Assembly (NCBI GenBank): GCA_018262985.1 | Contig: JADFDI010000010.1 | Span: 9,274 to 73,273, forward strand | DNA from: Spirochaetota bacterium | GTDB taxonomy: Bacteria > Spirochaetota > Spirochaetia > Treponematales > UBA12059 | Reading direction: 5' to 3' | Length of the DNA stretch: 64,000 bases | Shown: piece by piece, positions 1 to 64,000 of the stretch | Numbering within the stretch: position 1 is the first letter of the stretch | Layout: every line of letters begins with the position of its first letter | The notes under the pieces: model-generated | The model's input: only the letters and a program-made list of their open reading frames with translations | The model's database searches: none | What the model was told of the DNA's origin: nothing | Program-made: the position numbers and the translations under genes

Positions 1-870
1 GCGCTCGCCTTAGCCACGGGAACCGTCCTTTTCGTGGCCGTACAGGCCTGGCTCGTCGCCTCGGGGCTCGGCATCCGCCTCGGCCACGTGGAAGCCATTC
101 CACGTTCCCGGGCGGGGCGTTCCGAGATCGGACAGGTGTTCGCCGAGGCGGCTGAAGGGATCGTCGCGGAGGCGCCCGGTCCGCAGGCTCCGCGCGCCGG
201 AACGTACGCGCGGCCCGACGGCGCGGGTGGAGCGCTCGACGAGCTGGCCGCCCTCGAACGGCTCCGCGAGCGCCTCGCGCGTTCGGAAGCGGAAGGCGCG
301 TTCGGGCAGGGGGAGCGGAGCGCCTCGGGCGCCGGAGCGGATCCGGAGGGCCGAGCGGCGCCGGACGGCGGCCCGGCCGAGCCGGACGAGGCGGGCGGCT
401 CCGTCACGAGGGGCCGGCCCCCCGCCGCGGCCCCGGACTCCGGCTCGGGCGATGACGGCGAGGAAGGCGCGGGCGGAGGCGCCGGGGGACAGAGCTCCGG
501 AACCGGGAGCGGGGACGACGGTCCGGGCTCCGCCGCCGCGGGTGATTCCGCCCCCGAGGGGACCGAGGGCCGGGGATCGCCCGGCGCCGCCACGAACGCC
601 GGAACCGGCCACGAGGGTTCGGGGAGCAGCCTCGAGGCGAGCCCGCTGGTCGACTATCGCGCGCGCTTCGAGCGACTGCTGGCCGCGCGCCTGGCCGGCG
701 CGCCGGCCGCGTACGCCGCCTCGCCCTTCCTCTCGCCGGAACGCTACGCAGAGACGGTCGCGCGCGCCTACGGAAGCCTCCGCATCGGCATCGCCGCGAC
801 GGCCGACGAGGAAGCGACGGCCCTGGCGCTGTCCGCGGCCTGGGCGGCCCTGCGGGAGGCCGCGCGATGA
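1..870 (+). CDS. hypothetical protein, 5' partial; hydrophobic N-terminal segment then Gly/Asp/Ala/Pro-rich low-complexity region
   Basis: Frame 1 is open from the window edge to the GTG at 34, so the true start may lie upstream. Third-position GC is high. Stop overlaps the next start (ATGA at 867-870). No family recognised. Confidence 0.45.
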   Translation, partial: ALALATGTVLFVAVQAWLVASGLGIRLGHVEAIPRSRAGRSEIGQVFAEAAEGIVAEAPGPQAPRAGTYARPDGAGGALDELAALERLRERLARSEAEGAFGQGERSASGAGADPEGRAAPDGGPAEPDEAGGSVTRGRPPAAAPDSGSGDDGEEGAGGGAGGQSSGTGSGDDGPGSAAAGDSAPEGTEGRGSPGAATNAGTGHEGSGSSLEASPLVDYRARFERLLAARLAGAPAAYAASPFLSPERYAETVARAYGSLRIGIAATADEEATALALSAAWAALREAAR

Positions 871-1652
871 ACGGGATGCGGCGGCCCGGCAGGGGAGCGT
901 CCCGTCTCGGTTCCGCGTTCCGGGCATCGCGCGGGCCGATCGGCCGCTTCGCGGGGTTGGCCGAGGGCCGCGTCGCCTTCGCGCTCGCGGCGGCCTGCGT
1001 CGGAGCGCTCCAATGGGCGCTCGCGGCCATCCTCCAGCGAGCTCTGTCCCTCGACGGGGCGGGCTCGCCGACGCCGGAGGCCTTGCCCCGCGTCGCGGCC
1101 GCCGTCCTGACGGAAGAGCTGCCCCGTCTCGCCGCCGGCCTGGCCTTCGCCCTCGCGGCGCGGAAGGCGCGCTACGGGGCCCTCGCGCTTTTCGGCCCGG
1201 TGGCCTCGACCGCCTTCGCCCTCCTCGAGAACCTCGCCTTCCTCGCGGCTTTTCCCGACGCCTCGGCCTTCCGGCGCCTCTTCTGGTCGACGCCGCTCCA
1301 TGTCGGCGCGGCGCTCGGCTTCGCCCTGGCCTTCGCGCCGCTCGCGCGCGGCGAGTCGGCGAAGGCCGCGCGTCCCCTGGCCCGCGGCGCCATCGCGTTC
1401 GGGACGGCCTTCCTCTGGCATCTTACCCTCAATCTCGGAGCGCTCGCCGGACCCGGCCCCGCGCTCCGGACGGCCGTCGGCGCGGCCAACCTCGCCGCGC
1501 TGGCGATCCTGGCCGCGCGCGCGACCGCGGCCCTCGACCGCCCTTCGCTCATCGACCTGGATACCCCGCGCCCGGCGCGGAAGAGAAGGCGCGGACGCGG
1601 CGACGAGCGCGACCCGACCCGAGGAGTACACGATGGATTCGAACGAGCTTGA
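867..1652 (+). CDS. polytopic membrane protein, possibly PrsW-like intramembrane protease (weak)
   Basis: Several hydrophobic helices. Motifs ALLENLAF and WHLTLN (HxxxN) resemble PrsW-family signatures. Start is coupled to the upstream gene (ATGA). Confidence 0.5.
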   Translation: MNGMRRPGRGASRLGSAFRASRGPIGRFAGLAEGRVAFALAAACVGALQWALAAILQRALSLDGAGSPTPEALPRVAAAVLTEELPRLAAGLAFALAARKARYGALALFGPVASTAFALLENLAFLAAFPDASAFRRLFWSTPLHVGAALGFALAFAPLARGESAKAARPLARGAIAFGTAFLWHLTLNLGALAGPGPALRTAVGAANLAALAILAARATAALDRPSLIDLDTPRPARKRRRGRGDERDPTRGVHDGFERA

Positions 1653-2643
1653 ACGGGGCCTCGCGCGGGTGCGGGACTTCTACGACCGCTACCGCCTTTA
1701 CGCGGGCGAGCGGGTGCTCGGCTGCCCGGAGCTCCTCGAGAAGCTCTTCATCGCCCTGCTCTCGGGCGGGCACGTGCTGCTCGAGGGCGCGCCGGGCCTC
1801 GGCAAGACGAGCCTGGCGCGCGCGTACGCGGAGTTCCTCGGGCTCGGCTTCCGGCGCGTGCAGTTCACGCCGGACCTGATGCCGCTCGACGTCATCGGCT
1901 CGAACATCCTCGAGCAGGACGAGACGGGCGTCCGCCGCTTCCGCTTCTTCGAGGGTCCCATCTTCACCAACGTGGTGCTCGGCGACGAGATCAACCGCGC
2001 GACGCCGAAGACGCAATCGGCCTTCCTCGAGGCCATGGAGGAGCGGAGGGTGAGCGTGCTCGGCGAGACGAGGACGCTGCCCGATCCTTTCTTCGTCATC
2101 GCCACGCAGAACCCGATCGAGCTCGAGGGCACCTACCCCCTGCCCGAGGCGCAGGTCGACCGCTTCTTCATGAAGCTCGATTTCCGGATGCCATCCTTCG
2201 CCGACCTGGTTTCGATCCTCGAACTGGGGGAAAGGCGCCCCGTCGGGCGGTCGGCGGAGCTCGGGGAAACCCAGGAGGTCCTGGCCGAATGGAACCGGCT
2301 CCACGCCGAGCTCGCGGTGCCGCCGTCGCTCAAGGCGTACGTCGCCCGGCTCGTGCTGGCGACGCACCCTTCGCCTTCGAGCCCGGAGGCCGCCCGCCGC
2401 ATGGTGCTGTCGGGCGCCTCGCCGCGAGCGGCCATCGCGCTGCTCAAGGCGGCCAAGGCGCGCGCCGCCGTCCGCGGACGCGCGCGCGTGTCGTTCGACG
2501 ACGTCGACGAGCTCTTCGGCGACGTGGCCGCGCACCGCGTGGTGCTCTCGTTCGAGGCGGAGAGCGAGGGCGTCGACCGCCGCGAGCTGCTCTCGAACCT
2601 GGTCGGCGAAACGCGGCGCGCCTTCGCGGAGCGCGACGAGTGA
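1633..2643 (+). CDS. MoxR-family AAA+ ATPase
   Basis: Start MDSNELERG at ATG 1633. Walker A GAPGLGKT, Walker B VVLGDEINRA, ATQNPIELEGTYPLPEAQVDRF are typical of MoxR/RavA-type ATPases. Confidence 0.9.
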   Translation: MDSNELERGLARVRDFYDRYRLYAGERVLGCPELLEKLFIALLSGGHVLLEGAPGLGKTSLARAYAEFLGLGFRRVQFTPDLMPLDVIGSNILEQDETGVRRFRFFEGPIFTNVVLGDEINRATPKTQSAFLEAMEERRVSVLGETRTLPDPFFVIATQNPIELEGTYPLPEAQVDRFFMKLDFRMPSFADLVSILELGERRPVGRSAELGETQEVLAEWNRLHAELAVPPSLKAYVARLVLATHPSPSSPEAARRMVLSGASPRAAIALLKAAKARAAVRGRARVSFDDVDELFGDVAAHRVVLSFEAESEGVDRRELLSNLVGETRRAFAERDE

Positions 2644-3479
2644 TCCTGCCCGACGCCGCGTGCCCGGCCATCGCGGCGGCCTTCTCGCGCCGCGCCGTGC
2701 GAGCCTTCCTGCCCGCCTCGGTGCGCGCGCGGGAACCCATGTTCCGGCGCTCGGGCTCGAGCTTCGACCTCAAGACCATCCGCGAGTACCAGGGTTCCGA
2801 CGACCCGCGCTCCATCGACTGGCGCCTCCTCGCGCGCACCGACCGCGCCTACGTCAAGGAATTCCGGGACGAGGCCGGAGAGGGCGTGGCCTTCCTGCTC
2901 GACGCCTCGGCCTCGATGGAGATCTTCGACCGGGAGGACTACGGCAGGCTCGTAGTGTCGCTCGGCTGGCTGCTCGGCGCGCTCGGCATCGCCGTAGAGG
3001 CGGCCGTCTTCGACGAAGCCTGCGCGCCGCGGGTCACGAGGCTCGGACGGCGCGGCGACGCGCGCGCCCTGGCCTCGCTCTTCGAGGCGACCGAGTTCCG
3101 GGGGCGCACCGACATCGGCCGTGCCGTGAACTCGCTCCGGAGGCGCAGCGCCTTCAGGCGGCTCTTCCTCTTCTCGGATTTCCTCGACCCGCGCTTCGAT
3201 CCGCGCAGGCAGCGCTTTCCCGACACCTTCCTCTTCCAGCTCCGCGCACCCTTCGCCGCCCTCGCGCCGGTCGAGGGCGAGCTCGAGATCGAGGATCCGG
3301 AGACGGGCGGGCTGCTCCGCGCGCCCTGGGACGCGGCCGAGGCGGCTCGCTACGAGGCGGAGGAGGAAGCGCTCCGCCGGAAGCTCTCGTCGGCGCCGCG
3401 CACCGGGCACTGGACGCTCGAAAAGGGCGCGGACCGCGAGGCGGTCTACTGGGCCGCGCTGGAGCGCCTCCATGCCTGA
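2640..3479 (+). CDS. DUF58 family protein (MoxR partner, vWA-like)
   Basis: GTG at 2640 overlaps the moxR stop (GTGA). REYQGSDDPRSIDWRLLARTDRAYVKEF is the DUF58 signature region. An alternative ATG start lies near 2739. Confidence 0.8.
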   Translation: MILPDAACPAIAAAFSRRAVRAFLPASVRAREPMFRRSGSSFDLKTIREYQGSDDPRSIDWRLLARTDRAYVKEFRDEAGEGVAFLLDASASMEIFDREDYGRLVVSLGWLLGALGIAVEAAVFDEACAPRVTRLGRRGDARALASLFEATEFRGRTDIGRAVNSLRRRSAFRRLFLFSDFLDPRFDPRRQRFPDTFLFQLRAPFAALAPVEGELEIEDPETGGLLRAPWDAAEAARYEAEEEALRRKLSSAPRTGHWTLEKGADREAVYWAALERLHA

Positions 3480-4953
3480 GTTCGCGGTACGCCTCGCGTT
3501 GCTGTTGATGCCCGTCGCGGCGCTGCTCTTCGCGGGGCTCCTCAGGCGGCAACGGCTCCGCTACCCGCACACGCTCTTCCTCGGGCGCGACGGGCGGACC
3601 GCGGGCCGGCTCCTTTTCAGGCGGCTCAGGCTCTTCTACGACGCCGCCATCGACGCGTTCATCGCCCTGGTCATCGCGGCGGCGCTCGGAGGCTGGCCCG
3701 GGCCGCGCGAGCTGCCGGCCGCCTTCGTGGTCGACTGGTCGCGCTCAATGGCCGAGGGCTTCCCCGGCTCGCGCCCGGTCGACCTGGCCATCCGCTCGCT
3801 CCGGGCCGATCCGCGCGCCGAGGGCGCCTCGTGGTTCCTGCTCAGGCAGGACCCGCTCTCGGGGGAAGCGGTCGTGGAGGACGCGACGGCCGCGATCGCG
3901 GGCGGGGGCGATCCGGCCTCGCTCGTGGCGGTGCTGCGCGCGACGCGGCCCATGCTCGGCGCGGACCCCTCCGCGCTCGCCGCGCTTTCGCGAAAGGCGC
4001 GCCGCGACATCGTGCTCGCGAGCGATTCCGCGGCCTACGAAGCGGTCGGCTTCGAGCTGCTGGCCATGCCGAGCTCGCCCGTACGAGCCGCCCTGCCAGC
4101 CCGGGTTTCGCGGGACCACGAGGCGGGCGGCTGGACCGCCTTCCTGGCGGCTCGGGGCGGCGCCCGCGAGCTCCTCGTCCTCGAGCCGGGTCCGGAAGGC
4201 GCGGCGCCCAGGCCGCTCGGACCGGAGCGCGCCGCCGTCGAAGCCGTCGACGGCGGCTGGAAGGTCAGGCTCTCCGCGCCGGGCGCCTACCTGGCCATGG
4301 CCGAGGACGCGACGCTGCCCTTCGTCGCGACGGAAGGACCCGGGCGCCCGTCCGGGCATGGCTCCTTTTCCGCCGCCATGGCGGGGGTCTTCGAGTTCCT
4401 GCCGGATCTGGGCGGAAGGGGCGCGGTCTTCACCGATGCCCCGCAGGGGGACGGAGCTCGCGGTCCGGCTCCGGTCGGCGGCGTCGACGGCGCGCGGATC
4501 GTGGCGAGCGCTATCGCGACCGATGCGGAAACCGCGGTCCGCCTCGCCGATCCCGCCTCGACGCGCGGACGGCTCCTCGCGCTCGGCGCGCCCGGGGCAG
4601 GGCCGCCGGAGGCGGACTTCGTCCTCGCCCCGCGCGCCCTCGACAACCCGAACCTGCCGCTCGCCTACTGGACCGTACTGGAGCGAGAGGCCGCGCGGAT
4701 CGACGGGGCCTTCGAGGCGTTGAAGATCGTGAGCGCCGGTGACGGCCTGTTCGCGTACGGCTCCGACGGCCGGGTCCGCGCCGCGGCGCCGCCGGCCGCC
4801 GAGTACGAGGAGGCTACGCCGGGACCGCGCGTCGTCCTCCCCTCCCCCGAAGCGCGCCGCTGGATTCCGGCGTCGCTCCTGGCCCTGCTCGCCCTGGCCA
4901 AGCTCGCATTGGCCCGCGCCTTCGCCCGTCCGGGGAGGAAGGGCGGGCCTTGA
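3472..4953 (+). CDS. BatA-like membrane-anchored protein with putative vWA MIDAS motif
   Basis: Start overlaps the DUF58 stop. N-terminal TM helices, FVVDWSRSM (DxSxS MIDAS-like) and a C-terminal TM helix. Position downstream of MoxR-DUF58 matches Bat operons. Confidence 0.6.
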   Translation: MPEFAVRLALLLMPVAALLFAGLLRRQRLRYPHTLFLGRDGRTAGRLLFRRLRLFYDAAIDAFIALVIAAALGGWPGPRELPAAFVVDWSRSMAEGFPGSRPVDLAIRSLRADPRAEGASWFLLRQDPLSGEAVVEDATAAIAGGGDPASLVAVLRATRPMLGADPSALAALSRKARRDIVLASDSAAYEAVGFELLAMPSSPVRAALPARVSRDHEAGGWTAFLAARGGARELLVLEPGPEGAAPRPLGPERAAVEAVDGGWKVRLSAPGAYLAMAEDATLPFVATEGPGRPSGHGSFSAAMAGVFEFLPDLGGRGAVFTDAPQGDGARGPAPVGGVDGARIVASAIATDAETAVRLADPASTRGRLLALGAPGAGPPEADFVLAPRALDNPNLPLAYWTVLEREAARIDGAFEALKIVSAGDGLFAYGSDGRVRAAAPPAAEYEEATPGPRVVLPSPEARRWIPASLLALLALAKLALARAFARPGRKGGP

Positions 4954-4956
4954 GTC

Positions 4957-6390
4957 TCAGGTCCTGAACTTCCGGTAGCGCTCGAAGAACGAGAGCTTGA
5001 GGTCGTGGACCGACTGGGTGAGCGCGACCTTGTAGGCGTGCGGATTGAGCAGGCGCAGGTAGGTGGCGTCGAAACGGGCGAGCTCGGCGTCCAGGACCCG
5101 CCGCGCGTCCTCGAGGCCGCCGCCCGCGGCTTCCCGCCGCCCCTCCGTCATGACGCGGCGGAGCAGGGGGCGCGCCTCGCAGCAGGGCGTCCAGGCGAAG
5201 CGCCGGGCGTCCAGGGCCGGGTGGTGGAAGGTCTGCTCGACGCCGGTCGGGATGCCCTCGCCCTCCGGAGCGAGCACGTCCGCCTTGGCCATGCCGCGCT
5301 CGTCGTAGAGGCGCCAGACGTCCTTGACGCCGGGATTCGTCGCCTTTTCCGGGACGTCGGAGAACTTCATCACGGGCTCCAGCCGCCCGTCCTCGCCCGC
5401 CCGCGCGGCCAGCTTGTAGACGCCCGTGAAGGAGCTCTCCGAGCCGCCGGTGACGAGGTTGGTGCCGACGCCCCAGGTGTCCACAGGCGCGCCTTCGGCC
5501 ACCAGATGCTCGACGATCTCCTCGTCGAGCTCGTTCGACACGACGATGTAGGCGTCGCGGAGGCCCGCGGCGTCGAGGGCTTCGCGCGCGCGGATCGAGA
5601 GGTACTGGATGTCGCCCGAGTCCAGGCGTATGCCGAAGCGGCGACCCTCGGCGGCCAGGCGCCTGCCGACCTTGATCGCGTTCGGGACGCCGGAGCCGAG
5701 GGTGTCGTAGGTGTCGACGAGGAAGACGCTGCGGTCCGGGTAGAGGGCCGCGTAGGCCTCGAAGGCTGACAGTTCGTCGGGGAAGGCCATGATCCAGGAA
5801 TGCGCCATGGTGCCCATGGCGGGAATGCCGAAGGTCCGGGCGGCCAGCGCGTTCGAGGTGCCGGCCGCCCCGCCGACGTAGGCGGCGCGGGAGGCCGAGA
5901 GGGCGCCGTCGGGACCCTGGGCGCGGCGGAGCCCGAACTCCATGATGCCCGCGCCCTTGGCGGCCAGCTTGAGGCGGGCGGTCTTGGTGGCGACGAGGCT
6001 CTGGTAGTTCAGGCGGTTGAGGATGAGCCCTTCGACCAGGGCGCACTCCACGATGCCGCCGGAGACGCGCACGAGCGGCTCCTGCGGGAAGACGAGCTCG
6101 CCTTCCCTGGCGGCGTCCACCGTGCCGCGGAAGCGGAAAGCCGCCAGGAAGTCGAGGAAATCCTTGGCGAAGGCTCCCTGGGCCTCCAGCCAGGCGAGGT
6201 CCTCGTCCCCGAAACGGAAGGCCTCGAGGTCCTCGAGCAGGGGTTCGAGACCCGCGAAGACCGAATAGCCGCCGTGCCAGGGCTGCCTTCGGAAGAACAT
6301 CTCGAAGACGGCCGGCCGGTCGGCGCCGCCCTTGAAAAAGCCCTGGGCCATGGTCAGCTCGTAGAAATCGGTGAAAAGGGCGCTCGTCAT
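4957..6390 (-). CDS. pncB: nicotinate phosphoribosyltransferase
   Basis: Starts MTSALFTDFYELTMAQGFF (ATG at 6390). GIPAMGTMAHSWIMAF and overall colinearity fit PncB. The longer ORF to 6765 is an upstream extension overlapping pncA. Confidence 0.9.
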   Translation of the reverse strand: MTSALFTDFYELTMAQGFFKGGADRPAVFEMFFRRQPWHGGYSVFAGLEPLLEDLEAFRFGDEDLAWLEAQGAFAKDFLDFLAAFRFRGTVDAAREGELVFPQEPLVRVSGGIVECALVEGLILNRLNYQSLVATKTARLKLAAKGAGIMEFGLRRAQGPDGALSASRAAYVGGAAGTSNALAARTFGIPAMGTMAHSWIMAFPDELSAFEAYAALYPDRSVFLVDTYDTLGSGVPNAIKVGRRLAAEGRRFGIRLDSGDIQYLSIRAREALDAAGLRDAYIVVSNELDEEIVEHLVAEGAPVDTWGVGTNLVTGGSESSFTGVYKLAARAGEDGRLEPVMKFSDVPEKATNPGVKDVWRLYDERGMAKADVLAPEGEGIPTGVEQTFHHPALDARRFAWTPCCEARPLLRRVMTEGRREAAGGGLEDARRVLDAELARFDATYLRLLNPHAYKVALTQSVHDLKLSFFERYRKFRT

Positions 6391-7025
6391 GGCCGCAACA
6401 GCTCCGCGGAGGAGACGAGGCGGACGCCGGCGCTCTCCATGACCTGGAAGGCGGCCTTCTCGGACCCCGCGGGGACGCCGACCGCCCGGACCGCGTCGGA
6501 GACCACCCAGGTGTCGAAGCCGAGCCTGGCGGCGTCGAGCGCGGAGAAGAGCACGCAGTAGTCCGTGGCGAGCCCGGCGAGGTAGACGCGCCTGACGCCG
6601 AGACCCTGCAGGTAGCCGCGGAGCCCGGTCGGCGTCACGCGGTCGTTCTCGAAGAAAGCCGAGTACGAGTCCAAGCCGGGATTGGCGCCCTTTCGGATGA
6701 TAAGGCGGTAGGGACGGAGGTCGAGGTCCGCGCGAAGCTCGGCGCCCTTCGTCCCCTGCACGCAATGGTCGGGCCAGAGCACCTGCTTGATGCCGCCGAC
6801 GTCGGCGGAGTCGTGGACGGCGGCGCCCGGATGCGCGCTCGCGAAGCTGGCGTGGCCGGCCGGGTGCCAGTCCTGGGTTGCGACGGCGAGGGGGAAGCGC
6901 GGCGCGAGCGCGTTGGCGATGGCCACCACCTCGTCTCCGCCGGGCACGGCAAGGGCCCCGCCGGGGCAGAAGTCGTTCTGGACGTCGACGAGGACGAACG
7001 CGGCGTCCCCGAATAGCTCGCTCAT
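6387..7025 (-). CDS. pncA: nicotinamidase / pyrazinamidase (isochorismatase fold)
   Basis: MSELFGDAAFVLVDVQNDFCPGG, QDWHPAGHASF, LATDYCV (catalytic Cys). 4-nt overlap with the pncB start. Confidence 0.9.
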   Translation of the reverse strand: MSELFGDAAFVLVDVQNDFCPGGALAVPGGDEVVAIANALAPRFPLAVATQDWHPAGHASFASAHPGAAVHDSADVGGIKQVLWPDHCVQGTKGAELRADLDLRPYRLIIRKGANPGLDSYSAFFENDRVTPTGLRGYLQGLGVRRVYLAGLATDYCVLFSALDAARLGFDTWVVSDAVRAVGVPAGSEKAAFQVMESAGVRLVSSAELLRP

Positions 7026-7141
7026 GGCTCCTCCGCGCGCCGCGCCCCGCTCGGGCACCGGCGACGGCTGACAGTACCCTTTCCCGAGCCCTTCCGTAAA
7101 GTGCGAATCCGCGGGGCGGCGCCCGGACCTATACTCGAGAC

Positions 7142-7837
7142 ATGGGAAACACGATGACCGCCAGCCTGGCGGAGGCCGCGCGGGACTACCGCTGGCTGCT
7201 CGACCGGGGCTACCCGGAACGCGGCTCGGCGACGCTGGTCGAGGACCGCCGCCGGCTCGACGCCGCCGAACGGCTGGCCCTCTATCGGGGCGTCAGCTCC
7301 GCCGCGGCCTCGCGATCACGCGCCGCGAAGCGCCTCGGCTCGATCGGGGGCCGCATCCTCGCGCTCGACGCCTACAACGCCCTGTTCCTCTGCGCCAACC
7401 GCCTTGCCGGGCATTTCATCCTGATCGCGGACGACGGCTTCGTGCGCGATGCCGGAGGCGCCCACGGCCGGGTTGCCGACCCGACCCGCTTCGCGCGCGC
7501 CGCGGAACTGGTGGCCGACGCGGTCGCGGCCGCCCGTCCCGCGCGCGTCATCGCCGCCTTCGACTCACCCGTGCCCCGTTCGGCGGAACACGCGCGCGCC
7601 TTCGCCGAGGCGTTGGCCGCGCGGGGCGTCGCGGCGGGGACAGAGCTCGCGAGGAGCGCCGATTTCGCCGTGAAAACCGCGTGCCTCCGGGACGGCGCCG
7701 TGGCCGGCACGGGCGACTCGGCCCTCGTCGACTCGGTCTCGGAGGCTTGGGACGCGGGCCGGGCCGCGCTGGAAGCCTTGGACGGCAGTCCGCCGCCGTA
7801 TGCCGACTTCGGGGTAGCGCTCGGCGCGGGAGCGTGA
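7142..7837 (+). CDS. hypothetical protein, DUF434-like N-terminus (tentative)
   Basis: N-terminal YRWLLDRGYPERGS resembles the DUF434 motif as I remember it. High GC3 in this frame. Contains one motif copy (7637). Confidence 0.4.
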   Translation: MGNTMTASLAEAARDYRWLLDRGYPERGSATLVEDRRRLDAAERLALYRGVSSAAASRSRAAKRLGSIGGRILALDAYNALFLCANRLAGHFILIADDGFVRDAGGAHGRVADPTRFARAAELVADAVAAARPARVIAAFDSPVPRSAEHARAFAEALAARGVAAGTELARSADFAVKTACLRDGAVAGTGDSALVDSVSEAWDAGRAALEALDGSPPPYADFGVALGAGA

Positions 7838-7884
7838 CCGCGGAGACACCGAGGCAAGAGGGAGAGCAGGATGGGGAAAAGGAA

Positions 7885-7910
7885 GCGCCCGCGGCGGGGG
7901 CCGCGGGCGC
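7885..7910. terminator. bidirectional GC hairpin between convergent genes
   Basis: Perfect 10-bp stem GCGCCCGCGG / CCGCGGGCGC with a 6-nt loop. T-containing tract downstream on + (cgtgttgt) and a T-rich tract on - (tccttttcccc). Confidence 0.5.
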
Positions 7911-8025
7911 CGTGTTGTACGTTGGAACTGTGACCTCCGTGGACGCATCGGTCGCGGCCGAACCGCATCGCGCCGCCGAAGTCACGCCCCCATCGGAGCG
8001 ATGGAAAGGGCCCGCGGCGAAACGC

Positions 8026-9251
8026 TCAATAAACGGTGAAGGTGCTCGCCTGTATGGAAAGCATCTTCCAGTATCCGACGGGCATCATGATGCCCGTAGA
8101 GTACTTGGTGGTCGTCGCGAAGCTCGTGCCGTCCGAGAAGATCATCTGGAAATCGTAGATTTTCGTAGTTGTACCGGTCGAAAGCCTTCCCCAAAGGTAC
8201 AGGTCGTCGCCGTTCGCGAGGGGCAGGTTCTCGGTCCAGGAACTCCAGTCCGTGACGTAATGCTCGCGGTACTTCAATCCCGACAGGACCTTCCCCGATA
8301 TATTGGAGACCAGAAGGGCCGCACCGGTCCAGACGTTCACGGTCTTTTCGGCGAGGACCCAGCGTCCGTCCGCGTCGGTGATCTTGACTCCCACCGTGGA
8401 CGTGTCGGTGCGGGTAAGGAAATTGGGGAGATGGAGCGTGGCGGTCGAAGCGGTCTGCCCGGATTGCGCCGCGTCGTCTACCTGCCATTCGTAGGAATAG
8501 GCCCCGGAATAGCCCGCCTGCGTCACCGAGGAGGTGAAATGGGCCGGCTCGTAGGGATAGAGGTAGTCATCGTCGACGGCCAGGGTCGCGGTAGGCCACG
8601 GGACGGGATCGTTGACCGCGAGGGTCGCGGATGCGGTATCAGTCCTAGCGCCGTCCGTGACGGTGACGCTGACGTTCAGCTGGTTGTACTTGACGGGAAC
8701 CGCCGTCCACGTGTACGTGGTGCCCGTTTCTTCGGCGAGCACCTGGCCACCGGCCTTCCACGTGAAGGCCAGGGACGACGCATCCGGAACGTCCACGCTC
8801 GCCGTGAAGACGACCGCGTCGCCGAGGTTCGCGGAGCTCGCGGAACAGGCCAGGGTGACGTCGACCAGGTTGACCACGTCGATCGCCACGGAAGCGGAGG
8901 TCGAATTACGGTGCGTATCCGAAACGATCACCTCGATGGTTACCGAGTTTCCGCCATCGCCATAGGGCGTGTACTCAAAGACGCTCCCGGTTTCCCAACT
9001 GTACTGCGTTCCGTCGACGTACCAGGCGTAGCTCAGAGGATCTCCGTCCGGATCGGAGGCGGTCGCGGTGAAGGTCACTCTGGTGTATTCGTCCGGCGTG
9101 GTGGTGGACGCGCTGAGCTCGACCACGGGCGCGGCGCCGCTGGGGCCGAGCAGTTCGCATCCGCCGAGGCCCACGACGGCGAGCAGGCCGAGTGACAGGG
9201 CGGCGGCCGTCGCGGCGAGAGTGCCGCGGCGGCGAGTTTCGTTGATCGTCA
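8026..9251 (-). CDS. lipoprotein with PKD/Ig-like repeats
   Basis: Start MTINETRRRG at 9251. Lipobox LAVVGLGGC. Repeated segments (TFTATASDPDGDPLSYAWYVDG; FTASVDVPDASSLAFTWKAGG; YSYEWQVDD) look PKD-like. GC is clearly lower than the neighbours. Confidence 0.7.
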
Positions 9252-9289
9252 TGAGTACTCTCCCGGTTCTGCGCGAACGGGGCCGGGGC

Positions 9290-10738
9290 TCATGCACCTC
9301 CGACCTTGACGCGCCGCTTCCAGCGCAGGTTCCAGGCCGCCTCCGGAGCGCCATCGGACGGGGCGGCAAAACCGAGCGAAGCGGAAAGCGCGCCGCCCGC
9401 GAGGGGCAGTGTCGCGCCGAGGGACGCCTCCAGTCCGGGAGGGGCGACGAGCGCCAGCGGCAGCTCGAGCGCGAAGGCGGCGGACAAGGCCAGGCCGGCG
9501 GTCTTGAAGGCGACCGAGGGGACGAGGTGCAGCGAGAGCGAATCGGCGTCGGCGAGGGCCGACGCCAGGTCCGCGAGATCGGCCAGTATCCGGCACGAGA
9601 AGTCCGCCTCCAGCGCGCCCCCGTCGAAGCCGGCTTCAAACTCCGCGCCGAGGCGGGGCGGATCGCGCGCGGGACCTTCGCGCGTGAAGCCCAGGGCGAT
9701 CCGCCACGGGCCAGGACTCGCCTCGACGTCGAGGGCGAGATCGAGCTCGCTGCCTTCACCCTCTTCGCTCGACGAGACGAGCCGCGCGTCGAGGACGACG
9801 AAATCGGAAGGCTCGAACGAAAGGTCGGCGCGGAGCAGCAGGGCCGCGCCCTGCCGTCCCGTCGGAGTAGACCAGGCCCCGGAGCGCGCGGCGGCGGCGG
9901 CTTCGAGACCGAAAGGCCCCGAGCGGAGCCCCGCCTCCAAGCGGACGGCCGCGCCCTCCGGCCCGCGGAGCGCGTCGGTGAAGCCCGCCGCGAGGCTGGC
10001 GCGGGAGGAAGCGCGAGCGAGCGACGCGTGGAAGGCCAGCGCGAGCGCGGGACCCGCGGCCGCCACCGCCTCCGCGTCGACCCAGCTCCGCGTCGAGGGC
10101 CCGGTTTCGACGAAGCGCCAGGCGAGGAGGCCGTACGAGGCGGCGCGGGCGGGCGAAGCGTTCAGCCAGACCGTCAGGACCGGAGCCTCTCCCGCCGGCA
10201 CCCAGGCCCCGGCGCCGAACCCGTCGCCGCCCAAGGCGACTCCGAGCCTCGACGACTCGAGCGAAGCGTCGAGGGCGAAGGGACTTCCATCGGGCGCCGT
10301 CAGCCTGAAGCCCTCTCCCGCCGGGTCGAGGAGGAAGCGAGCGAGTCCGGACAACTCGAGCGGACCGACGAGCGCGTAGGTCGAGGAGAGGCCGGCGCGA
10401 ACCTCGAAGACCCGGCCCTCCGCGCCGGAGGCGGAGAGGACGAAGCGCGATGCTCCGTCCGTCAGCGCGAGGCGCGTTTCCGCCTCGGGAAGGAGGAGGC
10501 CGCTCCCGGCCGACGCGAGGGGCAGCTCCCCCGACAAGGCTTCGGAACAATCGATGACGTAGGAGCGGAGTCGCGCGTCCGCCGGGGCCGTGGCCTGGGC
10601 GGACGCGACGAACGGCCCGACGGCGGGGAGCGAGAGGAAGCAGGCGAGCGCCGCGCCGCGTAGCCGGCGGAAGGCCCGCGGTCGCGGCGGAAGCGGGCTC
10701 GTCGGAATCGGGCCAAGGGAGAACGATCCGTATGCCAT
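9290..10738 (-). CDS. secreted or outer-membrane hypothetical protein
   Basis: Signal-peptide-like RRLRGAALACFLSLPAVGPFVASAQA. Ala/Gly/Leu/Ser-rich with alternating beta-like patterning. 38 nt upstream of the lipoprotein gene on the same strand. Confidence 0.5.
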   Translation of the reverse strand: MAYGSFSLGPIPTSPLPPRPRAFRRLRGAALACFLSLPAVGPFVASAQATAPADARLRSYVIDCSEALSGELPLASAGSGLLLPEAETRLALTDGASRFVLSASGAEGRVFEVRAGLSSTYALVGPLELSGLARFLLDPAGEGFRLTAPDGSPFALDASLESSRLGVALGGDGFGAGAWVPAGEAPVLTVWLNASPARAASYGLLAWRFVETGPSTRSWVDAEAVAAAGPALALAFHASLARASSRASLAAGFTDALRGPEGAAVRLEAGLRSGPFGLEAAAAARSGAWSTPTGRQGAALLLRADLSFEPSDFVVLDARLVSSSEEGEGSELDLALDVEASPGPWRIALGFTREGPARDPPRLGAEFEAGFDGGALEADFSCRILADLADLASALADADSLSLHLVPSVAFKTAGLALSAAFALELPLALVAPPGLEASLGATLPLAGGALSASLGFAAPSDGAPEAAWNLRWKRRVKVGGA

Positions 10739-10814
10739 GCTCCCTTATCGCCCGCGCGACGAAGCCGCGCTTGCGATCCGGGACGAGGCCGGGCGGGATG
10801 CTCCCGCCGGACTC

Positions 10815-12188
10815 CTACGCCTGGCCGGAGCCGGAATCCGGGGCCGGCGCGGGACGCTCCGCCCGGGCCGGCAGCGAGCCGGGTCCCCGCGCGCGGTTCC
10901 AGGCGGAGAGCGCGAAGAGCCCGAGCGCCCCGAGCGCCGAGGTGAGCGCGATCGGCCCCCAGACCGCGCGCGCGCCGAAGGCGTCAGCGAGCGGTCCCGC
11001 GACGAGGGGCGATAGCACGCCTCCCATGATGTAGGCCAGCGAGAGCGCGCCGTTCACGCGCCCGCGATGGCTCTCGGGCGCTCGCTCGGCCACGAAGGCG
11101 TTGCCGTTGGTGGCGCCGAGGATCTCGCCGAGGGTCCAGAAGGCGGTGACGCCGAGGAAGGCCGGAACGCCGCTCACCCATCCGTAGGCGCCGAAGCCGA
11201 GCGCGTAGAACACGGAGCCGAGCGCCACCGCCGCGAGGCTCGGAAGCCTGCGGGAAGCGAGGGTGACGAGGGCCGTGGCCGCCACCACGGTGAGGCCGTT
11301 GACGCTCATGGCCCAGGTGAAGGCCTGCGCGCCGAGCGCCTCGCCGAAGGTTTCCTTCAGGGTGAGCGGCAGGGCGAAACGGTGCTGGTCGTAGACGAAG
11401 GCGGTGAGCACCGCGAGGAGGCCGTACGCGCTCAAAACCGGGTCGGCGCGGAACACCGCCAGGGTGCTCGCGCGGCCGAGGACGGGCGCCCCTCCGGCGG
11501 AGCCGTCCGCCCGGGTGGAGGGATCCGGTTTCACGGAAGGGAGCGACGACGCCGCGGCGCCGCTCCGCCTCGCCGCCCTACCCGCCGCGAGCTCGGGCAC
11601 GAAGAGCGTCGCGGTGGCGGCCGCGAGGAGGAGGGCCAGGGCGTTGCCAGCGAAAAGGGCGCGAGGGGCGTGGACGTAGAGGAAGCCCGCGAGCGCGGGC
11701 CCTACCGAGAAGCCCACGTTGTTACCCCAGTATAGAAGGGAAAAGGCCTCGCGCCGGCGCTCCGGCGGAGCGTGGTCCGCCACGAGGGCGTTGATGGAAG
11801 GCCAGGAGCCGGAAAGCAAGGCGAGGGCGACCGCCGCGAGGGCCGGGGTCCAGGGTCCGTAGCCGACGACGGCGGACGCGAGGAAGATGGCCGCGGCGAG
11901 GCTCTGGAGGAGGGCGAGGACGCGGCGACGGCCGAACGCGTCGCCGAGCTTGCCGCCCAGGAGCGATCCGACGCCCGAGAGACCCGCGACGAGCGACATG
12001 AACACGCCCGCCGCCGAACCCGACCAGCCGAGCCGGCCGGTCAGGATCATGACGAGGAGCACGTGCACGAAGCTGCCCGCCGACACGACCAGGCGGATGA
12101 GGAAGAGCGCGTAGATTGCGCGCGGCAACGGAGGCTTCCGGACCGGTGTCGCGGCGGGGACTTCGGTAGTGGACGGCATGGACCGCAT
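10815..12188 (-). CDS. MFS transporter
   Basis: About 12 hydrophobic helices, with GDAFGRRRVL (the MFS loop 2-3 motif). Start taken at MRSMPST (ATG 12188; alternative ATG 12179). The ORF extension to 12299 is unlikely. Confidence 0.8.
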   Translation of the reverse strand: MRSMPSTTEVPAATPVRKPPLPRAIYALFLIRLVVSAGSFVHVLLVMILTGRLGWSGSAAGVFMSLVAGLSGVGSLLGGKLGDAFGRRRVLALLQSLAAAIFLASAVVGYGPWTPALAAVALALLSGSWPSINALVADHAPPERRREAFSLLYWGNNVGFSVGPALAGFLYVHAPRALFAGNALALLLAAATATLFVPELAAGRAARRSGAAASSLPSVKPDPSTRADGSAGGAPVLGRASTLAVFRADPVLSAYGLLAVLTAFVYDQHRFALPLTLKETFGEALGAQAFTWAMSVNGLTVVAATALVTLASRRLPSLAAVALGSVFYALGFGAYGWVSGVPAFLGVTAFWTLGEILGATNGNAFVAERAPESHRGRVNGALSLAYIMGGVLSPLVAGPLADAFGARAVWGPIALTSALGALGLFALSAWNRARGPGSLPARAERPAPAPDSGSGQA

Positions 12189-12335
12189 TCTATCCACCCG
12201 AACGGCGGCGCGGACAGGGGTGCCCCGCGGAAATGCGCAGCGAGCTTGAGCGTGCAGGGGGCATAGGGCATCATCCCGCGTGACTGGGCGAAGCCCCATT
12301 TCCCCTTCCCCCGCGCCTCCGTCCCCGTTCCTCCC

Positions 12336-12540
12336 GAGCTCTGTCCCTCTTGAGCTCTGTCCCTCCCCGAGCTCTGTCCCAGAGCTCTATCCCTGAGCTC
12401 TGTCCCTGAGCTCTGTCCCTGAGCTCTGTCCCTGAGCTCTGTCCCTGAGCTCTGTCCCTGAGCTCTGTCCCTCCCGAGCTCTGTCCCTCTTGAGCTCTGT
12501 CCCTCCCGCGGCGGGCTCTGTCCCTCCCGAGCTCTGTCCC
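12336..12540 (-). repeat. array of 14 copies of GAGCTCTGTCCC(T), including 7 consecutive 13-bp tandem units
   Basis: Copies start at 12336, 12352, 12369, 12382(v), 12395, 12408, 12421, 12434, 12447, 12460, 12476, 12492, 12513(v), 12529. An identical 36-nt block occurs at 12331-12366 and 12471-12506. Confidence 0.95.
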
Positions 12541-12566
12541 TCAGCGCGGCCCGCAGCGCCGAGGCC

Positions 12567-12595
12567 TTGACCCGATCCGGAGGGGGCGCTATATT
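12567..12595 (+). promoter_or_regulatory. sigma70-like promoter for the glutaredoxin-like gene
   Basis: TTGACC (12567-12572), 17-nt spacer, TATATT (12590-12595). Followed by an AT-rich leader and RBS GGAGGA before ATG 12632. Confidence 0.55.
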
Positions 12596-12631
12596 ACATA
12601 TAGTTTTCTATATATTGCGGAGGAAAGCGAC

Positions 12632-12859
12632 ATGGCGATTTCCGTCTATACGACCCCCACCTGCACCTACTGCCGGCTCGTCAAGGACTGGCTCAAGCAG
12701 CGCAACGTGCGCTTCGACGAGTACGACGTGGCCCGCGACCCGCGCCGAGCCGACGAGATGGTCCGGAAGAGCGGGCAGATGGGCGTGCCCGTGACCGACA
12801 TCAACGGCCGCATCATCGTCGGCTTCAACCAGGGCGCGCTCGAGGCGGCCCTGCGCTGA
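12632..12859 (+). CDS. glutaredoxin-like protein (NrdH/YruB-type, 75 aa)
   Basis: ISVYTTPTCTYCRLVKDWL has the CxxC active site. GVPVTDINGRIIVGFN is the typical glutaredoxin C-terminal half. Confidence 0.85.
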   Translation: MAISVYTTPTCTYCRLVKDWLKQRNVRFDEYDVARDPRRADEMVRKSGQMGVPVTDINGRIIVGFNQGALEAALR

Positions 12860-13035
12860 GTACCCGGGCGGAAGGCCCGCCCGACTGCCCGGCTGCCGCG
12901 CCGCGCGCGCCGGGGCTCCGGCGGATTCCCGCCGACATGGAACGGCTCGCCCAGGTCCGGGCGGGCCGTTTCCATTTTCGCCGCTCTTCCGTCTTTCATC
13001 GGCGTCGCAGGCGGGCTATGCTACTCCGTGTAGCT

Positions 13036-14187
13036 ATGCGGAGGAACGCCGTGAAAACCAAATCGTCCGTGATCGCTTGCCTCGCGTTCGCCGCGGCGCT
13101 AGGCGCCGCCGCGCAGGAACGCCTGGCCGTGCTCGACACCGTTCTGCCCGAAGGCATCGACGGGCGCGTGGTCATCCCGATCACCGAGAAGATCATGGAG
13201 GAGTTCGTCCGCTCGAAGCGCTTCGTGGTGGTGGACCGCGCCTTCATCGAGAAGACCCTGTCGGAGAAGGAATTCAGCCTCTCGGACCTGGTGGCGGACG
13301 AGGGCAAGCTGGCCGAGTTCGGCGGCTTCCTCAAGGCCACCTACGTGGTCGTGTCGACCGTGCAGCGCCTCGAGACGCGCTACTTCATCTCGGCCAAGAT
13401 GATCGAGGTGAGCACGGGGGTCATCGTCGCGCAGGCCTCGGCGGACAAGGACGGGACCGCCACGGTCCTGATCGAGCTGGCGGGGACGGTGGGCGAGCGG
13501 CTCGTGGCCGCGGCGCTGGGCGAGAGCGGGGGCGCGTCCTCGGGTCCCGGCGTGGGCGTCGCGGCGCCGGCGAAGCCCGAAAAGCCCGCGAAACCCGCGA
13601 GCGCCCGATCCGCCTACCCGGGCGGCCGCTTCGCGAGCGCGGGCGCCTGGGTCGGGATCGGCCTCGATTCCATGGCCTTCACCAACGGCAGCGGCTACTA
13701 CCTCGACTTCTACTCGCTCGCGGACCTCGAGCTCTATCCGGCCGAGACGGTCGCGGCGATCGCCTTCGGCCTCGACGCGCGCTTCCCCCTCGGCGGCATC
13801 TTCTACGCCGGCGCCGCCGCCGGCTATGCCGAGTACTACTTCGAGGACGCGAGCTACAACGAGACCTGGACCTGGTTCCTCAACCTGGCGGGCGGCGCGG
13901 GCCTCATGCTCGAGCTCGCGGGATGGCAGGCATATCTGGGCGGCCTCGTCGGGTTCTGCGCCGGCGGGGGCGAATATTGGAACTCGTCCGGCTCGTTCAT
14001 CGAGGACTACGGCTGGGCGGGCTTCCCGCTCGGCTTCGAGCTCGGCGCGGACCGCCGGCTCTTCGGGCCGCTCACGGTCGGCGCGCGGCTCCACGGGCTC
14101 TACGGCTGGCTGGAATCCGACTCCGGAGTCAACGATACCGACAGCGCGGAATACGCGCTGTCGCTGCGGCTGGGCTGGGCGTTCTAG
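13036..14187 (+). CDS. secreted protein: CsgG/LpoB-like N-domain fused to a predicted beta-barrel C-domain
   Basis: Signal peptide. LAVLD...RFVVVDRAFIEKTLSEKEFSLSDLV...YFISAKMIEVSTG resembles the CsgG/LpoB-type fold. The C-terminal Gly/aromatic-rich region ends in ...LRLGWAF (terminal Phe, an OMP signature). Confidence 0.55.
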   Translation: MRRNAVKTKSSVIACLAFAAALGAAAQERLAVLDTVLPEGIDGRVVIPITEKIMEEFVRSKRFVVVDRAFIEKTLSEKEFSLSDLVADEGKLAEFGGFLKATYVVVSTVQRLETRYFISAKMIEVSTGVIVAQASADKDGTATVLIELAGTVGERLVAAALGESGGASSGPGVGVAAPAKPEKPAKPASARSAYPGGRFASAGAWVGIGLDSMAFTNGSGYYLDFYSLADLELYPAETVAAIAFGLDARFPLGGIFYAGAAAGYAEYYFEDASYNETWTWFLNLAGGAGLMLELAGWQAYLGGLVGFCAGGGEYWNSSGSFIEDYGWAGFPLGFELGADRRLFGPLTVGARLHGLYGWLESDSGVNDTDSAEYALSLRLGWAF

Positions 14188-14355
14188 GAGCGCGTCGCCC
14201 GGAGGCCCCGGGCCCTTCCTCCCCCTTGCGGAAGCCGGCGCGATGTCGGATAGTCCGGAGGATCCGTTCCGGCCGCGTACCGGCTTGATCCGGGCCGCCC
14301 CCTTCCCGGGCGGCGAACGGCAAATCCCGGACGCACCCTCCCCGATGGAGCACCC

Positions 14356-15168
14356 ATGACCGTGGTCTACAACGCCGTGCCGGAACTGCAGCTGGGACTG
14401 GCGGCCGTCTTCGTCTGCGTCGGCTTCGGCTTCCTGGTCCTCGCTCTCGTGTTCAGGAAGGTCAGGGGACCCGGATTCTGGGCGCTCTCCTTCTTCTCGA
14501 ACTCGGCCGGCTTCGCCTTCTGGTCCGGCCTCGTCCCGATCGACCCCGTCGCGTACCAGGTGGTCGGGGAAGCGTTCCACATCGCGGGATTCTACCTGCT
14601 CGCGGTAGGGGCGCTGCTCTTCGCCGAGGTCAGGATACCCGCGCCCGTCTACGTACCCTTCCTCCTGCTCTGGGGCCTCGCCTGGTTCCTTTCCATACGG
14701 TACTTCGGGGAGCGCCCCTACCTGGCGGGGCTCTCGCTCAAGGCGCTCCGGGCGCTCGTGCTGCTGATCTCCGGAGCCGTCCTGATGGTCGGCAGGAAGG
14801 GCCGGAACCCGGCGGGAACGAACATCGCGGGCGGCAGCCTGATCCTCTGGTCGGCCTACATCCTCGCCTCCGCGTTCGTCAGGATCGACGGCGTGGTCTA
14901 CTACGGGTTCCTCGTGGGCCTGCAGATCCTCGCCGCCTTCGGCATGGTGGCCATGCTGGTCGACGGGATCCGGACGAGCATCGGCAGGATGGAGCGGAAG
15001 GTGGAGCAGCTCGAGGGCATCCTGCCGATCTGCTCCTACTGCAAGAAGATCCGCGACGGAAACGACGAATGGCACGTGATCGAGGAATACATCGAGACCA
15101 GGTCCAAGGCCGAATTCAGCCACGGCATCTGCCCGGAATGCTTCGCCAAGCACCGGCCGGATCGATGA
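14356..15168 (+). CDS. 7-TM membrane protein with C-terminal CxxC...CxxC module
   Basis: About 7 hydrophobic helices, a short coiled segment, then ICSYCKKIRDGNDEWHVIEEYIETRSKAEFSHGICPECF. Confidence 0.7.
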   Translation: MTVVYNAVPELQLGLAAVFVCVGFGFLVLALVFRKVRGPGFWALSFFSNSAGFAFWSGLVPIDPVAYQVVGEAFHIAGFYLLAVGALLFAEVRIPAPVYVPFLLLWGLAWFLSIRYFGERPYLAGLSLKALRALVLLISGAVLMVGRKGRNPAGTNIAGGSLILWSAYILASAFVRIDGVVYYGFLVGLQILAAFGMVAMLVDGIRTSIGRMERKVEQLEGILPICSYCKKIRDGNDEWHVIEEYIETRSKAEFSHGICPECFAKHRPDR

Positions 15169-15275
15169 CGGGAACGGCGTCCCCCCGCCCGCCCCACGCG
15201 GCGCGGCCCTAAAGGAAGCCCCGCGCCGACGGAACGGCTTGCCGCGGGGCCCGGGCCGCCGTATCCTCGGACACC

Positions 15276-16070
15276 ATGAACTCCGACCAAGTGAAGGTTC
15301 TGCTCCTCGACACCGCCGAGTGCTCGACCGACTTCTCCGTGGTGCTCTCGGGCAAGGCGAGCAAGGTGGCCAACGGCATCTACAAGCCGGCCACGCGCGA
15401 GATCGTCCTGCACAACCGCAACTTCGACGACGACGTCCAGCTGGTCTACACGGCCCTGCACGAGTACGCGCACCACCTGGTGGCGGAGCGGCAGAACTTC
15501 GTGACGACGGGACGGCCCCACACCAACGAGTTCTGGAGCGCCTTCCACGACTTGCTGGAAAAGGCGGAAAAGAAAGGCCACTACCGCAACGTGTTCGAGT
15601 CGGACCCGGCCTTCGGCGAGCTCTCCGGCCGCATCAAGGCGGCCACGGGAGAGAACGGGAGGCTCCTCCTCGAGCTCGGCGCCCTCATGGTCGAGGCGGA
15701 AAAGCTCTGCCGCGAAAAAAAGGTGCGCTTCGAGGACTTCGTCGACCGCGCGCTCGGCCTGCCCCGCACGACGGCCTACGCGTCGATGCGCGCCACGACC
15801 TTCGCCCTGCCGGCGGAACTCGGCTGGGACGCGATGAAGCACGCGTCGACGCTGAAGGATCCGGAAAGGCGCGCGGTGGCGGTGGAGGCGTACCGGGCGG
15901 GCAAGGCGCCGGAGCAGGTGAAGGCCCTGGTGCGCGCCGCGGCGCCGGAAACCGATCCCGCGGAACGGCTCGAAAAGGAAAAGACCCGCCTCGAGCGGAC
16001 CATCGCCATGCTGGCGGACAAGCTCGAGCGGGTCACCCGCGAGCTCGAGAACCTGGGTTCGCCCCCCTGA
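15276..16070 (+). CDS. SprT-like HExxH zinc-metallopeptidase-domain protein with helical C-terminal region
   Basis: NGIYKPATREIVLHNRNF...VYTALHEYAHHLV (HExxH) resembles SprT-like domains. C-terminal coiled-coil (EKEKTRLERTIAMLADKLERVTRELE). Confidence 0.55.
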   Translation: MNSDQVKVLLLDTAECSTDFSVVLSGKASKVANGIYKPATREIVLHNRNFDDDVQLVYTALHEYAHHLVAERQNFVTTGRPHTNEFWSAFHDLLEKAEKKGHYRNVFESDPAFGELSGRIKAATGENGRLLLELGALMVEAEKLCREKKVRFEDFVDRALGLPRTTAYASMRATTFALPAELGWDAMKHASTLKDPERRAVAVEAYRAGKAPEQVKALVRAAAPETDPAERLEKEKTRLERTIAMLADKLERVTRELENLGSPP

Positions 16071-16225
16071 GACGAAGCCAGCCGCGGAGGCGCGGAGAAC
16101 GCGGAGAATAATGGACACGCCAGAGGAGTCGGGAAGCCGGGAGCTTGCCGATGGAATTGTCCCCGTTCCGCCGGTCCCTCTTCGTCTCCGCGGCGCAAGT
16201 CTCCTGAGATTGGGGGACTGCTGGC

Positions 16226-17188
16226 TCACAGGCCGAAGAAGAGCGGCACGAGGACGGGGACGGCGAGCGAGAGCAGGGCGCCCGAGGCGAAGGCGACCGG
16301 CACGCTCGCCGGTCCGAGGCCCTGTTCGATGAGCGGGAGGGTCACGTCCATCGCGGTCGCGCCGCCCGCGCCGATGGCCGCGAGCGGGACGCGCGTGCGC
16401 GCGAGGAAGGGGATCAGGACGAGGGCGAAGGACTCGCGGAGCAGGTTCGCAAGGAAGGCCGCCGAGCCGAGCGCGGGATCGCCCAGGTCGGCGATGAGGA
16501 CGCCCGAGAGGCTGTACCAGCCGAAGCCCGCCTGCAGGGCGAGCGCGCGGCCGAGGCCGAGGTCGAAGGCGGGCGCGAGGACGAAGGCGGCGGCGAGCGA
16601 GCCGAGCGCCGTCGCGAGGGGCACCGCGAGCGTTTCGGGGCGGAGCGCGGCTTCCTTGAACGAGATGCCGGCCTGCGCGAACTGCATGCCGACGAAGAAG
16701 AGCAGGGCGTTGAGGATCCACGCCGTCGCGAGGCCCGTGTCGAGCCCGAGGGGCGGAAGGAGCAGTCCTCCCAGCAACGCGGCGACCACGTAGGCGAGCA
16801 GGACGAGGGGATCGCGGAATCGCTTCAGGAGCGGAACGGCGCCACCCGTGCGCCCGCGGTCAGCGGTCCCCGCGCCGAGCGCCGTCCGTCCGAGGCCGGG
16901 CCGTCCGCTCAAGCGCTCGATGAGAAGCTCGACTGCGCCCACGATTACGATGGTTCCAGTCAAGCCCCCCAGGCTCGAAGCAAGGGCAAGGAGGCCGATG
17001 TCACCGAGTCGAGCCGCCAGGGCCGGGTCGTTGCCGAGCCGGAAGCCCATGACCGCGAGCAGGGCGCGGAGCACGACGCGCACGAGCAGGTCGACCGTGC
17101 GGCGCGACGGAGCCAGGCGGAGGCGCGCGGCGAGAGCGCCGGCCACGAGAAAGGCGACGAGGACGAGGATCTGCAGGAAGCCTTGCAT
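16226..17188 (-). CDS. lysO: LysO-family (DUF340, YbjE-like) lysine exporter
   Basis: GFGWYSLSGVLIADLGDPALGSAAFLANLLRE...GGATAMDVTLPLI closely parallels E. coli YbjE/LysO. Confidence 0.8.
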   Translation of the reverse strand: MQGFLQILVLVAFLVAGALAARLRLAPSRRTVDLLVRVVLRALLAVMGFRLGNDPALAARLGDIGLLALASSLGGLTGTIVIVGAVELLIERLSGRPGLGRTALGAGTADRGRTGGAVPLLKRFRDPLVLLAYVVAALLGGLLLPPLGLDTGLATAWILNALLFFVGMQFAQAGISFKEAALRPETLAVPLATALGSLAAAFVLAPAFDLGLGRALALQAGFGWYSLSGVLIADLGDPALGSAAFLANLLRESFALVLIPFLARTRVPLAAIGAGGATAMDVTLPLIEQGLGPASVPVAFASGALLSLAVPVLVPLFFGL

Positions 17189-17211
17189 GCGGGCAGTCTA
17201 GCAGAAGCGGA

Positions 17212-17389
17212 GGGCTCTGTCCCCGTCGAGACGGGCTCTGTCCCCGGAAGCGAGCGATCGCGCGGGCCGGCCGCCGAACGGGGTTGAGCTCTGTCCCTAA
17301 AGGCATCCCACGGGGCTGAGCTCTCCGATGCATTCGCCGGGGTTGAGCTCTGTCCCTCCGATGCATTCGCCGGGGTTGAGCTCTGTCCC
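17212..17389 (-). repeat. array of GAGCTCTGTCCC copies (3 exact, 2 GGGCTCTGTCCC variants, 1 decayed) with a 33-bp higher-order unit
   Basis: Copies at 17212(v), 17233(v), 17286, 17318 (decayed), 17345, 17378. The 33-nt unit ggggttgagctctgtccctccgatgcattcgcc starts at 17339, and the next unit starts at 17372. Confidence 0.9.
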
Positions 17390-17465
17390 TGATGGCAGTC
17401 CGGGCGCGAAACCCGGCCGCCCTCGCTTGACCCCCCGCGCGACGCGCCGCTAAGCTCGCCGGAAC

Positions 17466-18233
17466 ATGGTGCGGATAGACACGGAACTCCTCTCGAAGCG
17501 GCGCGTGGCCGAAGGGTACTTCGAACTCCGCTTACGCTGGCCATCCGGTGCGGGCGCGCCCGCAGCGGGCCAGTTCCTGACGCTCCGAGCGCGCGGGGGG
17601 GGCGATCCTCTACTAAGGAGACCCTTCGCGTTCGCTTCGCACGACGCGGCGGAGGACGAAGCCACGCTCGTCATCCAGGAGAGGGGAAGCGCCACGCGCG
17701 CGCTCGCGACCCTGGAGCCGGGCGCGAAGCTCGACCTGCTCGGCCCCCTCGGACGCGGTTTCGCCTTCCCGGAACGGGGGACGGAGCCCGTGCTGGTAGC
17801 GGGCGGCATCGGCGTCGGCCCCGTGCTCTTCCTCCGCGCGTCCCTGGACGCCGCGGGCGTCGCGAGCCGCTTCATCCTCGGCGCGCGGACGGCCGCCCTG
17901 GTGCCCGAGTCGCTGTTGCCGCGCGGCGCGGGCGTGGAGGTCCGCACCGACGACGGCAGCCTGGGAACGCGAGGTACGGCGGCCGACGCGGTCGCCGCGC
18001 TTCCCCGCGACGCCCGCGTCGCGCTCTTCGCCTGCGGACCGAAACCCATGATGGCGGCCCTGGACCGGATCGCGGCGGAACGCGGATGGCCCTACCAGGC
18101 GGCGGTCGAGGAATGGATGGCCTGCGGGGTCGGCGCGTGCATGGGCTGCGCGGTGCCGCTCAAAGGCGGCGGATACTCGCGCGCCTGCGCCGACGGCCCG
18201 GTCCTCGACGGGAGGCTCGTGAAATGGGACTGA
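17466..18233 (+). CDS. pyrK: dihydroorotate dehydrogenase electron-transfer subunit
   Basis: RRPFAFAS (FAD-binding RxxS/T-type motif). C-terminal CGVGACMGCAV...C 2Fe-2S cluster motif. Overlaps the pyrD start. Confidence 0.85.
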   Translation: MVRIDTELLSKRRVAEGYFELRLRWPSGAGAPAAGQFLTLRARGGGDPLLRRPFAFASHDAAEDEATLVIQERGSATRALATLEPGAKLDLLGPLGRGFAFPERGTEPVLVAGGIGVGPVLFLRASLDAAGVASRFILGARTAALVPESLLPRGAGVEVRTDDGSLGTRGTAADAVAALPRDARVALFACGPKPMMAALDRIAAERGWPYQAAVEEWMACGVGACMGCAVPLKGGGYSRACADGPVLDGRLVKWD

Positions 18234-19189
18234 ACGACGCGACTCGCGCGCCCGTCGGCGCGGCGCCGGAACCCTTCGCCCCGGACCTCTCCGTCCGGAT
18301 CGGGCCGCTCACGCTGGCGAACCCCGTCGGGGTCGCCTCGGGCACCTTCGGCTACGGCGAGGAATACGCGGCGTTGCTGGACCTCGACGCCCTGGGAGCC
18401 GTCTACACCAAGGCCGTCACGGTCGAGCCGCGCGCGGGCAACCCGGCGCCGCGCCTCGCCGAGACTCCCTGCGGGATGCTCAACTCCATCGGGCTCGCCA
18501 ACCCGGGGCTCGTGGCCTTCATCCGCGACAAGCTGCCCGCCCTTCGCGCGCGGCGCTTCAGGACCGTCGTCAACGTGGCCGGCGCCGCGCTCGACGACTA
18601 CGTCCGCGTGGTCGAGGAAATCGAGGCGGCGGGCGGCGTCGACGCCTACGAGCTCAACGTGAGCTGTCCGAACGTCAAGTCCGGGGGCATGGCTTTCGGC
18701 ACCGACCCCGCCCTGGTGGCGCTCGTCACCGAGGCGGTCCGCCGCGCCACGAAGCGGGCCCTCGTCGTCAAGCTCTCGCCGAACGTGACGGACATCCGCG
18801 AGACGGCGCGCGCGGCGGAAGCCTCGGGCGCCGACGCGGTGTCGGCCATCAACACCCTGGTCGGCATGGCCGTCGACGTGAAGACCCGGCGGCCCCGCCT
18901 GGCCATGAAGACCGGCGGACTCTCGGGACCGGCGCTCAGGCCCGTCGGCGTCGCGGCGGTCTACCGGATTTCCCGCGCGGTGAAGATCCCCGTCATCGGC
19001 CTCGGCGGCATCGCCACGGCAGACGACGCGCTCGAATACCTGCTGGCCGGCGCGGACGCGGTGCAGGTGGGCACCGCCACCTTCGCCGACCCGGGCGCCG
19101 CCCTACGCGTCCTCGAAGGCATCGAAGCGTGGATGCGGCAGAATCGCGTCGCCCGCGTCGCGGACATAAAGGGCTTGTTGATCGAATAG
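18224..19189 (+). CDS. pyrD: dihydroorotate dehydrogenase catalytic subunit (class 1B)
   Basis: ATG at 18224. NPVGVASGTFGYGEEY, ELNVSCPNVK, KLSPNV, GGLSGPA, IGLGGI are all typical PyrD motifs. Confidence 0.9.
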   Translation: MGLNDATRAPVGAAPEPFAPDLSVRIGPLTLANPVGVASGTFGYGEEYAALLDLDALGAVYTKAVTVEPRAGNPAPRLAETPCGMLNSIGLANPGLVAFIRDKLPALRARRFRTVVNVAGAALDDYVRVVEEIEAAGGVDAYELNVSCPNVKSGGMAFGTDPALVALVTEAVRRATKRALVVKLSPNVTDIRETARAAEASGADAVSAINTLVGMAVDVKTRRPRLAMKTGGLSGPALRPVGVAAVYRISRAVKIPVIGLGGIATADDALEYLLAGADAVQVGTATFADPGAALRVLEGIEAWMRQNRVARVADIKGLLIE

Positions 19190-19202
19190 AGCGGTTCAAC
19201 GA

Positions 19203-19235
19203 TCTAACCATACGCTAACAATCCGCTGACGATGG
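19203..19235 (+). promoter_or_regulatory. candidate Pho box (three direct repeats at 11-bp phasing)
   Basis: CTAACcatacg / CTAACaatccg / CTGACgatggc start at 19203, 19214 and 19225, about 120 nt upstream of the pstS GTG. Confidence 0.4.
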
Positions 19236-19355
19236 CCTCACGGGACTCCGCCATGTTTACGCCCGCCGGGGGCGTGAACGCGCCCGGACGGACGCGGGGC
19301 GGACGCGGGAAAGCGGCGCCTCCTCCGAACGCCTTTTCCGACCACGGAGGCCATC

Positions 19356-20330
19356 GTGAAGAAAACGCTCGCCATCACGCTCCTTGCCCTCGCCGCCAGC
19401 TCGGCGCTCGCGCAAGGCAAATTCACTTGGGTCGCGAAGGTATCGGACGACCCCGACAAGCTGCTCCCCGGCGTAGATCCCGCCAGGACGACCGGCGCCA
19501 TCGTCACGGCCGGCTCCTCGACGGTCTACCCGGTCAGCGAGTACATCGCCGAGATCTTCAAGGAGGACGGCTTCACCGGGCAGGTGAGCATCGACTCCAT
19601 CGGCTCGGGCGCCGGCTTCGAGCGCTTCGCCAAGGCCGGCGAGACCGACATCGCCAACGCCTCGGCGCCGATGCCCGCGAGCAGCTACGAGGCCGCCAAG
19701 GCGATCGGCCGCTACCCGATCGAGTTCCGCATCGGCACCGACGCGCTCGCCGTGGTCGTGTCGAAGAAGAACACTTTCGCGAAGGACGTCACCCAGGCCG
19801 AGCTCGCCCTGCTCTTCTCCACCGCGGTCAACTGGTCCGACGTCCGCCCGAGCTGGCCGAAGATGCCCGTCAAGCGCTACAGCCCCGGCACCGACTCGGG
19901 CACCTTCAGCTACTTCGTCGAGCATCTCTTCAAGAAGAAGAAGGAGCCCCTGCTCGGCGCGGCGAACCTGCAGCTCTCCGAGGACGACAACGTCCTGGTG
20001 CGCGGCGTCGAGGCCGACCAGTACGCGATCGGCTACTTCGGCTTCGCCTACTACCTCGAGAACAAGTCGAAGCTGAACGTCCTGAAGATAGACGGAGTCG
20101 AGGCCAACGCCGCGAACGTGGACGCCGGCACCTACCCGCTGGCCCGCCCGCTCTTCCTCTACTCCGACGCCAAGATCATCAACGAGAAGCCCCAGGTGGC
20201 GGCCTTCCTGACCTACTACCTCTCCAACGTCGACGAGGCGCTCGAGGCGGTCGGCTACTTCCCCGCCCCCGAGGCCGACATCAAGGCCGCCAAGCGGAAA
20301 CTGCTCGACGCCATGAAGGGCCGCTACTAA
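19356..20330 (+). CDS. pstS: phosphate ABC transporter substrate-binding protein
   Basis: Signal peptide. TAGSSTVYPV, GSGAGFERF and PGTDSGTFSYF are PstS motifs. RBS GGAGG precedes the GTG. Confidence 0.9.
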   Translation: MKKTLAITLLALAASSALAQGKFTWVAKVSDDPDKLLPGVDPARTTGAIVTAGSSTVYPVSEYIAEIFKEDGFTGQVSIDSIGSGAGFERFAKAGETDIANASAPMPASSYEAAKAIGRYPIEFRIGTDALAVVVSKKNTFAKDVTQAELALLFSTAVNWSDVRPSWPKMPVKRYSPGTDSGTFSYFVEHLFKKKKEPLLGAANLQLSEDDNVLVRGVEADQYAIGYFGFAYYLENKSKLNVLKIDGVEANAANVDAGTYPLARPLFLYSDAKIINEKPQVAAFLTYYLSNVDEALEAVGYFPAPEADIKAAKRKLLDAMKGRY

Positions 20331-20348
20331 CAAGAAGCCCGATACGCG

Positions 20349-20373
20349 TCCGTCCCGCGGACCGCGGGACGGA
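20349..20373 (+). other. intercistronic palindrome between pstS and pstC
   Basis: TCCGTCCCGCGG a CCGCGGGACGGA, with 12-nt perfect arms, 19 nt after the pstS stop. No T-run, so more likely an mRNA stabiliser or attenuator than a terminator. Confidence 0.4.
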
Positions 20374-20442
20374 TCGATCCCGAAGCACCGGGCCGGGCTA
20401 CGAACGCGGAGGGCCCGGCCTTCAGCCAGAAACGGAGCGTAC

Positions 20443-21372
20443 ATGACAGGCAATTTTCCGGAGGAAACGAACGGCCGCCCGAGCCTAGCCAGGCGCGCGC
20501 GCCCCTTCGAGGCGGCCATCCGCGGCCTCCTCTTCGTCTCCGCCGCCATCTCGGTGCTGACGACCATCGGCATCGTGCTCACCCTCGGAACGGAGTCCTG
20601 GGGCTTCTTCCGCGAGGTGGGCGTCCTCGAGTTCCTCGGCTCGCTCGAGTGGCAGCCGGTCATCGGCGACTTCGGCATCTGGCCCCTGTTCAACGCCACG
20701 CTGACGACGAGCTTCTACGCCATGCTGGTGGCCCTGCCCGTCGGCCTCATGGTGGCCATCTACCTGGCCGAGTACGCGAGCGACCGGGTGCGCGAGACCC
20801 TCAAGCCCGTGCTCGAGGTGCTCGCGGGCATCCCGACCGTGGTCTACGGCTACTTCGCGCTCGCGACCGTGACGCCCTTCCTCCGCTCCCTGCTGGGGAC
20901 AGAGCTCGTGGGCGTCTACAACACCTTCTCGGCGGGGCTCGTCATGGGCATCCTGATCCTGCCCTTGGTGAGCTCGATGTGCGAGGACGCGCTTTCCGCC
21001 GTGCCGCGTTCGCTCCGCGAGGGCGCCTACGCCATGGGCGCCACGAAACTCGAAGTGGCCACGCAGGTGGTGGTGCCGGCGGCCTTCTCGGGGCTCGCGG
21101 CGGCCTTCATCCTCGGCCTTTCGCGCGCGGTGGGCGAGACGATGATCGTGGCGCTGGCCGCTGGCGCGGGACCGAAGTTCACCCTCAACCCCTTCGAGCC
21201 CGCCGAGACCATGACCGGCCACATCGTCCGCATCTCGGGCGGCGACATCTCCTACGACTCCATCGACTACCGGAGCCTCTTCGCCATCGCCCTGGTGCTC
21301 TTCCTGGTCACGCTGGCCCTCAACATCCTTTCGCGCCGCATCGTGGCGAAGCACTGGGAGGTCTACGAATGA
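20443..21372 (+). CDS. pstC: phosphate ABC transporter permease
   Basis: 6-TM permease with an EAA-type loop (REGAYAMGATKLEV). Position after pstS. Confidence 0.9.
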   Translation: MTGNFPEETNGRPSLARRARPFEAAIRGLLFVSAAISVLTTIGIVLTLGTESWGFFREVGVLEFLGSLEWQPVIGDFGIWPLFNATLTTSFYAMLVALPVGLMVAIYLAEYASDRVRETLKPVLEVLAGIPTVVYGYFALATVTPFLRSLLGTELVGVYNTFSAGLVMGILILPLVSSMCEDALSAVPRSLREGAYAMGATKLEVATQVVVPAAFSGLAAAFILGLSRAVGETMIVALAAGAGPKFTLNPFEPAETMTGHIVRISGGDISYDSIDYRSLFAIALVLFLVTLALNILSRRIVAKHWEVYE

Positions 21373-22643
21373 ACGCCGGGAAATTCCGCGCCGCCACCGG
21401 CGCGCGCGGCGACGGGAGCTTCCTGCCGAACCTCGGGAAGCGCCAGGCTGCCGGCAGGCGCTGGGCGGCGGCTTTCGCCGCGGCCACCATCGCCGCGGTC
21501 CTCGTGCTCGGCGCCCTCGTCGCGAGCATCGTCAACGACGCCTTCGGCCTCGTGGCCATGGAGTACACGGTCGACCCCGCGACCCTCGCGCCGGGCGGCG
21601 ACATCGAGAAGCTCTCCGACGCGGAGCTCGTCGCGGCGCTGGAGGGCAACCTGAAAAGCCGCCGGCTCCGCGCCCTCGGCAACGAGAAGCCGCTCGCCGA
21701 ACGCGAGCGCGCGGACCTGCTGGCCCTGGTCGAGGACGAGGTGATCAAATGGGAAGTGGTCGAGACTTTCTCGCTCGCGGAATCGCTCCTCGGCCGCGCC
21801 GAGGTGGACGCCTTCGTGGCCGCGGAGCACCCGCAGGCGAAGCTGGTCTTCCGCTCCTGGGTCAACGCGCGCTATCTCTCCGCCTCGCAGTCGGCCACGG
21901 CCATCGACGCGGGCGTTCGCAGCGCCCTCATCGGCACCCTGATGACCATCCTCATCACCGTGGCCACCGCCTTCCCGATCGGCATCGCGGCCGCGATCTG
22001 GCTCGAGGAGTACGCGAAGGACGACAAGTGGAACCGCTTCATCCGGGTGAACATCTACAACCTGGCCGGCGTCCCGTCCATCATCTACGGCATGCTGGGC
22101 CTGGCCATCTTCGTGCGCGCGCTCGAGCCCGTGACGAGCGGGGCGGCCTTCGGCGCCGCCGCGGACCCGACCGGCGCCAACGGCCGGACCATCCTCTCGG
22201 CCGGGCTGACCCTGGCCCTGCTCGTGCTGCCGGTGATCATCATCAACGCGCAGGAAGCGTTCCGGGCCGTGCCGCGCACGCTGCGCGAATCGGGCTACGC
22301 GGTGGGCGCCACCAAGTGGCAGGTGGTGTGGCACCACGTCCTGCCCGCGGCCTTCGACCGCGTGCTCACGGGCACCATCGTCGCGGTGAGCCGCGCCATC
22401 GGCGAGACGGCGCCGCTCGTGGTCGTCGGCGCGTCGACCTTCCTCACCCAGGACCCGACTTCGGTCTTCTCGAAATTCACCACCCTGCCCATCCAGATCT
22501 ACCAGTGGACGGCCCGACCCCAGGAGGACTTCCACAACATCGCGGCGGCCGCGATCCTGGTGCTGCTCGTCCTGATGCTCTCGCTCAACGCCTTCGCCAT
22601 CATCCTGCGGAACCGCCTCCGCGCCAAGAAGAGGTTCGCCTGA
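21369..22643 (+). CDS. pstA: phosphate ABC transporter permease
   Basis: ATG at 21369 overlaps the pstC stop. Long periplasmic loop, then a permease core with [15 protein letters not shown]. Confidence 0.9.
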
Positions 22644-22644
22644 C

Positions 22645-23448
22645 ATGAAGAGAGACAGCGCCACCGATCCCTTCGACCTCGCCGTCGAGACGGGCGAGAC
22701 GCCCTGGGCGCTCGAGACCAGGGGAATGAGCGTCGACTACGGCGCCTTCCGCGCCGTGAAGGACCTCACCATGGGCTTCGAGAAGCGGCGGGTCACGGCC
22801 ATCATCGGCCCTTCCGGCTGCGGCAAGAGCACCGCGCTCCGCGCCTTCAACCGCATGAACGACCTGATACCCGGCTGCCGGACGGAGGGGCAGGTGCTCT
22901 TCCACGGCGCCGACGTCTACGCGCCGGAAGTGGACCCGGTCAAGGTGCGGCGCTGGATCGGCATGGTCTTCCAGAAGCCGAACCCCTTCCCCAAGAGCGT
23001 CCGCGAGAACATCCTCTGGGGAGCCCGCATCAACGGGTACTCCGGCGACGAGGAGGAGCTCGTGGAGGGCTCGCTCCGCCAGGCCGCGCTCTGGGACGAG
23101 GTGAAGGACAAGCTCGACAAGTCCGCCCTCGCGCTTTCAGGCGGCCAGCAGCAGCGGCTGTGCATCGCGCGCGCCGTGGCGGTCAAGCCCGAGATCCTGC
23201 TCATGGACGAGCCGACGAGCGCCCTCGACCCGATCTCGACCTCGCGCATCGAGGACCTGCTCGAGGAGCTCAAGTCCCGCTACACCATCATCATCGTGAC
23301 GCACAACATGCAGCAGGCGGGCCGGGTCTCCGACCGCACGGCCTTCATGCTGCTCGGCGACCTCGTGGAGTACGCACCCACCAAGGAGCTCTTCCTGAAT
23401 CCGAAGGACGGGCGCACCGAGAACTACATATCCGGCCGCTTCGGCTGA
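22645..23448 (+). CDS. pstB: phosphate ABC transporter ATP-binding protein
   Basis: Walker [10 protein letters not shown], signature LSGGQQQRL, Walker [14 protein letters not shown]-loop VTHNMQQA. Confidence 0.95.
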
Positions 23449-23469
23449 GACCCCGGGGAGGGACAGAGC

Positions 23470-24129
23470 ATGCATTCGCGCATCCAGTTCATGGAGGAGC
23501 TTTCGCGCCTCCACCACGACATCCTGTCCATGGGGACCCGCGTCGGGGAAAACCTCGCCAAGGCGCTCGAGGCGCTCCGCTCCGGCGACGCCGAGCTCGC
23601 GGACGAAGCCCGGGCGGGCGACGGCGCCGTCGACGCCATGCAGGTGACCATCGAGGACCGCGCCGCCGTCCTCATCGCCACCCAGCAGCCGGTGGCCGGC
23701 GACCTCCGCGAGCTCGTGACGGTCTTCAAGCTGACCGAGCACCTGGAACGGATCGGCGACTACGCCTCGCACCTGGCGAAGGCGGCCAAACGGCTCGCGA
23801 AGGAGCCCTACCCGCGCTCGATCGAGCCGCTCGAGAGCATGGCCGAGCTCGAGATCTCGATGGTCCGCGACGCGGTCGCGGCCTTCCTGAACCGCGACGC
23901 GGAGCTCGCGCGCGCCTGCGCCGCGCGGGACGACGAGGTCGACGCGAGCCACAAGGCCTTCCTCGAGGAGGCGCTCGACTTCGTCCGCGAGAACCCGGAC
24001 AAAGCGCAGCAGGGCATGCGCCTCATCCGCGCCTCCGCCTGGCTCGAGCGCCTCGGCGACCACGTCACCAACATCTGCGAGGCGGTGGTGTTCATGGTCG
24101 AGGGGCGCCACGTGGAGCTGAACGAGTAG
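23470..24129 (+). CDS. phoU: phosphate signalling complex protein PhoU
   Basis: Two PhoU repeats (ERIGDYASHLAK and ERLGDHVTNICE). Located directly after pstB. Confidence 0.9.
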   Translation: MHSRIQFMEELSRLHHDILSMGTRVGENLAKALEALRSGDAELADEARAGDGAVDAMQVTIEDRAAVLIATQQPVAGDLRELVTVFKLTEHLERIGDYASHLAKAAKRLAKEPYPRSIEPLESMAELEISMVRDAVAAFLNRDAELARACAARDDEVDASHKAFLEEALDFVRENPDKAQQGMRLIRASAWLERLGDHVTNICEAVVFMVEGRHVELNE

Positions 24130-24155
24130 GAAAGCGGCGGCGGGAACCGGCGGCG

Positions 24156-24230
24156 GGGACAGAGCTCGCCGCGCGAGGGACAGAGCTCGTTGCGCGAGGG
24201 ACAGAGCTCGTTGCGTGAGGGACAGAGCTT
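24156..24230 (+). repeat. four GGGACAGAGCT(C/T) copies at exact 21-bp phasing
   Basis: Copies start at 24156, 24177, 24198 and 24219(v). Unit is gcgcGAGGGACAGAGCTCgtt. Lies between the phoU stop (24129) and the regulator start (24280). Confidence 0.95.
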
Positions 24231-24279
24231 GCCGCGGAAGTCCTCCCGTCGCATAGTGGTACAAGCGGAGGAACGCGCC

Positions 24280-24972
24280 ATGGGCAAGGCGACGATACTC
24301 GCCATCGAGGACGACCCGGACATCCGCGAGCTGCTCGCGTACGCCTTCGGCAAGGAAGGCTGGACCCTCGTCGAGGCGGAGAGCGCGGAAGAAGGACTCG
24401 TGGCCGCCCGGCGCTCCATGCCCGACCTGATCGTGCTCGACGTGATGCTGCCGGGCATGGACGGCCTCGAGGCCTTGCGCCGCTTGAAGGCGGACCCCGT
24501 CCTGGCGCGCGTGCCGGTGATCCTGGCCACCGCGCGCGGCGAGGAATCCGACGTCGTCTCGGGCCTCGAGCTGGGCGCGGACGACTACGTGCCGAAGCCC
24601 TTCAGCCCCAAGGTGCTGGTGGCGCGCATCAGGACGGCGCTCCGCCGCGCCGAGCCCCGAGACCCGGCGCGGGGCTCCGCGCTCCGCGTCCACGGCCTTT
24701 CCATCGACGCGGAGCGCCACGAGGCGCTCGCGGACGGCATCCCGCTCGAGCTTTCCGCGACGGAGTTCTCCTTGCTCGAGCTCCTCTGCCGCAGCCCGGG
24801 CCGCGTCTACTCGCGGCAACGCATCATCGACGCGATAAAAGGGCCCGATTATCCGGTGACGGACCGCTCGGTGGACGTGCAGGTCCTGTCGCTCAGGCGC
24901 AAGCTCGGGGAGAGGGGCGTCCTGGTGGAGACGGTGCGCGGCGTCGGCTACCGAATGAGGGCGGAGGCGTGA
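24280..24972 (+). CDS. phoB: OmpR/PhoB-family response regulator
   Basis: Receiver domain (ILAIEDDPD, LIVLDVMLPGMDG, KPF) plus winged-helix domain (LSATEFSLLELL, VRGVGYR). The PhoB assignment rests on context next to pst-phoU. Confidence 0.75.
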   Translation: MGKATILAIEDDPDIRELLAYAFGKEGWTLVEAESAEEGLVAARRSMPDLIVLDVMLPGMDGLEALRRLKADPVLARVPVILATARGEESDVVSGLELGADDYVPKPFSPKVLVARIRTALRRAEPRDPARGSALRVHGLSIDAERHEALADGIPLELSATEFSLLELLCRSPGRVYSRQRIIDAIKGPDYPVTDRSVDVQVLSLRRKLGERGVLVETVRGVGYRMRAEA

Positions 24973-26813
24973 GGCGGCGCTCGCTCGCGGGCCGGGTGGG
25001 CGCGGCCTTGGCCCTGGCCGCGCTCGCGGGCGTGGCGGCCTTCGGCGCCCTCTCGTTCGCGGTGGCGCGCTCGGTGTACGCGGACGCGAACCGCTTCGCG
25101 CTGGCCGAATCGGCACGCGCGCTCGCCAACCTGGCGGCGGAGGTTTTCGCCGAGCCGGGCCAAGCCGGGACCTGGGCGGCCCGCGCGGCGTCGGGTTCCG
25201 GCTTCCGCTTGACCCTGGTCGCGGCCGGCGGGGCCGTCATCGCGGAGACGCGGGCGGACGCCGCCGCGATGGAGAACCACGCGGACCGCCCGGAAGTGGC
25301 GCAGGCCCTGGCGGGCGCGCCCGGCTGGGCGACGCGGCGCTCCGCCACGACCGGAGTCGAAACGCTCTACGCGGCCGCGCCCGTCCTGCGGGGCGGAGAG
25401 CCGGTCGGGGCGCTACGGCTATCGTTCGCGGCGCCCGAGCTCGCGGCGCGGCTCGCGCCCTTCGCGCTGGCCTTCCTGGCGGCCGCGGCGGTCTCCGGGG
25501 CCGCCTGGGCGTTCGCCGCGCGCGCCGTGGGCAAGGCCCTCGTCGCGCCGGTGGCCGAACTGGCGGCCGCGGCCGGCGACTGGGCCGCGGGGCGGCTCAC
25601 GCGGCGCGCCGGCCGCGCCGGGATTCCCGAGCTCGACGCCCTCGCGGGAGTCCTCGACGACATGGCCGCCGAGCTCGACGCGCGCATGCGAGAGTCGGAG
25701 TCCCGCGGGCGCGAGCTCCTGTCCATACTGGACGGCATGGGCGAGGCGGTGGTCGCCGTCGACGCCGCGCTCCGGGTCCGCAGGCTCAACCCCGCCGCCC
25801 GGAAGCTCCTCCTTCCCGGGTTCGGATCGGACAGCGCCGGACGGAGCCTGCTCGAGGCGCTCGGCAGCACCGCGCTCGCCGAGCTGGCCGCGGCCTGCGT
25901 CAAGAGCGCGGAACCGCTCGAGGAGGAGTTCCAGCTTTATCGGGACGAGCGGCGCCATTTCCTCGTGTACGCGGCCCCGCTCGGAGCCCCGGGCGCTCCG
26001 GTGGAGGGCGCGGTGCTCGTCCTCAACGACATCACGCGGCTCCGCGCGCTCGAGCAGGTGCGGACCGATTTCGTCGCCAACGTCAGCCACGAGCTCCGCA
26101 CCCCGATCCAGCTGGTCAAGGGCTTCACCGAAGCCCTCCGCGACGGCGCGGTCGACGATCCGGCCGAAGCGCGCCGCTTCCTCGGCATCGTCTCGCGGCA
26201 CGCGGAGCGGCTCGAGGCCATCATCGACGACCTGCTCTCGCTCGCCCGGCTGGAGCAGGCGGGCGGCGGGAACCTCGGCTACGCGCGGGCGAAGGTCCAC
26301 CTTCCGCTCGCCGAGGCGCTCGCCGCGCTGGAGGCGCGGTCCGTCGGCGCGACCGCGCGCGTCTCGCTCGAATGTCCCGCGGAGCTCGAGGCCGACTGCA
26401 ACCCGGGCCTGCTCGAGCAGGCCGTCCTCAACCTGGTCGACAACGCGCTCAAGTACGCCCCGGATACATCGCCCGTGGACCTGGTCGCGCGCGCCGAAGG
26501 CGGGAAGCTCGTCATCGAGGTGTCCGACCGGGGACCGGGTATCGCGCCGAAGGACGCCGAGCGCATCTTCGAGCGCTTCTACCGCCTCGACAAGGCCCGG
26601 AGCCGCGATTCGGGCGGCACCGGCCTCGGGCTCGCCATAGTCAGGCACATAGCGCTGGCGCACGGCGGCACCGTCTCCGTCAACCCGCGGCAGGGCGGCG
26701 GCTCCGTTTTCCGCCTCGAAATCCCCCTTCGCCTGGAGGAAGGGAAAAACCGCGGAGACGCATGGGCACAAAGGGAGGAAGGGGTCCAGGAAAGCCAAGA
26801 AACCGGAGAATAA
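24969..26813 (+). CDS. phoR: PhoR-like sensor histidine kinase
   Basis: Start overlaps the regulator stop. Two TM helices, HAMP/PAS-like region, H-box SHELRTP, N box NLVDNALKY, G boxes DRGPGI and GGTGLGLAIV. Confidence 0.8.
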   Translation: MRRRSLAGRVGAALALAALAGVAAFGALSFAVARSVYADANRFALAESARALANLAAEVFAEPGQAGTWAARAASGSGFRLTLVAAGGAVIAETRADAAAMENHADRPEVAQALAGAPGWATRRSATTGVETLYAAAPVLRGGEPVGALRLSFAAPELAARLAPFALAFLAAAAVSGAAWAFAARAVGKALVAPVAELAAAAGDWAAGRLTRRAGRAGIPELDALAGVLDDMAAELDARMRESESRGRELLSILDGMGEAVVAVDAALRVRRLNPAARKLLLPGFGSDSAGRSLLEALGSTALAELAAACVKSAEPLEEEFQLYRDERRHFLVYAAPLGAPGAPVEGAVLVLNDITRLRALEQVRTDFVANVSHELRTPIQLVKGFTEALRDGAVDDPAEARRFLGIVSRHAERLEAIIDDLLSLARLEQAGGGNLGYARAKVHLPLAEALAALEARSVGATARVSLECPAELEADCNPGLLEQAVLNLVDNALKYAPDTSPVDLVARAEGGKLVIEVSDRGPGIAPKDAERIFERFYRLDKARSRDSGGTGLGLAIVRHIALAHGGTVSVNPRQGGGSVFRLEIPLRLEEGKNRGDAWAQREEGVQESQETGE

Positions 26814-26971
26814 AATCTTTTTAGAACGTTTTCCCCTGTCACCCCTTCGCACTCTGCTCTCCCGCCTCCGCGTCTCCGCCGCTTCGCGCTTTCGGAATGG
26901 AAGGGATCGCGGCGCCCGCTCGTCGCGCGCTTCCGCGTCCGCGTCTCCGTGGTTCCTTTCCTTATCGGGGT

Positions 26972-27700
26972 TCACGGGACGAAGAGGCAGCTCGTAACGC
27001 GGCCATCGGCGTCGACCGACACATCGAGCGCGAGGCCCGGGGCGAGGAAGCGGCGCACGCCCGGAGGGAGGCGGGCCGCGGCCTTTCCTTCCGGATCCGG
27101 CGCGAGCGGAGCGCCGGCGGGGCTCTCGTCCACGAAGGCGCCGGGAAGCCCCTCGAGCTGGACGGATGCCGACGCGGGCGCGGAGAGGTCCGTGACCCGG
27201 AAGGCCCCGTCGGCGAGGCGGGCGGCCACCAAGGCGGGCTCGAGCGCCCAGGGGTCCGCCAGCCTCGATGCGGCCTCGCGCTCGAGCCGCGCCCAATCCA
27301 CGGAGGCCGCGAGGCGCGCGTCGCGCGAGCTCAGCATGGCGCAGACGCTCGCCGCCCAGCCGCCCGCCGCGGTCGGAACGAGCCTTTCGCCGGCGAGGCA
27401 GTGCGGCCATACCGTGCCCAGGGGCCTGAGCGGCAGCGGATTCCCCGCGACGGACGCGAGCAGGAAGACGGGCAGGACTTCCTCCGCCCCGACCTCGAGC
27501 CCGAGGTCCGCGCCCGGAGCCAGCCAGGAGCTGAGTCCAGCGGCCTCGAGGCTCCAGCCCGAGACGAAGCCGGGGGCGGACCAGGCTTCCGGCAGGGGCG
27601 GCGCGACGAGAATCACGCGCTCGGGCGGGAACAGGCGGCACCCGGCGAGGCACGCGCAGGCCGCGATGAGGAAGGGGGCGGGTAGATCGAAACGTCGCAT
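26972..27700 (-). CDS. hypothetical lipoprotein
   Basis: MRRFDLPAPFLIAACACLAGC is lipobox-like. High GC3. No family recognised. Confidence 0.55.
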   Translation of the reverse strand: MRRFDLPAPFLIAACACLAGCRLFPPERVILVAPPLPEAWSAPGFVSGWSLEAAGLSSWLAPGADLGLEVGAEEVLPVFLLASVAGNPLPLRPLGTVWPHCLAGERLVPTAAGGWAASVCAMLSSRDARLAASVDWARLEREAASRLADPWALEPALVAARLADGAFRVTDLSAPASASVQLEGLPGAFVDESPAGAPLAPDPEGKAAARLPPGVRRFLAPGLALDVSVDADGRVTSCLFVP

Positions 27701-27767
27701 GCCGGCCTACCGTCCGCGAGGAGCGCGGCGCTTGCCGCCTGAAGCGATTTCGCTCATACTCTCCCGC

Positions 27768-29192
27768 ATGGACGCTCCCGACGCCTTCGCCCGCGCATTG
27801 AAAGAACGCCTCGACGCGCGGGCGAGCCACCTCGACCGACACGACCTCAAGAAGCTCCGCGACGCCTTCAAGCTCTTCCAGACCGCCTTCCAGGGCATCC
27901 ACGCGGTGCTCCTCCGAAAGGGCGTCATCCAGGAGGATCCGTACAAGTACGAGCTCAAGATCTCGGAGGTCGGCGTACCGAGCGAGAGCCCCTTCACCGA
28001 GAACGAAAAGCTAGAAGCCATGAGCATCCGGCTCTCGCAGTACGAGAGCTACCTCGATTTCCTCAACAACTACTACCAGTTCTCGGTCGATTTCCTCGGC
28101 ATGGCCCGCATCAAGCGCCTCCTGCAGCTGACCCGCTACTTCAACTTCACCCAGTTCGCCGAGACCTCCAACCAGCTCAACACCCGCTACTTCGCCGAGA
28201 TCGTGGCGCAGGTGCGCAAGGGCTCCGACCAACTCTCGTCCGGCATACTCGGCGAGGCCCTGCTACAGCTCGACCGCGCGACGCGCGAGATCCTCGGCAT
28301 CCTCAAGGCCCTGACCGACTGGCACAAGGAGCGCTGGAAGCTCGAGCTCAGGAAGGCGGCGGGCGACTCGCTCCAGGGCCTCGAGCGCGACTGGATCGTC
28401 ACGCACCCTGACGAGACGGTGAGGAAGCTGCGCCAGATCTGGACGGAGGCCGCGGGCGACAAGCCTTTCTACCCCGAGCTGGCCCAGGACGTCCTCTCCG
28501 AGGACTGGTCGAGCGAGGCGGAGTCGCTGCGCGACGCCGTCATGAAGCGGCTGGAGGTGCCCGAGGAGAAGAAGTCCGCGCAGGAGGAGCGCAACTTCAA
28601 GCTCATCATCCTGGACGGCGTGCGTTCCGTCGCGTCGTCCGGATTGCAGCTCGAGGACTCCCTCCAGAAGCTCATGGAGAACCACACCCTGCTCCGCTCG
28701 GCCGACCGTTCCTTCGCCGTCCGTCTCGGACGGGCCTGGCGGAGGCTGACCGGGGCGCCGGAACCGGAGGTCACCTACGAGATCGAGTTCGTCGAGCAGG
28801 CCACGAGCGAGCGGAAGACCGAGAAGGTTCCCTTCGTCCGCTTCCACGAGGAAGCCTCGCGCAAGGCCTCCCTCTACCGCTCCATCTCTTCGCGGAGCTC
28901 GGCGGCCTACAAGCGCCTCGAATCCGCGACCGAGGAGCAGGCCTTCAACTACCTCGAGCGCAACCTCGAGGAAGTCCAGAAGCTCCACAAGACCATGACC
29001 GCCCTCGACGAATTCTTCAAAGGCCGGCTGGCCGAGACCGAGTTCAAGGACAGGGTCAGGGGCATCAAGGTGGAGCTTTCCTCGATGAAGAACGCCATCA
29101 TCAAGGCCAACCAGAAGCGCTACGAGTACGTCGCGCAACGCGAGGAGCTCGAGCAGTTCAAGAAGCTCGGCATCCACACCGACCAGGCCTGA
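27768..29192 (+). CDS. hypothetical helical protein (474 aa)
   Basis: ATG at 27768. Mixed-charge, helix-rich sequence with normal amino-acid complexity. GC is locally lower (one line counted at 52%). No family recognised. Confidence 0.6.
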   Translation: MDAPDAFARALKERLDARASHLDRHDLKKLRDAFKLFQTAFQGIHAVLLRKGVIQEDPYKYELKISEVGVPSESPFTENEKLEAMSIRLSQYESYLDFLNNYYQFSVDFLGMARIKRLLQLTRYFNFTQFAETSNQLNTRYFAEIVAQVRKGSDQLSSGILGEALLQLDRATREILGILKALTDWHKERWKLELRKAAGDSLQGLERDWIVTHPDETVRKLRQIWTEAAGDKPFYPELAQDVLSEDWSSEAESLRDAVMKRLEVPEEKKSAQEERNFKLIILDGVRSVASSGLQLEDSLQKLMENHTLLRSADRSFAVRLGRAWRRLTGAPEPEVTYEIEFVEQATSERKTEKVPFVRFHEEASRKASLYRSISSRSSAAYKRLESATEEQAFNYLERNLEEVQKLHKTMTALDEFFKGRLAETEFKDRVRGIKVELSSMKNAIIKANQKRYEYVAQREELEQFKKLGIHTDQA

Positions 29193-29304
29193 CCAGGCGC
29201 CGCGAAAACGCGCGCGGGACCGTGCGCGCCGGGCCGCTTCATGGTAGTGTTAGGGGGTCCGCCGGCCGTGAACCAAAACCGGGCCGGCCCGGAGGTTCCA
29301 CCCC

Positions 29305-30930
29305 ATGCACCGCCAGATCGCTGCGGCCCTCGCCGCGTTCCTCCTTTTGGCCGCTCCCGCCGCGCTCGCCGGACAGGAGCGTACCGAGCTCGTCGTGTCC
29401 TGCCCCGCGGGGGGGATCGACTTCGACCCGCATTCGGCCATCACCGCGACCGAGGCCCAGATCTTCACCGCCATCTACGAAGGCCTGTTCACCTACGATC
29501 CCGCCACGCTCGAGCCGGTCAAGGCCGCCGCGGAAGCCTTTTCGCGCTCGCGCGACGGCAAGGTCTACACCTTCACCATCGCGGCGGACGCCCGGTGGTC
29601 GAACGGCGACAAGCTCACCGCCGCCCACTTCCGCGATTCATGGCTCCGCATGCTCGAGCCGGAGCGAAAGGCCGACTACGCGGCCTTCTTCGACGTCATC
29701 GCGGGCGCCAAGGATTTCAGGACCGGCAAGCTCAAGGACAAGGCCAAGGTCGGCATCGTCGCGAAGTCGGACTCCGTGCTCGAGGTGCGCCTCGAAAACC
29801 CGGCCGCGTACTTCACCCGCCTGCTCTGCCACCACAGCTTCTCGCCCGTCCACCCCTCCATGCTCGCCCTGGACGACTGGGAAGGCGTCGCCGCGGCCGG
29901 CGAGCTGCCGGTGAACGGACCCTTCACCGTCGCCTCGTACAGCGCCGACGAGTTGCGCGTCGTACGGAACCCGCTCTACCGCGACGTCGCGGCGGTCCGG
30001 CTCGACGCCATCCGCTTCCCCTTCATCGATGAGGACGCGGAGGTAAGCCGGCTCTACAACAACGGCGAGATCCACTGGGCTACGGGCAACTTCGACTACG
30101 ACTCGCTGCTGGCCAAGGAGGATCTCCAGGCGCACCCGATGTTCGCCACGCACTACTGGTTCTTCCGCTCGGATTCCGGCCCCTGGGCGAAGGCGGACGT
30201 GCGCCGGGCGCTGGCGCTGCTGCTGCCCTGGGACGAGATCCGCGACGAGGAGCTCTACGGCATCGTCGCCGAAACGCTCGTGCTGCCCTTCGAGGGCTAC
30301 GAGGCCCCCGAGGGCATCGCCGAGGCCGACCTGGACGAGGCCATGGCCTTGCTGGAGAAGGCCGGCTTTCCCGGCGGGCAGGGCCTGCCCGCGATCCGCT
30401 TCATGATCCCCGACGGCGAGGACGCCCGCCGGATCGCGGCCCTGATGGGCGACGCGTGGAAGGAACTGATCGCCCTCGAGTACGAGGTGGCCGTGGTCCC
30501 GCCCTCCCGCTTCTTCGAGAAGGTCAAGTCGGAGGACTACGACGTCTCGCTCACCAGCTGGATCGGCGACTTCGCCGACCCGTTGGCCTTCCTGCAGATG
30601 TGGGTGTCGGATTCCAACCTGAACGACGCGCGCTGGAAGGACGCCGAGTTCGACAGGCTGATCGCGGAATCCAACGCGCAGGACGGCGCGAAGCGCGCGG
30701 CGACCCTGGCGAAGGCCGAGGCGCTCCTGCTCGGCGGCGCCGCGGTCATGCCCATCTACCACAGCCTCGCCATCAACCTGGTCAATCCCGAGGTGGTCGA
30801 CGGCTGGTTCGACAACGTGCTCGACATCCATCCCTTCAAGGCGATGGGCTTCGGCTCGTGGCGGCCCATGCCGGGCGTGGCCTCGGGCATCGCCTTCCCG
30901 TCCGCCACCGTCGCGTTCGGCTCACACTGA
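29305..30930 (+). CDS. ABC transporter substrate-binding protein, family 5 (peptide/nickel type)
   Basis: Signal peptide. DPHSAITATEAQIFTAIYEGLFTYDP...YTFTIAADARWSNGDKLTAAHF is characteristic of OppA/DppA-like SBPs. No cognate permease or ATPase genes are adjacent. Confidence 0.8.
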   Translation: MHRQIAAALAAFLLLAAPAALAGQERTELVVSCPAGGIDFDPHSAITATEAQIFTAIYEGLFTYDPATLEPVKAAAEAFSRSRDGKVYTFTIAADARWSNGDKLTAAHFRDSWLRMLEPERKADYAAFFDVIAGAKDFRTGKLKDKAKVGIVAKSDSVLEVRLENPAAYFTRLLCHHSFSPVHPSMLALDDWEGVAAAGELPVNGPFTVASYSADELRVVRNPLYRDVAAVRLDAIRFPFIDEDAEVSRLYNNGEIHWATGNFDYDSLLAKEDLQAHPMFATHYWFFRSDSGPWAKADVRRALALLLPWDEIRDEELYGIVAETLVLPFEGYEAPEGIAEADLDEAMALLEKAGFPGGQGLPAIRFMIPDGEDARRIAALMGDAWKELIALEYEVAVVPPSRFFEKVKSEDYDVSLTSWIGDFADPLAFLQMWVSDSNLNDARWKDAEFDRLIAESNAQDGAKRAATLAKAEALLLGGAAVMPIYHSLAINLVNPEVVDGWFDNVLDIHPFKAMGFGSWRPMPGVASGIAFPSATVAFGSH

Positions 30931-30941
30931 AGGAGATCATC

Positions 30942-31928
30942 GTGCGCAAGGTCTTCGCCTCGCTCGTCTACGCCTTCGTCGCCCTGCCCGTGCTGCTCGG
31001 CGCGATTTTCCTCGCGGGCGCTTCGCCCCGACTCCTCGACCGGGACACCTGGACGGACGCCCTCGGCGACGAGCGCCTTTGGACCGCGGCGCGGACCTTC
31101 GAGCCGCCCGCGGAAAGCCTCGAGGCCGCCGTCGCCGAGCTGCCCTCGGGCGCGCGGATCGATGCGCGCCTCCTGTGGAACGCCGCGCGCGAGGAACTGC
31201 CCTGGGACGACCTGAAGATCCAGACCCTCAACTCCTTCGCCGATTTCTGGGACGAGGCCCGGGGCTCCGGGAACGACGACCTGGTGCGGATCGAACCATT
31301 CCGGACCATCCTCGAGAACAGGGCGGACGAAATCGCGGCGGCCTACGCGGCGGGTCTCGAGCCCGCCCCCTCGGGGACCATCCCCGATCCGACCGACCTG
31401 ACGGTCCTTCCCGCGGGAGCGAGCGCGAAGGACGTCGCCCGCGGCATCGAGGCGGCGCTGCGCGAAGCCGCCGGCCGCATCCCCGACTCGGTCCCGATCG
31501 AAGGCGCGGGCGCTCCCGCGGCCGACCTGGTCGCGGCCCGCCAGGGGCTCGGCGCCGCCTCGCGCGCGTCGCTCCTCGCGGGAGCCGCGCTCTGGATCGG
31601 GCTCGCTTTCGCCGCCTACGGCTCCTGGTCGCGCCGGGTGCGCTGGCTGGGCACCACGCTGGCGATACCCGGCGGCATCGTGCTCGGAACGGGGCTGCTC
31701 CTCCGCCTGCCCCTCGAGGCGGCCCTCTCGGGCGCGCTCCGCTCGCCGGAACTGGCCGCCATGCTGAGCGGCCCGGCCGCCGAGGGGCTCGCCGCCTGGG
31801 CGCGCGGCCTCGCCGGCCTCGTTTCGAACGGCTTCATCGTATCGGGCGGCGTCGCGAGCGTCATCGCGGCCGTCGCCCTCGGGGCTTCGCGCCCGATCGA
31901 GGCCGCCGAGCGCGGGGAGGACGAGTGA
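30942..31928 (+). CDS. hypothetical membrane protein
   Basis: GTG at 30942 follows RBS AAGGAG. N-terminal TM helix, soluble middle region, then 3-4 C-terminal TM helices. Confidence 0.5.
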   Translation: MRKVFASLVYAFVALPVLLGAIFLAGASPRLLDRDTWTDALGDERLWTAARTFEPPAESLEAAVAELPSGARIDARLLWNAAREELPWDDLKIQTLNSFADFWDEARGSGNDDLVRIEPFRTILENRADEIAAAYAAGLEPAPSGTIPDPTDLTVLPAGASAKDVARGIEAALREAAGRIPDSVPIEGAGAPAADLVAARQGLGAASRASLLAGAALWIGLAFAAYGSWSRRVRWLGTTLAIPGGIVLGTGLLLRLPLEAALSGALRSPELAAMLSGPAAEGLAAWARGLAGLVSNGFIVSGGVASVIAAVALGASRPIEAAERGEDE

Positions 31929-33040
31929 GCCCCGACGAAGCCTCGCCCCTGTCCCTGCTCCGGAGCCTCGGCTTCCCCGAGCTGAAGCTCCACCGCGCCT
32001 TCGGACACTTCGACTTCACGCGCTCGGGCCGGCGCATCCTCGTCATCGGACCCATGGGCTCGGGAAAGACGGAATTCTCCGCCCGCATGTGGCGCGACAG
32101 CCGCGTCGCCCTGCGCAAGGGTCCCGCCGTGGCCGCGCGCACCTCGACCGACGGCGCCGACCGCCGCGAGCTTTTCTTCGTGCGCTCGGTGCTCGACCTC
32201 GGACGCTTCAAAGACTACCCGACCGACGCCCTCGCGTACCGCGGCGGCTTCGAGCGCCTCGGCGAGCGCATCGCGAGCGTGCGCGACTCCTTCGAGCTCG
32301 AGAGCGTCATCGCGTCCCACCCGGAGGTCGGCACCTTCGTCGTGGACGAGGCGGCCTTCTACGACGAGCGAATCGCCTACCTGATGCGGAACGAGTCGGA
32401 GCGGCGCGGGCTCGTCTTCGTACTGCCCACCCTCGTGCTCAACTTCCGCAAGGAGATCTTCAACCAGACCGCGCGCCTGCTGCTCGACACGGCGACCGAC
32501 GTCTTCCCCCTGACCGCCTACTGCGAGCATCCTGACTGCGTCGCCGATTCGCTCTACACCTACCGGTACTACCTGGCGGACGGCGTCGAGTGCCCGGCGC
32601 TCTACTTCGACCCGCTGATCATCGTGGGCGGCGACGCGACGCGCGACGACGGGAAGGAGCCGAACTACTGCACGCGCTGCGACGCGCACCACCACCTGCC
32701 GGGCAAGGAGTACACCTTCTTCACGCTGAAGCCCCTCGGCGAGAAGGCGGCCCGCGGCGAGACCAAGCCGCTCCTGGCGGAGCTCGCGGCGATAGCGGGG
32801 GACATCGGACGCTCCCGGCTCGCGGCGTCGCTGCGCAAGGCCCGGGGCGAGGATGGGGAGGGCCCCGAGCTCGACGCGCTCCGGGTGCCCTGCATCGCCG
32901 AGCGCGCCCTCGTGTACCTTTTCGCGGAGCAGAACCTGCTGCCGGTGGACCTGCTCAGGAGCATCGTCGACGACCTCGGGCTCGACCGCGAGTTCCTCCG
33001 GAAGCGGCTGGCGGACAACCGGCGGCCCGTGGAACTGTAG
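31925..33040 (+). CDS. thymidine-kinase-fold P-loop protein (divergent) with C-terminal extension
   Basis: GTG overlaps the upstream stop (GTGA). IGPMGSGKTE (P-loop), FVVDEAAFYDE (Walker B position), LTAYCEHPDC ... IIVGGD ... YCTRCDAHHH (Zn-ribbon/lasso-like positions) are colinear with type II thymidine kinases. Extra tail of about 110 aa. Confidence 0.55.
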   Translation: MSPDEASPLSLLRSLGFPELKLHRAFGHFDFTRSGRRILVIGPMGSGKTEFSARMWRDSRVALRKGPAVAARTSTDGADRRELFFVRSVLDLGRFKDYPTDALAYRGGFERLGERIASVRDSFELESVIASHPEVGTFVVDEAAFYDERIAYLMRNESERRGLVFVLPTLVLNFRKEIFNQTARLLLDTATDVFPLTAYCEHPDCVADSLYTYRYYLADGVECPALYFDPLIIVGGDATRDDGKEPNYCTRCDAHHHLPGKEYTFFTLKPLGEKAARGETKPLLAELAAIAGDIGRSRLAASLRKARGEDGEGPELDALRVPCIAERALVYLFAEQNLLPVDLLRSIVDDLGLDREFLRKRLADNRRPVEL

Positions 33041-33210
33041 GCGCGGCGATCCGATCGGAACGCGACGCGCGAAAGGCCGGTCCGGGACGGGCTCGAGGCG
33101 TCCGCTTTTTTTTTGCGGCCGCGCGCCCGGCGCGCCCCGCTTCGTGCTAGGATGCTCCCTGCCTCCACAACTCAAAAGCGTTCCAAATCAAGAGCTGACG
33201 GAGACGGGCG

Positions 33211-34857
33211 ATGGGCATGTTCGCGTCCTTGCTTTCGGAAGAGTCCAAGCGCGGAGAGCGCGCCTCGTATTTCATCCGCTGGGGCATGATCGCCTTCCTC
33301 GCGGTCATGGCCGGCCTCCAGCTGGCCGATCCCGTGCAGGCCCCCGCGGGACGCTGGGGCTTCGTCAACATCGCCGTGGCCGCCGCCTGGAACCTCGGCA
33401 TGCTCCCGCTGGTCATCCGCAAGCGCTACCCGGCCTGGCTACGCTGGATCTCGGTCAGCGTCGACGTGCTGCTCGTGAGCGCGAGCATCCTGACCACGAC
33501 GCTCTTCATGCACCCCTCGGGCGCCGCCACCACCGCCATATCGCTGCTCTACCCGGTGGTGATCCTCGTGGCCGCGTACCGCCACGAACGGCGGCTCGTC
33601 GTCTACGCCACGCTGCTTTCCATCGCGAGCTACAATCTCGTCTACTGGAGCACGGTGGCCGCGGTGCCGCCCGAGCTCTACGCGTACGCTCCCCACGCCA
33701 AACCCTCGGGACAGTTCTATCGGAGCATGTACATCCTGCTCTTCGGCGCGGGACTCCTCTATATCCCGGCGACCATCGAGCGCCTGCTGAAACGGCAGCA
33801 GTCGGCCTTCGACGCCGCCACGGAAAAGTACCAGGCCATGGCGATCACGCTCCTCGGCGAGGTAGGGAAGCTCAAGGACACGGGCGCCCGCCTGTCCGCG
33901 GAAATGAGCGCGGCCCACGCCGCCGTGCACGGCATCGGCGCCATGCTCGAGGACTCCCGGTCGAAGATCGCGGGCCAGGGCGAGCTGAGCCAGCGGCTCG
34001 CGGGCCTGATGGATTCCATGAACTCGTTCTCCGCCGAGCTGGAACTGCTGATCCGCGAACAGGCCGCGGCCGTGACCGAGACCGCCGCCTCGACCGAGCA
34101 GATGATCGGCAACATCGGTTCGATCGAGCGCCACGTGGGCGAGACCAAGTCCGGCGTCGAGTCGCTCATGACGAACAGCGAGGAAGGCCGGGCCAAGCTC
34201 GACGAGGTGCTCTCGGCCATCGAAGCGATCGCGGAGAAGAGCCGCGGCATGCTGGACGCGGTGGAGATCATTTCGGGAATCGCGGGAACCACCAACCTGC
34301 TGGCCATGAACGCGGCCATCGAGGCCGCGCACGCGGGCGACGCCGGGCGCGGCTTTTCCGTGGTCGCCGACGAGATCCGCAAGCTGGCGGAACAGACCGC
34401 ATCCCAGTCGCGCGAGATCGCCGCCGAGCTCGGGGCGATCAAGGCGTCGATCGACGGGGCCGTCGAGTCGTCGGGGAGCGCGAGCTCGTCGTTCCAGCTG
34501 GTGCTCGAGGGAGTCAGGGCGGTGGCGGACCACATGACCGAGGTGGGCCACGCGATGAGAGAGCAGGCCGCGGGCTCGGCCCAGATATCCGAGGCGATGC
34601 GGGACATGCACGAGGCGACCGCGAAGGTCCGCGAAGGCGCGCTGTTCCTCAGGGAGAAATCCGGCACGCTCTCGACGGCCTCGAGCGAGCTGTCCGAAGG
34701 GAACGCCGCCATCAGCGCCGACATGGAAGGCGTCGCGGTCGAGAGCGTCCGCATCGAGGCCGCCACCAAGACGGTGCTGGAGCTCGCGGAAGCGAACGAG
34801 CGCTTCGTCGGCCGCATCGGCGCCGAGGTCGGCGCGTTCAAGGTCGTTTCGGACTAG
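33211..34857 (+). CDS. methyl-accepting chemotaxis protein with multi-TM N-terminal module
   Basis: [36 protein letters not shown] is the highly conserved MCP signalling hairpin. N-terminus has about 6 TM helices. Confidence 0.9.
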
Positions 34858-34875
34858 GGCGCGGCGGCGAGGGCC

Positions 34876-35709
34876 TCAGGGGAAAAGACGGCGTTCGAGA
34901 TCCTTGAGGGTCCCGCCCGATCCGAGCGTGGACTCGAGCGCGGCCAGGAAGAGGAAGGGCGATACGAGCGAACGCGCGGCCCGTTCGCCGAGTCCCGCGA
35001 GCTCGTCGAAATCGCCGACCCTGAGGCGGGAGGCCGCCACCGCCAGCGCCGCCCGACCGGCCTCGGCGGGCGATAGGGCGATGGAGGCGCGGAGCGTCGC
35101 CGCCGCGGTCAGCGCAGCCGCGGCGCGTTCCGGGCTGGCCTTGCCCGAGCGGGCCAAGCCCGCCACGCCCGTCACGGCTTCGAGCTCGATGCCGTTCCGC
35201 ATGGCCAGGGCCACTGACACGTAGAAGGCGGCGGACTTGGAAGCGGTCGGCCATTCGGGACCGAGCGAGCGGGCGAGCGCGGTCCAGCGCGCGGCGTCGG
35301 CCTCGAGGGCTTCGGCGGCGGTCTCGGGCGAAGCGCCTTTCGCGGCGGCCTCCCTCAGGCGGATGCGGAACGCCTCGGCGGGCGCCCCTGCCTCGATGGC
35401 GGGAACCGCCGCGGCGAGCAGGCGATCGCGCACCGAGAGGAAGCGCGAAACCTCGCGGGAGGTCTCGAGCCAGCTTCCGAGAGACTCGATGGCGGAGATA
35501 TCCGATCCTGTCCGCGCTCCCGGGCCCGAGGACGTTCCGCCGCTCCGGTCGGGCACACCCGTCCCCGGAGAACCCGGCGCGGGGCCGGCGCCGGGCATGG
35601 CGCCGCCCGGACCGCCAGCGCCGCCCTGAGCCGCCAACGACGCGGCGAAGCACAGGGCGAGGGAGAACGCAGCGGCCTTACGCCAGTCGATTCGCTTCAT
35701 GGCCTTCAA
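34876..35709 (-). CDS. secreted hypothetical protein
   Basis: Signal peptide AAAFSLALCFAASLAAQ, Gly/Pro-rich linker, then an Ala-rich helical domain. Downstream of the sigma / anti-sigma pair on the same strand. Confidence 0.5.
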   Translation of the reverse strand: MKAMKRIDWRKAAAFSLALCFAASLAAQGGAGGPGGAMPGAGPAPGSPGTGVPDRSGGTSSGPGARTGSDISAIESLGSWLETSREVSRFLSVRDRLLAAAVPAIEAGAPAEAFRIRLREAAAKGASPETAAEALEADAARWTALARSLGPEWPTASKSAAFYVSVALAMRNGIELEAVTGVAGLARSGKASPERAAAALTAAATLRASIALSPAEAGRAALAVAASRLRVGDFDELAGLGERAARSLVSPFLFLAALESTLGSGGTLKDLERRLFP

Positions 35710-35755
35710 AACCTCCGTACTCCGGCACGCCCGCGGGGGCGCGGCCGGAACGCGC

Positions 35756-36247
35756 TCAGAGCGATATGGTCGAGACCCCGCCGCCGAGCCCGTCGTCGAG
35801 CACCTGGCGGGAGGCCGGGTCGGGGACCCAGCGCTCGCCGTCTATCAGGAAGATGTAGGAATACGAGGCGCCCTTGCGGAGCGGCACCGTTATGGACCAG
35901 GTTCCGGAAGCGTCGCGCTCGAGGGCGTAGCCTTCGCCAGTCCAGCCGTTGAAATCGGCTGCGAGGCGGACCTCGGAGGCCTCGGGGGCTTCCAGCACGA
36001 AGCGCACCTGGGCGGAGGCACCGTCGCCGATGATCGCGAGGGTTGCGAGCGAGGACAGGACCGCGACGAGCGCGGCGGCCGCGACGTAGCGCACGAGCCT
36101 GGAGCGGACGAAGGCCGGGAAGTCGAGGACCGCGGGCGCGCGATCGGGCGCGCCGAGAGAGCGCACCCTCGCCATGACGGCTTCGGCGCTCCGGGCGGCC
36201 CGATCGGGATCGCGCTCGAACAGCTGCGTGCGTACGGTCTCCTTCAT
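35756..36247 (-). CDS. putative anti-sigma factor with extracytoplasmic CBM48 / AMPK-beta-like E-set domain
   Basis: Start overlaps the sigma-factor stop. One TM helix (YVAAAALVAVLSSLATLAII). C-terminal VRFVLEAPEASEVRLAADFNGWTGEGYALERDASGTWSITVPLRKGASYSYIFLIDGERWVPDP matches the glycogen-binding E-set pattern. Confidence 0.6.
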   Translation of the reverse strand: MKETVRTQLFERDPDRAARSAEAVMARVRSLGAPDRAPAVLDFPAFVRSRLVRYVAAAALVAVLSSLATLAIIGDGASAQVRFVLEAPEASEVRLAADFNGWTGEGYALERDASGTWSITVPLRKGASYSYIFLIDGERWVPDPASRQVLDDGLGGGVSTISL

Positions 36248-36846
36248 ATACCACCTCTACCCCTCGCGGAGCGCTCCGGTTGCGGCCGCTTTTCAAGGAG
36301 GGCCGCGAGTTCCTTCCGGGCCCGGAACAGGCGCGACTTGACCGCCTCCTCTCCGAGTCCCAGGGCTTCGGCCACCTCAGCCACCTGGAGGCCGCCGAAA
36401 TAGTAGAGCTCGACCGGTGCCCGTCGTTCGGGGGAAAGACCGCCCAGCGCCGCGCGGATCGACTCGGCGTCGAGGGCCGCGAGGGCGAGCTCCTCCGGAC
36501 CCGGGCTCCTACGATCCGCGAGCTCGTCCAGCGAATCCTCGCCCTCCGCGGAACGCGCGAAACGGGGCAGTCCGGCGCGGGCCTTGTAGCGGCTGCGCAC
36601 GCGATTGGCGGCGATGGCGAAGAGCCAGGAGCGGAAGCTGCGCGTCACGTCGAAGGAGCGGAGCGAACGGAAGGCGCGGACGAGTACGTCCTGCACGGCG
36701 TCCTCCGCGTCGCCCGGATCGCCGAGCCGGGCCGCGCAGAAACGGTAGATCGCGTCGGAATAGCGGGCCACGAGGCCCCTGAAGGCCTCGACCTCGCCCG
36801 AGAGCACGCGCGAGACGAGGGCGGCGTCGTCCGACCCGGTTTCCAT
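36244..36846 (-). CDS. ECF-type RNA polymerase sigma factor
   Basis: Region 2 (AFRGLVARYSDAIYRF...DAEDAVQDVLVRAF...SWLFAIAANR) and region 4 (ELYYFGGLQVAEVAEALGLGEEAVKSRLFRARKEL). Start taken at METGSDD (ATG 36846). Confidence 0.85.
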   Translation of the reverse strand: METGSDDAALVSRVLSGEVEAFRGLVARYSDAIYRFCAARLGDPGDAEDAVQDVLVRAFRSLRSFDVTRSFRSWLFAIAANRVRSRYKARAGLPRFARSAEGEDSLDELADRRSPGPEELALAALDAESIRAALGGLSPERRAPVELYYFGGLQVAEVAEALGLGEEAVKSRLFRARKELAALLEKRPQPERSARGRGGI

Positions 36847-36888
36847 GGAGGAGACATATAGCACGCCGACGCGGGAAAAGTCAGGGGC

Positions 36889-37052
36889 GGGCTCTGTCCC
36901 CGCCATCTAGCTCCGAGCTCTGTCCCTACCATCGAGCTCCGAGCTCTGTCTCCGCTGACGGCCTCCATCTACCACGAGCGAGCTCTGTCCCCAGGGGCGA
37001 GCTCGGCTCCCGGCGAACCCAGTCACCGCCACCGAGCTCCGAGCTCTGTCCC
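36889..37052 (-). repeat. array of GAGCTCTGTCCC copies (3 exact, 2 variants)
   Basis: Copies at 36889(v), 36915, 36941(v), 36980, 37041. The extended unit (a/t)(c/g)cgagctccGAGCTCTGTC recurs. Confidence 0.9.
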
Positions 37053-37174
37053 CAATTACATCGACCCAATTTGCCACGACCCGATTTCCGGCAACCGCAG
37101 GCGCCCAATCGTGGTAACCCGATGTACAGGCTCCGGAAGCCGCGCCCCGCGCGGAAAGCCGGACGACAGGAGGT

Positions 37175-37630
37175 ATGAACTTGAAAAAGCTGATGATCGT
37201 CATCGCGTTGTTGGCCATCGGCACCATGGCCTTCGCCTTGGGCGCCCGCGAATCGATGACCGAGGACGAGGCCCTCGCCGCGCTCGAGCTCAAGATCGTC
37301 GAGCTCGGCCTCACCGACGAGGAAGCCGTGGCGGTGCGCGAGGCCTTCTACGCCCTCGAGGAAGGCGGATTCCAGGCCAGGCAGGCGCTGCGGCTCGCAG
37401 AGGATTGCCTCGAAGAGGGTCTCCGTACCCAGGAGATGCTCCAGCTGGCCGAGCAGGTGCGGCTCAGGACCAAGGCCGGCGACTCGCTCGAGAAGCTCGA
37501 GGAAATGGTCCGCGAACGCATCCGCACCGCGACCCGGGCCGGCGGCAACGGCAACGGCCAGGTGCCCGGCGGCGCCGAGGGTGCGGGCGCCGGGACGGGT
37601 TCAGGAACGGGTTCCGGTATCAAGCCGTAA
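37175..37630 (+). CDS. small secreted helical protein
   Basis: RBS AGGAGG, then a signal peptide MNLKKLMIVIALLAIGTMAFALG. Helical acidic core with a Gly-rich tail. Confidence 0.55.
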   Translation: MNLKKLMIVIALLAIGTMAFALGARESMTEDEALAALELKIVELGLTDEEAVAVREAFYALEEGGFQARQALRLAEDCLEEGLRTQEMLQLAEQVRLRTKAGDSLEKLEEMVRERIRTATRAGGNGNGQVPGGAEGAGAGTGSGTGSGIKP

Positions 37631-37662
37631 GCGCTTTCGTCCGCTTCCGCCTCGGACGGGAA

Positions 37663-37691
37663 GCCGTCGCGCTCTCGCGCGGCGGCTTTTT
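37663..37691 (+). terminator. possible intrinsic terminator
   Basis: Imperfect GC stem gccgtcgcgc / gcgcggcggc followed by TTTTT. Overlaps the stop codon of the convergent alaX-like gene. Confidence 0.35.
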
Positions 37692-38884
37692 CATGCATCG
37701 CCGAGCTTGCCGACCGCCGCCTTCACGAAGGCCTCGAGCGAAGCCGCGTCGTCGAATGCGGCCTGGAACTGCGTCGGACCGCCGCCGCCCTTCCCGCCCG
37801 AGGCCGCCGCCAGGGGCTTGAGGCGCTCGCCGAGGCGGGCGTCGGGAGCCGGAGCCGCCACCGCGACCTTCAGCTCCGCCGCGGAGGATCCCAGCACCGG
37901 GGAACCGAGCTTGAGGCTGACGGCCTTGACGGTTTCGAGGATTTCGGCGATCGGCCGATCCGCCCACCGGAAAACGCGGCAGCCCGTTCCCCCTGCCCCT
38001 TCATCCTTCGACGCGAGCTCGGCCTCGAGCGCCGCTCGTTCCCGGACCATGGACGCGAGGGAGGACTCGAGCGCCGCGAGCCGTTCCTTCTGTTGGAGCG
38101 ACTTCCCCGACAGCTCGTCCTCGGAACAGGCGAAGGTCCGCGCCAGAACGCGAGCGAGCGCGGCCAGGCGCTTCCAATCGGAGACGGCGCGGTCGCCGGC
38201 CAGGAAATAGACGCGGGTCATGCCCTTGTACTTTTCTGCCTTGATGATCCGGAACGCGCGGATTCGCCCCGTGTGCTCGAGGTGGGTGCCGCAGCAGGGA
38301 GAGTAATCGAGCCCGTCGATCTCGACGATGCGGAGCGTTTCCTCGCCCGCGGGGGGACGTTTCCTGAGCGGGAAGTCTTCGCTGTTCTCGGGCGGACATA
38401 CGTGAACCCTGATCGGATACTCGTCGAGGATGACGCGTTCGATCTCGGCCTCGACCGCCGTGATGTCGGATGCGTCCATGGCGGGGAGGTCTACGTCGAT
38501 GGAAGAATAATCCTCGCCGAGGTGGAAGGAAACGGTGGAGCCGCCAAGGAGGCGCAGGATGACGGCGGAGAGCAGGTGCTGGGCCGTGTGCTGCTGGGCG
38601 TGGTCGCGGCGTCTCGGGGAATCGAGCAGGCAGGCGACCGATTCCGCGCCTTCCGGCAGGGGGCGTTCGAGGATCACCGCGACCTCGTCGCCGAGTTCGA
38701 TCGCGTCGACGACGGGAATGCCGTCGACGAAGCCCAGGTCCGCGGGCTGTCCACCGCCTTCGGGATAGAACACCGACTCGGCGAGGACCGCCGCAGGCTT
38801 CCCGTCAAGTTCGAGGCGCCGCGTGACCCGGGAGACGAGCGCGTCGAGTCCCGGCCGTTCGTAGTAGGTCCTTCTGGTAGCCAT
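37691..38884 (-). CDS. AlaX-L type alanyl-tRNA editing protein (AlaRS editing domain plus DHHA1-like C-terminus)
   Basis: Start MATRRTYYE at 38884. FYPEGGGQPAD, HTAQHLLS, CCGTH (zinc motifs HxxxH / CxxxH). C-terminal GGKGGGGP as in DHHA1 domains. Confidence 0.8.
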   Translation of the reverse strand: MATRRTYYERPGLDALVSRVTRRLELDGKPAAVLAESVFYPEGGGQPADLGFVDGIPVVDAIELGDEVAVILERPLPEGAESVACLLDSPRRRDHAQQHTAQHLLSAVILRLLGGSTVSFHLGEDYSSIDVDLPAMDASDITAVEAEIERVILDEYPIRVHVCPPENSEDFPLRKRPPAGEETLRIVEIDGLDYSPCCGTHLEHTGRIRAFRIIKAEKYKGMTRVYFLAGDRAVSDWKRLAALARVLARTFACSEDELSGKSLQQKERLAALESSLASMVRERAALEAELASKDEGAGGTGCRVFRWADRPIAEILETVKAVSLKLGSPVLGSSAAELKVAVAAPAPDARLGERLKPLAAASGGKGGGGPTQFQAAFDDAASLEAFVKAAVGKLGDA

Positions 38885-39317
38885 GGCCGCATGATAGCGC
38901 GGCGCGGAGGCGGGGTCAAAGGAGGTTCGCGCGAGCGCGGCCTGGGGCTTAATCCAAACACGCTTGAGCGGAGCCTGGCACGCGACAACACACCGCCCTC
39001 GCTCGGGACCGTTCGGGGGCGCGTCATCGCGCGCGACCCGCCGTTCAGCCGTCAGCGAAAAAGCGTCTCCGGGCATGCGCCGGCACGCCGCGGATCCTGG
39101 GGGGGAAACTTGCGTTTTTTCCTTTACCCGGAAAAGCGGCGGGCGTGGCCCACACCCGGCGAAGCACGGTTCCAGAACGACAACGCGGGGGGTGGAGAGG
39201 GGAAACGCACTCCCGAAGCGTAGCGGAGGGAGCGTGTTTTCCGCGACAGGAACTCCGGGGACCTGCTTGGGGAAAAGTTCTCCGCCGCGCGGCGTGGAAG
39301 GTAGGGGGCCAGGCCCG

Positions 39318-40943
39318 CTAGCGGATGTCGAAGTAGCGCCGTTCTATCGCGGCCACGCGGTCGGATGCGTCCTGCCACCAGGCGCTCTCGGGGAACTCGT
39401 CGCGAACGCGCTTGTAGGCCGCGTGCGCCTTGCGGATGTCTCGCAGGGGACCGGGTTCCTCGTAGACGCGGCCGAGCAGGTACCATGGCTCGTCGCCCGA
39501 GTTCGGATAGAGCGACACGAGACGTTCGAGGTTGCGGCGGGCGTTCTCGAAACGGCCGGCGGCCATTTCGTCGCGCGAGAAGCGCAGGAGGTCGGCATAG
39601 GAATCCGAAGCGGGCGAGATCGCCGCGGGGGTGGCGGAGACGGAAGCGGCAACCGGGCTCGCCGGAGCGGTCGCGGCGAAGGATCCGGTCGTCACGGTCG
39701 AAGGAGAGACAGCGATAGGGACAGAGCTCGCGGCGGGCGGGACGGAACCCGAGGCGGCGGGGGCTGCCGACGACGGGCTGAGCGCGGGCGGCGGGACGAC
39801 GGCAGAGGGGACAGAGCTCACGCCTGCCGTGGGAGCGGAGCCCGGCGTGGCGGCAACCGGGACAGAGCTCGCGTTGGATGCCGAGGGCGGTAGCGGAGGG
39901 ACAGAGCCCGCGCCGGCCGCGGGAGCACCGGACGCCATCGGGGGGACAGAGCTCGCGCTTGCGGCGACCGGCGAAGGCGACGAAACCCGGCTGCCCGTGA
40001 CGCTGCCCATGATGCCGGTACCGAGACCGCTCAAGGGAGCCCCGAGCGGCACCGCCGCGTCGGTCACCACGATGCGGGCGGTCTTCGACTCGGGCACGCC
40101 AAGCAGTGGATCGAGCCTGCGGAAGTCGAGGAGATAGTCGCCCGCGCGCTCGGCGCTCAGGGCGAATATGGCGTCTCCGTCCTGGAAGCGTCGATGCTCG
40201 TACGCGATGCCCTCCTGACCCGCCGACTCGCCGAGGTAGGTCCAGCCGGATCCGGAAACGCGAATCTCGAACCGGTCGCCCCGGCGAATCCCGAACTCGA
40301 GATCCGGGCCGCGGGAAAGAGACGAGGGATCGAGCACCTCGGGCGCACCCATGGGTATCACGGCGATCGAAGGAGCCGGAGCGGCGACCGGGGCCGGCGC
40401 GGGGCTCTCAACTGGTTTCGCGGGCACGGCGGGGCTGGCGGCCGGCGCCGCGACAGCCGACGCCGGCACGGCGGGTTTGGGAGTGGGAGGCGACGGGGCT
40501 GGAACGGCAGGTGCGGGCTTCGCCCCGGCGGGCGTTGTGGCCGTGAGAGACGGCGAGGGAGCTGGCGCAGGGGCCGGAGTCAGGCCGGGAAGAACCGGAG
40601 ACGTCGAACTCTCGGGGCTCGCCGCCGGGACGGCGGGAACCGGAGCGCCCGGCGCGGGTTTCGCGGCAGGAGCGGGCACGGGGGCGGCGGGTTCGTAAAG
40701 GGGAACGCCGATGGGCCCGACAGCCTGCGCGGGAGCGAGGTAGGTTACCGCCGGTCCGGGGTCGGGAACCCTTTCCTCAGGGGGTGTCCCGGAAGCGGGT
40801 TCGCCGGTGTTCGGCTCTTCCGCCGATTCCGCCAGGGCCGCAGCCTGCTCCGGAGCGGTCGCGCAGGATGCGAGGGCGACCGAGACGCCGAACGCGATCA
40901 ACGGCCAGATCCAGCGAATCCCAGCGTCTCCGCTTTTCGGCAT
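39318..40943 (-). CDS. lipoprotein with long Pro/Ala/Ser-rich linker and TPR/BamD-like C-terminal module
   Basis: Lipobox VSVALASC. Low-complexity linker contains 5-6 motif-derived (S/G)SVP units. C-terminus FENARRNLERLVSLYPNSGDEPWYLLGRVYE is TPR-like. Confidence 0.6.
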   Translation of the reverse strand: MPKSGDAGIRWIWPLIAFGVSVALASCATAPEQAAALAESAEEPNTGEPASGTPPEERVPDPGPAVTYLAPAQAVGPIGVPLYEPAAPVPAPAAKPAPGAPVPAVPAASPESSTSPVLPGLTPAPAPAPSPSLTATTPAGAKPAPAVPAPSPPTPKPAVPASAVAAPAASPAVPAKPVESPAPAPVAAPAPSIAVIPMGAPEVLDPSSLSRGPDLEFGIRRGDRFEIRVSGSGWTYLGESAGQEGIAYEHRRFQDGDAIFALSAERAGDYLLDFRRLDPLLGVPESKTARIVVTDAAVPLGAPLSGLGTGIMGSVTGSRVSSPSPVAASASSVPPMASGAPAAGAGSVPPLPPSASNASSVPVAATPGSAPTAGVSSVPSAVVPPPALSPSSAAPAASGSVPPAASSVPIAVSPSTVTTGSFAATAPASPVAASVSATPAAISPASDSYADLLRFSRDEMAAGRFENARRNLERLVSLYPNSGDEPWYLLGRVYEEPGPLRDIRKAHAAYKRVRDEFPESAWWQDASDRVAAIERRYFDIR

Positions 40944-40948
40944 ACCGT

Positions 40949-41521
40949 CTACTCCAGACCGTCCAGCATCGTATCAACCTTTTCGCGCACGCGCGACTCG
41001 ATATCCCGAGTATCGACCCATTCCAGGTCCGGCATGAGGAGGAGGAGATCCTCATCGGAGAAGACGGATCGACGGGGACGGTCGAGCGGAAACACGGCGG
41101 CGTCCGGCATGGGTTCAGGCGGTTCGAGGCGACCTGCCAGTTCGAGCCAACGCCGTTCGGGCGGCGGCGGCGCCTCTACGGGCTTTGGCGGTCGGGCGGC
41201 GACCGCGAAGGCCACGAAGAGCGCCAGCACGAGCGCCAGGAAGACGGCAAGGCCGAAGACGAGTCCGGGTCGGTCCTTGAGGCCGACCACTCCTTCCTTG
41301 AGAAGCTCGGAGGGCTTCACGCGGGCGCTCTTGAGCGCGTCCGCGGCGACGTGGGCCGCGTCGTCGTCGAAACCAAGGGCGGAGACGGCCGCGTCGTCGT
41401 CATTGGCCGGAGGCGGCGCTTTCGCGTCCTTCGAGAAGCGGGCGCGGGCTTCCTTCACGATCCGTCCCGCCGCCGCGAAAAGCTTCGCCGGTCCCGTTCC
41501 GGAAGACGCCTTGCCGGTCAT
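40949..41521 (-). CDS. hypothetical single-pass membrane protein
   Basis: Central TM helix GLVFGLAVFLALVLALFVAFAVAA. Starts immediately after the smc stop (41522). Confidence 0.45.
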   Translation of the reverse strand: MTGKASSGTGPAKLFAAAGRIVKEARARFSKDAKAPPPANDDDAAVSALGFDDDAAHVAADALKSARVKPSELLKEGVVGLKDRPGLVFGLAVFLALVLALFVAFAVAARPPKPVEAPPPPERRWLELAGRLEPPEPMPDAAVFPLDRPRRSVFSDEDLLLLMPDLEWVDTRDIESRVREKVDTMLDGLE

Positions 41522-44500
41522 CTAGCTCTGTCCCTCTCCGCCGACGGGACCGTCGCCATCACCGGTACCGGCGGTCTCCGAGCTCTGTCCCTCTCCGCCG
41601 GTTCCGGCATCGTCCGGGATCGGGGCGTCAACGGGGTCGCGGAAGGCGCCATCCTCGATGCCGGGGGCGGAGGATGCGTCGTCAAGGCCGAGCGAGAGCT
41701 CGCGGCCGTCCTCCCAGGGCACCTCCTCCTCGTCCTCCATGGCCACGATGGGCTTGGGCGGGACGATCGGGGCGCCGTCGGAGCGCTCGAGGCGCATGGC
41801 GATGGCCTTGGTGACGCCGGATTCCTCCATGGTCACGCCGAGCAGGGCGTCGGCGCCGGTCACCGTCTTCTTGTTGTGCGTGATGACGATGAACTGGCTC
41901 ATGCGGCCGAATTCTCGGAGCAGCGTGACGAAGCGCACCACGTTCTGCTCGTCGAGGGCGGCGTCGATCTCGTCGAGGAAGCAGAAGGGCGAGGGCTTGA
42001 CCATGTAGGTCGCGAAGAGGAGGCCGATGGCGGTCATCGACTTCTCGCCGCCGGAGAGCAGGCTGATCGCCTCGAGGCGCTTCCCCGGAGGCTGGGCGTA
42101 GATCTCGATGCCCGACTCGAGGACGTGGTCCGGGTCGACCATGCGGAGCTCGCCCCGGCCGCCGCCGAAGAGCCTTCGGAAGAGGTTGTGGAAGTTCTTC
42201 TTGATCTTGTTGTAGGTCTCGAGGAAGAGCTCGGCGCTCTCGGCGCGGATCTCGGCCGTGATGCGCTTCAGGTCCTCGCGCGCCTTCTCGAGGTCCGCGA
42301 GCTGGGTCGAGAGGAAGTCGTAGCGCTCCTTGACCTCGGCGTACTCCTCGACGGCCATGAGGTTGACCGAGCCGAGGTCCTTGAGCTTCGAGCGCGCGGC
42401 GGCGAGCTTCTCGCGGAGGTCAGCCATCGGCGCGCGAAGCTCGTACATGCGCTCCTCGAACTCCACGAGCTCGCGCGAGTACTGCTCGCGGAAGTTGTCC
42501 TTGACGTTGCGGATCTCGGTCTCGACCTGCGCGAGGCCCATGTGGAGCCGCTCGAGCTCGGACTGCACCTGGCCGAGCTTCTCCATCTTCTTCCTGAGCT
42601 CGCCCTGGCGGTTCGAGAGCTCGGAGTTGCGGAGCGCGATGTCCTTCTCGAGCTTCTCGAGCGCCGCGGTCAGTTCCCGTCCCTTCTTCTCGATCTCGGC
42701 GATCTCCTCGTCGAGGTCGGAAAGGCGCTCCTCCGCCTCGGCGTGGCGCTTCTCCTCGAGCCAGGCCTCGTTCTCGAGTTCGCGGAGCATGGCCTCCTGC
42801 GCGGCCACCTCGCGGCGGAGCAGGGCGAGGCTCTCCTCGGCGGCCTGGGCCTGGGTCTGGATGCGGATGCGGTTGCCGCGGAGCTCCTCGAGGGTCTTGC
42901 GGTACTCGTCGACCTTGAGCGCGAGCTCGCGGTTCTCCTCGCGGCGGCGCGCCATATCCGCGCGGCGCGAGGCGACGCCCTCGGCGATCTTCCGGATGCG
43001 CTCGTCGGCGCTCCGCTTCTTGGTGATGATGCCTTCGGGCGAGAGGAACTCGTCGAGGAAGGCCGGGCTCGTGGCCTTGTAGCGGGCGAAGCGCTCGCGG
43101 AGCTCGAGGCTTTGCGCGGCGGTCTCGTCGAGGGCCGCGCGGGCGCGGCGCAGCAGTTCCCTCGCGGAGTCCGAACCCACGTCGCGGAGCTTCTCGAGGT
43201 CGTCGAAGAGGGCGGCGCGGCCCTCGAGCCGGGCCACGATGCCGGCCACGAGCGCGTCGATGGCCTCCTCGGCCGCGCGGCGCTCCTGGGCGGAATAGCC
43301 GGTCTCCTTGAGGCGGGCGTCGAGCTCGGCGACGATGTCCTCGGTGATGGCGTCCAGCTCTCGCTGGGCCTCGCCGCGTTCGAGGTCAAGCTTGAGGATC
43401 TCCGCCTCGGCCTTGACGACGGCGGCCTCGTTGTCCTTGATGCGGCCGTCGGCGACGGCGATGTTCTCCTCGAACGAGGCGACGTTGCGGTCGATCTCGG
43501 CGAGGCGCCCCTTGACGGAACGGAGCTCGCCCTCCTTCTCGTCGACGTCCTCGCGCAAGCCCTCGAGCCGTTCGGAAACGCCCTTGGCCCGGAGCCGCGC
43601 CTGGTCCGCCTTGGCCTTGGCCTCGGCGACGCGCTCCACCAGGAGCTTCCGCTCCTTTTCCTTGCCGGCGCGCTCGACGGCGAGGCCGTACACGGTCTTC
43701 TGGTGCTCGACGAGCGTAGCCTCCATCGAGTTGACCACGTCGAGGCTCTCCTCGAGGGTCTGGTTGATGGCGTCTATCTCGCCCTTCACCTTGTCGCGCT
43801 CGCGGGTGCGGTGACCGACTTCCTCGTCGCGGCGCGCCTTCTCGTCGACGAACTGGCGCAGCTTGAGGAGGTGGAGGTCGAGCTCGGACTCGAAGACCTG
43901 GTCGCGCAAGGCCCGGTAGGCGAGCGTCTTGTCGGCCTGGACCTTGAGGGTGTCGTGGCTGCGCTTGACCTCGCCGAGGATGCCCTGCACCTGGCGCAGG
44001 TTCTCCTCGGTGCGCGCGAGCTTCTGCTCGGCTTCCTTCGAGCGCACCTTGTGCTTGGTGATGCCGGCCGCCTCCTCGAAGAGGTAGCGGCGTTCCTCCG
44101 GCTTCGAGGAGAGGATCTGGTCGATGCGGCCCTGCTCCATGACGGAGTAGGCGCTCTTGCCGATGCCCGTGTCCCAGAAGAGCTCGCGGATCTCCTTGAG
44201 CTTGGCCTGAGTCCCGTTGAGCAGGTACTCGCTCTCTCCGGAGCGGTAGAGGCGGCGCTTGATCTGGACCTCGGGCAGGTCGATGGGAAGCCGGCCCGTC
44301 TCGTTGGAGATGGTGAGCGTGACCTCGGCCACCGATAGGGCTTTGCGCGTCTCGGTGCCGTTGAAGATGATGTCTTCCATGCTCTCGGCGCGGAGGCTGC
44401 GGGCCGACTGCTCGCCGACCACCCACTTGATGGCGTCGACGACGTTGGACTTGCCGCAGCCGTTCGGGCCGAGCAGGGCGGAGATGCCGTCGGCGAACTC

Positions 44501-44560
44501 GATGCGGGTCCGGTCGGCGAAGCTTTTGAAGCCGAAAATTTCGAGGCTTTTCAGGAACAC
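41522..44560 (-). CDS. smc: chromosome partition protein Smc
   Basis: GTG start. Walker A GPNGCGKSN, long coiled coils, hinge, signature LSGGEKS, Walker B FCFLDEIDAALD. Acidic C-terminal extension of about 95 aa. Confidence 0.95.
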   Translation of the reverse strand: MFLKSLEIFGFKSFADRTRIEFADGISALLGPNGCGKSNVVDAIKWVVGEQSARSLRAESMEDIIFNGTETRKALSVAEVTLTISNETGRLPIDLPEVQIKRRLYRSGESEYLLNGTQAKLKEIRELFWDTGIGKSAYSVMEQGRIDQILSSKPEERRYLFEEAAGITKHKVRSKEAEQKLARTEENLRQVQGILGEVKRSHDTLKVQADKTLAYRALRDQVFESELDLHLLKLRQFVDEKARRDEEVGHRTRERDKVKGEIDAINQTLEESLDVVNSMEATLVEHQKTVYGLAVERAGKEKERKLLVERVAEAKAKADQARLRAKGVSERLEGLREDVDEKEGELRSVKGRLAEIDRNVASFEENIAVADGRIKDNEAAVVKAEAEILKLDLERGEAQRELDAITEDIVAELDARLKETGYSAQERRAAEEAIDALVAGIVARLEGRAALFDDLEKLRDVGSDSARELLRRARAALDETAAQSLELRERFARYKATSPAFLDEFLSPEGIITKKRSADERIRKIAEGVASRRADMARRREENRELALKVDEYRKTLEELRGNRIRIQTQAQAAEESLALLRREVAAQEAMLRELENEAWLEEKRHAEAEERLSDLDEEIAEIEKKGRELTAALEKLEKDIALRNSELSNRQGELRKKMEKLGQVQSELERLHMGLAQVETEIRNVKDNFREQYSRELVEFEERMYELRAPMADLREKLAAARSKLKDLGSVNLMAVEEYAEVKERYDFLSTQLADLEKAREDLKRITAEIRAESAELFLETYNKIKKNFHNLFRRLFGGGRGELRMVDPDHVLESGIEIYAQPPGKRLEAISLLSGGEKSMTAIGLLFATYMVKPSPFCFLDEIDAALDEQNVVRFVTLLREFGRMSQFIVITHNKKTVTGADALLGVTMEESGVTKAIAMRLERSDGAPIVPPKPIVAMEDEEEVPWEDGRELSLGLDDASSAPGIEDGAFRDPVDAPIPDDAGTGGEGQSSETAGTGDGDGPVGGEGQS

Positions 44561-44733
44561 GGGTCACCCTCGGGGACAGAGCTCTGCGGGAAGGGCGCAT
44601 CCTAGCACGCCGCCCCCCGCCCCCGCAAGACCGAGGCTAAAGCCTTATATCAAAAAGAGAACCGCGGAGGCTCGGAGGCGCCGGAGGCCACGGCCTCGAA
44701 GTCGGCCGTCGCCGGTTTCGAGGCCGGGCGCGC

Positions 44734-46863
44734 TCAGTCGGCCAGGCAGCGGTCGCGGCCCGAGGCCTTGGCGGCGTAGAGCCGCCTGTCGGCGAGCGCC
44801 ACCATCGCCTCGACCGAGAAGCCCTCGCGTTCGAATTCCGCGCTGTCGGCCACGCCGCCGCTGAACGTCATGCGGATCGCGCGGCCTTCGAAGTCGAGGG
44901 CCAGCGCCCGCGCCGCGCCCATTATGCGTTCGAGCATGACGATGACCTCGCCCTTTCGGGCGCTTGGCGAGACGATGAGGAATTCCTCGCCGCCGTAGCG
45001 TCCGAGCAATTCGTAGGGACGTATCGACGAGGCGAGCAAGGCCGCGAAATTCCTGAGCACCAGGTCGCCCGCCTGGTGGCCGAACGTATCGTTGATGGCC
45101 TTGAAGCGGTCGATGTCTAGGATCGAGACGCAGAAATTCCTCTCGCGCCGCACGTACTCGGCGCCGATCGCCTCGAGGCGCTCGAAGAGGTGGCGGCGGT
45201 TGTAGGCTCCCGTGAGCGGATCGCGGACCGCGAGCTCGCGGATGCGCTCCTCCATGAGCTTTTTCTCGGTGATGTCGGAGTGGGTGCCGTACATCTTGAG
45301 CGGCCTGCCCTCCGCGTCGCGCTCCACCACCCGCCCGCGGTCGAGCACCCAGACCCACGAGCCGTCGCGGTGACGCATGCGGCTCTCGTGCTCGTAGTAC
45401 GGCGCGCGCCCCTCGAAGTGCTCGGCGAGGAGCCGATCCGACTCCGCGAGGTCGTCGGGGTGCGCGAGCGCTTCCCAGGTGCCGATGCTCGTCGGCGAAA
45501 GCTCGGCGAGCGAATAGCCCAGCATTTCCGCCCAGCGTTCGTCGAACACCGTCTCGCCGGTCCGCACGTTCCACTCCCAGGTACCGAGCCGCGTGCCTTC
45601 GATGACGTTGGCGAGGCGCTTCCGCTCGACCTCGAGCGCCTCGCGCAGGGTCACGGTCTCGGTGACGTCGACCATCACCGTAAGCAGGAATCGCCGGCCT
45701 TGCGTCTCGATGAGCTCGCCGGAGAAGAGCCCGTGGATGAGCGCGCCGTCCTTGCGGCGCAGCTCGAGCTCGCGGTTCCGGACGCGCCCCCCGGCCTCGA
45801 GCTCCCCGACCGCGCCGCGCCAGCGGCGGCCGTCGACGAAGAGCCGGAGCTCGGGGCTCCGCACGCCGATCACCTCGCGCCGCTCGTAGCCCAAGACGCG
45901 GAGGAAGGCCTCGTTGACGTCGACGAAGCGGTGGTCGGGGACAGAGCTCACCGCCATCGCCGCGGGATTGCCGTGGAAGAGCCGCTCGAATTTCTGGAGG
46001 GCGGCCTGCTCGGCGCTGAGGTCCTTCGACACGCCGAAGATGGCGGGGCGCCCGTCCCACTGGCCGAACCAGACCCGCGTCTCGACGGGCACCCGGCTGC
46101 CGTCGCGGGCGCCGAGCTCGAGGGGACAGCGGTCCAGCTCGCGCCGGAACATGGCGTCGAGGATGCAGGCCGCCTCGTCGCGCTTGTCGGCCGGGTGCAG
46201 CTCGATGATGGGCAAGCCCACGAAGTCCCCGCGCGCGTAGCCCAGGCGGCGGCACGCGGCCTCGTTCGCGTAGACCACGCGGCCCTCCGTGTCGCCCACC
46301 ACGATGATGTCGTCCACCGTCTCGAAGAAGGTCCGGAAATTCGCCTCGGAGACGGCGATCCGGTCGCCGAGCAACTTCTTGGCGTACGCCGTCGAGACGA
46401 TGCCGGAGATGGTCCGCAACGTCTCGATCTCCGTCGAGGTCCACGCCCGATGGCCGCAGCATTCGTCGAAGCCGAGGAAGCCCCGCACGCCGCCTTCGAC
46501 CAGGAGGGGCGCGAAGACGATGGCGCTGATGCCCTGCGCTTCGAGCACGCCGCGGACGTCGTCAGGCAAGGTGCCGACATCCTCGACCGGGTAGACCACC
46601 TTCCGGTCCAGGATGGCCTTCCAGCTGGGAATGGAAGCGTAGGGGATGTCCTTCAGGTTGTCGATCTCGGGCTCGACCCCCTCGGCGCACCACTCGTGGG
46701 TGTTGGAGGTGGTTTCTCCGTCGTCGGAATCGAGGAACAGGTAGCAGCGGGAAACGCCGAGGCGCGAGCCCATGAGCGCGAGGCTGCGGTTCACCTGAAC
46801 GTCGAAGCCGTCGCCCGTGACGAAGATGAGGGCTATCTCGGAGATGGTCCCGGATTCCAGCAT
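44734..46863 (-). CDS. GAF-PAS-PAS-PAS-GGDEF diguanylate cyclase
   Basis: N-terminal GAF-like domain, three PAS-like repeats, and a C-terminal GGDEF domain with RYGGEEF and DRFKAINDTFGH. Confidence 0.9.
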   Translation of the reverse strand: MLESGTISEIALIFVTGDGFDVQVNRSLALMGSRLGVSRCYLFLDSDDGETTSNTHEWCAEGVEPEIDNLKDIPYASIPSWKAILDRKVVYPVEDVGTLPDDVRGVLEAQGISAIVFAPLLVEGGVRGFLGFDECCGHRAWTSTEIETLRTISGIVSTAYAKKLLGDRIAVSEANFRTFFETVDDIIVVGDTEGRVVYANEAACRRLGYARGDFVGLPIIELHPADKRDEAACILDAMFRRELDRCPLELGARDGSRVPVETRVWFGQWDGRPAIFGVSKDLSAEQAALQKFERLFHGNPAAMAVSSVPDHRFVDVNEAFLRVLGYERREVIGVRSPELRLFVDGRRWRGAVGELEAGGRVRNRELELRRKDGALIHGLFSGELIETQGRRFLLTVMVDVTETVTLREALEVERKRLANVIEGTRLGTWEWNVRTGETVFDERWAEMLGYSLAELSPTSIGTWEALAHPDDLAESDRLLAEHFEGRAPYYEHESRMRHRDGSWVWVLDRGRVVERDAEGRPLKMYGTHSDITEKKLMEERIRELAVRDPLTGAYNRRHLFERLEAIGAEYVRRERNFCVSILDIDRFKAINDTFGHQAGDLVLRNFAALLASSIRPYELLGRYGGEEFLIVSPSARKGEVIVMLERIMGAARALALDFEGRAIRMTFSGGVADSAEFEREGFSVEAMVALADRRLYAAKASGRDRCLAD

Positions 46864-47020
46864 GCGGCGCGTCCCTCCACGGGCGGCGCGTCGATCCGTG
46901 GCCGCCCGGTATCATAAGGATAGGAACCACCGCCGGCGTGTCAAACTTCCCCTCGCTGGATGCCGTCGAGCCGTTCGGCGACGAGGGCGCCGCGGGCGAT
47001 TTCGCCCGCGGCCTGTCTCG

Positions 47021-48253
47021 CTACTTCAGCACGCCCAGTTCCCTGCCGGCCTCGGCGAAGGCCTGCACGGCGGCGTCGATCTGCTCCGTCGTATGCGCGG
47101 CGCTGATCTGCACGCGGATGCGTGCCTTGCCGCGCGGCACCACGGGGAAGCTGAAGCCGATGACGTAGACGCCCTTCTCGAGGAGGCGGTCCGCCAGCGC
47201 GTGCGCGAGCTTCTCGTCGTAGAGCATGACCGGCACGATGGGGTGGACGCCCGGGCGGATGTCGAAGCCCGCGGCCGTCATCCTCTCGCGGAAGCGCTTC
47301 GTGTTCGCCTCGAGCCTGTCGCGGAGCTCGGTGCTCGCGGTGAGGAGCTCGAGCGCGGCGAGCGTGCCGCCTACGATGGAGGGCGCCAGGGTGTTCGAGA
47401 ATAGGTAGGGCCGCGCCTTCTGCCTGAGGTACTCGACGATCTCCTTCCGCGCCGCCACGCAGCCACCCGAGGCGCCGCCCAGCGCCTTCCCGAAGGTCGT
47501 CGTGATGATGTCGATCCGGCCCGCCACGCCGCGATATTCCCAGGTGCCGCGGCCCTTCGTCCCGGTGAAGCCCGTAGCGTGGCTGTCGTCCACCATGACG
47601 AGGGCGTCGTACTTCTCCGCCAGGTCGCAGATCGCCTTGAGGTCGGCGATGTCGCCGTCCATCGAGAAGACGCCGTCGGTGGCGATCATGCGGAACTTAG
47701 CGCCCTTCGCCTCCTTGAGGCAGCGCTCGAGACCCTTGGCGGTCTTGCCCGTGTCGGGGTCGGTCTCCTCCACGTCGCGGAGGTCGCCGTGCTTCCAGAT
47801 CCAGCGCTTCGCCTTGCACAGGCGCACCCCGTCGATGATGGACGCATGGTTCAGGCTGTCGGTGATGATGGCCGAATCCTCGTCGAGGAGCGGCTCGAAG
47901 ACGCCGCCGTTCGCGTCGAAGCAGGACGAGAAGAGGATGCAGTCTTCGGTCCCGAGGAAATCGGCGACCGCCTTCTCGAGCTTCTTGTGCAGGTCCTGCG
48001 TGCCGCAGATGAAGCGAACGCTCGAAAGCCCGTAGCCGCGCCCGTCGAGCGCCGCGCGGGCGCCCGCGACCACCGCCGGATGGTTGGAAAGGCCGAGGTA
48101 GTTGTTGGCGCAGAAGTTCACCACTTCCTTGCCGTCGGAGGTGCGGATCAGCGCGCCCTGCGGCGTCGCGATCACGCGCTCGTTCTTGTAGGTCCCGTCG
48201 GCCCGGATGGCCGCGAGCTTCTTCGTCAAATCGTCTTTCAGCGCGCCGTACAC
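47021..48253 (-). CDS. kbl: glycine C-acetyltransferase (2-amino-3-ketobutyrate CoA ligase)
   Basis: GTG start. Colinear with E. coli Kbl throughout ([64 protein letters not shown]). Confidence 0.9.
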
Positions 48254-48537
48254 CTCTGTCCCTCCCGTGGAAACTGTCGCGACGATGATACACCCTTTTA
48301 TCGAAACCGGCCATGCGTAGAAAGATGCGCGAGCGCGCAGATACTCCGAGAGGATGACCGTAAGGGAGGATGCGAATCGGGGCGGGGGAGACAGGCGCCG
48401 AAGTCCGCAGCTCGCCTCGCCCGCCTCGAGACGGCACGCGAACGCCTCCGGGCGGCCGCGGCGACGAAGCCGCGGAACTGCTTCGCCGATATTCCGGCGC
48501 AGGCTCGGGCGACAGCGATCGTGCCAGTCATCACATA

Positions 48538-48732
48538 GGGACAGAGCTCACAGGGCAACAAGCGAGTCCCCCCCATAGGGACAGAGCTCAGAGATGGCAA
48601 CAACGGAATCAAAGGGACAGAGCTTCCGGCAACAACGAGAGCAGGGACAGAGCTTCCGGCAACAACGAGAGCAGGGACAGAGCTCTCATGAAGGAACGAC
48701 TCGGTTCCAGGGACGTTTTGGGGACAGAGCTT
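48538..48732 (+). repeat. array of six GGGACAGAGCT(C/T) copies immediately upstream of the RAYT-like gene
   Basis: Copies at 48538, 48578, 48614(v), 48644(v), 48674, 48721(v). The 30-nt unit ggcaacaacgagagcagggacagagcttcc occurs twice. catagggacagagctca occurs twice. Confidence 0.95.
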
Positions 48733-48793
48733 CAGCGATGTAAAAATATTCTGCGAGCGCAAGCGCCCTGTCGTCTTTTGACGGTACGATGGC

Positions 48794-49342
48794 ATGCACA
48801 AACCACGCTTGCTGAGGGATGGCGCCTTGTACCACGTCACCGCGCGCGCAAACCGCCAGGAGCTCGTGATGAAGGGGGCCGCCATGAAAGCGCTCTTCAT
48901 CCGTACGCTCCGCCGCGCGAGGAAACGGTACGATTTCCGTCTCGAGAACTTCTGCGTCATGGGAAACCATTTCCACCTCATGATCCGCCCCGGCCCGAAC
49001 GAAAGCCTCTCGCGGATCATGCAGTGGATCATGAGCGTCTACGCCATGGCCTGGAACCGTCGCCATCGGCTGACCGGTCACCTTTGGGGCGATCGGTTTT
49101 TCTCGCGAATCATCGAAGGCCTCAAAACCTTCCTCGAAGTGTTCAAGTATCTCGACGACAATCCGGTGAGCGCCGGGCAGGTATCGAATCCGCGCGAGTG
49201 GCGCTTCGGAGGGCTCTGGCGCCAACGTACCGGGTTCCCGGATCCCGGCGAGCCGCCATCCTCGCACGTGGCGCTGCTCTTCCCGGAACACGTAAAACTC
49301 GCGTTGCCCGCGCCCGTCACGACTTTCGATTCAACGTCGTGA
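48794..49342 (+). CDS. IS200/IS605-type Y1 (HUH) transposase homolog, RAYT-like
   Basis: LYHVTARANRQE, CVMGNHFHLMI (HUH), WNRRHRLTGHLWGDRFFS, YLDDNPVSAG are colinear with the Y1_Tnp / REP-associated tyrosine transposase family. Single gene with no tnpB. GC lower than surroundings. Confidence 0.75.
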   Translation: MHKPRLLRDGALYHVTARANRQELVMKGAAMKALFIRTLRRARKRYDFRLENFCVMGNHFHLMIRPGPNESLSRIMQWIMSVYAMAWNRRHRLTGHLWGDRFFSRIIEGLKTFLEVFKYLDDNPVSAGQVSNPREWRFGGLWRQRTGFPDPGEPPSSHVALLFPEHVKLALPAPVTTFDSTS

Positions 49343-49687
49343 ATCGCCCCCTCTCCATCAACATCCGCGTCCCGGCCCATCCTCGCCCCCGCACGCCGCT
49401 CGCCCCCTACGCGGCAACGCAACCGCCCGGTCGAACTCCCGCCGACGGAGCGCCCTAACCGCGATGCGGGGTGTCGTCATCCATGACGTACCCGTCCGAC
49501 GAGCGGACGGGCCAAATGTCTGGCGCGCATGCGTCCTTTCGGTTCGCTTTCGGCAAGGAAATGGTTACAGTGCCCGCGTTCCGCGCGGGCGACCTCATCC
49601 TTGCGCGCCTGCTGCGCGGCTTGGTAAACCCCGCCGATGTTTTCGGGGTGAATGCGACGCGGAGGGTGGCGCGTGGAAATACGCCTG

Positions 49688-49717
49688 CGCGCGCTCCAAG
49701 CGCGCGGGTGTTTTTTT
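49688..49717 (+). terminator. intrinsic terminator
   Basis: 7-bp GC stem cgcgcgc/gcgcgcg with loop tccaa, then ggtg plus T7 (49711-49717). Confidence 0.6.
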
Positions 49718-49796
49718 CCTGCGACAGGACCCCCGCTCGCGGACTCTGATAAAACCTTCGACGCTTTCCCCAGAAATCCTCGGTGCGGACGGCGCG

Positions 49797-50060
49797 CTAT
49801 TTCGACGCGCCCGAGTACGCCTCGATGGCCTCCATCTCCGTCTCCAGCCGTGAGAGGTCGCGGAGCAGGCGGTCGATGCGGAGGCTCACGACGTCGCGGC
49901 CGCCCTGGCCGGCGGCCTCGGCGAGGCGCTCGAAGGGGCCGGCCAGGGACTCCTCGAAGCTGGCTCGGCTTTCCTCGGCGGCCTTCGAGCCGCAGTAGGG
50001 GCAGAAGGCGAAGCTGCGGAGTATCATCCGGCCGCAGGAGGCGCAGAACGCGACGCGCAT
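49797..50060 (-). CDS. small zinc-ribbon protein
   Basis: N-terminal CASCG...17 aa...CPYCG zinc-ribbon pattern followed by a helical tail. 20 nt downstream of phoH2 on the same strand. Confidence 0.5.
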   Translation of the reverse strand: MRVAFCASCGRMILRSFAFCPYCGSKAAEESRASFEESLAGPFERLAEAAGQGGRDVVSLRIDRLLRDLSRLETEMEAIEAYSGASK

Positions 50061-50080
50061 CGCCCTTCCCTCCCTTGGTC

Positions 50081-51388
50081 CTAGAGCAGGGTCGAGGCGA
50101 GCTCGGCGAGCTCGCTCCGCTCGCTCCGGGCGAGCGTGACGTGGCCGTAGCAGGCCTGGCCCTTGAACGCCTCCACGAGGAACGAGAGCCCGTTCGAGTT
50201 GGCGTCCAGGTACATGTTGTCGATCTGGTAAGGATCGCCGGTCAGGATGACCTTGGTGCCGTCGCCGGCGCGGCTGACTATGGTCTTGACCTCGTGGGGA
50301 GTGAGGTTCTGCGCTTCGTCGATGACGATGTAGAGGTTCGGGAGCGAGCGCCCGCGGATGTAGGTCAGGGCTTCGATCTCGATGACGCGGTCCTTAAGCA
50401 GCTGTTCGGCGCTCTTCATGTTCGGGCGCTTGTGGACGCCCAGGATATACTCGAGGTTGTCGAAGATGGGCTGCATCCAGGCGCTCATCTTGGCGGACTT
50501 CTCGCCGGGCAGGTAACCGATGTCCTTGCCGACGGGGATGACGGGCCGCGACACGAGCATGCGCGAGTACTTCTTCTCGTCGAGGATCTTCTTGAGGCCC
50601 GCGGCGATGGCCATGAGGGTCTTGCCCGTGCCCGCCTTGCCGACCAGGGTGACCAGCTTGATCCGGTCGTCGAGGAGGAGGTCGAAGGCCATGCGCTGGC
50701 GCTCGTTGAGCGCCGAGATGCCGGATACTTCCTCGTACTTGGCCTCCACGAGCTCAAGGCGGCCTTCGACGGCGTCGTAGCGGGCCAGGCGCTGGAGGTC
50801 GCCGGAGCGCGAGCGGAGCGTGACGAACTCGTTGGCCAGGAGCTTGTCGGGCCAGGGCAGCCCGACGCCGGAATCGAGGGCGGCGAGGTCCTCGCCCGTG
50901 GCGACCGCGTCGCGGAAGCCCGAGTGGAGCCGGTCGATGTCGACCTTCTGCTTGTCGTAGTCGACGGCCCTGATGCCGAGCGCCGTGGCCTTGACGCGGG
51001 CGTTGATGTCCTTGGAGACGAAGAACACCTTGCGCCCCTCCTGCTGGAGGGCGTAGGCGCAGAGGATGATGCGGTTGTCGTACTTGCCCGCGTCGAACTC
51101 CCGGGGGCGCTCGGCGGGCAGATCGAGGGCGACGCGGAGGGTCGAGCCGTTCTCCAGCTTCACGCCCGCGTGCAGGTTCCCCTTCCCCGACACCGAGTCG
51201 AGGAAGCGGATGGCGTCGCGGGCGGCCTTCCCTTTGTAGTCGGGCGAGATCTTGAGCCCGTCGAGCTCCTCGAGCACCCAGAGGGGGATGACCACCTCGG
51301 TGTCCTTGAAGGACATGACCGCCTCGGGGTTGTGCACGAGCACGTTGGTGTCCACCACGAAGGTCTTGATCGACTTGTCCTCGGACAT
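50081..51388 (-). CDS. PIN-domain plus PhoH-like ATPase (PhoH2 / YlaK type)
   Basis: N-terminal PIN (FVVDTNVLVHNP). PhoH domain with Walker A GKAGTGKT, IVIDEAQNLTPHE, GDPYQID. Confidence 0.9.
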   Translation of the reverse strand: MSEDKSIKTFVVDTNVLVHNPEAVMSFKDTEVVIPLWVLEELDGLKISPDYKGKAARDAIRFLDSVSGKGNLHAGVKLENGSTLRVALDLPAERPREFDAGKYDNRIILCAYALQQEGRKVFFVSKDINARVKATALGIRAVDYDKQKVDIDRLHSGFRDAVATGEDLAALDSGVGLPWPDKLLANEFVTLRSRSGDLQRLARYDAVEGRLELVEAKYEEVSGISALNERQRMAFDLLLDDRIKLVTLVGKAGTGKTLMAIAAGLKKILDEKKYSRMLVSRPVIPVGKDIGYLPGEKSAKMSAWMQPIFDNLEYILGVHKRPNMKSAEQLLKDRVIEIEALTYIRGRSLPNLYIVIDEAQNLTPHEVKTIVSRAGDGTKVILTGDPYQIDNMYLDANSNGLSFLVEAFKGQACYGHVTLARSERSELAELASTLL

Positions 51389-51482
51389 GCTGCCTCCCGC
51401 GCTCCGGCCTACCCCTCAAGTATAGGAAGGGCGGGGAGCGTTTCCACTCCCCGCCCTTCGATGCGCCGCGTTTCCGCTCCGC

Positions 51483-51866
51483 TCAGGAAGCCTTGGGCTT
51501 CCGGCCGCGCTTCTTCGGGCCGGTGGCCGCCACGGGCTCGACCTCGATGGCCGGGGGCTCGTCGTCGGTGAGCTCGAGCACCTCGTGGAACTCGAGGCGC
51601 TTCTGGCGCCCGCGGGTCTGGTCGCGGCCGCGCACCGACACGTACTCCTCGGTGACGCCGGCGACCACGCCCCATTCCTGGCCCTTGGAGGTTTCGAAGC
51701 GGACGAAGGCGCCCACGTGAAGCTTCTTCATGAGATCCTTGGCTCCGGCCTTGCGGAGCTCGAGGCGGCGCGCGTCGATGCGGGCGACCAGCGCGTCGAG
51801 CTCCCCGAAGCCGGCGCCGTCCACGAAATCGGCCGCGTCGTCGAAGCCGGAGTTCTTTCCTGCCAT
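51483..51866 (-). CDS. hypothetical protein with basic C-terminal tail
   Basis: Strong SD-containing leader CCACGGGAGGGACAC before the ATG. High GC3. C-terminal KKRGRKPKAS. No family recognised. Confidence 0.45.
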   Translation of the reverse strand: MAGKNSGFDDAADFVDGAGFGELDALVARIDARRLELRKAGAKDLMKKLHVGAFVRFETSKGQEWGVVAGVTEEYVSVRGRDQTRGRQKRLEFHEVLELTDDEPPAIEVEPVAATGPKKRGRKPKAS

Positions 51867-52075
51867 GTGTCCCTCCCGTGGGTGTGTTGGTTTGGTTCAT
51901 AGAGTATACGACACCGCGCCGCCCTCCGGGGAAGCCTTTCCGCCCGAAAAACGCCGCCGCGCCGGGCGGTGCGGCCGGCGGGTCGAAGCGGGCTGTCGGG
52001 TGCCGGGGACGGAGCCGCCGCCCGAGCCGCGAAGGCCCCCGAGTTGCCCTTTCCCCCGGCGCTTCCTTCCCCGCC

Positions 52076-52636
52076 TCAGGCCTTGCGGGGGCGGAGGAAG
52101 CCGAAGAAGGCGCCCATGAGGCCGCCGATGATGTGGGCGAACTCGCTGACCTGGTTCGAGGCGAAGCTGGCGAGCACCTCGCGGCCGAGGAAAAGGACCA
52201 TGACGAGGAGGAAGGTGACCGGTATCTCGCCCTTGCCGAAATTGGTGAAGCTGGCGAGGAGGATCATCATGAAGACGATGCCGGACGCGCCCATGAGCGA
52301 GGTCGGGAAGATCAGGGCGTTGAGGATGCCGGTGGCCAGGGCCGTGACGCCGCCCATGAGCAACATGAGGCCCGAGCCGTAGACTGCCTCGAGGATGGGG
52401 CCGAGCAGCAGGATCATCATGAAGTTCGAGAGGAAGTGCTCGAGACCCGCGTGGCCCGCGACGTGGGACACGAGGCGCAGCCAGTCGAGCGGATCGCCGG
52501 CGCGGAAGGTGCCGCGCGCGGGGGCGCTGAAGAGGTTCTCGGCGAGGCCCGGGAAGGCGACGGAATCGAGCGCCAGGACGAGGCCCGACACGAGCGTGAA
52601 CGTGAGCACCGCCGGCGCGTTGTACTTGATCTTCAT
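52076..52636 (-). CDS. rhomboid-family intramembrane serine protease
   Basis: Start MKIKYNAP at 52636. 6 TM helices. GASGIVF (catalytic Ser) and FAHIIGGLMG (catalytic His) motifs. Confidence 0.75.
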   Translation of the reverse strand: MKIKYNAPAVLTFTLVSGLVLALDSVAFPGLAENLFSAPARGTFRAGDPLDWLRLVSHVAGHAGLEHFLSNFMMILLLGPILEAVYGSGLMLLMGGVTALATGILNALIFPTSLMGASGIVFMMILLASFTNFGKGEIPVTFLLVMVLFLGREVLASFASNQVSEFAHIIGGLMGAFFGFLRPRKA

Positions 52637-53412
52637 ACGTCCAGGCTCACGGAGACGGGGCAGTGGTCGCTGCCCTGCACCTGGTCGAGGATGGCGGCGC
52701 CCGTGACCTTGGTCGCGAGATCCCGGTCGACGCAGTGGTAGTCGATCCTCCACCCTATGTTCTTCTCGCGGGCGCGCGTGCGGTAGCTCCACCAGGAGTA
52801 CTTCTCCGGCGAGGGGTCGAACATGCGGAAGGTGTCGACGTAGCCGGAGCCCAAGAAGGAATCCATCCAGGCGCGCTCCTCGGGCAGGTAGCCGGGGTTG
52901 CCCTCGTTCTCCTTCGGGCGGGCGAGGTCGATCGGCTTGTGCGCGATGTTGAAGTCGCCGCAGACGAGCACGCGGCGCCCTTTGGCCACGAAGCCGTCGA
53001 GCAGGTCCTTCATGGCCGCGCAGTAGCCGAGCTTGTACTCAAGGCGCGCGCCCGCGTCCTGCGAGTTCGGGAAGTAGGCGGAGACGAGGACGAAGAGCCC
53101 GAAGTCGGCCACGAGGGTGCGGCCTTCGTCGTCGAATTCCGGGACGCCCATGAACGAGACCGAGCGGGGTTCCTCGCGCGACCAAATGGCGACGCCCGAA
53201 TAGCCGCGCTTCTTCGCGCTGGCCCAGTAGGCGCGGTAGGGGCGGCCTTCGGAATCCGCGGGCGCGAGCAGCTCCTTCGGGAGCTGGTCCGGGTCGGCCT
53301 TGGTCTCCTGCAGGCAGAGCACGTCGGGGCGCTCCGCGTCGAGCCAGTCGAGCAGTCCTTTCGAATGCGCGGAGCGCACGCCGTTGACGTTCCAAGAGAT
53401 CAGCCTGGTCAT
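52633..53412 (-). CDS. xth: exodeoxyribonuclease III
   Basis: SWNVNG, LCLQETK, GDFNIAH, WSYR, IDY, GSDHCPVS are full-length ExoIII/APE motifs. Confidence 0.9.
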   Translation of the reverse strand: MTRLISWNVNGVRSAHSKGLLDWLDAERPDVLCLQETKADPDQLPKELLAPADSEGRPYRAYWASAKKRGYSGVAIWSREEPRSVSFMGVPEFDDEGRTLVADFGLFVLVSAYFPNSQDAGARLEYKLGYCAAMKDLLDGFVAKGRRVLVCGDFNIAHKPIDLARPKENEGNPGYLPEERAWMDSFLGSGYVDTFRMFDPSPEKYSWWSYRTRAREKNIGWRIDYHCVDRDLATKVTGAAILDQVQGSDHCPVSVSLDV

Positions 53413-53471
53413 GCCTTCATCCTTCCGGGCTCCCCGCGGATCCGGGCGGCGCCGGGGGCCCGCGCGGGGGA

Positions 53472-54467
53472 TCAGGGTCCTTCGGTCACCTCGAGCTGGA
53501 CCGAGAGGACGATGTCGTAGGTTCGCCCCTTCACGGCGGTGAAGCGGCGGGTGACGGTGTAGTCGCCGAGGCGGCAGACCAGCGTGTGCTCGCCGGCTTC
53601 GATCTCGAGGCGCGGGTTCGCGGCGTGATCCCAGGGAAGGCCGTCGAGCTCGATGAGGGCGAGGTCGGGCGCCTGGACGCGGAGGACGGGGGCCGTTCCA
53701 GCGAGCTCGAGCGCGAGTTCGACGACGCGGCCGGCCTCCACCGTGACCGTGCGGTGCTCGTCGCGGAAACCGGGAACCGAGACCTGCACCGAGCGGACGC
53801 CCTTCTTCAGGATGATGAGTCCTTCCCTGAGCTCGACCTTCTTGCCGTCGACCCAAACCTCCGGCGCGGCGGCCGGGGTCGCGCCTTCGGCGTTGCGGAG
53901 CGTGAGCGCGATGCCTCCCTCGTCGGTGTAGAGGGGTCGGACGCGGAGGCGGAACACGGCCTTCTCGAGCTCCGCGGAGACGCCTTTGCCGGCCGCCTCC
54001 AGGTGGAACAGCAGGGGATAGCGGTTGGAGGCCACGAGCTCGGGTATGACGAGGGCGTAGGGACCGCCGCGGAGGGTGTGGCGCGCGATGGCGGGCACCT
54101 GGACGACGAGGGAAACGCGCGCCGGAAGGGGTTGCGTCGCCACGTGGATCGCGCGGTAGTCGAAGAGGTCCTTCGAGGGTTCCGGCGCGAGGGAGCGCCA
54201 GACCGACCAGAGTATCGACGACGAGGCGGCCATGGCCGGCGGCGGAACGCGCAGCTCGAACTCGAGGCCCTGGATGAAGGGGTTCGGGGAGTCGAAGGTG
54301 ACGGCGACCGCGTCGCCGAGCACGCACTCCACCCAGGCGCCTTCCTCGGCGAGGCCGGAAAGTTCGACGACGGCGGCCACGGGAACGCGGAGCCGCTCCT
54401 GCGCCGCGACGGGCAGGCACAGGGCGAGAAGGGTAGCCGCGAGCAAGGTCGTGCGTAGGTTCATCAT
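53472..54467 (-). CDS. secreted hypothetical protein with PEGA-like beta domain
   Basis: Signal peptide MMNLRTTLLAATLLALCLPVAAQ. C-terminal VWVDGKKV...GVRSVQVSVPGFRDE resembles PEGA-type domains. Confidence 0.5.
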   Translation of the reverse strand: MMNLRTTLLAATLLALCLPVAAQERLRVPVAAVVELSGLAEEGAWVECVLGDAVAVTFDSPNPFIQGLEFELRVPPPAMAASSSILWSVWRSLAPEPSKDLFDYRAIHVATQPLPARVSLVVQVPAIARHTLRGGPYALVIPELVASNRYPLLFHLEAAGKGVSAELEKAVFRLRVRPLYTDEGGIALTLRNAEGATPAAAPEVWVDGKKVELREGLIILKKGVRSVQVSVPGFRDEHRTVTVEAGRVVELALELAGTAPVLRVQAPDLALIELDGLPWDHAANPRLEIEAGEHTLVCRLGDYTVTRRFTAVKGRTYDIVLSVQLEVTEGP

Positions 54468-55414
54468 GGATTCCGGGGTAGGACCGGCAGGGGGTCGCGC
54501 GCCGCGCCCCCCAAGCGGACCTCGAAATGCAGGTGCGGACCCGTCGATTGGCCCGTGCTGCCGACTTCTCCGATGATACTACCGGATGCGACGACGTCGC
54601 GCAATGCCGCCAGCCTTTTCGAGAGGTGTCCGTAGAGGGTTGACCAGCGGCCCTCGTGCTCTACGACGAGGTACTCGCCGTAGACCGGGTCGAAGCCCGC
54701 CGCGGTCACGGTGCCCGCGCGCGCGGCGTAGACCGGGGTGCCGGCCGGCGCGGCCAGGTCGATGCCGGCGTGCATCGATGGCTTTCCGGTGAAGGGGCTG
54801 GGGCGAGAGCCGAACGAGCTCGTAAGGCGTCCCTTGGGCAGCGGGAAGCGGAACTGGATGTTGAGGAAGAAGGCCCGCTCGCTCGGATTGAAGCGGGCGC
54901 CCGGCAGGAAGCGGAAGCGGGCGGCGCCCGAGGGCAGGGCCAGCTCGACGGGATAGCCCGCGTCGGGCTCCTCGACGCGGCCAGCGGCCACGAGGTGCTC
55001 GAGGTCGTTCGCGGGGCTCGCGGCTACGAAGATTCCCGGCACCGATGGTATGACGACGAGGCGCCCGGCGGGGATGGCCTCCTGGCCGGCGAGGCGGTTG
55101 GCCGTGACGATGGCTTCGTAGGGCAGGTCGAAGCGCGCGGCCAGCGAGAAGACGTCGGTCGGCGCGTCGGAGCGCCAGAAGGCGAGCACCAGGTCTGGCC
55201 AGGGGGCGGTGCCCGCTTCCGCTCGGCGCCCCTGGGCGGCGGAGTCGGTGAATTGGCGGAACACGAGGTCGACCGGGTCGAGGCGGCGGATGAGGGGATA
55301 GACGAAGGCGGCGCCCTGGGCCGCCGAACGCGCGCCGAGGGAGAGCGAGAGCCAGGCGACGAGGCAACCGAAGAGGGCGCGAACCGGTATCCGCGCGAAC
55401 CGCGAGCCGCTCAG
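54464..55414 (-). CDS. M23 family metallopeptidase with LysM-like segment; start codon uncertain
   Basis: HAGIDLAAPAGTPVYAA and GSTGQSTGPHLHFEV are M23 motifs. A signal-peptide-like RIPVRALFGCLVAWLSLSLGARSAAQG lies just inside the 5' end. No ATG/GTG/TTG nearby, so a CTG at 55414 overlapping the upstream stop is proposed. Confidence 0.75.
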   Translation of the reverse strand: MSGSRFARIPVRALFGCLVAWLSLSLGARSAAQGAAFVYPLIRRLDPVDLVFRQFTDSAAQGRRAEAGTAPWPDLVLAFWRSDAPTDVFSLAARFDLPYEAIVTANRLAGQEAIPAGRLVVIPSVPGIFVAASPANDLEHLVAAGRVEEPDAGYPVELALPSGAARFRFLPGARFNPSERAFFLNIQFRFPLPKGRLTSSFGSRPSPFTGKPSMHAGIDLAAPAGTPVYAARAGTVTAAGFDPVYGEYLVVEHEGRWSTLYGHLSKRLAALRDVVASGSIIGEVGSTGQSTGPHLHFEVRLGGAARDPLPVLPRNP

Positions 55415-55824
55415 GAAGCGCTCCGGGCGAAGAGCGCGAGCCCCGCCGCCAGGACGAGCGCGCCGACGAGCGGTACGCCGAGCCAGGGCAGCCGCGCGGC
55501 GAGGGCGAGCGCGGGGAGGGCGGCGAGCGCGCAGCCCGCGAGCGCGAGGCTCCGGGCCGCGCCGAGGCGATCGGCGCGGGGCGCGCCCGCGCGCCGAGCC
55601 GCCGCGCGCGATCGGGCGGAAGCGAGGACGAGCGCGGCACCGGCGAGAACCATGATCGAGAGCGCGTAGGCTCGCGGGTTCGAGGTGGCGGCGAGCCAGA
55701 GCGGCCACGCGACCAGGGCGCTGAGGCAGCCCGCCAGGACCACGGCGATCGCGAGGCCGGCGCCCGTCCTCAACGCCGCGAGATAGCCGCGCGCCACCTT
55801 CCCAAGGGCTTCCGACGCCCTCAT
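55411..55824 (-). CDS. hypothetical membrane protein (4 TM)
   Basis: Ala/Leu-rich hydrophobic helices. 4-nt overlaps with both neighbouring genes. Confidence 0.45.
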   Translation of the reverse strand: MRASEALGKVARGYLAALRTGAGLAIAVVLAGCLSALVAWPLWLAATSNPRAYALSIMVLAGAALVLASARSRAAARRAGAPRADRLGAARSLALAGCALAALPALALAARLPWLGVPLVGALVLAAGLALFARSAS

Positions 55825-56594
55825 TTCGCGCTCCCCGCCATCGGACGCGCGCGCGCGTAGGCCAGGAGCAGGGGCAATTCGGCACGGGCGGCCGTGCGCC
55901 TGAGCTTCCGGAGCAGGGAAGCCCGGTCCGCGGAGGGCTCGGAAAGGGCTCGGGCCGATTTGAGGGTCGAAACCGCGTAGATGCGATCCTCTATCGCGGC
56001 GCAGAGCGCATCCAGGTCGGAGGCGTCGCGGGCGTCGAGCTCGACGCGCGGTGGGCCGGAGATCCAGGCGGCGAAGGCTTCCGGCTCGAGGAGCGTGGCG
56101 TCCTCCAGGGCTTCCTCCATCATCGAGACCGCGGGGCTGGTCCGGAAGAAGGCGCGGTCGAGGGCGAGCCGGAGGCTCGCGAGGCGGGTGGAGAAGGCCG
56201 GCGAAGCCAGGGCCCGGCGTTCGAGCCAGAACCAGGATGCGACGGCGCCGAGCCCGGACACGAGGAGCTCGTCGACGAGCGGCACGGGATCGCGTATGAC
56301 GATGCCCAGGAACAGGTAGAGGACGATGAAGACGAGCGAGGCGACGGCCAGCCGGAAGGCGAAGCCGCGATCGAGGGCGTCGGCCTTGGCGCCGGAGTCC
56401 AAGGCCGCCTGCAGGCGGGAACGCAGGGCGGCCGGATCGACCGCGCCGTCCTCGGCCGAACCGAGCAGGCCCTCGAAAAGGATCGTGGAGGCTTCCGCCC
56501 GGAAGACCCGCGAGCCGGGGTAGAAGGGGTGGAGGAGGAGGGAGGAGCCGGGTCGGGACCGCAGCTCGAAAACCCGGAACGGCTCGGCGCTCAT
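55821..56594 (-). CDS. hypothetical membrane protein
   Basis: Two central TM helices (FRLAVASLVFIVLYLFLGIVI; LLVSGLGAVASWFWL). High GC3. Confidence 0.5.
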   Translation of the reverse strand: MSAEPFRVFELRSRPGSSLLLHPFYPGSRVFRAEASTILFEGLLGSAEDGAVDPAALRSRLQAALDSGAKADALDRGFAFRLAVASLVFIVLYLFLGIVIRDPVPLVDELLVSGLGAVASWFWLERRALASPAFSTRLASLRLALDRAFFRTSPAVSMMEEALEDATLLEPEAFAAWISGPPRVELDARDASDLDALCAAIEDRIYAVSTLKSARALSEPSADRASLLRKLRRTAARAELPLLLAYARARPMAGSAK

Positions 56595-56640
56595 GGGGTC
56601 AAGGTACGGAACGGCCCGGAGGCTGTCAAGCGGAGGCGGG

Positions 56641-59600
56641 TCAGCGCCTTCTCGCGCGCAGTACCGCGTCCGCCAGGGCCTTGAGCTTCGGATCGCCGCC
56701 GACGCCGGGTCGGGCGCCGCCAGAGTCTATCTGGAAGAGGCCGTCGCGCAACACGATGAAGCCACCCTCCGCGGCCGCCCCTTCTTCGTCCCCTTCGTCG
56801 CCGGAGAAGCCGTCCATGCGCTCCGAGAGCTCGCCGAGTTCGAGGAGTTCGGCGAAGGCGGAGGGTGCGTCGTCGGTTCCCCCGATCGATTCGATCTCGC
56901 CCTCGGCCGCCGCGCGGAAGCGGGGACTGCCGCTTTCCGGCGAGCGGTAGGCGAAATACGAGGGCGAGACCGGCACGGCGTCAGTCGGCGCCTCGTCCTC
57001 GCGGGACTCGGCGGTGGGTAGCTCCTCGACGCGCTCGCGCTCCTCGTCCGAGAGCATCGGGATCTCGCCGTCGCGGATGGCGGAATCGTCGGCCTCCTCC
57101 TCGGCGGCGCCGGCCTCGAGCTCTGCCAGCGCGTCGGCGGGGCGCGGGGCCGAGAAACCGGCTTCCTCGCGCCAGCCTTCGAGTCCGCTCAGGTCGAGCG
57201 ACGACAGGTAGATCTCGTATTCGGCCTCGTCGAGGAGCTCGTCGGATTCCTCTTCCCCGACAGCCTCGCGGATTTCGTATGCGGCGCCGGTGGCGTCCAC
57301 GAAGACCTCGGCATCCGAGAGCACGCCGGCGACCGCCCCGCCGGTCGAAGTGTCGGATCCTGCCTCGAAGGAGCCGGCGTCGGAAGCTTCATCGAAAACC
57401 GGGACGTTCTCGATTTCCGCGCCCGCCCCGGGAGCAGCCGCCTGCACGGAACCTCCGGGCTCCCCGAGCTCCTCGAGCTCCCCGAGCTCCTCGAGTTCCC
57501 CGAGTTCCTCGAGTTCCTCGGGTTCAACGAGTTCCTCGGGCTCCGCGGGCACTTCGGACTCCGCGACATCGACCGGCTCCTCGACAGCCTCAAGCTCCTC
57601 GATGGTCTCAAGTTCCGCCAGATCCTCGATCGCTTCCGCGCCGTCGGCCCCGGCCGGCGCCGGCGGGCGCGGGGCGGCGAACCGGCATCCATCACGCGCG
57701 CCCAAGGCGGGGACAGAGCCGGACTGGTCGTCTTCGAGCGACAGCGAGGCCGCCTCCAGATCGACTGCGTCCTCGTCCCCCGCAGATCCTTCGACGAGGG
57801 CGAGGATTTCCTCGATGGCCGCTTCGTCCACGAGTTCAAGCCCGATGGATTCCGGGATGACCGGCACGTCTTCGTCCGCCTGGAAGTCGAAGATGGTGGA
57901 TCCATCATCGTCCTCGGCGAGCGCTTCGAGCTCCTCGAGTTCGTCGGACGCGCCGCCGCCCGCTTCCTCGACACCGGCTTCCGCGTCGGCCGCGGGCTCC
58001 GCACCGCCTCCGGTTTCCCCCTCGGACGCGCCGGCGCCGATGGGCGAGTAGATCCGGATGCTCGAGCCCACGGCGACGTTCTCGTCGGCGGGACCGGTCA
58101 GCAGCTCCTCGAGCTGGTCCGCCGGAGCCACGTCGCCCCAGGCGGTCAGCGAGGGCTTCTCGACGAAGACCTCGAGATCCTCGAGATCTTCCTGACCCTC
58201 CACTTCAAGGGCGCTTTCGGAAGCGAGCGCCGCTTCCTCCGTTTCGAGCTCCTCGAGCTCCTCGGCTTCCGCGAGCTCTTCGAGCTCCTCAAGCTCCCCG
58301 GCTTCGACAGGCGCTCCGGTTTCCTCAGCTTCCCCGGCTTCGGCCGGTTCCTCGGCTTCCGCGAGCTCTTCGAGTTCCTCAAGCTCCCCGGCTTCGACAG
58401 GCGCTCCGGTTTCCTCAGCTTCCTCGGCTTCGGCCGGTTCCTCGGCTTCGGCCAGTTCCTCGACTTCGGCCAGTTCCTCGGCTTCGGCCAGTTCCTCGGC
58501 TTCGGCCAGTTCCTCGGCTTCGGCCAGTTCCTCGATTTCGGCCAGTTCCTCGATTTCGTCCAGTTCCTCGGCTTCGGCCAGTTCCTCGGCTTCGGCCAGT
58601 TCCTCGGCTTCGGCCAGTTCCTCGATTTCGGCCAGTTCCTCGATTTCGTCCAGTTCCTCGGCTTCGGCCAGTTCCTCGGCTTCGGCCAGTTCCTCGGCTT
58701 CGGCCAGTTCCTCGATTTCGGCCAGTTCCTCGATTTCGTCCAGTTCCTCGGCTTCGGCCGCTTCCCCGGGTTCCTCGAACGACTCGAGGTCCTCCGCTTC
58801 CTCGACGGCGGCGGGAGCGGCGAGGGCGGCGCGCGCCCCCGCCTGGGTTTTTCCGGCTACGACTGGCGCGGGGGAGGCAGCGACGACGATGTTGCCGCCG
58901 GACAGGGCCTTGCCGAGGAGTTCCTCGAGGCGCTTCGCGTCGATGCGATCCGTTCCGCCGAGACGCGCGTCCAGGACCGCGAGGATCTCGGACCAGCCCT
59001 TGTCCACGAGCCCGTCGAGCTCGGCTTCGCGCTTCTTCGGCACCTTCCCGAGCTTGCGCCGGAGGGCGGCGCGGGCCTCGGCCCGCCGCGATTCCAGTTC
59101 GGCGCGCCAGCGGCGGAGGTCGAGCTCCCCTTCCCGTTCGAGATATTCCTCGACGAGTCCGATCTGAAAGCGCTTGACCCGGTCCGCGACCACGACGAGG
59201 GGATCCTGCCTGAGGTTGAGGACCAGGAAGGCGACGAGGAATACAGTGACGAACACGGCGCCGAGCAGCACCAGGCGCATCGCGCCGGGCAGGCGGAACC
59301 AGGAGGCGGGGGCCAGGTAACCGACGCGCTGGAAGGAACCGCGGGACGTGAACAGGACGAAATCGCCCGAGGCCTCGGAACCCGCGACCGGGACGGGTTC
59401 GTCTCCGAGCCCGCCGGACCAGGCTTCGGCGACCCGCGCCGGGAGCTCCTCGCGGCCGAAAGCGGGCACGCCCGCGAGCACGCCGGCCTCGCCGGCGAAC
59501 ACGGGCGCTTCGCCGACGGACAGCAGCCCCTCGCGGGTCAGATGGCCGGCCAGGCCGCCGCGGGACACCCAGAAGACCGCGACTCCCCGCTCCACGCCGA

Positions 59601-60147
59601 ATTCGTCGGAAAAACGGTAGGCGAAGGCGACAGCGTCCATACGGGCGTCGATGAAGACGTTCGAGTCCCGGCCGGACGGCAACGCGAAGTCCGAGTAGGG
59701 ACGGTCGGCCTCGTCGCCCCAGGCGCGATACACCGTGCGGAAGGATTCCCGCCGGAGAACGTCGCCCTCGAAGCCGGAATAGTGGAGGCGCCGGCCGTCC
59801 GCGTCGAGGACGCGGGCGCCGAGGTAGCCCGGCGTGGCCTCGGCGAGCAGGCCGAAGGCGCGGTCGCGCTCGGCGATGTCCTCGGCGGCCTGATTGGGCA
59901 GCCAGGAGCGCTTGACGGCGTCCATGGCCACGACGGCGGAAAAGCGCCCGTCGAGGGACTCGCGCCAACGCTCCATTCCTTCGGCCATGCCGCCCGCGCG
60001 GGCGGCCGCCGCCCGGGCTACGCGCGGGTTGTAGAAGCGCAGCTCGATCTCGCCGAACAGCCCGGAATAACCGAGCACGGCGAACCCGGCGAAGAGTATC
60101 ACGCCGAGCAGGAGGCTGATCGATGCTTTCTGGCCCGTAGTCATCAT
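56641..60147 (-). CDS. large membrane-anchored acidic repeat protein (1168 aa)
   Basis: TM helix, extracytoplasmic domain of about 270 aa, second TM helix, coiled-coil, then several hundred residues of Glu/Ala/Leu repeats (AEELAE, DEIEEL, ELEELGE). Confidence 0.7.
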   Translation of the reverse strand: MMTTGQKASISLLLGVILFAGFAVLGYSGLFGEIELRFYNPRVARAAAARAGGMAEGMERWRESLDGRFSAVVAMDAVKRSWLPNQAAEDIAERDRAFGLLAEATPGYLGARVLDADGRRLHYSGFEGDVLRRESFRTVYRAWGDEADRPYSDFALPSGRDSNVFIDARMDAVAFAYRFSDEFGVERGVAVFWVSRGGLAGHLTREGLLSVGEAPVFAGEAGVLAGVPAFGREELPARVAEAWSGGLGDEPVPVAGSEASGDFVLFTSRGSFQRVGYLAPASWFRLPGAMRLVLLGAVFVTVFLVAFLVLNLRQDPLVVVADRVKRFQIGLVEEYLEREGELDLRRWRAELESRRAEARAALRRKLGKVPKKREAELDGLVDKGWSEILAVLDARLGGTDRIDAKRLEELLGKALSGGNIVVAASPAPVVAGKTQAGARAALAAPAAVEEAEDLESFEEPGEAAEAEELDEIEELAEIEELAEAEELAEAEELAEAEELDEIEELAEIEELAEAEELAEAEELAEAEELDEIEELAEIEELAEAEELAEAEELAEAEELAEVEELAEAEEPAEAEEAEETGAPVEAGELEELEELAEAEEPAEAGEAEETGAPVEAGELEELEELAEAEELEELETEEAALASESALEVEGQEDLEDLEVFVEKPSLTAWGDVAPADQLEELLTGPADENVAVGSSIRIYSPIGAGASEGETGGGAEPAADAEAGVEEAGGGASDELEELEALAEDDDGSTIFDFQADEDVPVIPESIGLELVDEAAIEEILALVEGSAGDEDAVDLEAASLSLEDDQSGSVPALGARDGCRFAAPRPPAPAGADGAEAIEDLAELETIEELEAVEEPVDVAESEVPAEPEELVEPEELEELGELEELGELEELGEPGGSVQAAAPGAGAEIENVPVFDEASDAGSFEAGSDTSTGGAVAGVLSDAEVFVDATGAAYEIREAVGEEESDELLDEAEYEIYLSSLDLSGLEGWREEAGFSAPRPADALAELEAGAAEEEADDSAIRDGEIPMLSDEERERVEELPTAESREDEAPTDAVPVSPSYFAYRSPESGSPRFRAAAEGEIESIGGTDDAPSAFAELLELGELSERMDGFSGDEGDEEGAAAEGGFIVLRDGLFQIDSGGARPGVGGDPKLKALADAVLRARRR
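58261..58740. repeat. five consecutive 90-bp tandem units (2 near-identical plus 3 identical) inside the acidic protein gene
   Basis: 58471-58560, 58561-58650 and 58651-58740 are identical. 58261-58350 and 58351-58440 differ at 2 positions. The underlying unit is the 18-bp ggccagttcctcggcttc. Confidence 0.95.
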
Positions 60148-60393
60148 GCTTTGCCGCGTACCCGGCCCCGAGGGCGCGGAACGCGTACTTCGTTATCGGC
60201 CGATCGCGGTCCCGGGCCGAGTCCATTCCACGAGACCTCGCGGCCTCGCGGCGTATCGGGGCTTTACCCGCGCCGCGCGCCTTCGACTATACTGCATCCG
60301 CGCCAGCCGCGCCGCGCGAGCTCTGTCCCCGAGGCGCGTCGCAAGGCGCGTCAACCGGAAAGATCCGCCCGCACGGCGGAAGGAGTTCCCGCC

Positions 60394-63300
60394 ATGCGCT
60401 CCCGGATCAAGGCCTTCCCGCGCTTCACCCTCGCGGCGCTCCTCTCCGTTCTCGCCGCGGCGTACGGCCATGCCGACCTCTACGCCCCGAACCGCCCCCT
60501 GCTCGAGATCCGCACGGAACGCTTCGCCATCGCCTTCCCGCCGGAGCTCGAGGAAACCGCGCGACGCCTCGCCTCGTTCGCGGACTCCGCCTGGGAGGAA
60601 GTCGCCGCCAAGCTCGACCCCGAGGGGGCGGGAACGGTGAGGAGGGACGGACCGCGGATCCCCGTCATGCTCACGCCGGATTCCGGGGTAATCAACGCCT
60701 ACCGCGCGAGTTCGCCCTATGGCCGCATCGTGCTCTACGCGGCGCCCGCGGAGCTCGATTCGACGCTCGGTTCCTTCGACGACGACCTGCGCTCGGCGTT
60801 CCTCCACGAGCTGACCCACGAACTCTCGCTCTCCATCCGCTCGCCCTTCTGGCGCGCCGCGGCGGCCGTCCTCGGCGACGCCTGGGCTCCCGCCGCGCTC
60901 TGGACCGCGAGTCCGCCCATGATCGAAGGCGTCACGACAGCCTTCGAGAGCGAAGCCCCGGACGGGGGCGCGGTCGCGCAAGGCAGGGCCAATGATCCGC
61001 TTTCGATGGCGACCGTGCGGCAGGACCTCGCGGAAGGCGTCAGGCGCAGCTGGGCCCAGGCTTCGGGAGCGGGCGACCGCTACCCCTGGGGCGCCAACCA
61101 TTACCACTACGGCGGCGCCTTCTCGCGCTGGCTCCGGGAAACGCGCGGACCGCTAGCCTATGCCGCGCTCTGGAAGGAACTGGGAGCGGGGCGCCCGCTC
61201 GAGGGCGAAGGTAGCAACGCCTTCTCCTCGGGCGCGTTCGAGCGCGCGTACGGCGAGGACCTGGACGAGCTCTGGACGGCCTTCCTCGTCGCCCTGACGC
61301 CCCGGGTTCCCCTGCTCGTCCCCCGCCTGCTCGAACCGGGAGACCCAGGCCTGCGCGCGCCGACGTTCCGAGTCGTCGCGCTGGCCGCCGGCCCGGGCGC
61401 GCTGTTCGTCGCCGACGCCTCGCGGGCCGCGGTCTTCGCCTACCCGGCCGATGGCGGCCCGGTCGAGCGCCTATTCGCGATCGACGGCTACGTGTCGCGA
61501 CTCGACGCCTCGACCGACGGTACGCGGCTCCTCGTCTCGTACGCCCGGACCGGTTCGGGCCAGACGAAAGCCGAGGCTCGCGTCTGGAACCTCGAATCGG
61601 GACGTTGGGCAGACGCCCCGATCGGCAACCTCGCCGCCGCGGCTTTTTCCGGGGCTTCCTCCATCGTTGGCCTGGAGCCGGGAGCCTTCGAGGCCGACCT
61701 GGTCGAGGTGCTTCGGGACGGCTCGCGCCGTATCCTGCTCGAAGGGGGATCCGGACGGACCTACGGAGCGCCGGTGCCGCTCCCGGACGGCTCGATCGCC
61801 TTCGCCGCCGATCTCGCGGATCTCGCGGGCCCGGCCGGCGCCCCGGAGGGAGGGCGGCGCTGGACCGTGTTCCGCCTGCTGCCGGACGGTACCTTGCTCG
61901 AGCTCGCGGTCGAGGACGACGAGGGTGACGCCCTCTTCATGGCCGGAGGGGAACTCGGCTGGCCGCGCTTCCTTTCGCGCGGCCGCGGCGACGGCCTGCT
62001 TTTCTCGGTCGCGCGCGACGACGGCTTCTACCGCCTGGCCCGGCTCGAGGGAGGCGCGCTGCAGGTCATGGGCGCGGAAATCTCGGGCGGCGTCCAGAGG
62101 CCCGTCGAGCTCGCGGTTCCCGGCGGGGACAGAGCCGTGGCCTACCTCGGCGCCTTTTCCGACGGCGAACGCCTCTGCCTGCTGGATCCGGCCGCCCCGG
62201 AACTGGAAACGAGAGCCTACGAGGTCATCTGGCGCGCTTTCGAAGACAACAGGGACAGAGCTCGCACGGCCGACCCGGGTTCGTCGGCGGGCTCGGGCGG
62301 CGAGGCCGCGGGAGCGGGGACCGGAGCGGCCGACGCCGGGAAGCGCCCCGGAGCCGGGTACGAAGTCGGCGCGTGGAACCCCTGGCCCTGGATCCTGAGG
62401 CCCCTGCGCTGGCCGGTCATGGACGTGACGGTGGAAAACGGCTCCTTCCGCGCGCGCGGGCTCGGAGCCGGGGCGATGTTCGCCGATCCCGCCGAGCGCT
62501 GGATCTTCCTCGTCGAGTCCTCGTGGGATTTCGCCGCCGGAGCCGCCGATCTGTACGCGGAGCTCGCCGTATCGGCCGGTCCCTTCTCCGTGACGCTGGC
62601 CGGTCGCGACGGGTTCTCCGCGCTGGAGGACGGCAGTCCGTACCGGCTATCCGCTGGGGCGGCCTCGCTCGCGGCGGACTTTCCGCTGGTTCCGTATTGG
62701 CGGGCCCTGTCGGCCCGGTTGACCCTCGCCGCCTCCCGCCTCGCCGAGGCGCCGTCGGGAGATCCGTACGGCGGCGAGGTCGCCGCCTCCTTCGCGACCC
62801 TCGACGCGAGCGCTGCCTGGTCCAGCCTCCACCGCGAAACGCGCCGCGGAATCTTCGGCGAGGAAAGGGCGCGCGCGGGGTTCCGCTTCGCCCTCCGCGG
62901 CACGCTCGAGGCGGACGCCGAAGGCTTGGTCGAGCCCTCCGACGCGAGGCCGGCCTTTGAAGGCGCCTTCGAGCTGGCCGAGGCGCGGAGCGCCCTCTCG
63001 TTCGCGGCATGGGCCGCTTGGGCGCCGCTCGGCGGCGCGGCTTTCGGCCCCGGAGGGCGGGTTCTCGTCGACGGCGGAAGCTTTTCGCCCTCGAGCCTCC
63101 TTCCATGGTATCCTGTTGTGGGCGAGTTCGCGGGCTCCGGTCCGGCGGCGACCTTCTACGCCCAGCTCGACGCCCGGCTCACGCTCGCGGCCGTCGAGCT
63201 GCAGGGTCCGCTCCCCCTCCTGCCCGTCTACCTGGCCCGGACGATCCTCTCGGCGGGCGCGCGCTCGGCGCTGGGTCCGGAGCTCTTCCAGCCTTCGGTC

Positions 63301-63450
63301 TACGGCCGGCTCGAACTGTCGGGCTCGCCGCCCGCGGGCGGGTTGTCACGGATCAAGGCGAACGCGGCCGCGGAACTAGGCTACGCGTTCGGTCGGGCGG
63401 GCGCCCCGGGCGCGTGGGGCTGGACGCTCGGTCTCGAAATCGGGTACTGA
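60394..63450 (+). CDS. large secreted HExxH protein with beta-propeller-like middle region and OMP-like C-terminus
   Basis: RBS GGAAGGAG. Signal peptide FTLAALLSVLAAAYGHA. AFLHELTHELS (HExxH). TolB-like repeats (DGTRLLVSYA, DGSIAFAAD). Ends ...WGWTLGLEIGY (terminal aromatic). Confidence 0.65.
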   Translation: MRSRIKAFPRFTLAALLSVLAAAYGHADLYAPNRPLLEIRTERFAIAFPPELEETARRLASFADSAWEEVAAKLDPEGAGTVRRDGPRIPVMLTPDSGVINAYRASSPYGRIVLYAAPAELDSTLGSFDDDLRSAFLHELTHELSLSIRSPFWRAAAAVLGDAWAPAALWTASPPMIEGVTTAFESEAPDGGAVAQGRANDPLSMATVRQDLAEGVRRSWAQASGAGDRYPWGANHYHYGGAFSRWLRETRGPLAYAALWKELGAGRPLEGEGSNAFSSGAFERAYGEDLDELWTAFLVALTPRVPLLVPRLLEPGDPGLRAPTFRVVALAAGPGALFVADASRAAVFAYPADGGPVERLFAIDGYVSRLDASTDGTRLLVSYARTGSGQTKAEARVWNLESGRWADAPIGNLAAAAFSGASSIVGLEPGAFEADLVEVLRDGSRRILLEGGSGRTYGAPVPLPDGSIAFAADLADLAGPAGAPEGGRRWTVFRLLPDGTLLELAVEDDEGDALFMAGGELGWPRFLSRGRGDGLLFSVARDDGFYRLARLEGGALQVMGAEISGGVQRPVELAVPGGDRAVAYLGAFSDGERLCLLDPAAPELETRAYEVIWRAFEDNRDRARTADPGSSAGSGGEAAGAGTGAADAGKRPGAGYEVGAWNPWPWILRPLRWPVMDVTVENGSFRARGLGAGAMFADPAERWIFLVESSWDFAAGAADLYAELAVSAGPFSVTLAGRDGFSALEDGSPYRLSAGAASLAADFPLVPYWRALSARLTLAASRLAEAPSGDPYGGEVAASFATLDASAAWSSLHRETRRGIFGEERARAGFRFALRGTLEADAEGLVEPSDARPAFEGAFELAEARSALSFAAWAAWAPLGGAAFGPGGRVLVDGGSFSPSSLLPWYPVVGEFAGSGPAATFYAQLDARLTLAAVELQGPLPLLPVYLARTILSAGARSALGPELFQPSVYGRLELSGSPPAGGLSRIKANAAAELGYAFGRAGAPGAWGWTLGLEIGY

Positions 63451-63509
63451 ACAAGGCCCGGTCGGTCGCGCGCCGCGGTCGGCCGGCGAGCATACGTCAA
63501 GGAGACGCC

Positions 63510-64000
63510 ATGAGAAGCGACTTCGGCGAACGCGTCAAGCGCGCGGCCGCCTCGATCCCCCCGGGCTTCAAGCCCGAGACCGCCGTCATCCTCGGGTCGG
63601 GCCTTTCCGGCATCGTCGAGGGCCTCGGATACCGCGAGGTCCCCTTCGGCGAGATCGCCGAGTTCCCCAAGCCCACCGTGCAGGGCCACAAGGGCGTACT
63701 CTGCCTCTCGGGCAAGAACGCCATCATGGCCGGACGCTTCCATTACTACGAAGGCCACCCGATGGACGACGTGGTCCTCCCGATCTTCGCGCTCAAGGCC
63801 CTTGGCGTGAAAAACCTGATCCTCACCAACGCCGCGGGCGCCGTCAACGAAGCCTACGCTCCCGGCGACCTCGTGCTGATCCGCGACCACCTCAACTTGA
63901 TGGGCACCAACGCCTTCATCGGACCCAATCCCCTCGACGCCGACGGGCGCCCCTTCGGCCCCCGCTTCTTCGACATGAGCGCCATCTACGATCCCGGCCT
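63510..64000 (+). CDS. punA: purine nucleoside phosphorylase (PunA type), 3' partial
   Basis: RBS AAGGAG. AVILGSGLSG, PTVQGHKG, GRFHYYEG, LTNAAGAVN, RFFDMSAIYD. The ORF runs off the window end. Confidence 0.85.
   Translation, partial: MRSDFGERVKRAAASIPPGFKPETAVILGSGLSGIVEGLGYREVPFGEIAEFPKPTVQGHKGVLCLSGKNAIMAGRFHYYEGHPMDDVVLPIFALKALGVKNLILTNAAGAVNEAYAPGDLVLIRDHLNLMGTNAFIGPNPLDADGRPFGPRFFDMSAIYDPG

What the first reader, a model, noticed from the sequence alone, without database searches (positions are those of the whole stretch)
486..62263. Hyper-abundant dispersed 12-mer GGGACAGAGCTC: at least 37 exact and about 12 one-mismatch copies in 64 kb
Exact copies found by manual scan:
- GGGACAGAGCTC on the + strand (16): 486, 7637, 20896, 24156, 24177, 24198, 39718, 39808, 39859, 39943, 44573, 45938, 48538, 48578, 48674, 62252.
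- Reverse complement GAGCTCTGTCCC on the + strand (21): 1039, 12336, 12352, 12369, 12395, 12408, 12421, 12434, 12447, 12460, 12476, 12492, 12529, 17286, 17345, 17378, 36915, 36980, 37041, 41580, 60318.

Under a simple composition model at about 70% GC, a 12-mer with 8 G/C and 4 A/T is expected about 0.01-0.02 times in 2 x 64 kb. That is my rough estimate.

What the copies have in common:
- Conservation ends abruptly at the 12-13 nt core; flanks differ between loci.
- Copies within an array are always direct, never inverted.
- Both strands are used about equally.
- Copies occur in five intergenic arrays and inside at least seven ORFs in different frames (GQSS, GTEL, ALSL, SSVP, RDRA).

This profile does not fit the usual classes:
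- CRISPR: the repeat is too short and there are no cas genes.
- REP/BIME: no hairpin-forming inverted pairs.
- Chi/KOPS: no strand skew.
- Neisseria-type uptake sequences: those typically sit as inverted pairs in terminators.
Basis: seen in the sequence. Interest (0 to 1): 0.85.

Follow-up and report, generated by a model that had tools for sequence, protein, structure and literature searches.

The report
Spirochaete 12-mer repeat tied to transposase
The hyper-abundant 12-mer is real and is most likely the partner repeat of a domesticated single-strand DNA transposase (RAYT/TIRYT type) encoded in the same window, a REP-like system that is unusual because the repeat has no hairpin, forms direct arrays and is shared by many spirochaete species.

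Summary
It encodes an HUH/Y1 transposase of the RAYT/TIRYT kind, and a six-copy array lies 62-256 nt upstream of it in sense orientation.

I retrieved 80 homologues of this gene from metagenomes without reference to the motif. Among the 70 unique loci with enough upstream sequence, 54 carry a sense GGGACAG-started copy within 200 nt upstream. Only 28 of 201 other genes on the same contigs do (p 5e-22). The 5' half, GGGACAG, is invariant. The 3' half changes with the transposase clade ("dialects"). A distant Y1 gene in a Vicinamibacterales genome is flanked by inverted arrays of the same 12-mer.

GGGACAG fits the GGGGWSAS repeat published for TIRYT genes (Di Nocera 2013), and the protein is closer to TIRYTs than to canonical RAYTs.

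The repeat departs from REPs: it has no hairpin, forms direct arrays that vary between strains, and has in-gene copies that arise by substitution and use very rare codons.

Verdict: a real feature and a new variant of a known kind. How the copies spread is inferred, not shown.

The parts
48794..49342 (+). Gene for a 182-aa HUH/Y1 transposase of the RAYT/TIRYT kind (HUH = NHFHL at residues 58-62, catalytic Tyr119 in YLDDNP)
   Evidence: Pfam PF01797, E 2.7e-15. NCBIfam NF047646 'REP-associated tyrosine transposase', 81.9 bits against a cut-off of 80. H59, H61 and Y119 are invariant in 40 homologues. The only PDB sequence hit is 4ER8 TnpA_REP. The AF2 model's best fold match is 4ER8_A, TM 0.67/0.73. 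It is closer to published TIRYTs (E 2e-33) than to E. coli RAYT (E 3e-5).
48538..48732 (+). Six-copy direct array (3 exact, 3 GGGACAGAGCTT) lying 62-256 nt upstream of the transposase gene in sense orientation
   Evidence: Equivalent sense copies sit upstream of 54 of 70 independently retrieved homologues.
48759..48787 (+). Conserved boxes between the proximal motif copy and the ATG: GCAAGC, and CGGTAC (consensus (G/T)CAA(G/T)C at about -44 and GCGTAT at about -19); possibly the gene's own promoter or leader
   Evidence: Alignment of 28 upstream regions. The sigma-70 consensus scan found no promoter here, so the role is inferred.
12336..12540 (-). 14-copy direct array (12 exact, 2 one-mismatch; periods 13-37 nt, mostly 13 and 16-17) between an MFS transporter gene and a glutaredoxin gene
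   Evidence: At the orthologous locus, relatives have about 13, 2 or 0 copies.
17212..17389 (-). Five-copy direct array (3 exact, 2 GGGACAGAGCCC) between the LysO-type exporter gene and the dihydroorotate dehydrogenase electron-transfer subunit gene
   Evidence: Relatives L082 and L106 keep the first copy but differ in the rest.
24156..24230 (+). Four-copy direct array (period 21) between phoU and an OmpR-type response regulator gene
36889..37052 (-). Five-copy direct array (3 exact, 2 one-mismatch) upstream of an ECF sigma factor gene
39718..39954 (+). Five-copy array (4 exact, 1 one-mismatch) inside the Ser/Pro-rich linker of a lipoprotein gene (39318-40943, -), read antisense as SSVP/GSVP
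   Evidence: Spacings of 90/51/39/45 nt are all multiples of 3; the translation has a signal peptide with lipobox and a C-terminal TPR.
486..497 (+). Single exact copy; the coding status of this region is unclear
1039..1050 (-). Single exact copy in a weakly supported ORF (antisense, ALSL)
4448..4459 (+). Single one-mismatch copy (GGGACGGAGCTC) inside a gene
7637..7648 (+). Single exact copy inside a DUF434/DUF5616 gene, read as GGG ACA GAG CTC (GTEL)
20896..20907 (+). Single exact copy inside the pstC-like permease gene (GTEL). Relative L082 has GGGACGGAGCTC at the same position, with no indel
41523..41591 (-). Two copies (one exact, one GGGACAGAGCTA) at the 3' end of the SMC gene; the stop codon lies inside the one-mismatch copy
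44573..44584 (+). Single exact intergenic copy between the SMC and PAS/GGDEF genes
45938..45949 (+). Single exact copy inside the PAS/GGDEF gene (antisense, SSVP)
60318..60329 (-). Single exact intergenic copy
62252..62263 (+). Single exact copy inside a large gene of unknown function (RDRA, using the rare codons AGA and GCT)

Best explanation
GGGACAGAGCTC is the cognate dispersed repeat of a domesticated HUH/Y1 single-strand DNA transposase of the RAYT/TIRYT kind, encoded in this window at 48794-49342. The window comes from an uncultured high-GC member of the Spirochaetota.

Shown:
- The gene and the repeat are linked across many genomes. A copy of the repeat sits just upstream of the gene in sense orientation.
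- The 5' half, GGGACAG, is invariant. The 3' half changes with the transposase lineage.
- Arrays gain and lose units quickly.
- In-gene copies appear at homologous positions by substitution and override codon preference.

Inferred:
- The Y1 enzyme recognises the GGGACAG core, probably on single-stranded DNA, and nicks and rejoins there. This both seeds and homogenises copies.
- Slippage or unequal exchange between neighbouring copies expands and contracts arrays.
- The system persists by vertical inheritance, like REPIN-RAYT systems. It differs from them in that the unit is only 12-14 nt, has no hairpin, and is arranged head to tail.
For: The protein is a RAYT-type Y1 enzyme:
- Pfam PF01797.
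- NCBIfam NF047646 scores above its cut-off.
- The HUH histidines and the catalytic Tyr are invariant.
- The best sequence and fold match in the PDB is E. coli TnpA_REP, 4ER8.
- It is more similar to published TIRYTs than to canonical RAYTs.

Link between gene and repeat:
- Among 109 loci chosen only for holding the motif, 10 encode full-length homologues. In all 10, sense motif copies (up to one mismatch) lie upstream of the start, the nearest 50-172 nt away.
- Among 80 loci chosen only by protein homology, 70 are unique and have at least 200 nt upstream. Of these, 54 have a sense GGGACAG within 200 nt upstream, against 28 of 201 other genes on the same contigs (odds ratio 21, p 5e-22).
- The proximal dialect follows the transposase tree in the main clades: AGCTC/T/G, TGCTx, AGCAA/T, AGGTC/T.
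- A Y1 gene only 26% identical, in a Vicinamibacterales genome, is flanked by inverted arrays of the same 12-mer.

Literature:
- TIRYT genes are flanked by repeats sharing GGGGWSAS, and some of these repeats are dispersed in dimers or clusters (PMC3733652; PMC6006769).

Negative control:
- Arrays at other loci are not conserved even between close relatives. At the MFS-glutaredoxin locus the counts are 14, 13, 2 and 0.

Abundance elsewhere:
- Paired copies occur in at least 34 spirochaete species with GC from 38 to 72%.
Against: - No biochemical data exist for any TIRYT, so the link here is purely correlative.
- The unit lacks the hairpin that all characterised Y1 enzymes use.
- In spirochaetes the gene has repeat copies on its 5' side only, not on both sides as in REPtrons and TIRtrons.
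- In-gene copies arise by substitution rather than insertion. Known Y1 chemistry does not explain this; it is what an uptake-bias or selection model predicts.
- In termite-gut Treponema contigs the proximal dialect (AGCAA) often differs from the dialect dispersed on the same contig (ACCYY).
- Transposase and dialect could covary simply because both follow host phylogeny.
- Sixteen of the 70 homologue loci show no sense core within 200 nt.
Confidence: 0.68

Rival explanations
1. DNA-uptake-sequence-like signal. The 12-mer is a tag preferred by a competence machinery, and it accumulates by biased uptake plus recombination, as DUS does in Neisseriaceae and USS in Pasteurellaceae.
For: - Density is about 0.8 per kb and both strands are used equally.
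- The core is sharply bounded.
- In-gene copies are made by substitution at compatible peptides (GTEL, G(G/S)T(E/D)L) and use codons that are otherwise nearly unused: ACA 0.7%, AGA 0.6%, TCT 0.7%.
- Lineage-specific dialects share a constant core, as DUS dialects do (PMC3630211, listed).
Against: - It does not explain why a copy sits just upstream of a Y1 transposase gene in 77% of homologue loci, in several phyla.
- It does not explain the match to the TIRYT repeat.
- To my knowledge, head-to-tail arrays are not a feature of known uptake sequences.
- There is almost no halo of one-mismatch copies in coding DNA: 6 exact against 2.
- No competence genes are in the window, and to my knowledge natural competence has not been reported for these spirochaetes.
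Confidence: 0.08
2. Binding-site arrays for a host DNA-binding protein unrelated to the Y1 enzyme, such as a global regulator or nucleoid-associated protein. The transposase gene would then be just one regulated target.
For: - Arrays lie mostly in intergenic regions, and divergent regions are over-represented: 23 divergent against 8 convergent among 78 intergenic arrays.
- In the window, arrays lie upstream of an ECF sigma factor gene, a response regulator gene and transporter genes.
Against: - At about 0.8 sites per kb there are far too many for an ordinary regulator.
- Array orientation is unrelated to the flanking genes.
- Arrays are gained and lost between near-identical strains without any change to the flanking genes.
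- Copies occur inside genes in several frames.
- The same core flanks Y1 genes in unrelated phyla, which a lineage-specific host factor does not explain.
Confidence: 0.1
3. The Y1 protein is domesticated, and the motif is maintained by selection as a chromosome-level signal read by that protein, for example for replication-fork or single-strand DNA processing, rather than spreading selfishly.
For: - The association and covariation are the same as for the main explanation.
- The GGGACAG core persists across genomes with GC from 31 to 72%.
- Exact copies are maintained against codon bias.
- The gene appears to be low-copy.
Against: - Arrays are dispensable at individual loci.
- There is no positional or strand pattern in 64 kb.
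- No functional data exist.
Confidence: 0.12
4. Chance, or an assembly or chimeric artefact.
For: Short-read assemblers can miscount tandem units, so some copy-number differences between assemblies may be technical.
Against: - 37 copies are observed against 0.01-0.05 expected.
- The same arrays appear in independent assemblies.
- The motif recurs in at least 34 species.
Confidence: 0.01

Closest known systems
TIRYT / TIRtron repeats (Di Nocera et al. 2013, PMC3733652; subclass 2.1 of TnpA_Y1 in Quentin et al. 2018, PMC6006769)
   Same: The gene is a RAYT-like Y1 gene, and its product resembles published TIRYTs most closely: 30-33% identity and E 1e-26 to 1e-33 against gbm_2474, dau_2153 and rba_2408. 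The neighbouring repeat starts with (G)GGGACAG, which fits GGGGWSAS. Copies of the repeat are dispersed, singly and in clusters.
   Different: In spirochaetes the copies lie only upstream of the gene and are direct, not terminal inverted repeats on both sides. The protein is short (182 aa) and lacks the C-terminal HTH-like extension of subclass 2.1. The family is far more abundant (about 0.8 per kb) than the 'moderately abundant' TIR families described. It also forms arrays with periods down to 13 nt and invades coding sequence.
REP / REPIN - RAYT systems (E. coli, Pseudomonas; PDB 4ER8)
   Same: A low-copy Y1 gene lies next to copies of a short repeat that is dispersed through the chromosome. 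The repeat varies with the transposase lineage. Inheritance appears to be vertical. The predicted fold matches TnpA_REP best.
   Different: There is no palindrome and no 5' GT[AG]G tag. There are no inverted doublets (REPINs). The unit is 12-14 nt rather than 20-40 nt. Detection pipelines based on 16-mers or longer flanking words would probably miss it (Bertels 2017 used 16-mers).
DNA uptake sequences (DUS / USS)
   Same: Density, use of both strands, a sharply bounded 12-nt core, dialects, and coding copies made by substitution at compatible peptides.
   Different: The motif is linked to a transposase gene and forms tandem direct arrays. No uptake evidence exists, and no terminator-type inverted pairs are seen.
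HIP1 (GCGATCGC) of cyanobacteria
   Same: A short word, hyper-abundant across a whole phylum, present in both coding and non-coding DNA.
   Different: HIP1 is a palindrome tied to DNA methyltransferases. Here the word is asymmetric, forms arrays, and is tied to a Y1 transposase.

Membership tests
RAYT-REP (REPtron) | Y1 HUH transposase with RAYT signature (HUH motif, Y...NP) | tested here: met
   PF01797. NF047646 scores 81.9 against a cut-off of 80. NHFHL and YLDDNP are conserved in 40 homologues. Best PDB match by sequence and by fold is 4ER8.
RAYT-REP (REPtron) | The gene is flanked by copies of the repeat that is dispersed in the same genome | tested here: met
   Met on the upstream side only: window array 48538-48732; 54 of 70 homologue loci against 28 of 201 control genes. 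No copy lies downstream of the gene in the window.
RAYT-REP (REPtron) | The repeat is an imperfect palindrome (hairpin) with a 5' GT[AG]G tag | tested here: not met
   The unit folds at 0 kcal/mol. Arrays fold no better than shuffles, except through GAGCTC:GAGCTC pairing between neighbouring copies. There is no GTAG.
RAYT-REP (REPtron) | Repeats occur as inverted doublets (REPINs) | tested here: not met
   All window arrays are direct. Only 3 of 78 intergenic arrays elsewhere mix strands.
RAYT-REP (REPtron) | The gene is single or low copy and not IS-like | tested here: inconclusive
   There is one copy in 64 kb, and most homologue clusters are seen on 1-2 contigs. Whole genomes were not available.
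RAYT-REP (REPtron) | The enzyme binds and cleaves its repeat | not testable with these tools
   This needs purified protein and oligonucleotide assays.
TIRYT / TIRtron | The protein groups with TIRYTs rather than canonical RAYTs | tested here: met
   blastp against sequences from the paper's supplement: TIRYTs score E 2e-33 to 1e-22, E. coli and P. fluorescens RAYTs score E 3e-5 and 5e-6.
TIRYT / TIRtron | The flanking repeat carries GGGGWSAS | tested here: met
   (G/A)GGGACAG matches 7-8 of the 8 positions.
TIRYT / TIRtron | Terminal inverted repeats lie on both sides of the gene | tested here: not met
   In the window and most spirochaete loci the copies lie upstream only and are direct. The feature is met in the Vicinamibacterales locus L109. 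In many loci of the low-GC termite-gut clade an inverted pair lies upstream.
TIRYT / TIRtron | C-terminal HTH-like extension (subclass 2.1; median length 238 aa) | tested here: not met
   The protein is 182 aa. The model shows only short helices after the Tyr motif, and the tail has low confidence.
DNA uptake sequence | About one copy per kb, both strands, coding copies made by substitution | tested here: met
DNA uptake sequence | A competence machinery with sequence-biased uptake | not testable with these tools
   No competence genes lie in the window. Whole genomes and uptake assays are needed.
CRISPR | Repeats of 23-50 nt, unique spacers of similar length, cas genes nearby | tested here: not met
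   The repeat is 12 nt. Spacers are 1-78 nt and are often copies of each other. No cas domains were found among the called genes I scanned against Pfam.
Chi / KOPS-type polar motifs | Strand skew that follows the direction of replication | tested here: not met
   16 copies on + and 21 on -, interleaved along the window; no skew switch. A 64-kb window is a limited test.

The most novel reading that the evidence does not exclude
A domesticated Y1 (HUH) enzyme maintains thousands of copies of a hairpin-less 12-nt word across a large part of a bacterial phylum. It does so by a templated, conversion-like process that rewrites near-cognate sites in place, coding sites included and against codon bias, and that seeds head-to-tail arrays. 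This would be a mode of repeat propagation or maintenance different from REPIN transposition. The word might also serve as a chromosome-level signal for that enzyme.
Probability: 0.2. Interest if true: 0.8.

Novelty: new variant of a known kind. Interest (0 to 1): 0.55.

Why it matters
RAYT-REPIN systems are the best example of long-lived, vertically inherited replicators inside bacterial genomes. Everything known about them rests on palindromic repeats in a few proteobacterial groups, and the related TIRYT genes have been written off as having no, or only modest, repeat families.

This case shows a TIRYT-type gene tied to a very abundant repeat family: about 0.8 copies per kb, in at least 34 spirochaete species with GC from 38 to 72%. 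The unit is only 12 nt, lacks a hairpin, forms hypervariable direct arrays and enters coding sequence. Pipelines built on long flanking words would probably miss it.

It offers three things:
- a test case for how a Y1 enzyme reads DNA without a hairpin;
- a ready set of variable-number markers for strain typing of uncultured spirochaetes;
- a cultivable carrier, Treponema sp. TIM-1, in which to test it.

Tried and rejected
- **Rfam scan of the window:** no family.
- **tRNA/tmRNA scan:** none.
- **Exact-string literature search for the 12-mer and its complement:** only unrelated primer hits. Keyword searches for spirochaete dispersed repeats or uptake sequences found nothing specific.
- **RNA-level or promoter-linked element in sense orientation upstream of genes:** my first impression from the window, but rejected. 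Over 78 intergenic arrays, orientation is unrelated to flanking gene direction: ++ regions 6 against 6, -- regions 7 against 4.
- **REP-type hairpin:** rejected for the unit and for most arrays. The GAGCTC self-pairing between neighbouring copies is not general, because other dialects (AGCAA, TGCTC, ACCTC) lack the palindrome.
- **Mobile 12-nt insertion into genes:** not supported. In pairwise comparisons of related loci, motif differences outside arrays are substitutions. Gaps occur essentially only as unit gain or loss within arrays.
- **Structural-variant breakpoint at the motif:** the 1.6-kb indel in relatives lies about 25 nt from the last copy, not at it.
- **Sigma-70 promoter upstream of the transposase gene:** the consensus scan found none.
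- **Structure prediction with locus-derived homologues:** I repeated it with database homologues.

Caveat: genes were called with a simple GC3-based script of my own, so gene-relative statistics are approximate.

Full report
**1. The observation**

Dinucleotide-preserving shuffles give 0.05. An order-3 Markov model gives 0.006-0.014. A further 13 copies have one mismatch.

Aligning all 50 copies shows that conservation stops at the core. The only extension is a purine before it (48/50) and G/A after it (42/50). The window is about 70% G+C throughout.

Thirty-nine copies lie in six head-to-tail arrays and eleven are single.
- Five arrays are intergenic.
- The sixth (39718-39954) lies inside a lipoprotein gene (39318-40943, -). 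It sits in a Ser/Pro-rich linker, with spacings of 90, 51, 39 and 45 nt, all multiples of three.

The rest of the window is ordinary chromosome: the Pst-PhoU phosphate system with a two-component pair, SMC, dihydroorotate dehydrogenase, NAPRTase, a chemoreceptor, a GGDEF protein, exonuclease III and others. It holds no cas or competence genes, no Rfam family and no tRNA.

**2. Where else the motif occurs**

- About 83 loci come from at least 34 Spirochaetota assemblies (Treponema, Rectinemataceae, Spirochaetales and others; one cultured isolate, Treponema sp. TIM-1). Their locus G+C ranges from 38 to 72%.
- Twelve loci come from one Vicinamibacterales MAG and four from one Planctomycetia MAG.
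- The remaining single hits in other phyla look like chance two-copy tandem repeats.

The window itself is 99% identical to a contig of GCA_017994525.1. It is 82-95% identical to contigs of the spirochaete MAGs RA.bin126 and Zod_Metabat.547. It is therefore an uncultured high-GC spirochaete.

**3. Dynamics**

At the orthologous MFS-glutaredoxin spacer, the window has 14 copies. A 99%-identical assembly has 13, another has 2, and two relatives at about 87% identity have none, and they also lack about 100 nt of adjacent spacer.

At the 17212 array, relatives keep the first copy but differ in all the others.

In pairwise alignments of all related loci, 130 motif copies were conserved, 42 differed by substitution, and 17 involved gaps. 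The gaps were essentially unit gain or loss inside arrays.

Copies inside genes sit at homologous positions without indels:
- window 20896 against GGGACGGAGCTC in L082;
- IDGGTELA against IDGSTDLA in a 70%-identical orthologue;
- GGGACAGAGCTC against GGGACTGGGCCC and GGGACTCGGCCC, with conserved flanks.

The in-gene copies use codons that are otherwise almost unused in this genome: ACA is 0.7% of Thr codons, AGA 0.6% of Arg, TCT 0.7% of Ser and GCT 3% of Ala.

In coding DNA the excess is concentrated in exact copies (6 exact, 2 one-mismatch, and two-mismatch copies at chance level). Something therefore acts on the DNA word itself, in place. Array orientation shows no relation to flanking gene direction.

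**4. The missed gene**

The ORF at 48794-49342 (+) lies 62 nt downstream of the 48538-48732 array. It encodes a 182-aa HUH/Y1 transposase.
- It matches Pfam PF01797.
- It matches NCBIfam NF047646, 'REP-associated tyrosine transposase', above the curated cut-off.
- The HUH histidines and the catalytic tyrosine (YLDDNP) are invariant among homologues.
- The only PDB sequence hit is E. coli TnpA_REP, 4ER8.
- An AlphaFold model (pLDDT 79) matches 4ER8 best (TM 0.67/0.73, rmsd 2.3 A), ahead of the IS200/IS608/ISDra2 transposases.

**5. Is the gene linked to the motif?**

*Motif-selected sample.* Of the 109 motif-selected loci, ten encode full-length homologues (43-63% identity). All ten have sense copies (up to one mismatch) upstream of the start codon, the nearest 50-172 nt away. 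That sample is biased, so I drew a second one.

*Homology-selected sample.* I retrieved 80 homologue loci from metagenomes by protein similarity alone. Of 70 unique loci with enough upstream sequence, 54 have at least one sense GGGACAG within 200 nt upstream, 97 copies in all. Only 28 of 201 other genes on the same contigs do (odds ratio 21, p 5e-22).

*Dialects.* The first seven bases are invariant, and the last five change with the branch of the transposase tree:
- AGCTC/T/G in the window's clade;
- TGCTx in a sister clade;
- AGCAA/T in a low-GC termite-gut Treponema clade, often with an extra inverted copy further upstream;
- AGGTC/T in another clade.

*A second phylum.* A Y1 gene only 26% identical, in the Vicinamibacterales MAG, is flanked on both sides by inverted arrays of the very same 12-mer.

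*Contrast with other loci.* Arrays next to other genes are not conserved even between close relatives.

*Database view.* A protein search found at least 450 homologues. Every named one is from Spirochaetota, labelled 'transposase' or, once, 'RayT', and most are seen on one or two contigs.

**6. Comparison with what is known**

Di Nocera et al. (2013, PMC3733652) described RAYT-like genes flanked by terminal inverted repeats instead of REPs. They named them TIRYTs and TIRtrons. Many of those repeats share GGGGWSAS, and some form moderately abundant dispersed families arranged in dimers or clusters.

Quentin et al. (2018, PMC6006769) equate TIRYTs with subclass 2.1 of the Y1 family and report no REP-like sequences for it.

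(G/A)GGGACAG fits GGGGWSAS. By blastp the window protein is far closer to the published TIRYTs (E 2e-33 to 1e-22) than to E. coli or Pseudomonas RAYTs (E about 1e-5). The system therefore belongs to a known kind.

It fails several defining features of both REPtrons and TIRtrons:
- the unit has no hairpin and no GT[AG]G tag;
- copies are direct, not inverted;
- in spirochaetes they lie only upstream of the gene;
- the protein lacks the C-terminal HTH-like extension.

I found no paper describing this family in spirochaetes. Only two papers in the library mention TIRYTs at all. Bertels et al. (2017) looked for flanking 16-mers. A 12-nt unit with variable flanks would probably not register in such a search.

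**7. How it most likely works**

Shown:
- the gene-repeat link;
- the constant core with lineage-specific 3' half;
- fast array turnover;
- in-place substitution-type copies that defy codon bias.

Inferred:
- the Y1 enzyme reads the GGGACAG core, probably on single-stranded DNA, and nicks and rejoins there;
- this activity, together with slippage or unequal exchange between neighbouring copies, creates, homogenises and resizes arrays;
- the pair is inherited vertically.

The weakest point is that known Y1 chemistry needs a hairpin and produces insertions, not substitutions. The coding copies are what an uptake-bias or selection model would predict. I therefore keep three rivals open:
- an uptake-sequence-like drive (0.08);
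- an unrelated DNA-binding factor (0.10);
- a selected chromosome signal read by the domesticated enzyme (0.12).

None of the first two explains the transposase link across phyla.

**8. Caveats**

- Gene calls come from a simple GC3 script.
- Short-read assemblies may miscount tandem units.
- Whole genomes could not be counted.
- The evidence for the enzyme-motif relation is comparative only.

**9. Verdict**

This is a real and striking feature. It is explained in kind as a RAYT/TIRYT-associated repeat family, and it is a new variant in form, abundance and taxon. Interest is 0.55.

Noticed in passing
window 48759-48787; loci L116-L168, upstream of the Y1 gene: Two DNA boxes, (G/T)CAA(G/T)C at about -44 and GCGTAT at about -19, are conserved between the proximal motif copy and the ATG in homologues whose proteins are only 50-60% identical. 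There is no Shine-Dalgarno-like sequence. This may be a promoter for a leaderless mRNA or a recognition element; the sigma-70 consensus scan found nothing.
   Followed up: partly
L137, about 200 nt upstream of the Y1 gene: The promoter region and the first 21 or so codons of the Y1 gene are duplicated in tandem, and motif copies lie at the junction. L085 carries a 43-aa 5' fragment of the gene. These rearrangements end at or near motif copies.
   Followed up: no
L082 300-2050 and L106 200-1940, against window 17390-17465: Relatives carry a 1.6-kb insert of about three ORFs, which I did not annotate, between the orthologues of the LysO-type exporter gene and the DHODH subunit gene. Its boundary lies about 25 nt from the last motif copy.
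   Followed up: partly
window 39318-40943 (-): A lipoprotein gene (signal peptide with lipobox, C-terminal TPR) has long Pro/Ala/Ser linkers. One linker holds five in-frame motif copies read as SSVP/GSVP, so the repeat contributes protein sequence.
   Followed up: partly
window 41523-41591 (-): The last codons of the SMC gene run through two motif copies, and the stop codon lies inside the one-mismatch copy. The C-terminal tail may be a repeat-derived extension.
   Followed up: no
L175, L179, L180, L187 (termite-gut Treponema contigs): The copy next to the Y1 gene is GGGACAGAGCAA, but the copies dispersed on the same contigs are mostly GGGACAGACCYY. Other Y1 homologues from similar low-GC contigs (L144, L166, L190) carry ACCYY next to the gene. 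These communities or genomes may hold two paralogue-dialect pairs.
   Followed up: partly
L007 (Planctomycetia ELA673) and L027 (Burkholderiales MAG): Here the same 12-mer is the 5' arm of a near-perfect palindrome (GGGACAGAGCTC-CAGCTCTGTCC; GGGACAGAgctcaagaTCTGTCCC). This is a hairpin-forming, REP-like version of the word in other phyla.
   Followed up: no
L078 (MAG labelled Bacillota) against L024 (Spirochaetes UR.bin61): The two loci share the same flank and the same 18-nt-period array, so the 'Bacillota' contig is probably a mis-binned spirochaete contig.
   Followed up: no
window 12560-12631: A good sigma-70-like promoter (TTGACC-17-TATATT) for the glutaredoxin gene lies directly beside the 14-copy array. 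It is retained in relatives that lack the array.
   Followed up: no
window 12395-12471: In the 13-nt-period part of the array, the embedded GAGCTC palindromes of neighbouring direct copies can pair (6-bp stems with AGGGACA loops; z = -3 against shuffles). Direct repeats of this dialect could therefore mimic a tag-plus-hairpin on single-stranded DNA. Other dialects lack the palindrome.
   Followed up: partly

Follow-up and report, generated by a model that had tools for sequence, protein, structure and literature searches.

An unstable 13-bp array between divergent promoters in a spirochaete: probably a local cluster of a lineage-wide word associated with a RAYT-type gene

Introduction

Phase variation is associated with TA repeats between the hifA and hifB promoters in Haemophilus influenzae, and with TAAA repeats upstream of nadA in Neisseria. 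A comparable arrangement appears to exist in a Spirochaetota bacterium, where short repeats in perfect head-to-tail order lie between the divergently transcribed genes for an MFS transporter and a glutaredoxin-like protein. Does this array serve as a switch for the two genes that flank it, or does it belong to something wider in the genome? A preliminary description of the locus had inclined to the first answer, reading it as a contingency or phase-variable locus in which slipped 13-bp units shift the spacing and helical phase between the two promoters, thereby reversibly changing expression. Here, we analyse the array within the surrounding 64 kb of sequence (hereafter the window, meaning the whole stretch of DNA that was analysed), together with related contigs, public sequencing runs, metagenome contigs and the genomes of other spirochaetes.

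Results

The array consists of 14 direct copies of a short word

Sequence reading and pattern search both placed 14 plus-strand copies of the word GAGCTCTGTCCC at 12336–12540, 11 of them exact and three with a single mismatch (including GAGCTCTATCCC at 12382 and GGGCTCTGTCCC at 12513), in agreement with the number of copies that had been described between the MFS start and the glutaredoxin promoter. Taken as a whole, the array (12331–12540, plus strand) is made up of direct copies of a conserved part, RRGCTCTGTCCCY, separated by the spacers A, T, TCCC, TCTT, TCCCC or TCCCGCGGCG. Its most regular portion is a run with a period of 13 bp (12369–12472, plus strand), for which the preliminary description had given seven perfect head-to-tail units. 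The 13-bp spacing holds, but the number and the perfection of the units had to be revised: there are eight copy starts at this spacing (12369, 12382, 12395, 12408, 12421, 12434, 12447 and 12460), and six perfect GAGCTCTGTCCCT units (12395–12472); before these come a unit in which G is changed to A (12382) and a copy with an 'A' spacer. This exact count of perfect units is that of the window assembly only, because contigs of public runs built at k=31 break inside the run. Tandem Repeats Finder (TRF) described the array with a period of 13, 10.4 copies, 88% matches and a score of 207.

The run is bracketed, as had been noted, by two identical 36-nt blocks on the plus strand (12331–12366 and 12471–12506), which can be extended to about 40 nt at 98% identity; the left block comprises two motif copies joined by a TCTT spacer. 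To the left of the array lies a pyrimidine-rich border (12301–12330, plus strand) with a decayed copy of the word, CTCCGTCCC, at 12317–12325, and this border belongs to a stretch of about 295 bp that is absent from a motif-free relative (L002). No Rfam family matched in 12100–12700.

Both core promoters lie outside the array

On the right, the array faces grx, a gene for a YruB-family glutaredoxin-like protein of 75 aa (12632–12859, plus strand). Its sigma70-type promoter, TTGACC-17-TATATT (12567–12595, plus strand), has its -35 element at 12567, exactly where it had been placed before; it is the sole sigma70-like match in 12100–12700 and was found in all related contigs that extend to its position. 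An AT-rich, palindromic, operator-like sequence (12589–12617, plus strand) overlaps the -10 element and is kept with or without the array; a metagenome scan with this conserved sequence gave no match. In RNA contigs of relatives, coverage was limited to the grx coding region.

On the left, the MFS transporter gene (10815–12179, minus strand) could start at either of two in-frame ATGs (12188 or 12179). The first, which the preliminary description took as the start, is indeed in frame, but gene callers chose the second on a related contig. Since a conserved -10-like TAGAAT (12192–12187) is found 7 nt before the ATG at 12179, the MFS mRNA is probably leaderless. Exact-protein look-ups returned no record for the MFS transporter, PhoU, a 151-aa protein or a 410-aa protein encoded at 47021–48253, upstream of the RAYT-type gene described below.

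The array ends 26 bp before the grx -35 element, and its left edge lies 151 bp from the MFS start at 12179. No array unit falls within any -35/-10 spacer and both core promoters are outside the array, so that changes in unit number leave the -35/-10 spacing unaltered. Contingency repeats are expected in a coding region or in a core promoter, and the array occupies neither. By calculation, one 13-bp unit corresponds to about 86 degrees of rotation of one flank relative to the other.

The array differs between near-identical strains

We compared the locus with eight other public contigs that encode an identical 75-aa glutaredoxin. In the window, the gap between the two start codons measures 452 bp and holds 14 copies. 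L001, with flanks 99.5–99.9% identical, has a gap of 445 bp and 13 copies, differing from the window by three fewer T-spaced units, one additional TCCC-spaced unit and one additional TCTT-spaced unit, and L005 (flanks 99.2–99.6%) has a gap of 275 bp with 2 copies. The difference in unit number between strains that the earlier reading presupposes is therefore real, with 14, 13 (rearranged) and 2 copies at 99.2–99.9% flank identity. Two further contigs begin inside the array; one of them, L004 (flanks 99.5–100%), shows the arrangement of L001, and the other, L003 (flanks about 98%), represents a further haplotype. The 2-copy allele was seen in one JGI contig (L005), and four further runs gave no support for it. 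Among independent public runs, two right-hand haplotypes recurred: runs X1 and X7 carry an additional CCC at 12459 and an additional GAGCTCTGTCCCTCTT at 12475, whereas X2, X3 and X5 have the form of the window. Samples containing this organism derive from digesters and wastewater.

More distant relatives show both a locus without an array and a locus with a different one. L002 and L006, which are 80–87% identical, have a gap of 143 bp and 0 copies, and both promoters and the AT-rich palindrome are kept. L007, identical at 99% in grx and at 81% upstream, begins inside an array of at least 7 copies, mostly with a 19-bp period, that ends 16 bp before the -35 element.

The word is dispersed and forms sister arrays elsewhere

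The preliminary description had treated the array as a feature of this divergent promoter region, overlooking that further copies of the motif are scattered throughout the window. The 12-mer has 50 matches with at most one mismatch in the 64-kb window, compared to 0.90 expected, and none of 100 shuffles equalled this number. What is conserved is RRGCTCTGTCCCY itself (12–13 nt), without conserved flanks and without an inverted partner. On average there is about one copy every 1.3 kb; both strands carry it, neither being favoured along the window, and single copies are also found inside genes.

Several further clusters of the word were located at intergenic sites. A sister array with a period of 33 bp (17212–17389, plus strand) lies in the divergent gap between lysO and a pyrK-like gene, where run contigs break and one indel was seen; another, with a period of 21 bp (24156–24230, minus strand), lies between phoU and a response regulator gene; a third, with a period of 26 bp in part (36889–37052, plus strand), again occupies a divergent gap; and a six-copy array with a period of 30 bp in part (48538–48732, minus strand) lies upstream of the RAYT-type gene, its last copy 61 bp before the start codon. 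A gap census, which covered the window and related loci of high GC content (390 kb in all) and relied on crude GC3-based gene calls, showed a preference for divergent gaps, with 3.1 core copies per kb compared to 0.7–0.8 in tandem and convergent gaps. The word occupied 14 of 41 divergent gaps and 13 of 140 others (Fisher p = 0.0003).

Beyond the window, 29 metagenome contigs with a GC content of 39–68% contain dense direct arrays of the 12-mer, with up to 27 copies and periods of 15–20 bp; a 13-bp period was found in none of these 29. The core of the word is kept in genomes of 39–71% GC. Literature searches did not find the word described: the hits were either primers without relation to it or papers in which it does not occur, and a search for literature on uptake-type or dispersed words in spirochaetes found none.

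Four other kinds of repeat were considered and set aside. The orientation of the word alternates from cluster to cluster, which excludes a strand-skewed word of chromosome architecture (Chi or KOPS type); a coding repeat is excluded by periods that are not multiples of 3 and by the lack of a supported ORF; a CRISPR-like array is excluded by units of 12 nt with spacers of only 1–5 nt; and a mobile 13-nt unit that inserts at a fixed target is excluded by the variable bases preceding single copies.

Instability is a property of the whole family of arrays

When public runs were compared with an 8.5-kb part of the window (16500–25000), five of the six contig indels fell in arrays or at their edges. 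The only credible duplication joint in this interval was also located at arrays, with 24155–24236 doubled in run X3. The gap between phoU and the response regulator gene, which carries the 21-bp-period array in the window, has an array with a period of 33 bp in a relative that is 88% identical (L101); in L099, which has 0 copies in 12.9 kb, the same gap measures only 9 bp. Variable arrays of the word are found at several intergenic sites besides this one, which makes instability a property of the family. The periods and spacers of the arrays differ among relatives and among metagenome contigs, showing that spacers turn over while the word stays exact, and allele differences consist of whole word-plus-spacer units.

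We conclude that the array is hypermutable, a trait which it shares with the REP/TIRYT-like repeat family at large. Of the earlier contingency-locus reading, structural instability between strains is thus retained; the switch finds no support in the geometry of the locus, in the relative that lacks the array or in the content of the flanking genes.

The word is linked to a RAYT-type gene

The window contains one intact RAYT-type HUH/Y1 gene (48794–49342, plus strand), with the HUH histidines at H59 and H61 and Tyr119 within YLDDNP. Its product, a protein of 182 aa, matched Pfam Y1_Tnp with E = 2.7e-15 and the NCBIfam model NF047646, 'REP-associated tyrosine transposase', with 81.9 bits against a cut-off of 80. 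A profile built from this protein and 13 relatives matched the E. coli TnpA-REP structure 4ER8 (E = 1.2e-9), and the HUH and YxxxNP motifs coincided in the alignment; a phmmer search of the PDB with the single protein gave no match, and it was the family profile alone that matched.

A scan of species genomes retrieved 61 RAYT-homologue loci, all but one in spirochaete MAGs. At most of the closer loci, GCTCTGTCCC was the top 10-mer of the surrounding 10–20 kb, even at 48% GC, and variants such as GCTCCGTCCC, GAGGTCTGTCCCC, GAGGTCTGACCCC and others accompanied more distant RAYT lineages. Shared ancestry of the genomes could partly cause this co-variation of word and RAYT lineage. At 10 of 11 close loci inspected, GGGACAGAGC or a one-mismatch variant of it was found about 40–70 bp upstream of the RAYT gene, on the gene's strand and next to differing neighbour genes; at L009, only degenerate copies were present upstream. 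Motif copies in the window lie only upstream of the RAYT gene, and there are none downstream. By comparison, a paralogue (L043) in PG1894_164, a multi-copy lineage, has inverted motif copies on both sides of the RAYT gene. The motif GGGGWSAS has been reported for the terminal inverted repeats (TIRs) that flank TIRYT genes (Di Nocera et al. 2013, PMC3733652), and the word, which reads GGGGACAG on the reverse strand, matches it wherever a copy is followed by C, as about half of the copies are.

Two coding copies arose by substitution, and a tail of decaying copies is missing

Neighbouring direct copies can pair via the GAGCTC palindrome into 6-bp hairpins (folding z = -5.8 and -4.4), for which reason slippage should be favoured. 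The mismatch spectrum in the window comprises 37 exact copies and 13 with one mismatch, followed by 11 two-mismatch matches compared to 10.1 expected and 85 three-mismatch matches compared to 94 expected. Hence no tail of decaying copies is seen in the window, the two- and three-mismatch classes being at chance.

Two coding copies were compared with their homologues. One lies in pstC (20896–20907, minus strand), where GGG ACA GAG CTC encodes GTEL; this sequence is found in the window genome and in L101, whereas a motif-free relative has GGC ACG GAG CTC, so that two synonymous substitutions account for the copy and the gene is not lengthened, and PstC homologues show no gap at GTEL. The second is located in a PAS-GGDEF gene (45938–45949, minus strand), at residues SSVP. 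Most aligned homologues have no gap here; they are mostly of the same 709-aa length and carry a variable tetrapeptide at this site. Insertion as the origin of coding copies is thus out for both cases tested, and the ungapped homologues indicate base substitution. Coding copies that arose by substitution, together with the missing tail of decay, imply that the word is actively maintained or written. Neither feature would be foreseen for an element that transposes and then decays, and both point to selection or a conversion-type drive.

Discussion

The array between the MFS and grx genes is probably the product of a recent local expansion of a hairpin-less word, RRGCTCTGTCCCY, that is found throughout the lineage and belongs to a RAYT/TIRYT-type HUH nuclease as its cognate flank motif. 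Units would be gained and lost by replication slippage or by unequal recombination between copies, helped by the GAGCTC hairpins of adjacent copies and possibly by the HUH enzyme, which is specific for single strands. If this enzyme acts where divergent transcription unwinds the DNA and exposes single strands, the preference of the word for divergent gaps would have a plausible ground. The 13-bp run, the tightest packing in the window and its relatives, would be the youngest part of the array, with the duplication of the 36-nt block and the decayed copy at the left edge reflecting older events. Since the array is located upstream of each core promoter and a sister species does without it, we regard it as tolerated repeat DNA, the length polymorphism of which may be a by-product with at most an incidental modulation of both promoters. 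Two observations count against a RAYT connection: the word lacks a hairpin of the kind that RAYTs are known to recognise, and it is present on one side only of the RAYT gene in the window.

Among described systems, TIRtrons and their TIRYT genes (PMC3733652) also combine a RAYT-like HUH/Y1 gene with a short flanking motif that is at the same time an abundant genomic repeat, occurring single, paired or grouped. The resemblance extends to the sequence, since GGGGACAG, with its variant GGGGTCAG, fits the shared GGGGWSAS, and to the inverted flanking motif at one or more RAYT paralogues of PG1894_164. In contrast to TIRtrons, the window gene lacks two-sided terminal inverted repeats, and the word is conserved over only 12–13 nt and occurs in long head-to-tail arrays, in divergent promoter gaps and, by substitution, in genes.

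The likeness to REP/BIME-REPIN elements and their RAYTs (4ER8; PMC3116915) lies in a domesticated Y1 nuclease gene that is present once, keeps the HUH motif and catalytic tyrosine (as the NCBIfam model and the alignment to 4ER8 indicate) and adjoins its own repeat, here the six-copy array upstream. The repeat also clusters in intergenic regions, and its density implies hundreds to thousands of copies. Unlike REPs, the word has no imperfect palindrome of 20–40 nt and no GTAG or CGTC tag, forms direct clusters rather than inverted doublets, and enters genes without a change in length. REPs are described as lying mostly between unidirectional and convergent genes (PMC3733652); enrichment of the word in divergent gaps is the opposite of this classical distribution.

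The chief alternative takes the word for a DNA signal under host selection, to which the link with RAYT genes is secondary. Such a signal, either a site for a chromosomal protein or a mark for self-recognition of the uptake type, would be kept exact by selection or molecular drive; the arrays would be high-avidity clusters, and the RAYT gene would simply carry a copy. This we consider possible yet clearly less probable than a RAYT-cognate word. In its favour, a length of 10–12 nt, a spacing of about one copy per kb and the use of both orientations are shared with the DNA uptake sequences of Neisseria (DUS) and the Pasteurellaceae (USS), as are lineage dialects, coding copies made by point substitution and a dominance of exact copies. 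Uptake sequences enter genes by substitution (PMC2817400). The pstC and PAS-GGDEF copies, likewise of unchanged length, fit this; the copy in pstC uses the rare codon ACA in place of the ACG of the motif-free relative. Exact copies dominate with no surplus of relics at two or three mismatches, and one core is kept from 39 to 71% GC, with lineage 'dialects'.

What argues against a host signal is primarily the tie to the HUH gene, seen in the fixed site 40–70 bp upstream of RAYT genes in differing neighbourhoods and in the inverted copies around the paralogue of PG1894_164. Association with a transposase-family gene also sets the word apart from DNA uptake sequences, for which direct arrays of as many as 27 copies are likewise not known. 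Moreover, the periods of 13, 16, 19, 21, 26, 30 and 33 bp have no common helical phasing, making cooperative binding to one face of the helix unlikely.

The contingency locus of the preliminary description is, in our judgement, unlikely. The evidence that speaks for it is substantial as regards structure: as in promoter tandem-repeat phase variation, a perfect short repeat lies between or upstream of promoters with a unit number that is polymorphic among strains. Unit number and arrangement differ among near-identical strains, and each of two haplotypes was recovered from more than one independent run; the stretch of six perfect 13-bp units is prone to form hairpins; the helical phase shifts with each unit; the end of the array, 26 bp before the grx -35 element, reaches into the zone of UP elements and activators; a second lineage (L007) carries an array of another kind in this position; and arrays of the word favour divergent promoter gaps.

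However, in contrast to known cases of phase variation, there is no repeat between -35 and -10 or in a coding region at this locus, this very repeat occurs at many unrelated loci, and the unit is a genome-wide word rather than a locus-specific simple sequence. Equally variable arrays of the word adjoin housekeeping operons such as pst/phoU. The sister species with an identical glutaredoxin and the 143-bp, motif-free gap retains both promoters and the palindrome, and in array-bearing strains the promoters are more than 370 bp apart, so that coupling by phase is implausible without looping. An MFS transporter and a YruB-type glutaredoxin are also not the surface or restriction genes usual for phase variation.

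A bolder form of the RAYT connection would be that the RAYT-type HUH enzyme, or a host process dependent on it, actively writes and multiplies its own hairpin-less 12-nt word. Near-matches in genes would then be converted by short-patch replacement, and word-plus-spacer units added or removed in unwound divergent promoters. We regard this as speculative and rather improbable. If true, the arrays would themselves be enzyme-driven spacers whose length changes fast, and the population would have at its disposal, at many loci simultaneously, a standing variation in the architecture of promoters.

Least probable is an assembly artefact, in which short-read mis-assembly created both the perfect run and the differences between assemblies of a truly uniform locus. 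In its favour, none of eight runs has a Logan contig (k=31) that spans the array, all breaking within it or at its edges, and a search for Nanopore or PacBio runs found none. Against it, at least five assemblies or runs that are independent of each other contain the array, a standard read is longer than the perfect run of 91 bp, and the junctions that distinguish alleles (the additional CCC and GAGCTCTGTCCCTCTT, as well as TCTT-motif-TCAGCG in L005) require k-mers absent from other alleles and could not arise by collapse alone.

REP/RAYT systems are understood as hairpin repeats downstream of genes. The RAYT-linked repeat described here departs from this picture in having no hairpin of its own, in being arranged head to tail down to a period of 13 bp and in favouring gaps between divergent promoters; its arrays turn over even among strains sharing more than 99% identity, while the word remains exact across genomes of 39–71% GC. 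The locus constitutes a natural allelic series at one site, with 0, 2, 13 and 14 copies and a version with a 19-bp period, which can be used to study the rate at which the array changes and its effect on the neighbouring promoters. It also calls for caution, in that single arrays of this kind should not be taken as locus-specific switches.

Copies of the word around phoU and within genes

The gap between phoU and its neighbouring response regulator gene holds an array of the dispersed 12-base word at a 21-bp period (window 24156–24230), while the corresponding gap of the related contig L101, an 88% relative, carries the same 12-mer at a 33-bp period (3823–3948), and that of the motif-free relative L099 measures only 9 bp (9630–9640). 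In one public sequencing run (X3), the 82-bp array of this gap was present in duplicate. A core copy of the word, GGGACAGAG on the plus strand (window 23460–23468), lies in the 21-bp gap between a gene end at 23448 and the phoU start, and L101 has a core copy at the equivalent place (3137).

Copies within coding sequence, at window 20896–20907 and 45938–45949, arose by substitution and not by insertion. The former, in pstC, reads GGG ACA GAG CTC, compared to GGC ACG GAG CTC in a motif-free relative; the latter, in a PAS-GGDEF gene, corresponds to SSVP, a tetrapeptide that varies among homologues of equal length. Separately, a long 18-bp/90-bp tandem repeat of ~24 units (58330–58773; TRF score 653) sits within a 1168-aa minus-strand ORF and is unrelated to the 12-mer.

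Related words in other genomes

Spirochaetia bacterium PG1894_164 (loci L035–L065) has ~30 paralogues of the REP-associated tyrosine transposase (RAYT) gene, whose dialect of the word is GAGGTCTGTCCCC or GAGGTCTGACCCC. One such gene, in L043, is bracketed by inverted copies of the word, and at least one of the paralogues (L036) contains an in-frame stop. Two metagenome contigs with a GC content of 39–42%, L074 (675–956) and L080 (4–231), carry 13–16 copies of the 12-mer at an exact 18-bp period, an arrangement that could be an in-frame hexapeptide repeat.

Starts and promoters flanking the glutaredoxin array

On the minus strand, the MFS transporter gene has a -10-like TAGAAT 7 nt ahead of its ATG at 12179, with no Shine-Dalgarno sequence visible before this ATG (window 12177–12192). 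The same layout is present in the 80–87% identical relative L002, and the MFS mRNA is probably leaderless. L002 has the gene order grx, 377-aa gene, 264-aa gene, lysO; it is missing a window gene (14356–15168) for a 270-aa membrane protein without a Pfam match.

Overlapping the -10 of the glutaredoxin-like gene (grx) is an AT-rich palindrome, CTATATTACATATAG then TTTTCTATATATTG (12589–12617), which every one of the eight related contigs keeps, whether or not it carries a motif array. The palindrome looks like a repressor operator and may resemble an NrdR box. Comparison of L007, a related glutaredoxin contig (1–204), with window 12541–12631 showed 99% identity in the grx coding region but only 81% upstream, where L007 bears a different array with a 19-bp period; this pattern suggests that the grx promoter marks a boundary of recombination or of rapid turnover in the L007 lineage.

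Follow-up and report, generated by a model that had tools for sequence, protein, structure and literature searches.

The smc gene described here ends within a copy of a 12-nt repeat that recurs throughout the surrounding DNA, which raises the question of what a repeat family has had to do with the end of an essential protein. The first-pass annotation read the C-terminal tail of Smc as repeat-derived and took the protein to end where one base had changed in a copy of the motif. The gene itself presents little difficulty. Within the window (the whole 64-kb stretch of DNA analysed), smc occupies positions 41522 to 44560 of the minus strand, with a GTG start and a TAG stop at 41522-41524, and its open reading frame translates to 1012 aa. 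The Pfam SMC_N domain spans residues 2-917 (E = 8.7e-73), and the score against NCBIfam TIGR02168 (SMC_prok_B) is 835.6 bits, above the curated equivalog cut-off of 567.35. The head motifs GPNGCGKS (Walker A), LSGGEKS (signature) and FLDEIDAALD (Walker B) can be read in the translation and are invariant in a 40-sequence alignment. The protein falls about 170 aa below the length of the TIGR02168 profile, its best NCBIfam stretch ends at profile position 497 of 1181, and no SMC_hinge match was found in Pfam at E <= 0.001; the AlphaFold2 (AF2) model has no more than a short break, around residues 497-511.

The repeat is abundant around this gene. The 12-mer GGGACAGAGCTC occurs in 37 exact copies in 64 kb, and its 9-nt core in 50; exact copies are absent from 590 kb of unrelated genomes, a background made up of search matches through universal P-loop patterns of the Smc alignment and drawn mostly from unrelated phyla. 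On a crude gene map, 36 of the 50 cores are intergenic, nine lie in called genes and five in a lipoprotein open reading frame that the map missed. All six frames of the 12-mer are free of stops, and it reads GTEL, GQS or SSVP depending on the gene; there is no preferred reading frame in genes. Only the inner GAGCTC is palindromic, and neither GTAG nor CGTC occurs in GGGACAGAGCTC or its complement. An IS200-like Y1 (HUH) nuclease gene (48794-49342, plus strand; Pfam Y1_Tnp, E = 2.7e-15) lies 7 kb from the smc tail, with a six-copy motif array (48538-48730) directly upstream. The 12-mer is hyper-abundant in this genus and linked to an IS200-like Y1 nuclease gene.

Two blocks of this kind lie at the end of smc. 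Exact copies of the 20-mer AGCTCTGTCCCTCTCCGCCG lie at 41524-41543 and at 41581-41600, both within the last 27 codons of smc, 57 nt apart and in frame, and each reads GGEGQS. Allowing up to three mismatches, the window holds a single further site, with three mismatches; shuffled sequences gave a mean of 0.02 matches, and none of 100 shuffles reached three. The internal copy (41572-41600, minus strand) carries an exact 12-mer at 41580-41591 (plus strand GAGCTCTGTCCC) in the block 41581-41600 and reads GGEGQS-S-E-T. The terminal copy (41515-41543, minus strand) carries an 11/12 match at 41523-41534 (plus strand TAGCTCTGTCCC) in the block 41524-41543 and reads GGEGQS-stop, the C-terminus of Smc being GGEGQSSETAGTGDGDGPVGGEGQS. 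The codon after the block is TCG at the internal copy versus TAG, the smc stop, at the terminal one, and the single mismatch of the terminal copy to the 12-mer is the middle base of that stop codon. The first-pass description is accurate on all these points: the paired blocks and their spacing, the TCG and TAG codons that follow, the stop that overlaps an 11/12 copy, and the incorporation of both copies into coding sequence, where each is read as GEGQS. Similarity between the copies in fact extends to 29 nt at 90% (41515-43 versus 41572-600) and, at the terminal copy, runs beyond the stop into the ATG of the next gene, spanning the TAG-ATG junction and the purine-rich GGAGAGGGA.

Short repeats in a metagenome-assembled genome might be collapsed or joined chimerically, so that the pair of blocks would be an artefact of assembly or binning. 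Three more assemblies (L136, L161, L162) carry the same two-copy sequence, as do contigs assembled from eight metagenome runs that come from eight studies, and there is no indel or joint at 41500-41620, which leaves an artefact with a negligible probability. Two copies are present in 13 of 13 independent assemblies or runs, a contig-based count in which rare copy-number variants would not show; likewise, no 57-nt indel at the tail repeat appears in the assembled contigs of the eight runs. A metagenome scan with the 17-mer CGGAGAGGGACAGAGCT returned 77 loci, among which only L119 and L136 were smc junctions, the rest being chance matches in other organisms.

The tail in which the blocks sit is not itself made of the repeat. 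Its length is 95 aa when counted from the end of the SMC_N match and 87 aa from ...AMRLE; it has a net charge of -18 and a composition that is 76% D/E/G/P/S/T/A. The proximal part is a conserved acidic module at about residues 926-958 (RSDGAPIVPPKPIVAMEDEEEVPWEDGRELSLG; 41687-41785, minus strand). The pattern [DE]3[VI]x[YFWI]ExGx[ED] (EEEVEYEEGxELPP-like) is found in 115 of 120 relatives, all 120 of which have a post-head tail, of 32-174 aa; Treponema Smc has a comparable module, seen in the same search matches that supplied the background above. The distal part (residues 962-1012; 41525-41677, minus strand) is hypervariable and rich in G/D/A/S/P/E, and is unalignable or full of indels between lineages whose smc bodies are 93-96% identical in nucleotide sequence. 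More distant relatives (L163-L166) have tails of 43-107 aa, yet not one motif core in 30 kb around smc. Their tails come close to an observation that the first-pass annotation had itself named as evidence against its reading, and the term repeat-derived has to be given up: only two blocks of 12-20 nt in the 285-nt tail derive from the motif.

The distal tail is probably disordered and of low complexity. The AF2 model gives it no secondary structure and a pLDDT of about 30, which is weak support for disorder, the full-length model having a mean pLDDT of 66 and falling below 50 in head and tail alike. We envisage an old C-terminal extension in the Smc of a Rectinemataceae-like clade, consisting of the acidic module followed by a fast-evolving acidic tail, of which the distal part would tolerate in-frame change. 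Smc lengths of 1005, 1012, 1013 and 1031 aa among the lineages reflect differing parts of unrelated sequence, and the notion that tail length varies in repeat units does not stand, there being no 57-nt indel in the eight runs either. The 19-aa gap between 1031 and 1012 aa looks like a repeat unit by coincidence only, the additional residues being unrelated. A simple 57-nt tandem duplication was likewise rejected, as only the 20-29-nt block matches at period 57 and the remainder is at background, even though the event is younger than about 4% divergence. The distal tail is like other low-complexity disordered tails, which evolve by in-frame slippage or duplication, in being hypervariable in length and composition; unlike them, its blocks are not a whole-unit tandem duplication. 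The neighbouring lipoprotein gene likewise resembles such tails, having a 51-nt in-frame unit that is present or absent between strains.

The terminal copy belongs to a gene junction. Directly after the smc stop comes the ATG of a 190-aa gene (40949-41521, minus strand), whose product has one hydrophobic segment and no Pfam or NCBIfam match. The gene and its stop-start adjacency are kept in L001-L003, L161 and L164, and it is tightly linked to smc in the other distant relatives (a 2-nt gap in L163, a 4-nt overlap in L165 and a 15-nt gap in L166). The purine-rich GGAGAGGGA lies at -18 to -10 relative to the ATG and could be a Shine-Dalgarno site of the 190-aa gene, at a GAGGG-ATG spacing of 10 nt, which is above optimal. 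The last Smc codons, GGA GAG GGA CAG AGC, would then double as its ribosome-binding region. Translational coupling with a Shine-Dalgarno site in the last codons of the upstream gene is a general feature of bacterial operons, and the smc pair resembles it in its TAGATG adjacency, its purine-rich GGAGAGGGA and the tight junctions of relatives. It differs in that a genome-wide repeat has one of its copies where the putative ribosome-binding region, read from the sequence, lies. Elsewhere in the window, a second motif copy adjoins a start codon in the same relative position, GGGGAGGGACAGAGC-ATG, before a phoU-like gene at 23470.

Had perfect copies come to lie at the 3' end of smc, one of them later turning into TAG by a G-to-T change (plus strand), the repeat would indeed have set the end of Smc. 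Such a history would leave what is seen at the terminal copy, agreement with the motif at all but the middle base of the stop (11 of 12 positions), and REP elements are known to contribute TAG stops through their termini (PMC3733652). The distribution among relatives points the other way. The stretch GGAGAGGGACAGAGC followed by TAG and ATG is common to three species-level lineages with otherwise differing tails, and GGAGAGGGACAGAGCTAGATG is identical in the window, L161, L001, L002 and L119. Every one of the five lineages in the genus, L003 included, has TAG and ATG adjoining at the start of the 190-aa gene, and so does the distant L164. The terminal site of L003 reads GGAGAAGGGCGGGAC-TAG, of equal length, with five transitions and no motif. 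C is precluded as the 12th base of the terminal copy, since the stop codon takes up that position. The polarity of the terminal site relative to L003 is ambiguous, which leaves the mutational history some room, because L003 groups with L001 in the Smc protein tree (support 88/85), a tree that roots the genus ambiguously; what L003 carries may have decayed from a motif copy and need not be ancestral.

The perfect internal copy is found in the window, L161, L162, L136, P0124, P0127 and P0129, which represent one species; it is confined to a lineage 99.3% identical to the window and is absent from L001 (95.6% nucleotide identity), L002 (94.0%) and L003 (93.3%). The stop-codon copy is older than the internal copy, as it is common to three lineages and the latter to one species only, and the event that gave rise to the internal copy is younger than about 4% divergence. 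Being the younger, single-species copy, the perfect copy against which the stop was compared cannot be its unmutated ancestor, and the direction implied by the first-pass annotation is reversed. Mutation of a perfect copy into the stop is therefore quite improbable. The 11/12 copy, with its TAG-ATG arrangement, was in place before at least three species-level lineages diverged, and the internal copy arose later, in one species.

How it arose is suggested by the corresponding site in L002, which reads GGC GGG GAC GGG GTG GAG TCC GAT ACG (GGDGVESDT) where the window has GGC GGA GAG GGA CAG AGC TCG GAG ACC; the two are of equal length and match at 16 of 27 bases. One possibility is that a 12-mer arrived there independently through the family's own spreading, for instance by the Y1 nuclease, without involvement of the terminal block. 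The family is very active, numbering 50 cores in 64 kb and forming arrays in many spacers, and a Y1_Tnp gene with its own array lies close by. A 12-nt insertion is neutral to the frame, and L002 already has the flank GGCGGNGA, part of the sequence common to both copies, at the internal site. What such an arrival leaves out of account is that identity between the copies extends 8-9 nt past the 12-mer (TCTCCGCCG), a flank found at no other copy in the window, that seven of 11 further bases match past the stop, and that two extra substitutions relative to L002 also run towards the sequence of the terminal copy. Independent arrival is unlikely on these grounds, if still worth keeping in mind.

Replacement of GGDGVESDT at equal length suggests instead a short-patch conversion from the terminal copy. 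The most likely route would be a short templated patch, by intragenic gene conversion or as a copied stretch of about 20-29 nt, laid on a similar pre-existing G-G-D-G-x-E-S-D-T segment 57 nt upstream with no change in length; the patch would have ended before the TAG and ATG, or else these were lost from it. We consider it probable, with room for doubt, that an old tail acquired its terminal copy across the stop early and that the internal patch was copied later from the terminal block.

The copies might alternatively be kept for a function, whether of the GGEGQS peptide or of RNA or DNA sites that regulate smc or couple it to the next gene. A further copy lies in the smc leader (44573-44584, minus strand), 13 nt upstream of the GTG; it runs in the opposite orientation, as an exact complement of the tail copies, and in L001, L002 and L003 it recurs at this position inside about 90 nt that do not vary. 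The leader and terminal copies are thus both conserved across species. The tail copies are bracketed by inverted repeats scoring 9 and 10, a score of 10 being reached at 2.3% of control positions, but such stems are no feature of the 12-mer family, whose copies are no better bracketed than random positions (mean 6.3 versus 6.4 for controls). The idea that the motif belongs in a stem loop was dropped on that account, the Smc copies being well bracketed and the family overall not. The RNA fold at the junction has a z of -2.0 but is weak, seven of 200 shuffles folding as well, and the absence of strain SNPs from the blocks (0 of 3) has P of about 0.1. The motif is read in other frames in other genes, and the internal copy is missing from sister species with an otherwise near-identical Smc. 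Retention for function is very unlikely in light of these points, and the repeat is probably neutral at the protein level.

Comparable situations are known. Open reading frames that flank REPs often owe their TAG stop to the end of the repeat, and REPs also occur inside open reading frames, many of them DNA replication or repair genes and sometimes with two per frame; C-terminal copies are probably harmless (Di Nocera, De Gregorio and Rocco 2013, PMC3733652). Like these elements, the 12-mer is short, high in copy number, mainly extragenic and linked to a Y1 transposase gene. That said, REPs are 20-40-nt palindromic hairpin units with a GTAG/CGTC tag, whereas the 12-mer has 12 nt, no hairpin and no tag, and REPs donate the stop, whereas the smc stop seems fixed by the gene junction instead. 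Rickettsia palindromic elements (RPE) are inserted in frame into genes (reviewed in PMC10969869), and like the Smc copies are selfish repeats translated within housekeeping proteins without destroying them. They differ in being palindromic, about 100-150 bp long and with a conserved peptide; a 12-mer copy contributes four codons, in varying frames, here to a low-complexity tail. REP-type repeats that supply TAG stops or lie within open reading frames are already described, and the smc case is an ordinary overlap of a repeat with a gene end.

A broader and frankly speculative extension, with a slim chance of being right, is that the 12-mer spreads by length-preserving templated patch conversion onto similar sequence and that GGGACAGAGC with a start codon has been co-opted as a Shine-Dalgarno-plus-spacer module. 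The motif and non-motif orthologous pairs at smc (L003 versus the others at the stop, L002 versus the window at the internal site) are both colinear and of equal length, which would favour patch conversion over insertion. Examples of GGGACAGAGC with a start codon are the junction of smc with the 190-aa gene and the phoU-like start at 23470. If this were true, a selfish repeat family would shape protein tails and translation initiation sites.

Wider interest attaches to two things beyond the finding: the acidic C-terminal module conserved in spirochaete Smc, and a non-palindromic 12-mer family with a Y1 nuclease gene. The finding corrects the tempting story of a repeat that defines the end of Smc, and offers in its place an example of a genome-wide repeat absorbed harmlessly into an essential gene, at a hypervariable low-complexity tail and a gene junction.

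The smc gene occupies 41522-44560 on the minus strand, begins with GTG and encodes a protein of 1012 aa that is recognized by both Pfam SMC_N (residues 2-917, E = 8.7e-73) and NCBIfam TIGR02168 (836 bits; cut-off 567). The 95 residues past the SMC_N match carry a net charge of -18, consist to 76% of D/E/G/P/S/T/A, and end in DDAGTGGEGQSSETAGTGDGDGPVGGEGQS. On the plus strand, the sequence AGCTCTGTCCCTCTCCGCCG is found at 41524-41543 and again at 41581-41600, a start-to-start distance of 57 nt, and both blocks are translated from the minus strand in one frame as G-G-E-G-Q-S. The similarity reaches 29 nt at 90% identity (41515-41543 versus 41572-41600). In dinucleotide-preserving shuffles, matches to the block with up to three mismatches average 0.02. 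The internal block is followed by TCG GAG ACC and the terminal block by TAG ATG ACC, in which TAG is the smc stop and ATG the start of an adjoining 190-aa ORF. The descriptive claims of the first-pass annotation (two blocks, 57-nt spacing, common frame, GGEGQS, TCG versus TAG, acidic tail) all hold. Its interpretation survives in part: motif copies are indeed incorporated into coding sequence and translated, and the smc stop overlaps one of them, but the tail is not repeat-derived and the direction of change is reversed.

Each block contains a copy of a 12-mer, GGGACAGAGCTC (complement GAGCTCTGTCCC), of which the 64-kb window holds 37 exact copies, along with 50 occurrences of its 9-nt core. 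By comparison, smc loci of unrelated bacteria, 590 kb in total, contain no exact copy, and the core three times. Copies lie on both strands, frequently in arrays with 13-, 16-, 21-, 26- or 30-nt spacing, and the majority are intergenic according to a crude GC3-based gene map. The few copies within ORFs are read in differing frames, as GTEL, GQS or, in a neighbouring lipoprotein gene, SSVP. All six frames of the 12-mer are free of stop codons, and since it is also 12 nt long, it is neutral for reading frame and ORF integrity. The motif forms no hairpin, with bracketing inverted repeats averaging 6.3 around copies and 6.4 at random positions. A six-copy array lies directly ahead of an IS200-like Y1 nuclease gene (48794-49342; Pfam Y1_Tnp, E = 2.7e-15).

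Extended tails are general among the relatives retrieved by a search with Smc residues 800-1012, which are labeled Rectinemataceae, Spirochaetia or Spirochaetales. Each of the 120 proteins listed extends beyond the head motif GVTMEESGVT, by 32-174 aa (median 75), and 115 of them carry an acidic module of the EEEVEYEEGxELPP type. In the window this module reads EDEEEVPWEDGRELSLG (41687-41785, residues ~926-958); a comparable one is found in Treponema Smc (FVDEDVPDEEGVVIPPRP). A possible role of the module is to dock a partner protein. Distal to the module follow sequences of low complexity that are unrelated between relatives and have a high content of Ala, Pro, Glu, Asp and Gly. DNA was also compared for four relatives at greater distance (L163-L166, encoding P0002, P0006, P0010 and P0036): their Smc tails measure 43-107 aa, and the motif core is absent from the 30 kb around smc in all four, so the tail as such is unrelated to the 12-mer. 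The proposal of a repeat-derived tail had named a tail in genomes lacking the motif as the observation that would speak against it, and this is nearly what these loci present, over the 30 kb compared.

An AF2 model of Smc (mean pLDDT 66, with values below 50 in head and tail alike) hints weakly that the tail may be disordered. Smc has no Pfam SMC_hinge match, falls ~170 aa short of the TIGR02168 profile length, and has its best NCBIfam stretch end at profile position 497. In the AF2 model the coiled coil is interrupted only briefly, at residues ~497-511 (SPAFLDEFLSPEGIITKKR; ~43030-43075). The hinge may be minimal or highly divergent, a trait common to the whole clade (proteins of 960-1045 aa).

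The relative age of the two copies emerges from the proteins that cluster with the window's Smc at 90% identity and represent several lineages. Over the first 955 smc codons, nucleotide identity to the window is 99.3% for L161 and L162 (P0121), 95.6% for L001 (P0125), 94.0% for L002 (P0126) and 93.3% for L003 (P0123). The window-type tail end, GGEGQSSET[AD]GTGDGDGP[VA]GGEGQS, is also found in P0121, P0124, P0127, P0129 and L136, and the tails of L001, L002 and L003 end in TGTEPREADIGSDGNDEDDDSADGEGQS, EAGGDGVESDTTDDADGEGQS and RDEGDPVESGGEGRD, respectively. The junction GGA GAG GGA CAG AGC TAG ATG is the same in the window, L161, L001, L002 and a further locus, L119. The stop-bearing copy is common to at least three species-level lineages and the perfect internal copy is limited to one species, so the latter cannot be the unmutated model of the former; the order implied by the first-pass annotation, a perfect copy mutated into a stop, is reversed.

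In L003 the junction reads GGA GAA GGG CGG GAC TAG ATG, which differs by five transitions at equal length, and TAG, ATG and the following (G/A)CCGGCAAG are invariant in five lineages. Together with the distant L164, where the junction is GAC GGA TAG ATG, the L003 sequence suggests that the stop was in place before the motif reached the junction. However, the L003 junction could instead be a decayed motif copy, because the Smc protein tree joins L003 to L001 (support 88/85); nucleotide distances instead group the window with L001.

The internal copy arose after the split from L001, at ~4% nucleotide divergence. A tandem duplication of the whole 57-nt unit followed by decay is excluded: in a period-57 comparison the 20-nt block and 7 of the next 11 bases match, and the other ~28 nt are at background despite divergence of less than ~4%. 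The internal site reads GCC GGC GGG GAC GGG GTG GAG TCC GAT ACG in L002 and ACC GGC GGA GAG GGA CAG AGC TCG GAG ACC in the window (G-G-D-G-V-E-S-D-T and G-G-E-G-Q-S-S-E-T); from GGC the two are colinear and of equal length, with 16 of 27 bases matching in the tail alignment. The site therefore existed beforehand and already resembled the terminal segment; L001 is likewise alignable there. In the window's species ~20 nt of this site were then overwritten with the sequence of the terminal block. The flank TCTCCGCCG is common to both smc copies and accompanies none of the window's other motif copies. Most simply, the terminal copy would have supplied a short templated patch, through gene conversion within smc or a short copying event. 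The main alternative is independent arrival of the 12-mer beside a pre-existing GGCGGNGA.

The two-copy form appears stable. Contigs from eight metagenome runs, drawn from as many studies of bioreactor, wastewater, sludge, anaerobic digester and soil material, were compared over 41300-42100, and those runs with contigs spanning both blocks have the two-copy form, the remainder covering the repeat region partly. No indel or joint occurs at 41500-41620 in these contigs, which hide rare variants and may thus conceal low-frequency slippage, and the sole differences are inter-block SNPs at 41544, 41567 and 41571. Variation of the Smc tail in repeat units, raised in the first-pass annotation, was thus not seen there; it does hold for the adjacent lipoprotein gene (39318-40943, minus strand). 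At 39700-39760 the window has one 51-nt in-frame motif-bearing unit, and L161 and L162 have two in tandem (7822-7923), the units being identical at ~45 of 51 positions. Within one species, then, the copy number of a coding unit with the motif does vary.

The 190-aa ORF (40949-41521, minus strand), whose ATG abuts the smc stop, follows smc in all relatives examined (182-209 aa; junctions of 0, +2, -4 or +15 nt). Its product has a single hydrophobic segment and matches no Pfam or NCBIfam family. A gene for a TPR-like protein (435-541 aa) comes next, and the three look like a conserved unit. Within the last smc codons, at -18 to -10 from the ATG, GGAGAGGGA is a plausible candidate for the Shine-Dalgarno region of the 190-aa gene. 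Several distant relatives likewise close Smc with purine-rich codons of the GG[DE] type or have GGAGG just ahead of the next start. Elsewhere in the window (23446-23472), GGGGAGGGACAGAGC, a 10/12 motif copy, lies directly ahead of a phoU-like gene whose ATG is at 23470, placed as putative Shine-Dalgarno and spacer in the layout of the smc junction. The local RNA fold of the smc junction is only slightly better than shuffles (z = -2.0).

Upstream of smc, ~90 nt of leader (44561-44650, minus strand) are invariant in four genus members, in the order promoter-like TTGCGG-18 nt-TAGGAT (the -10 element preceded by TGC), motif copy, GAGGG and GTG. The motif copy (44573-44584) lies in opposite orientation 13 nt upstream of the GTG and is complementary to the tail copies; this complementarity is ascribed to motif abundance and is not counted as evidence for long-range RNA pairing. 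Between an aminotransferase gene and smc, the window, L161 and L162 have a 709-aa GAF/PAS/GGDEF gene (44734-46863). L001, L002, L003 and L166 lack it at this position, which makes it a lineage-specific insertion beside smc.

Repeats that enter genes in this way have precedents. REP termini often supply flanking ORFs with their TAG stop (Di Nocera et al. 2013, PMC3733652), and REPs also lie within ORFs, many of them DNA replication or repair genes, at times two per ORF, with function probably unaffected by C-terminal copies (PMC3733652); the classic in-frame case is that of the Rickettsia palindromic elements (PMC10969869). Like REPs, the 12-mer overlaps ORF ends and lies in ORFs, but it lacks two of their defining features, having neither a palindrome nor a GTAG or CGTC tag. 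The smc case is a fresh instance of a known phenomenon, the repeat within an ORF or at its stop, and its mechanism is not new.
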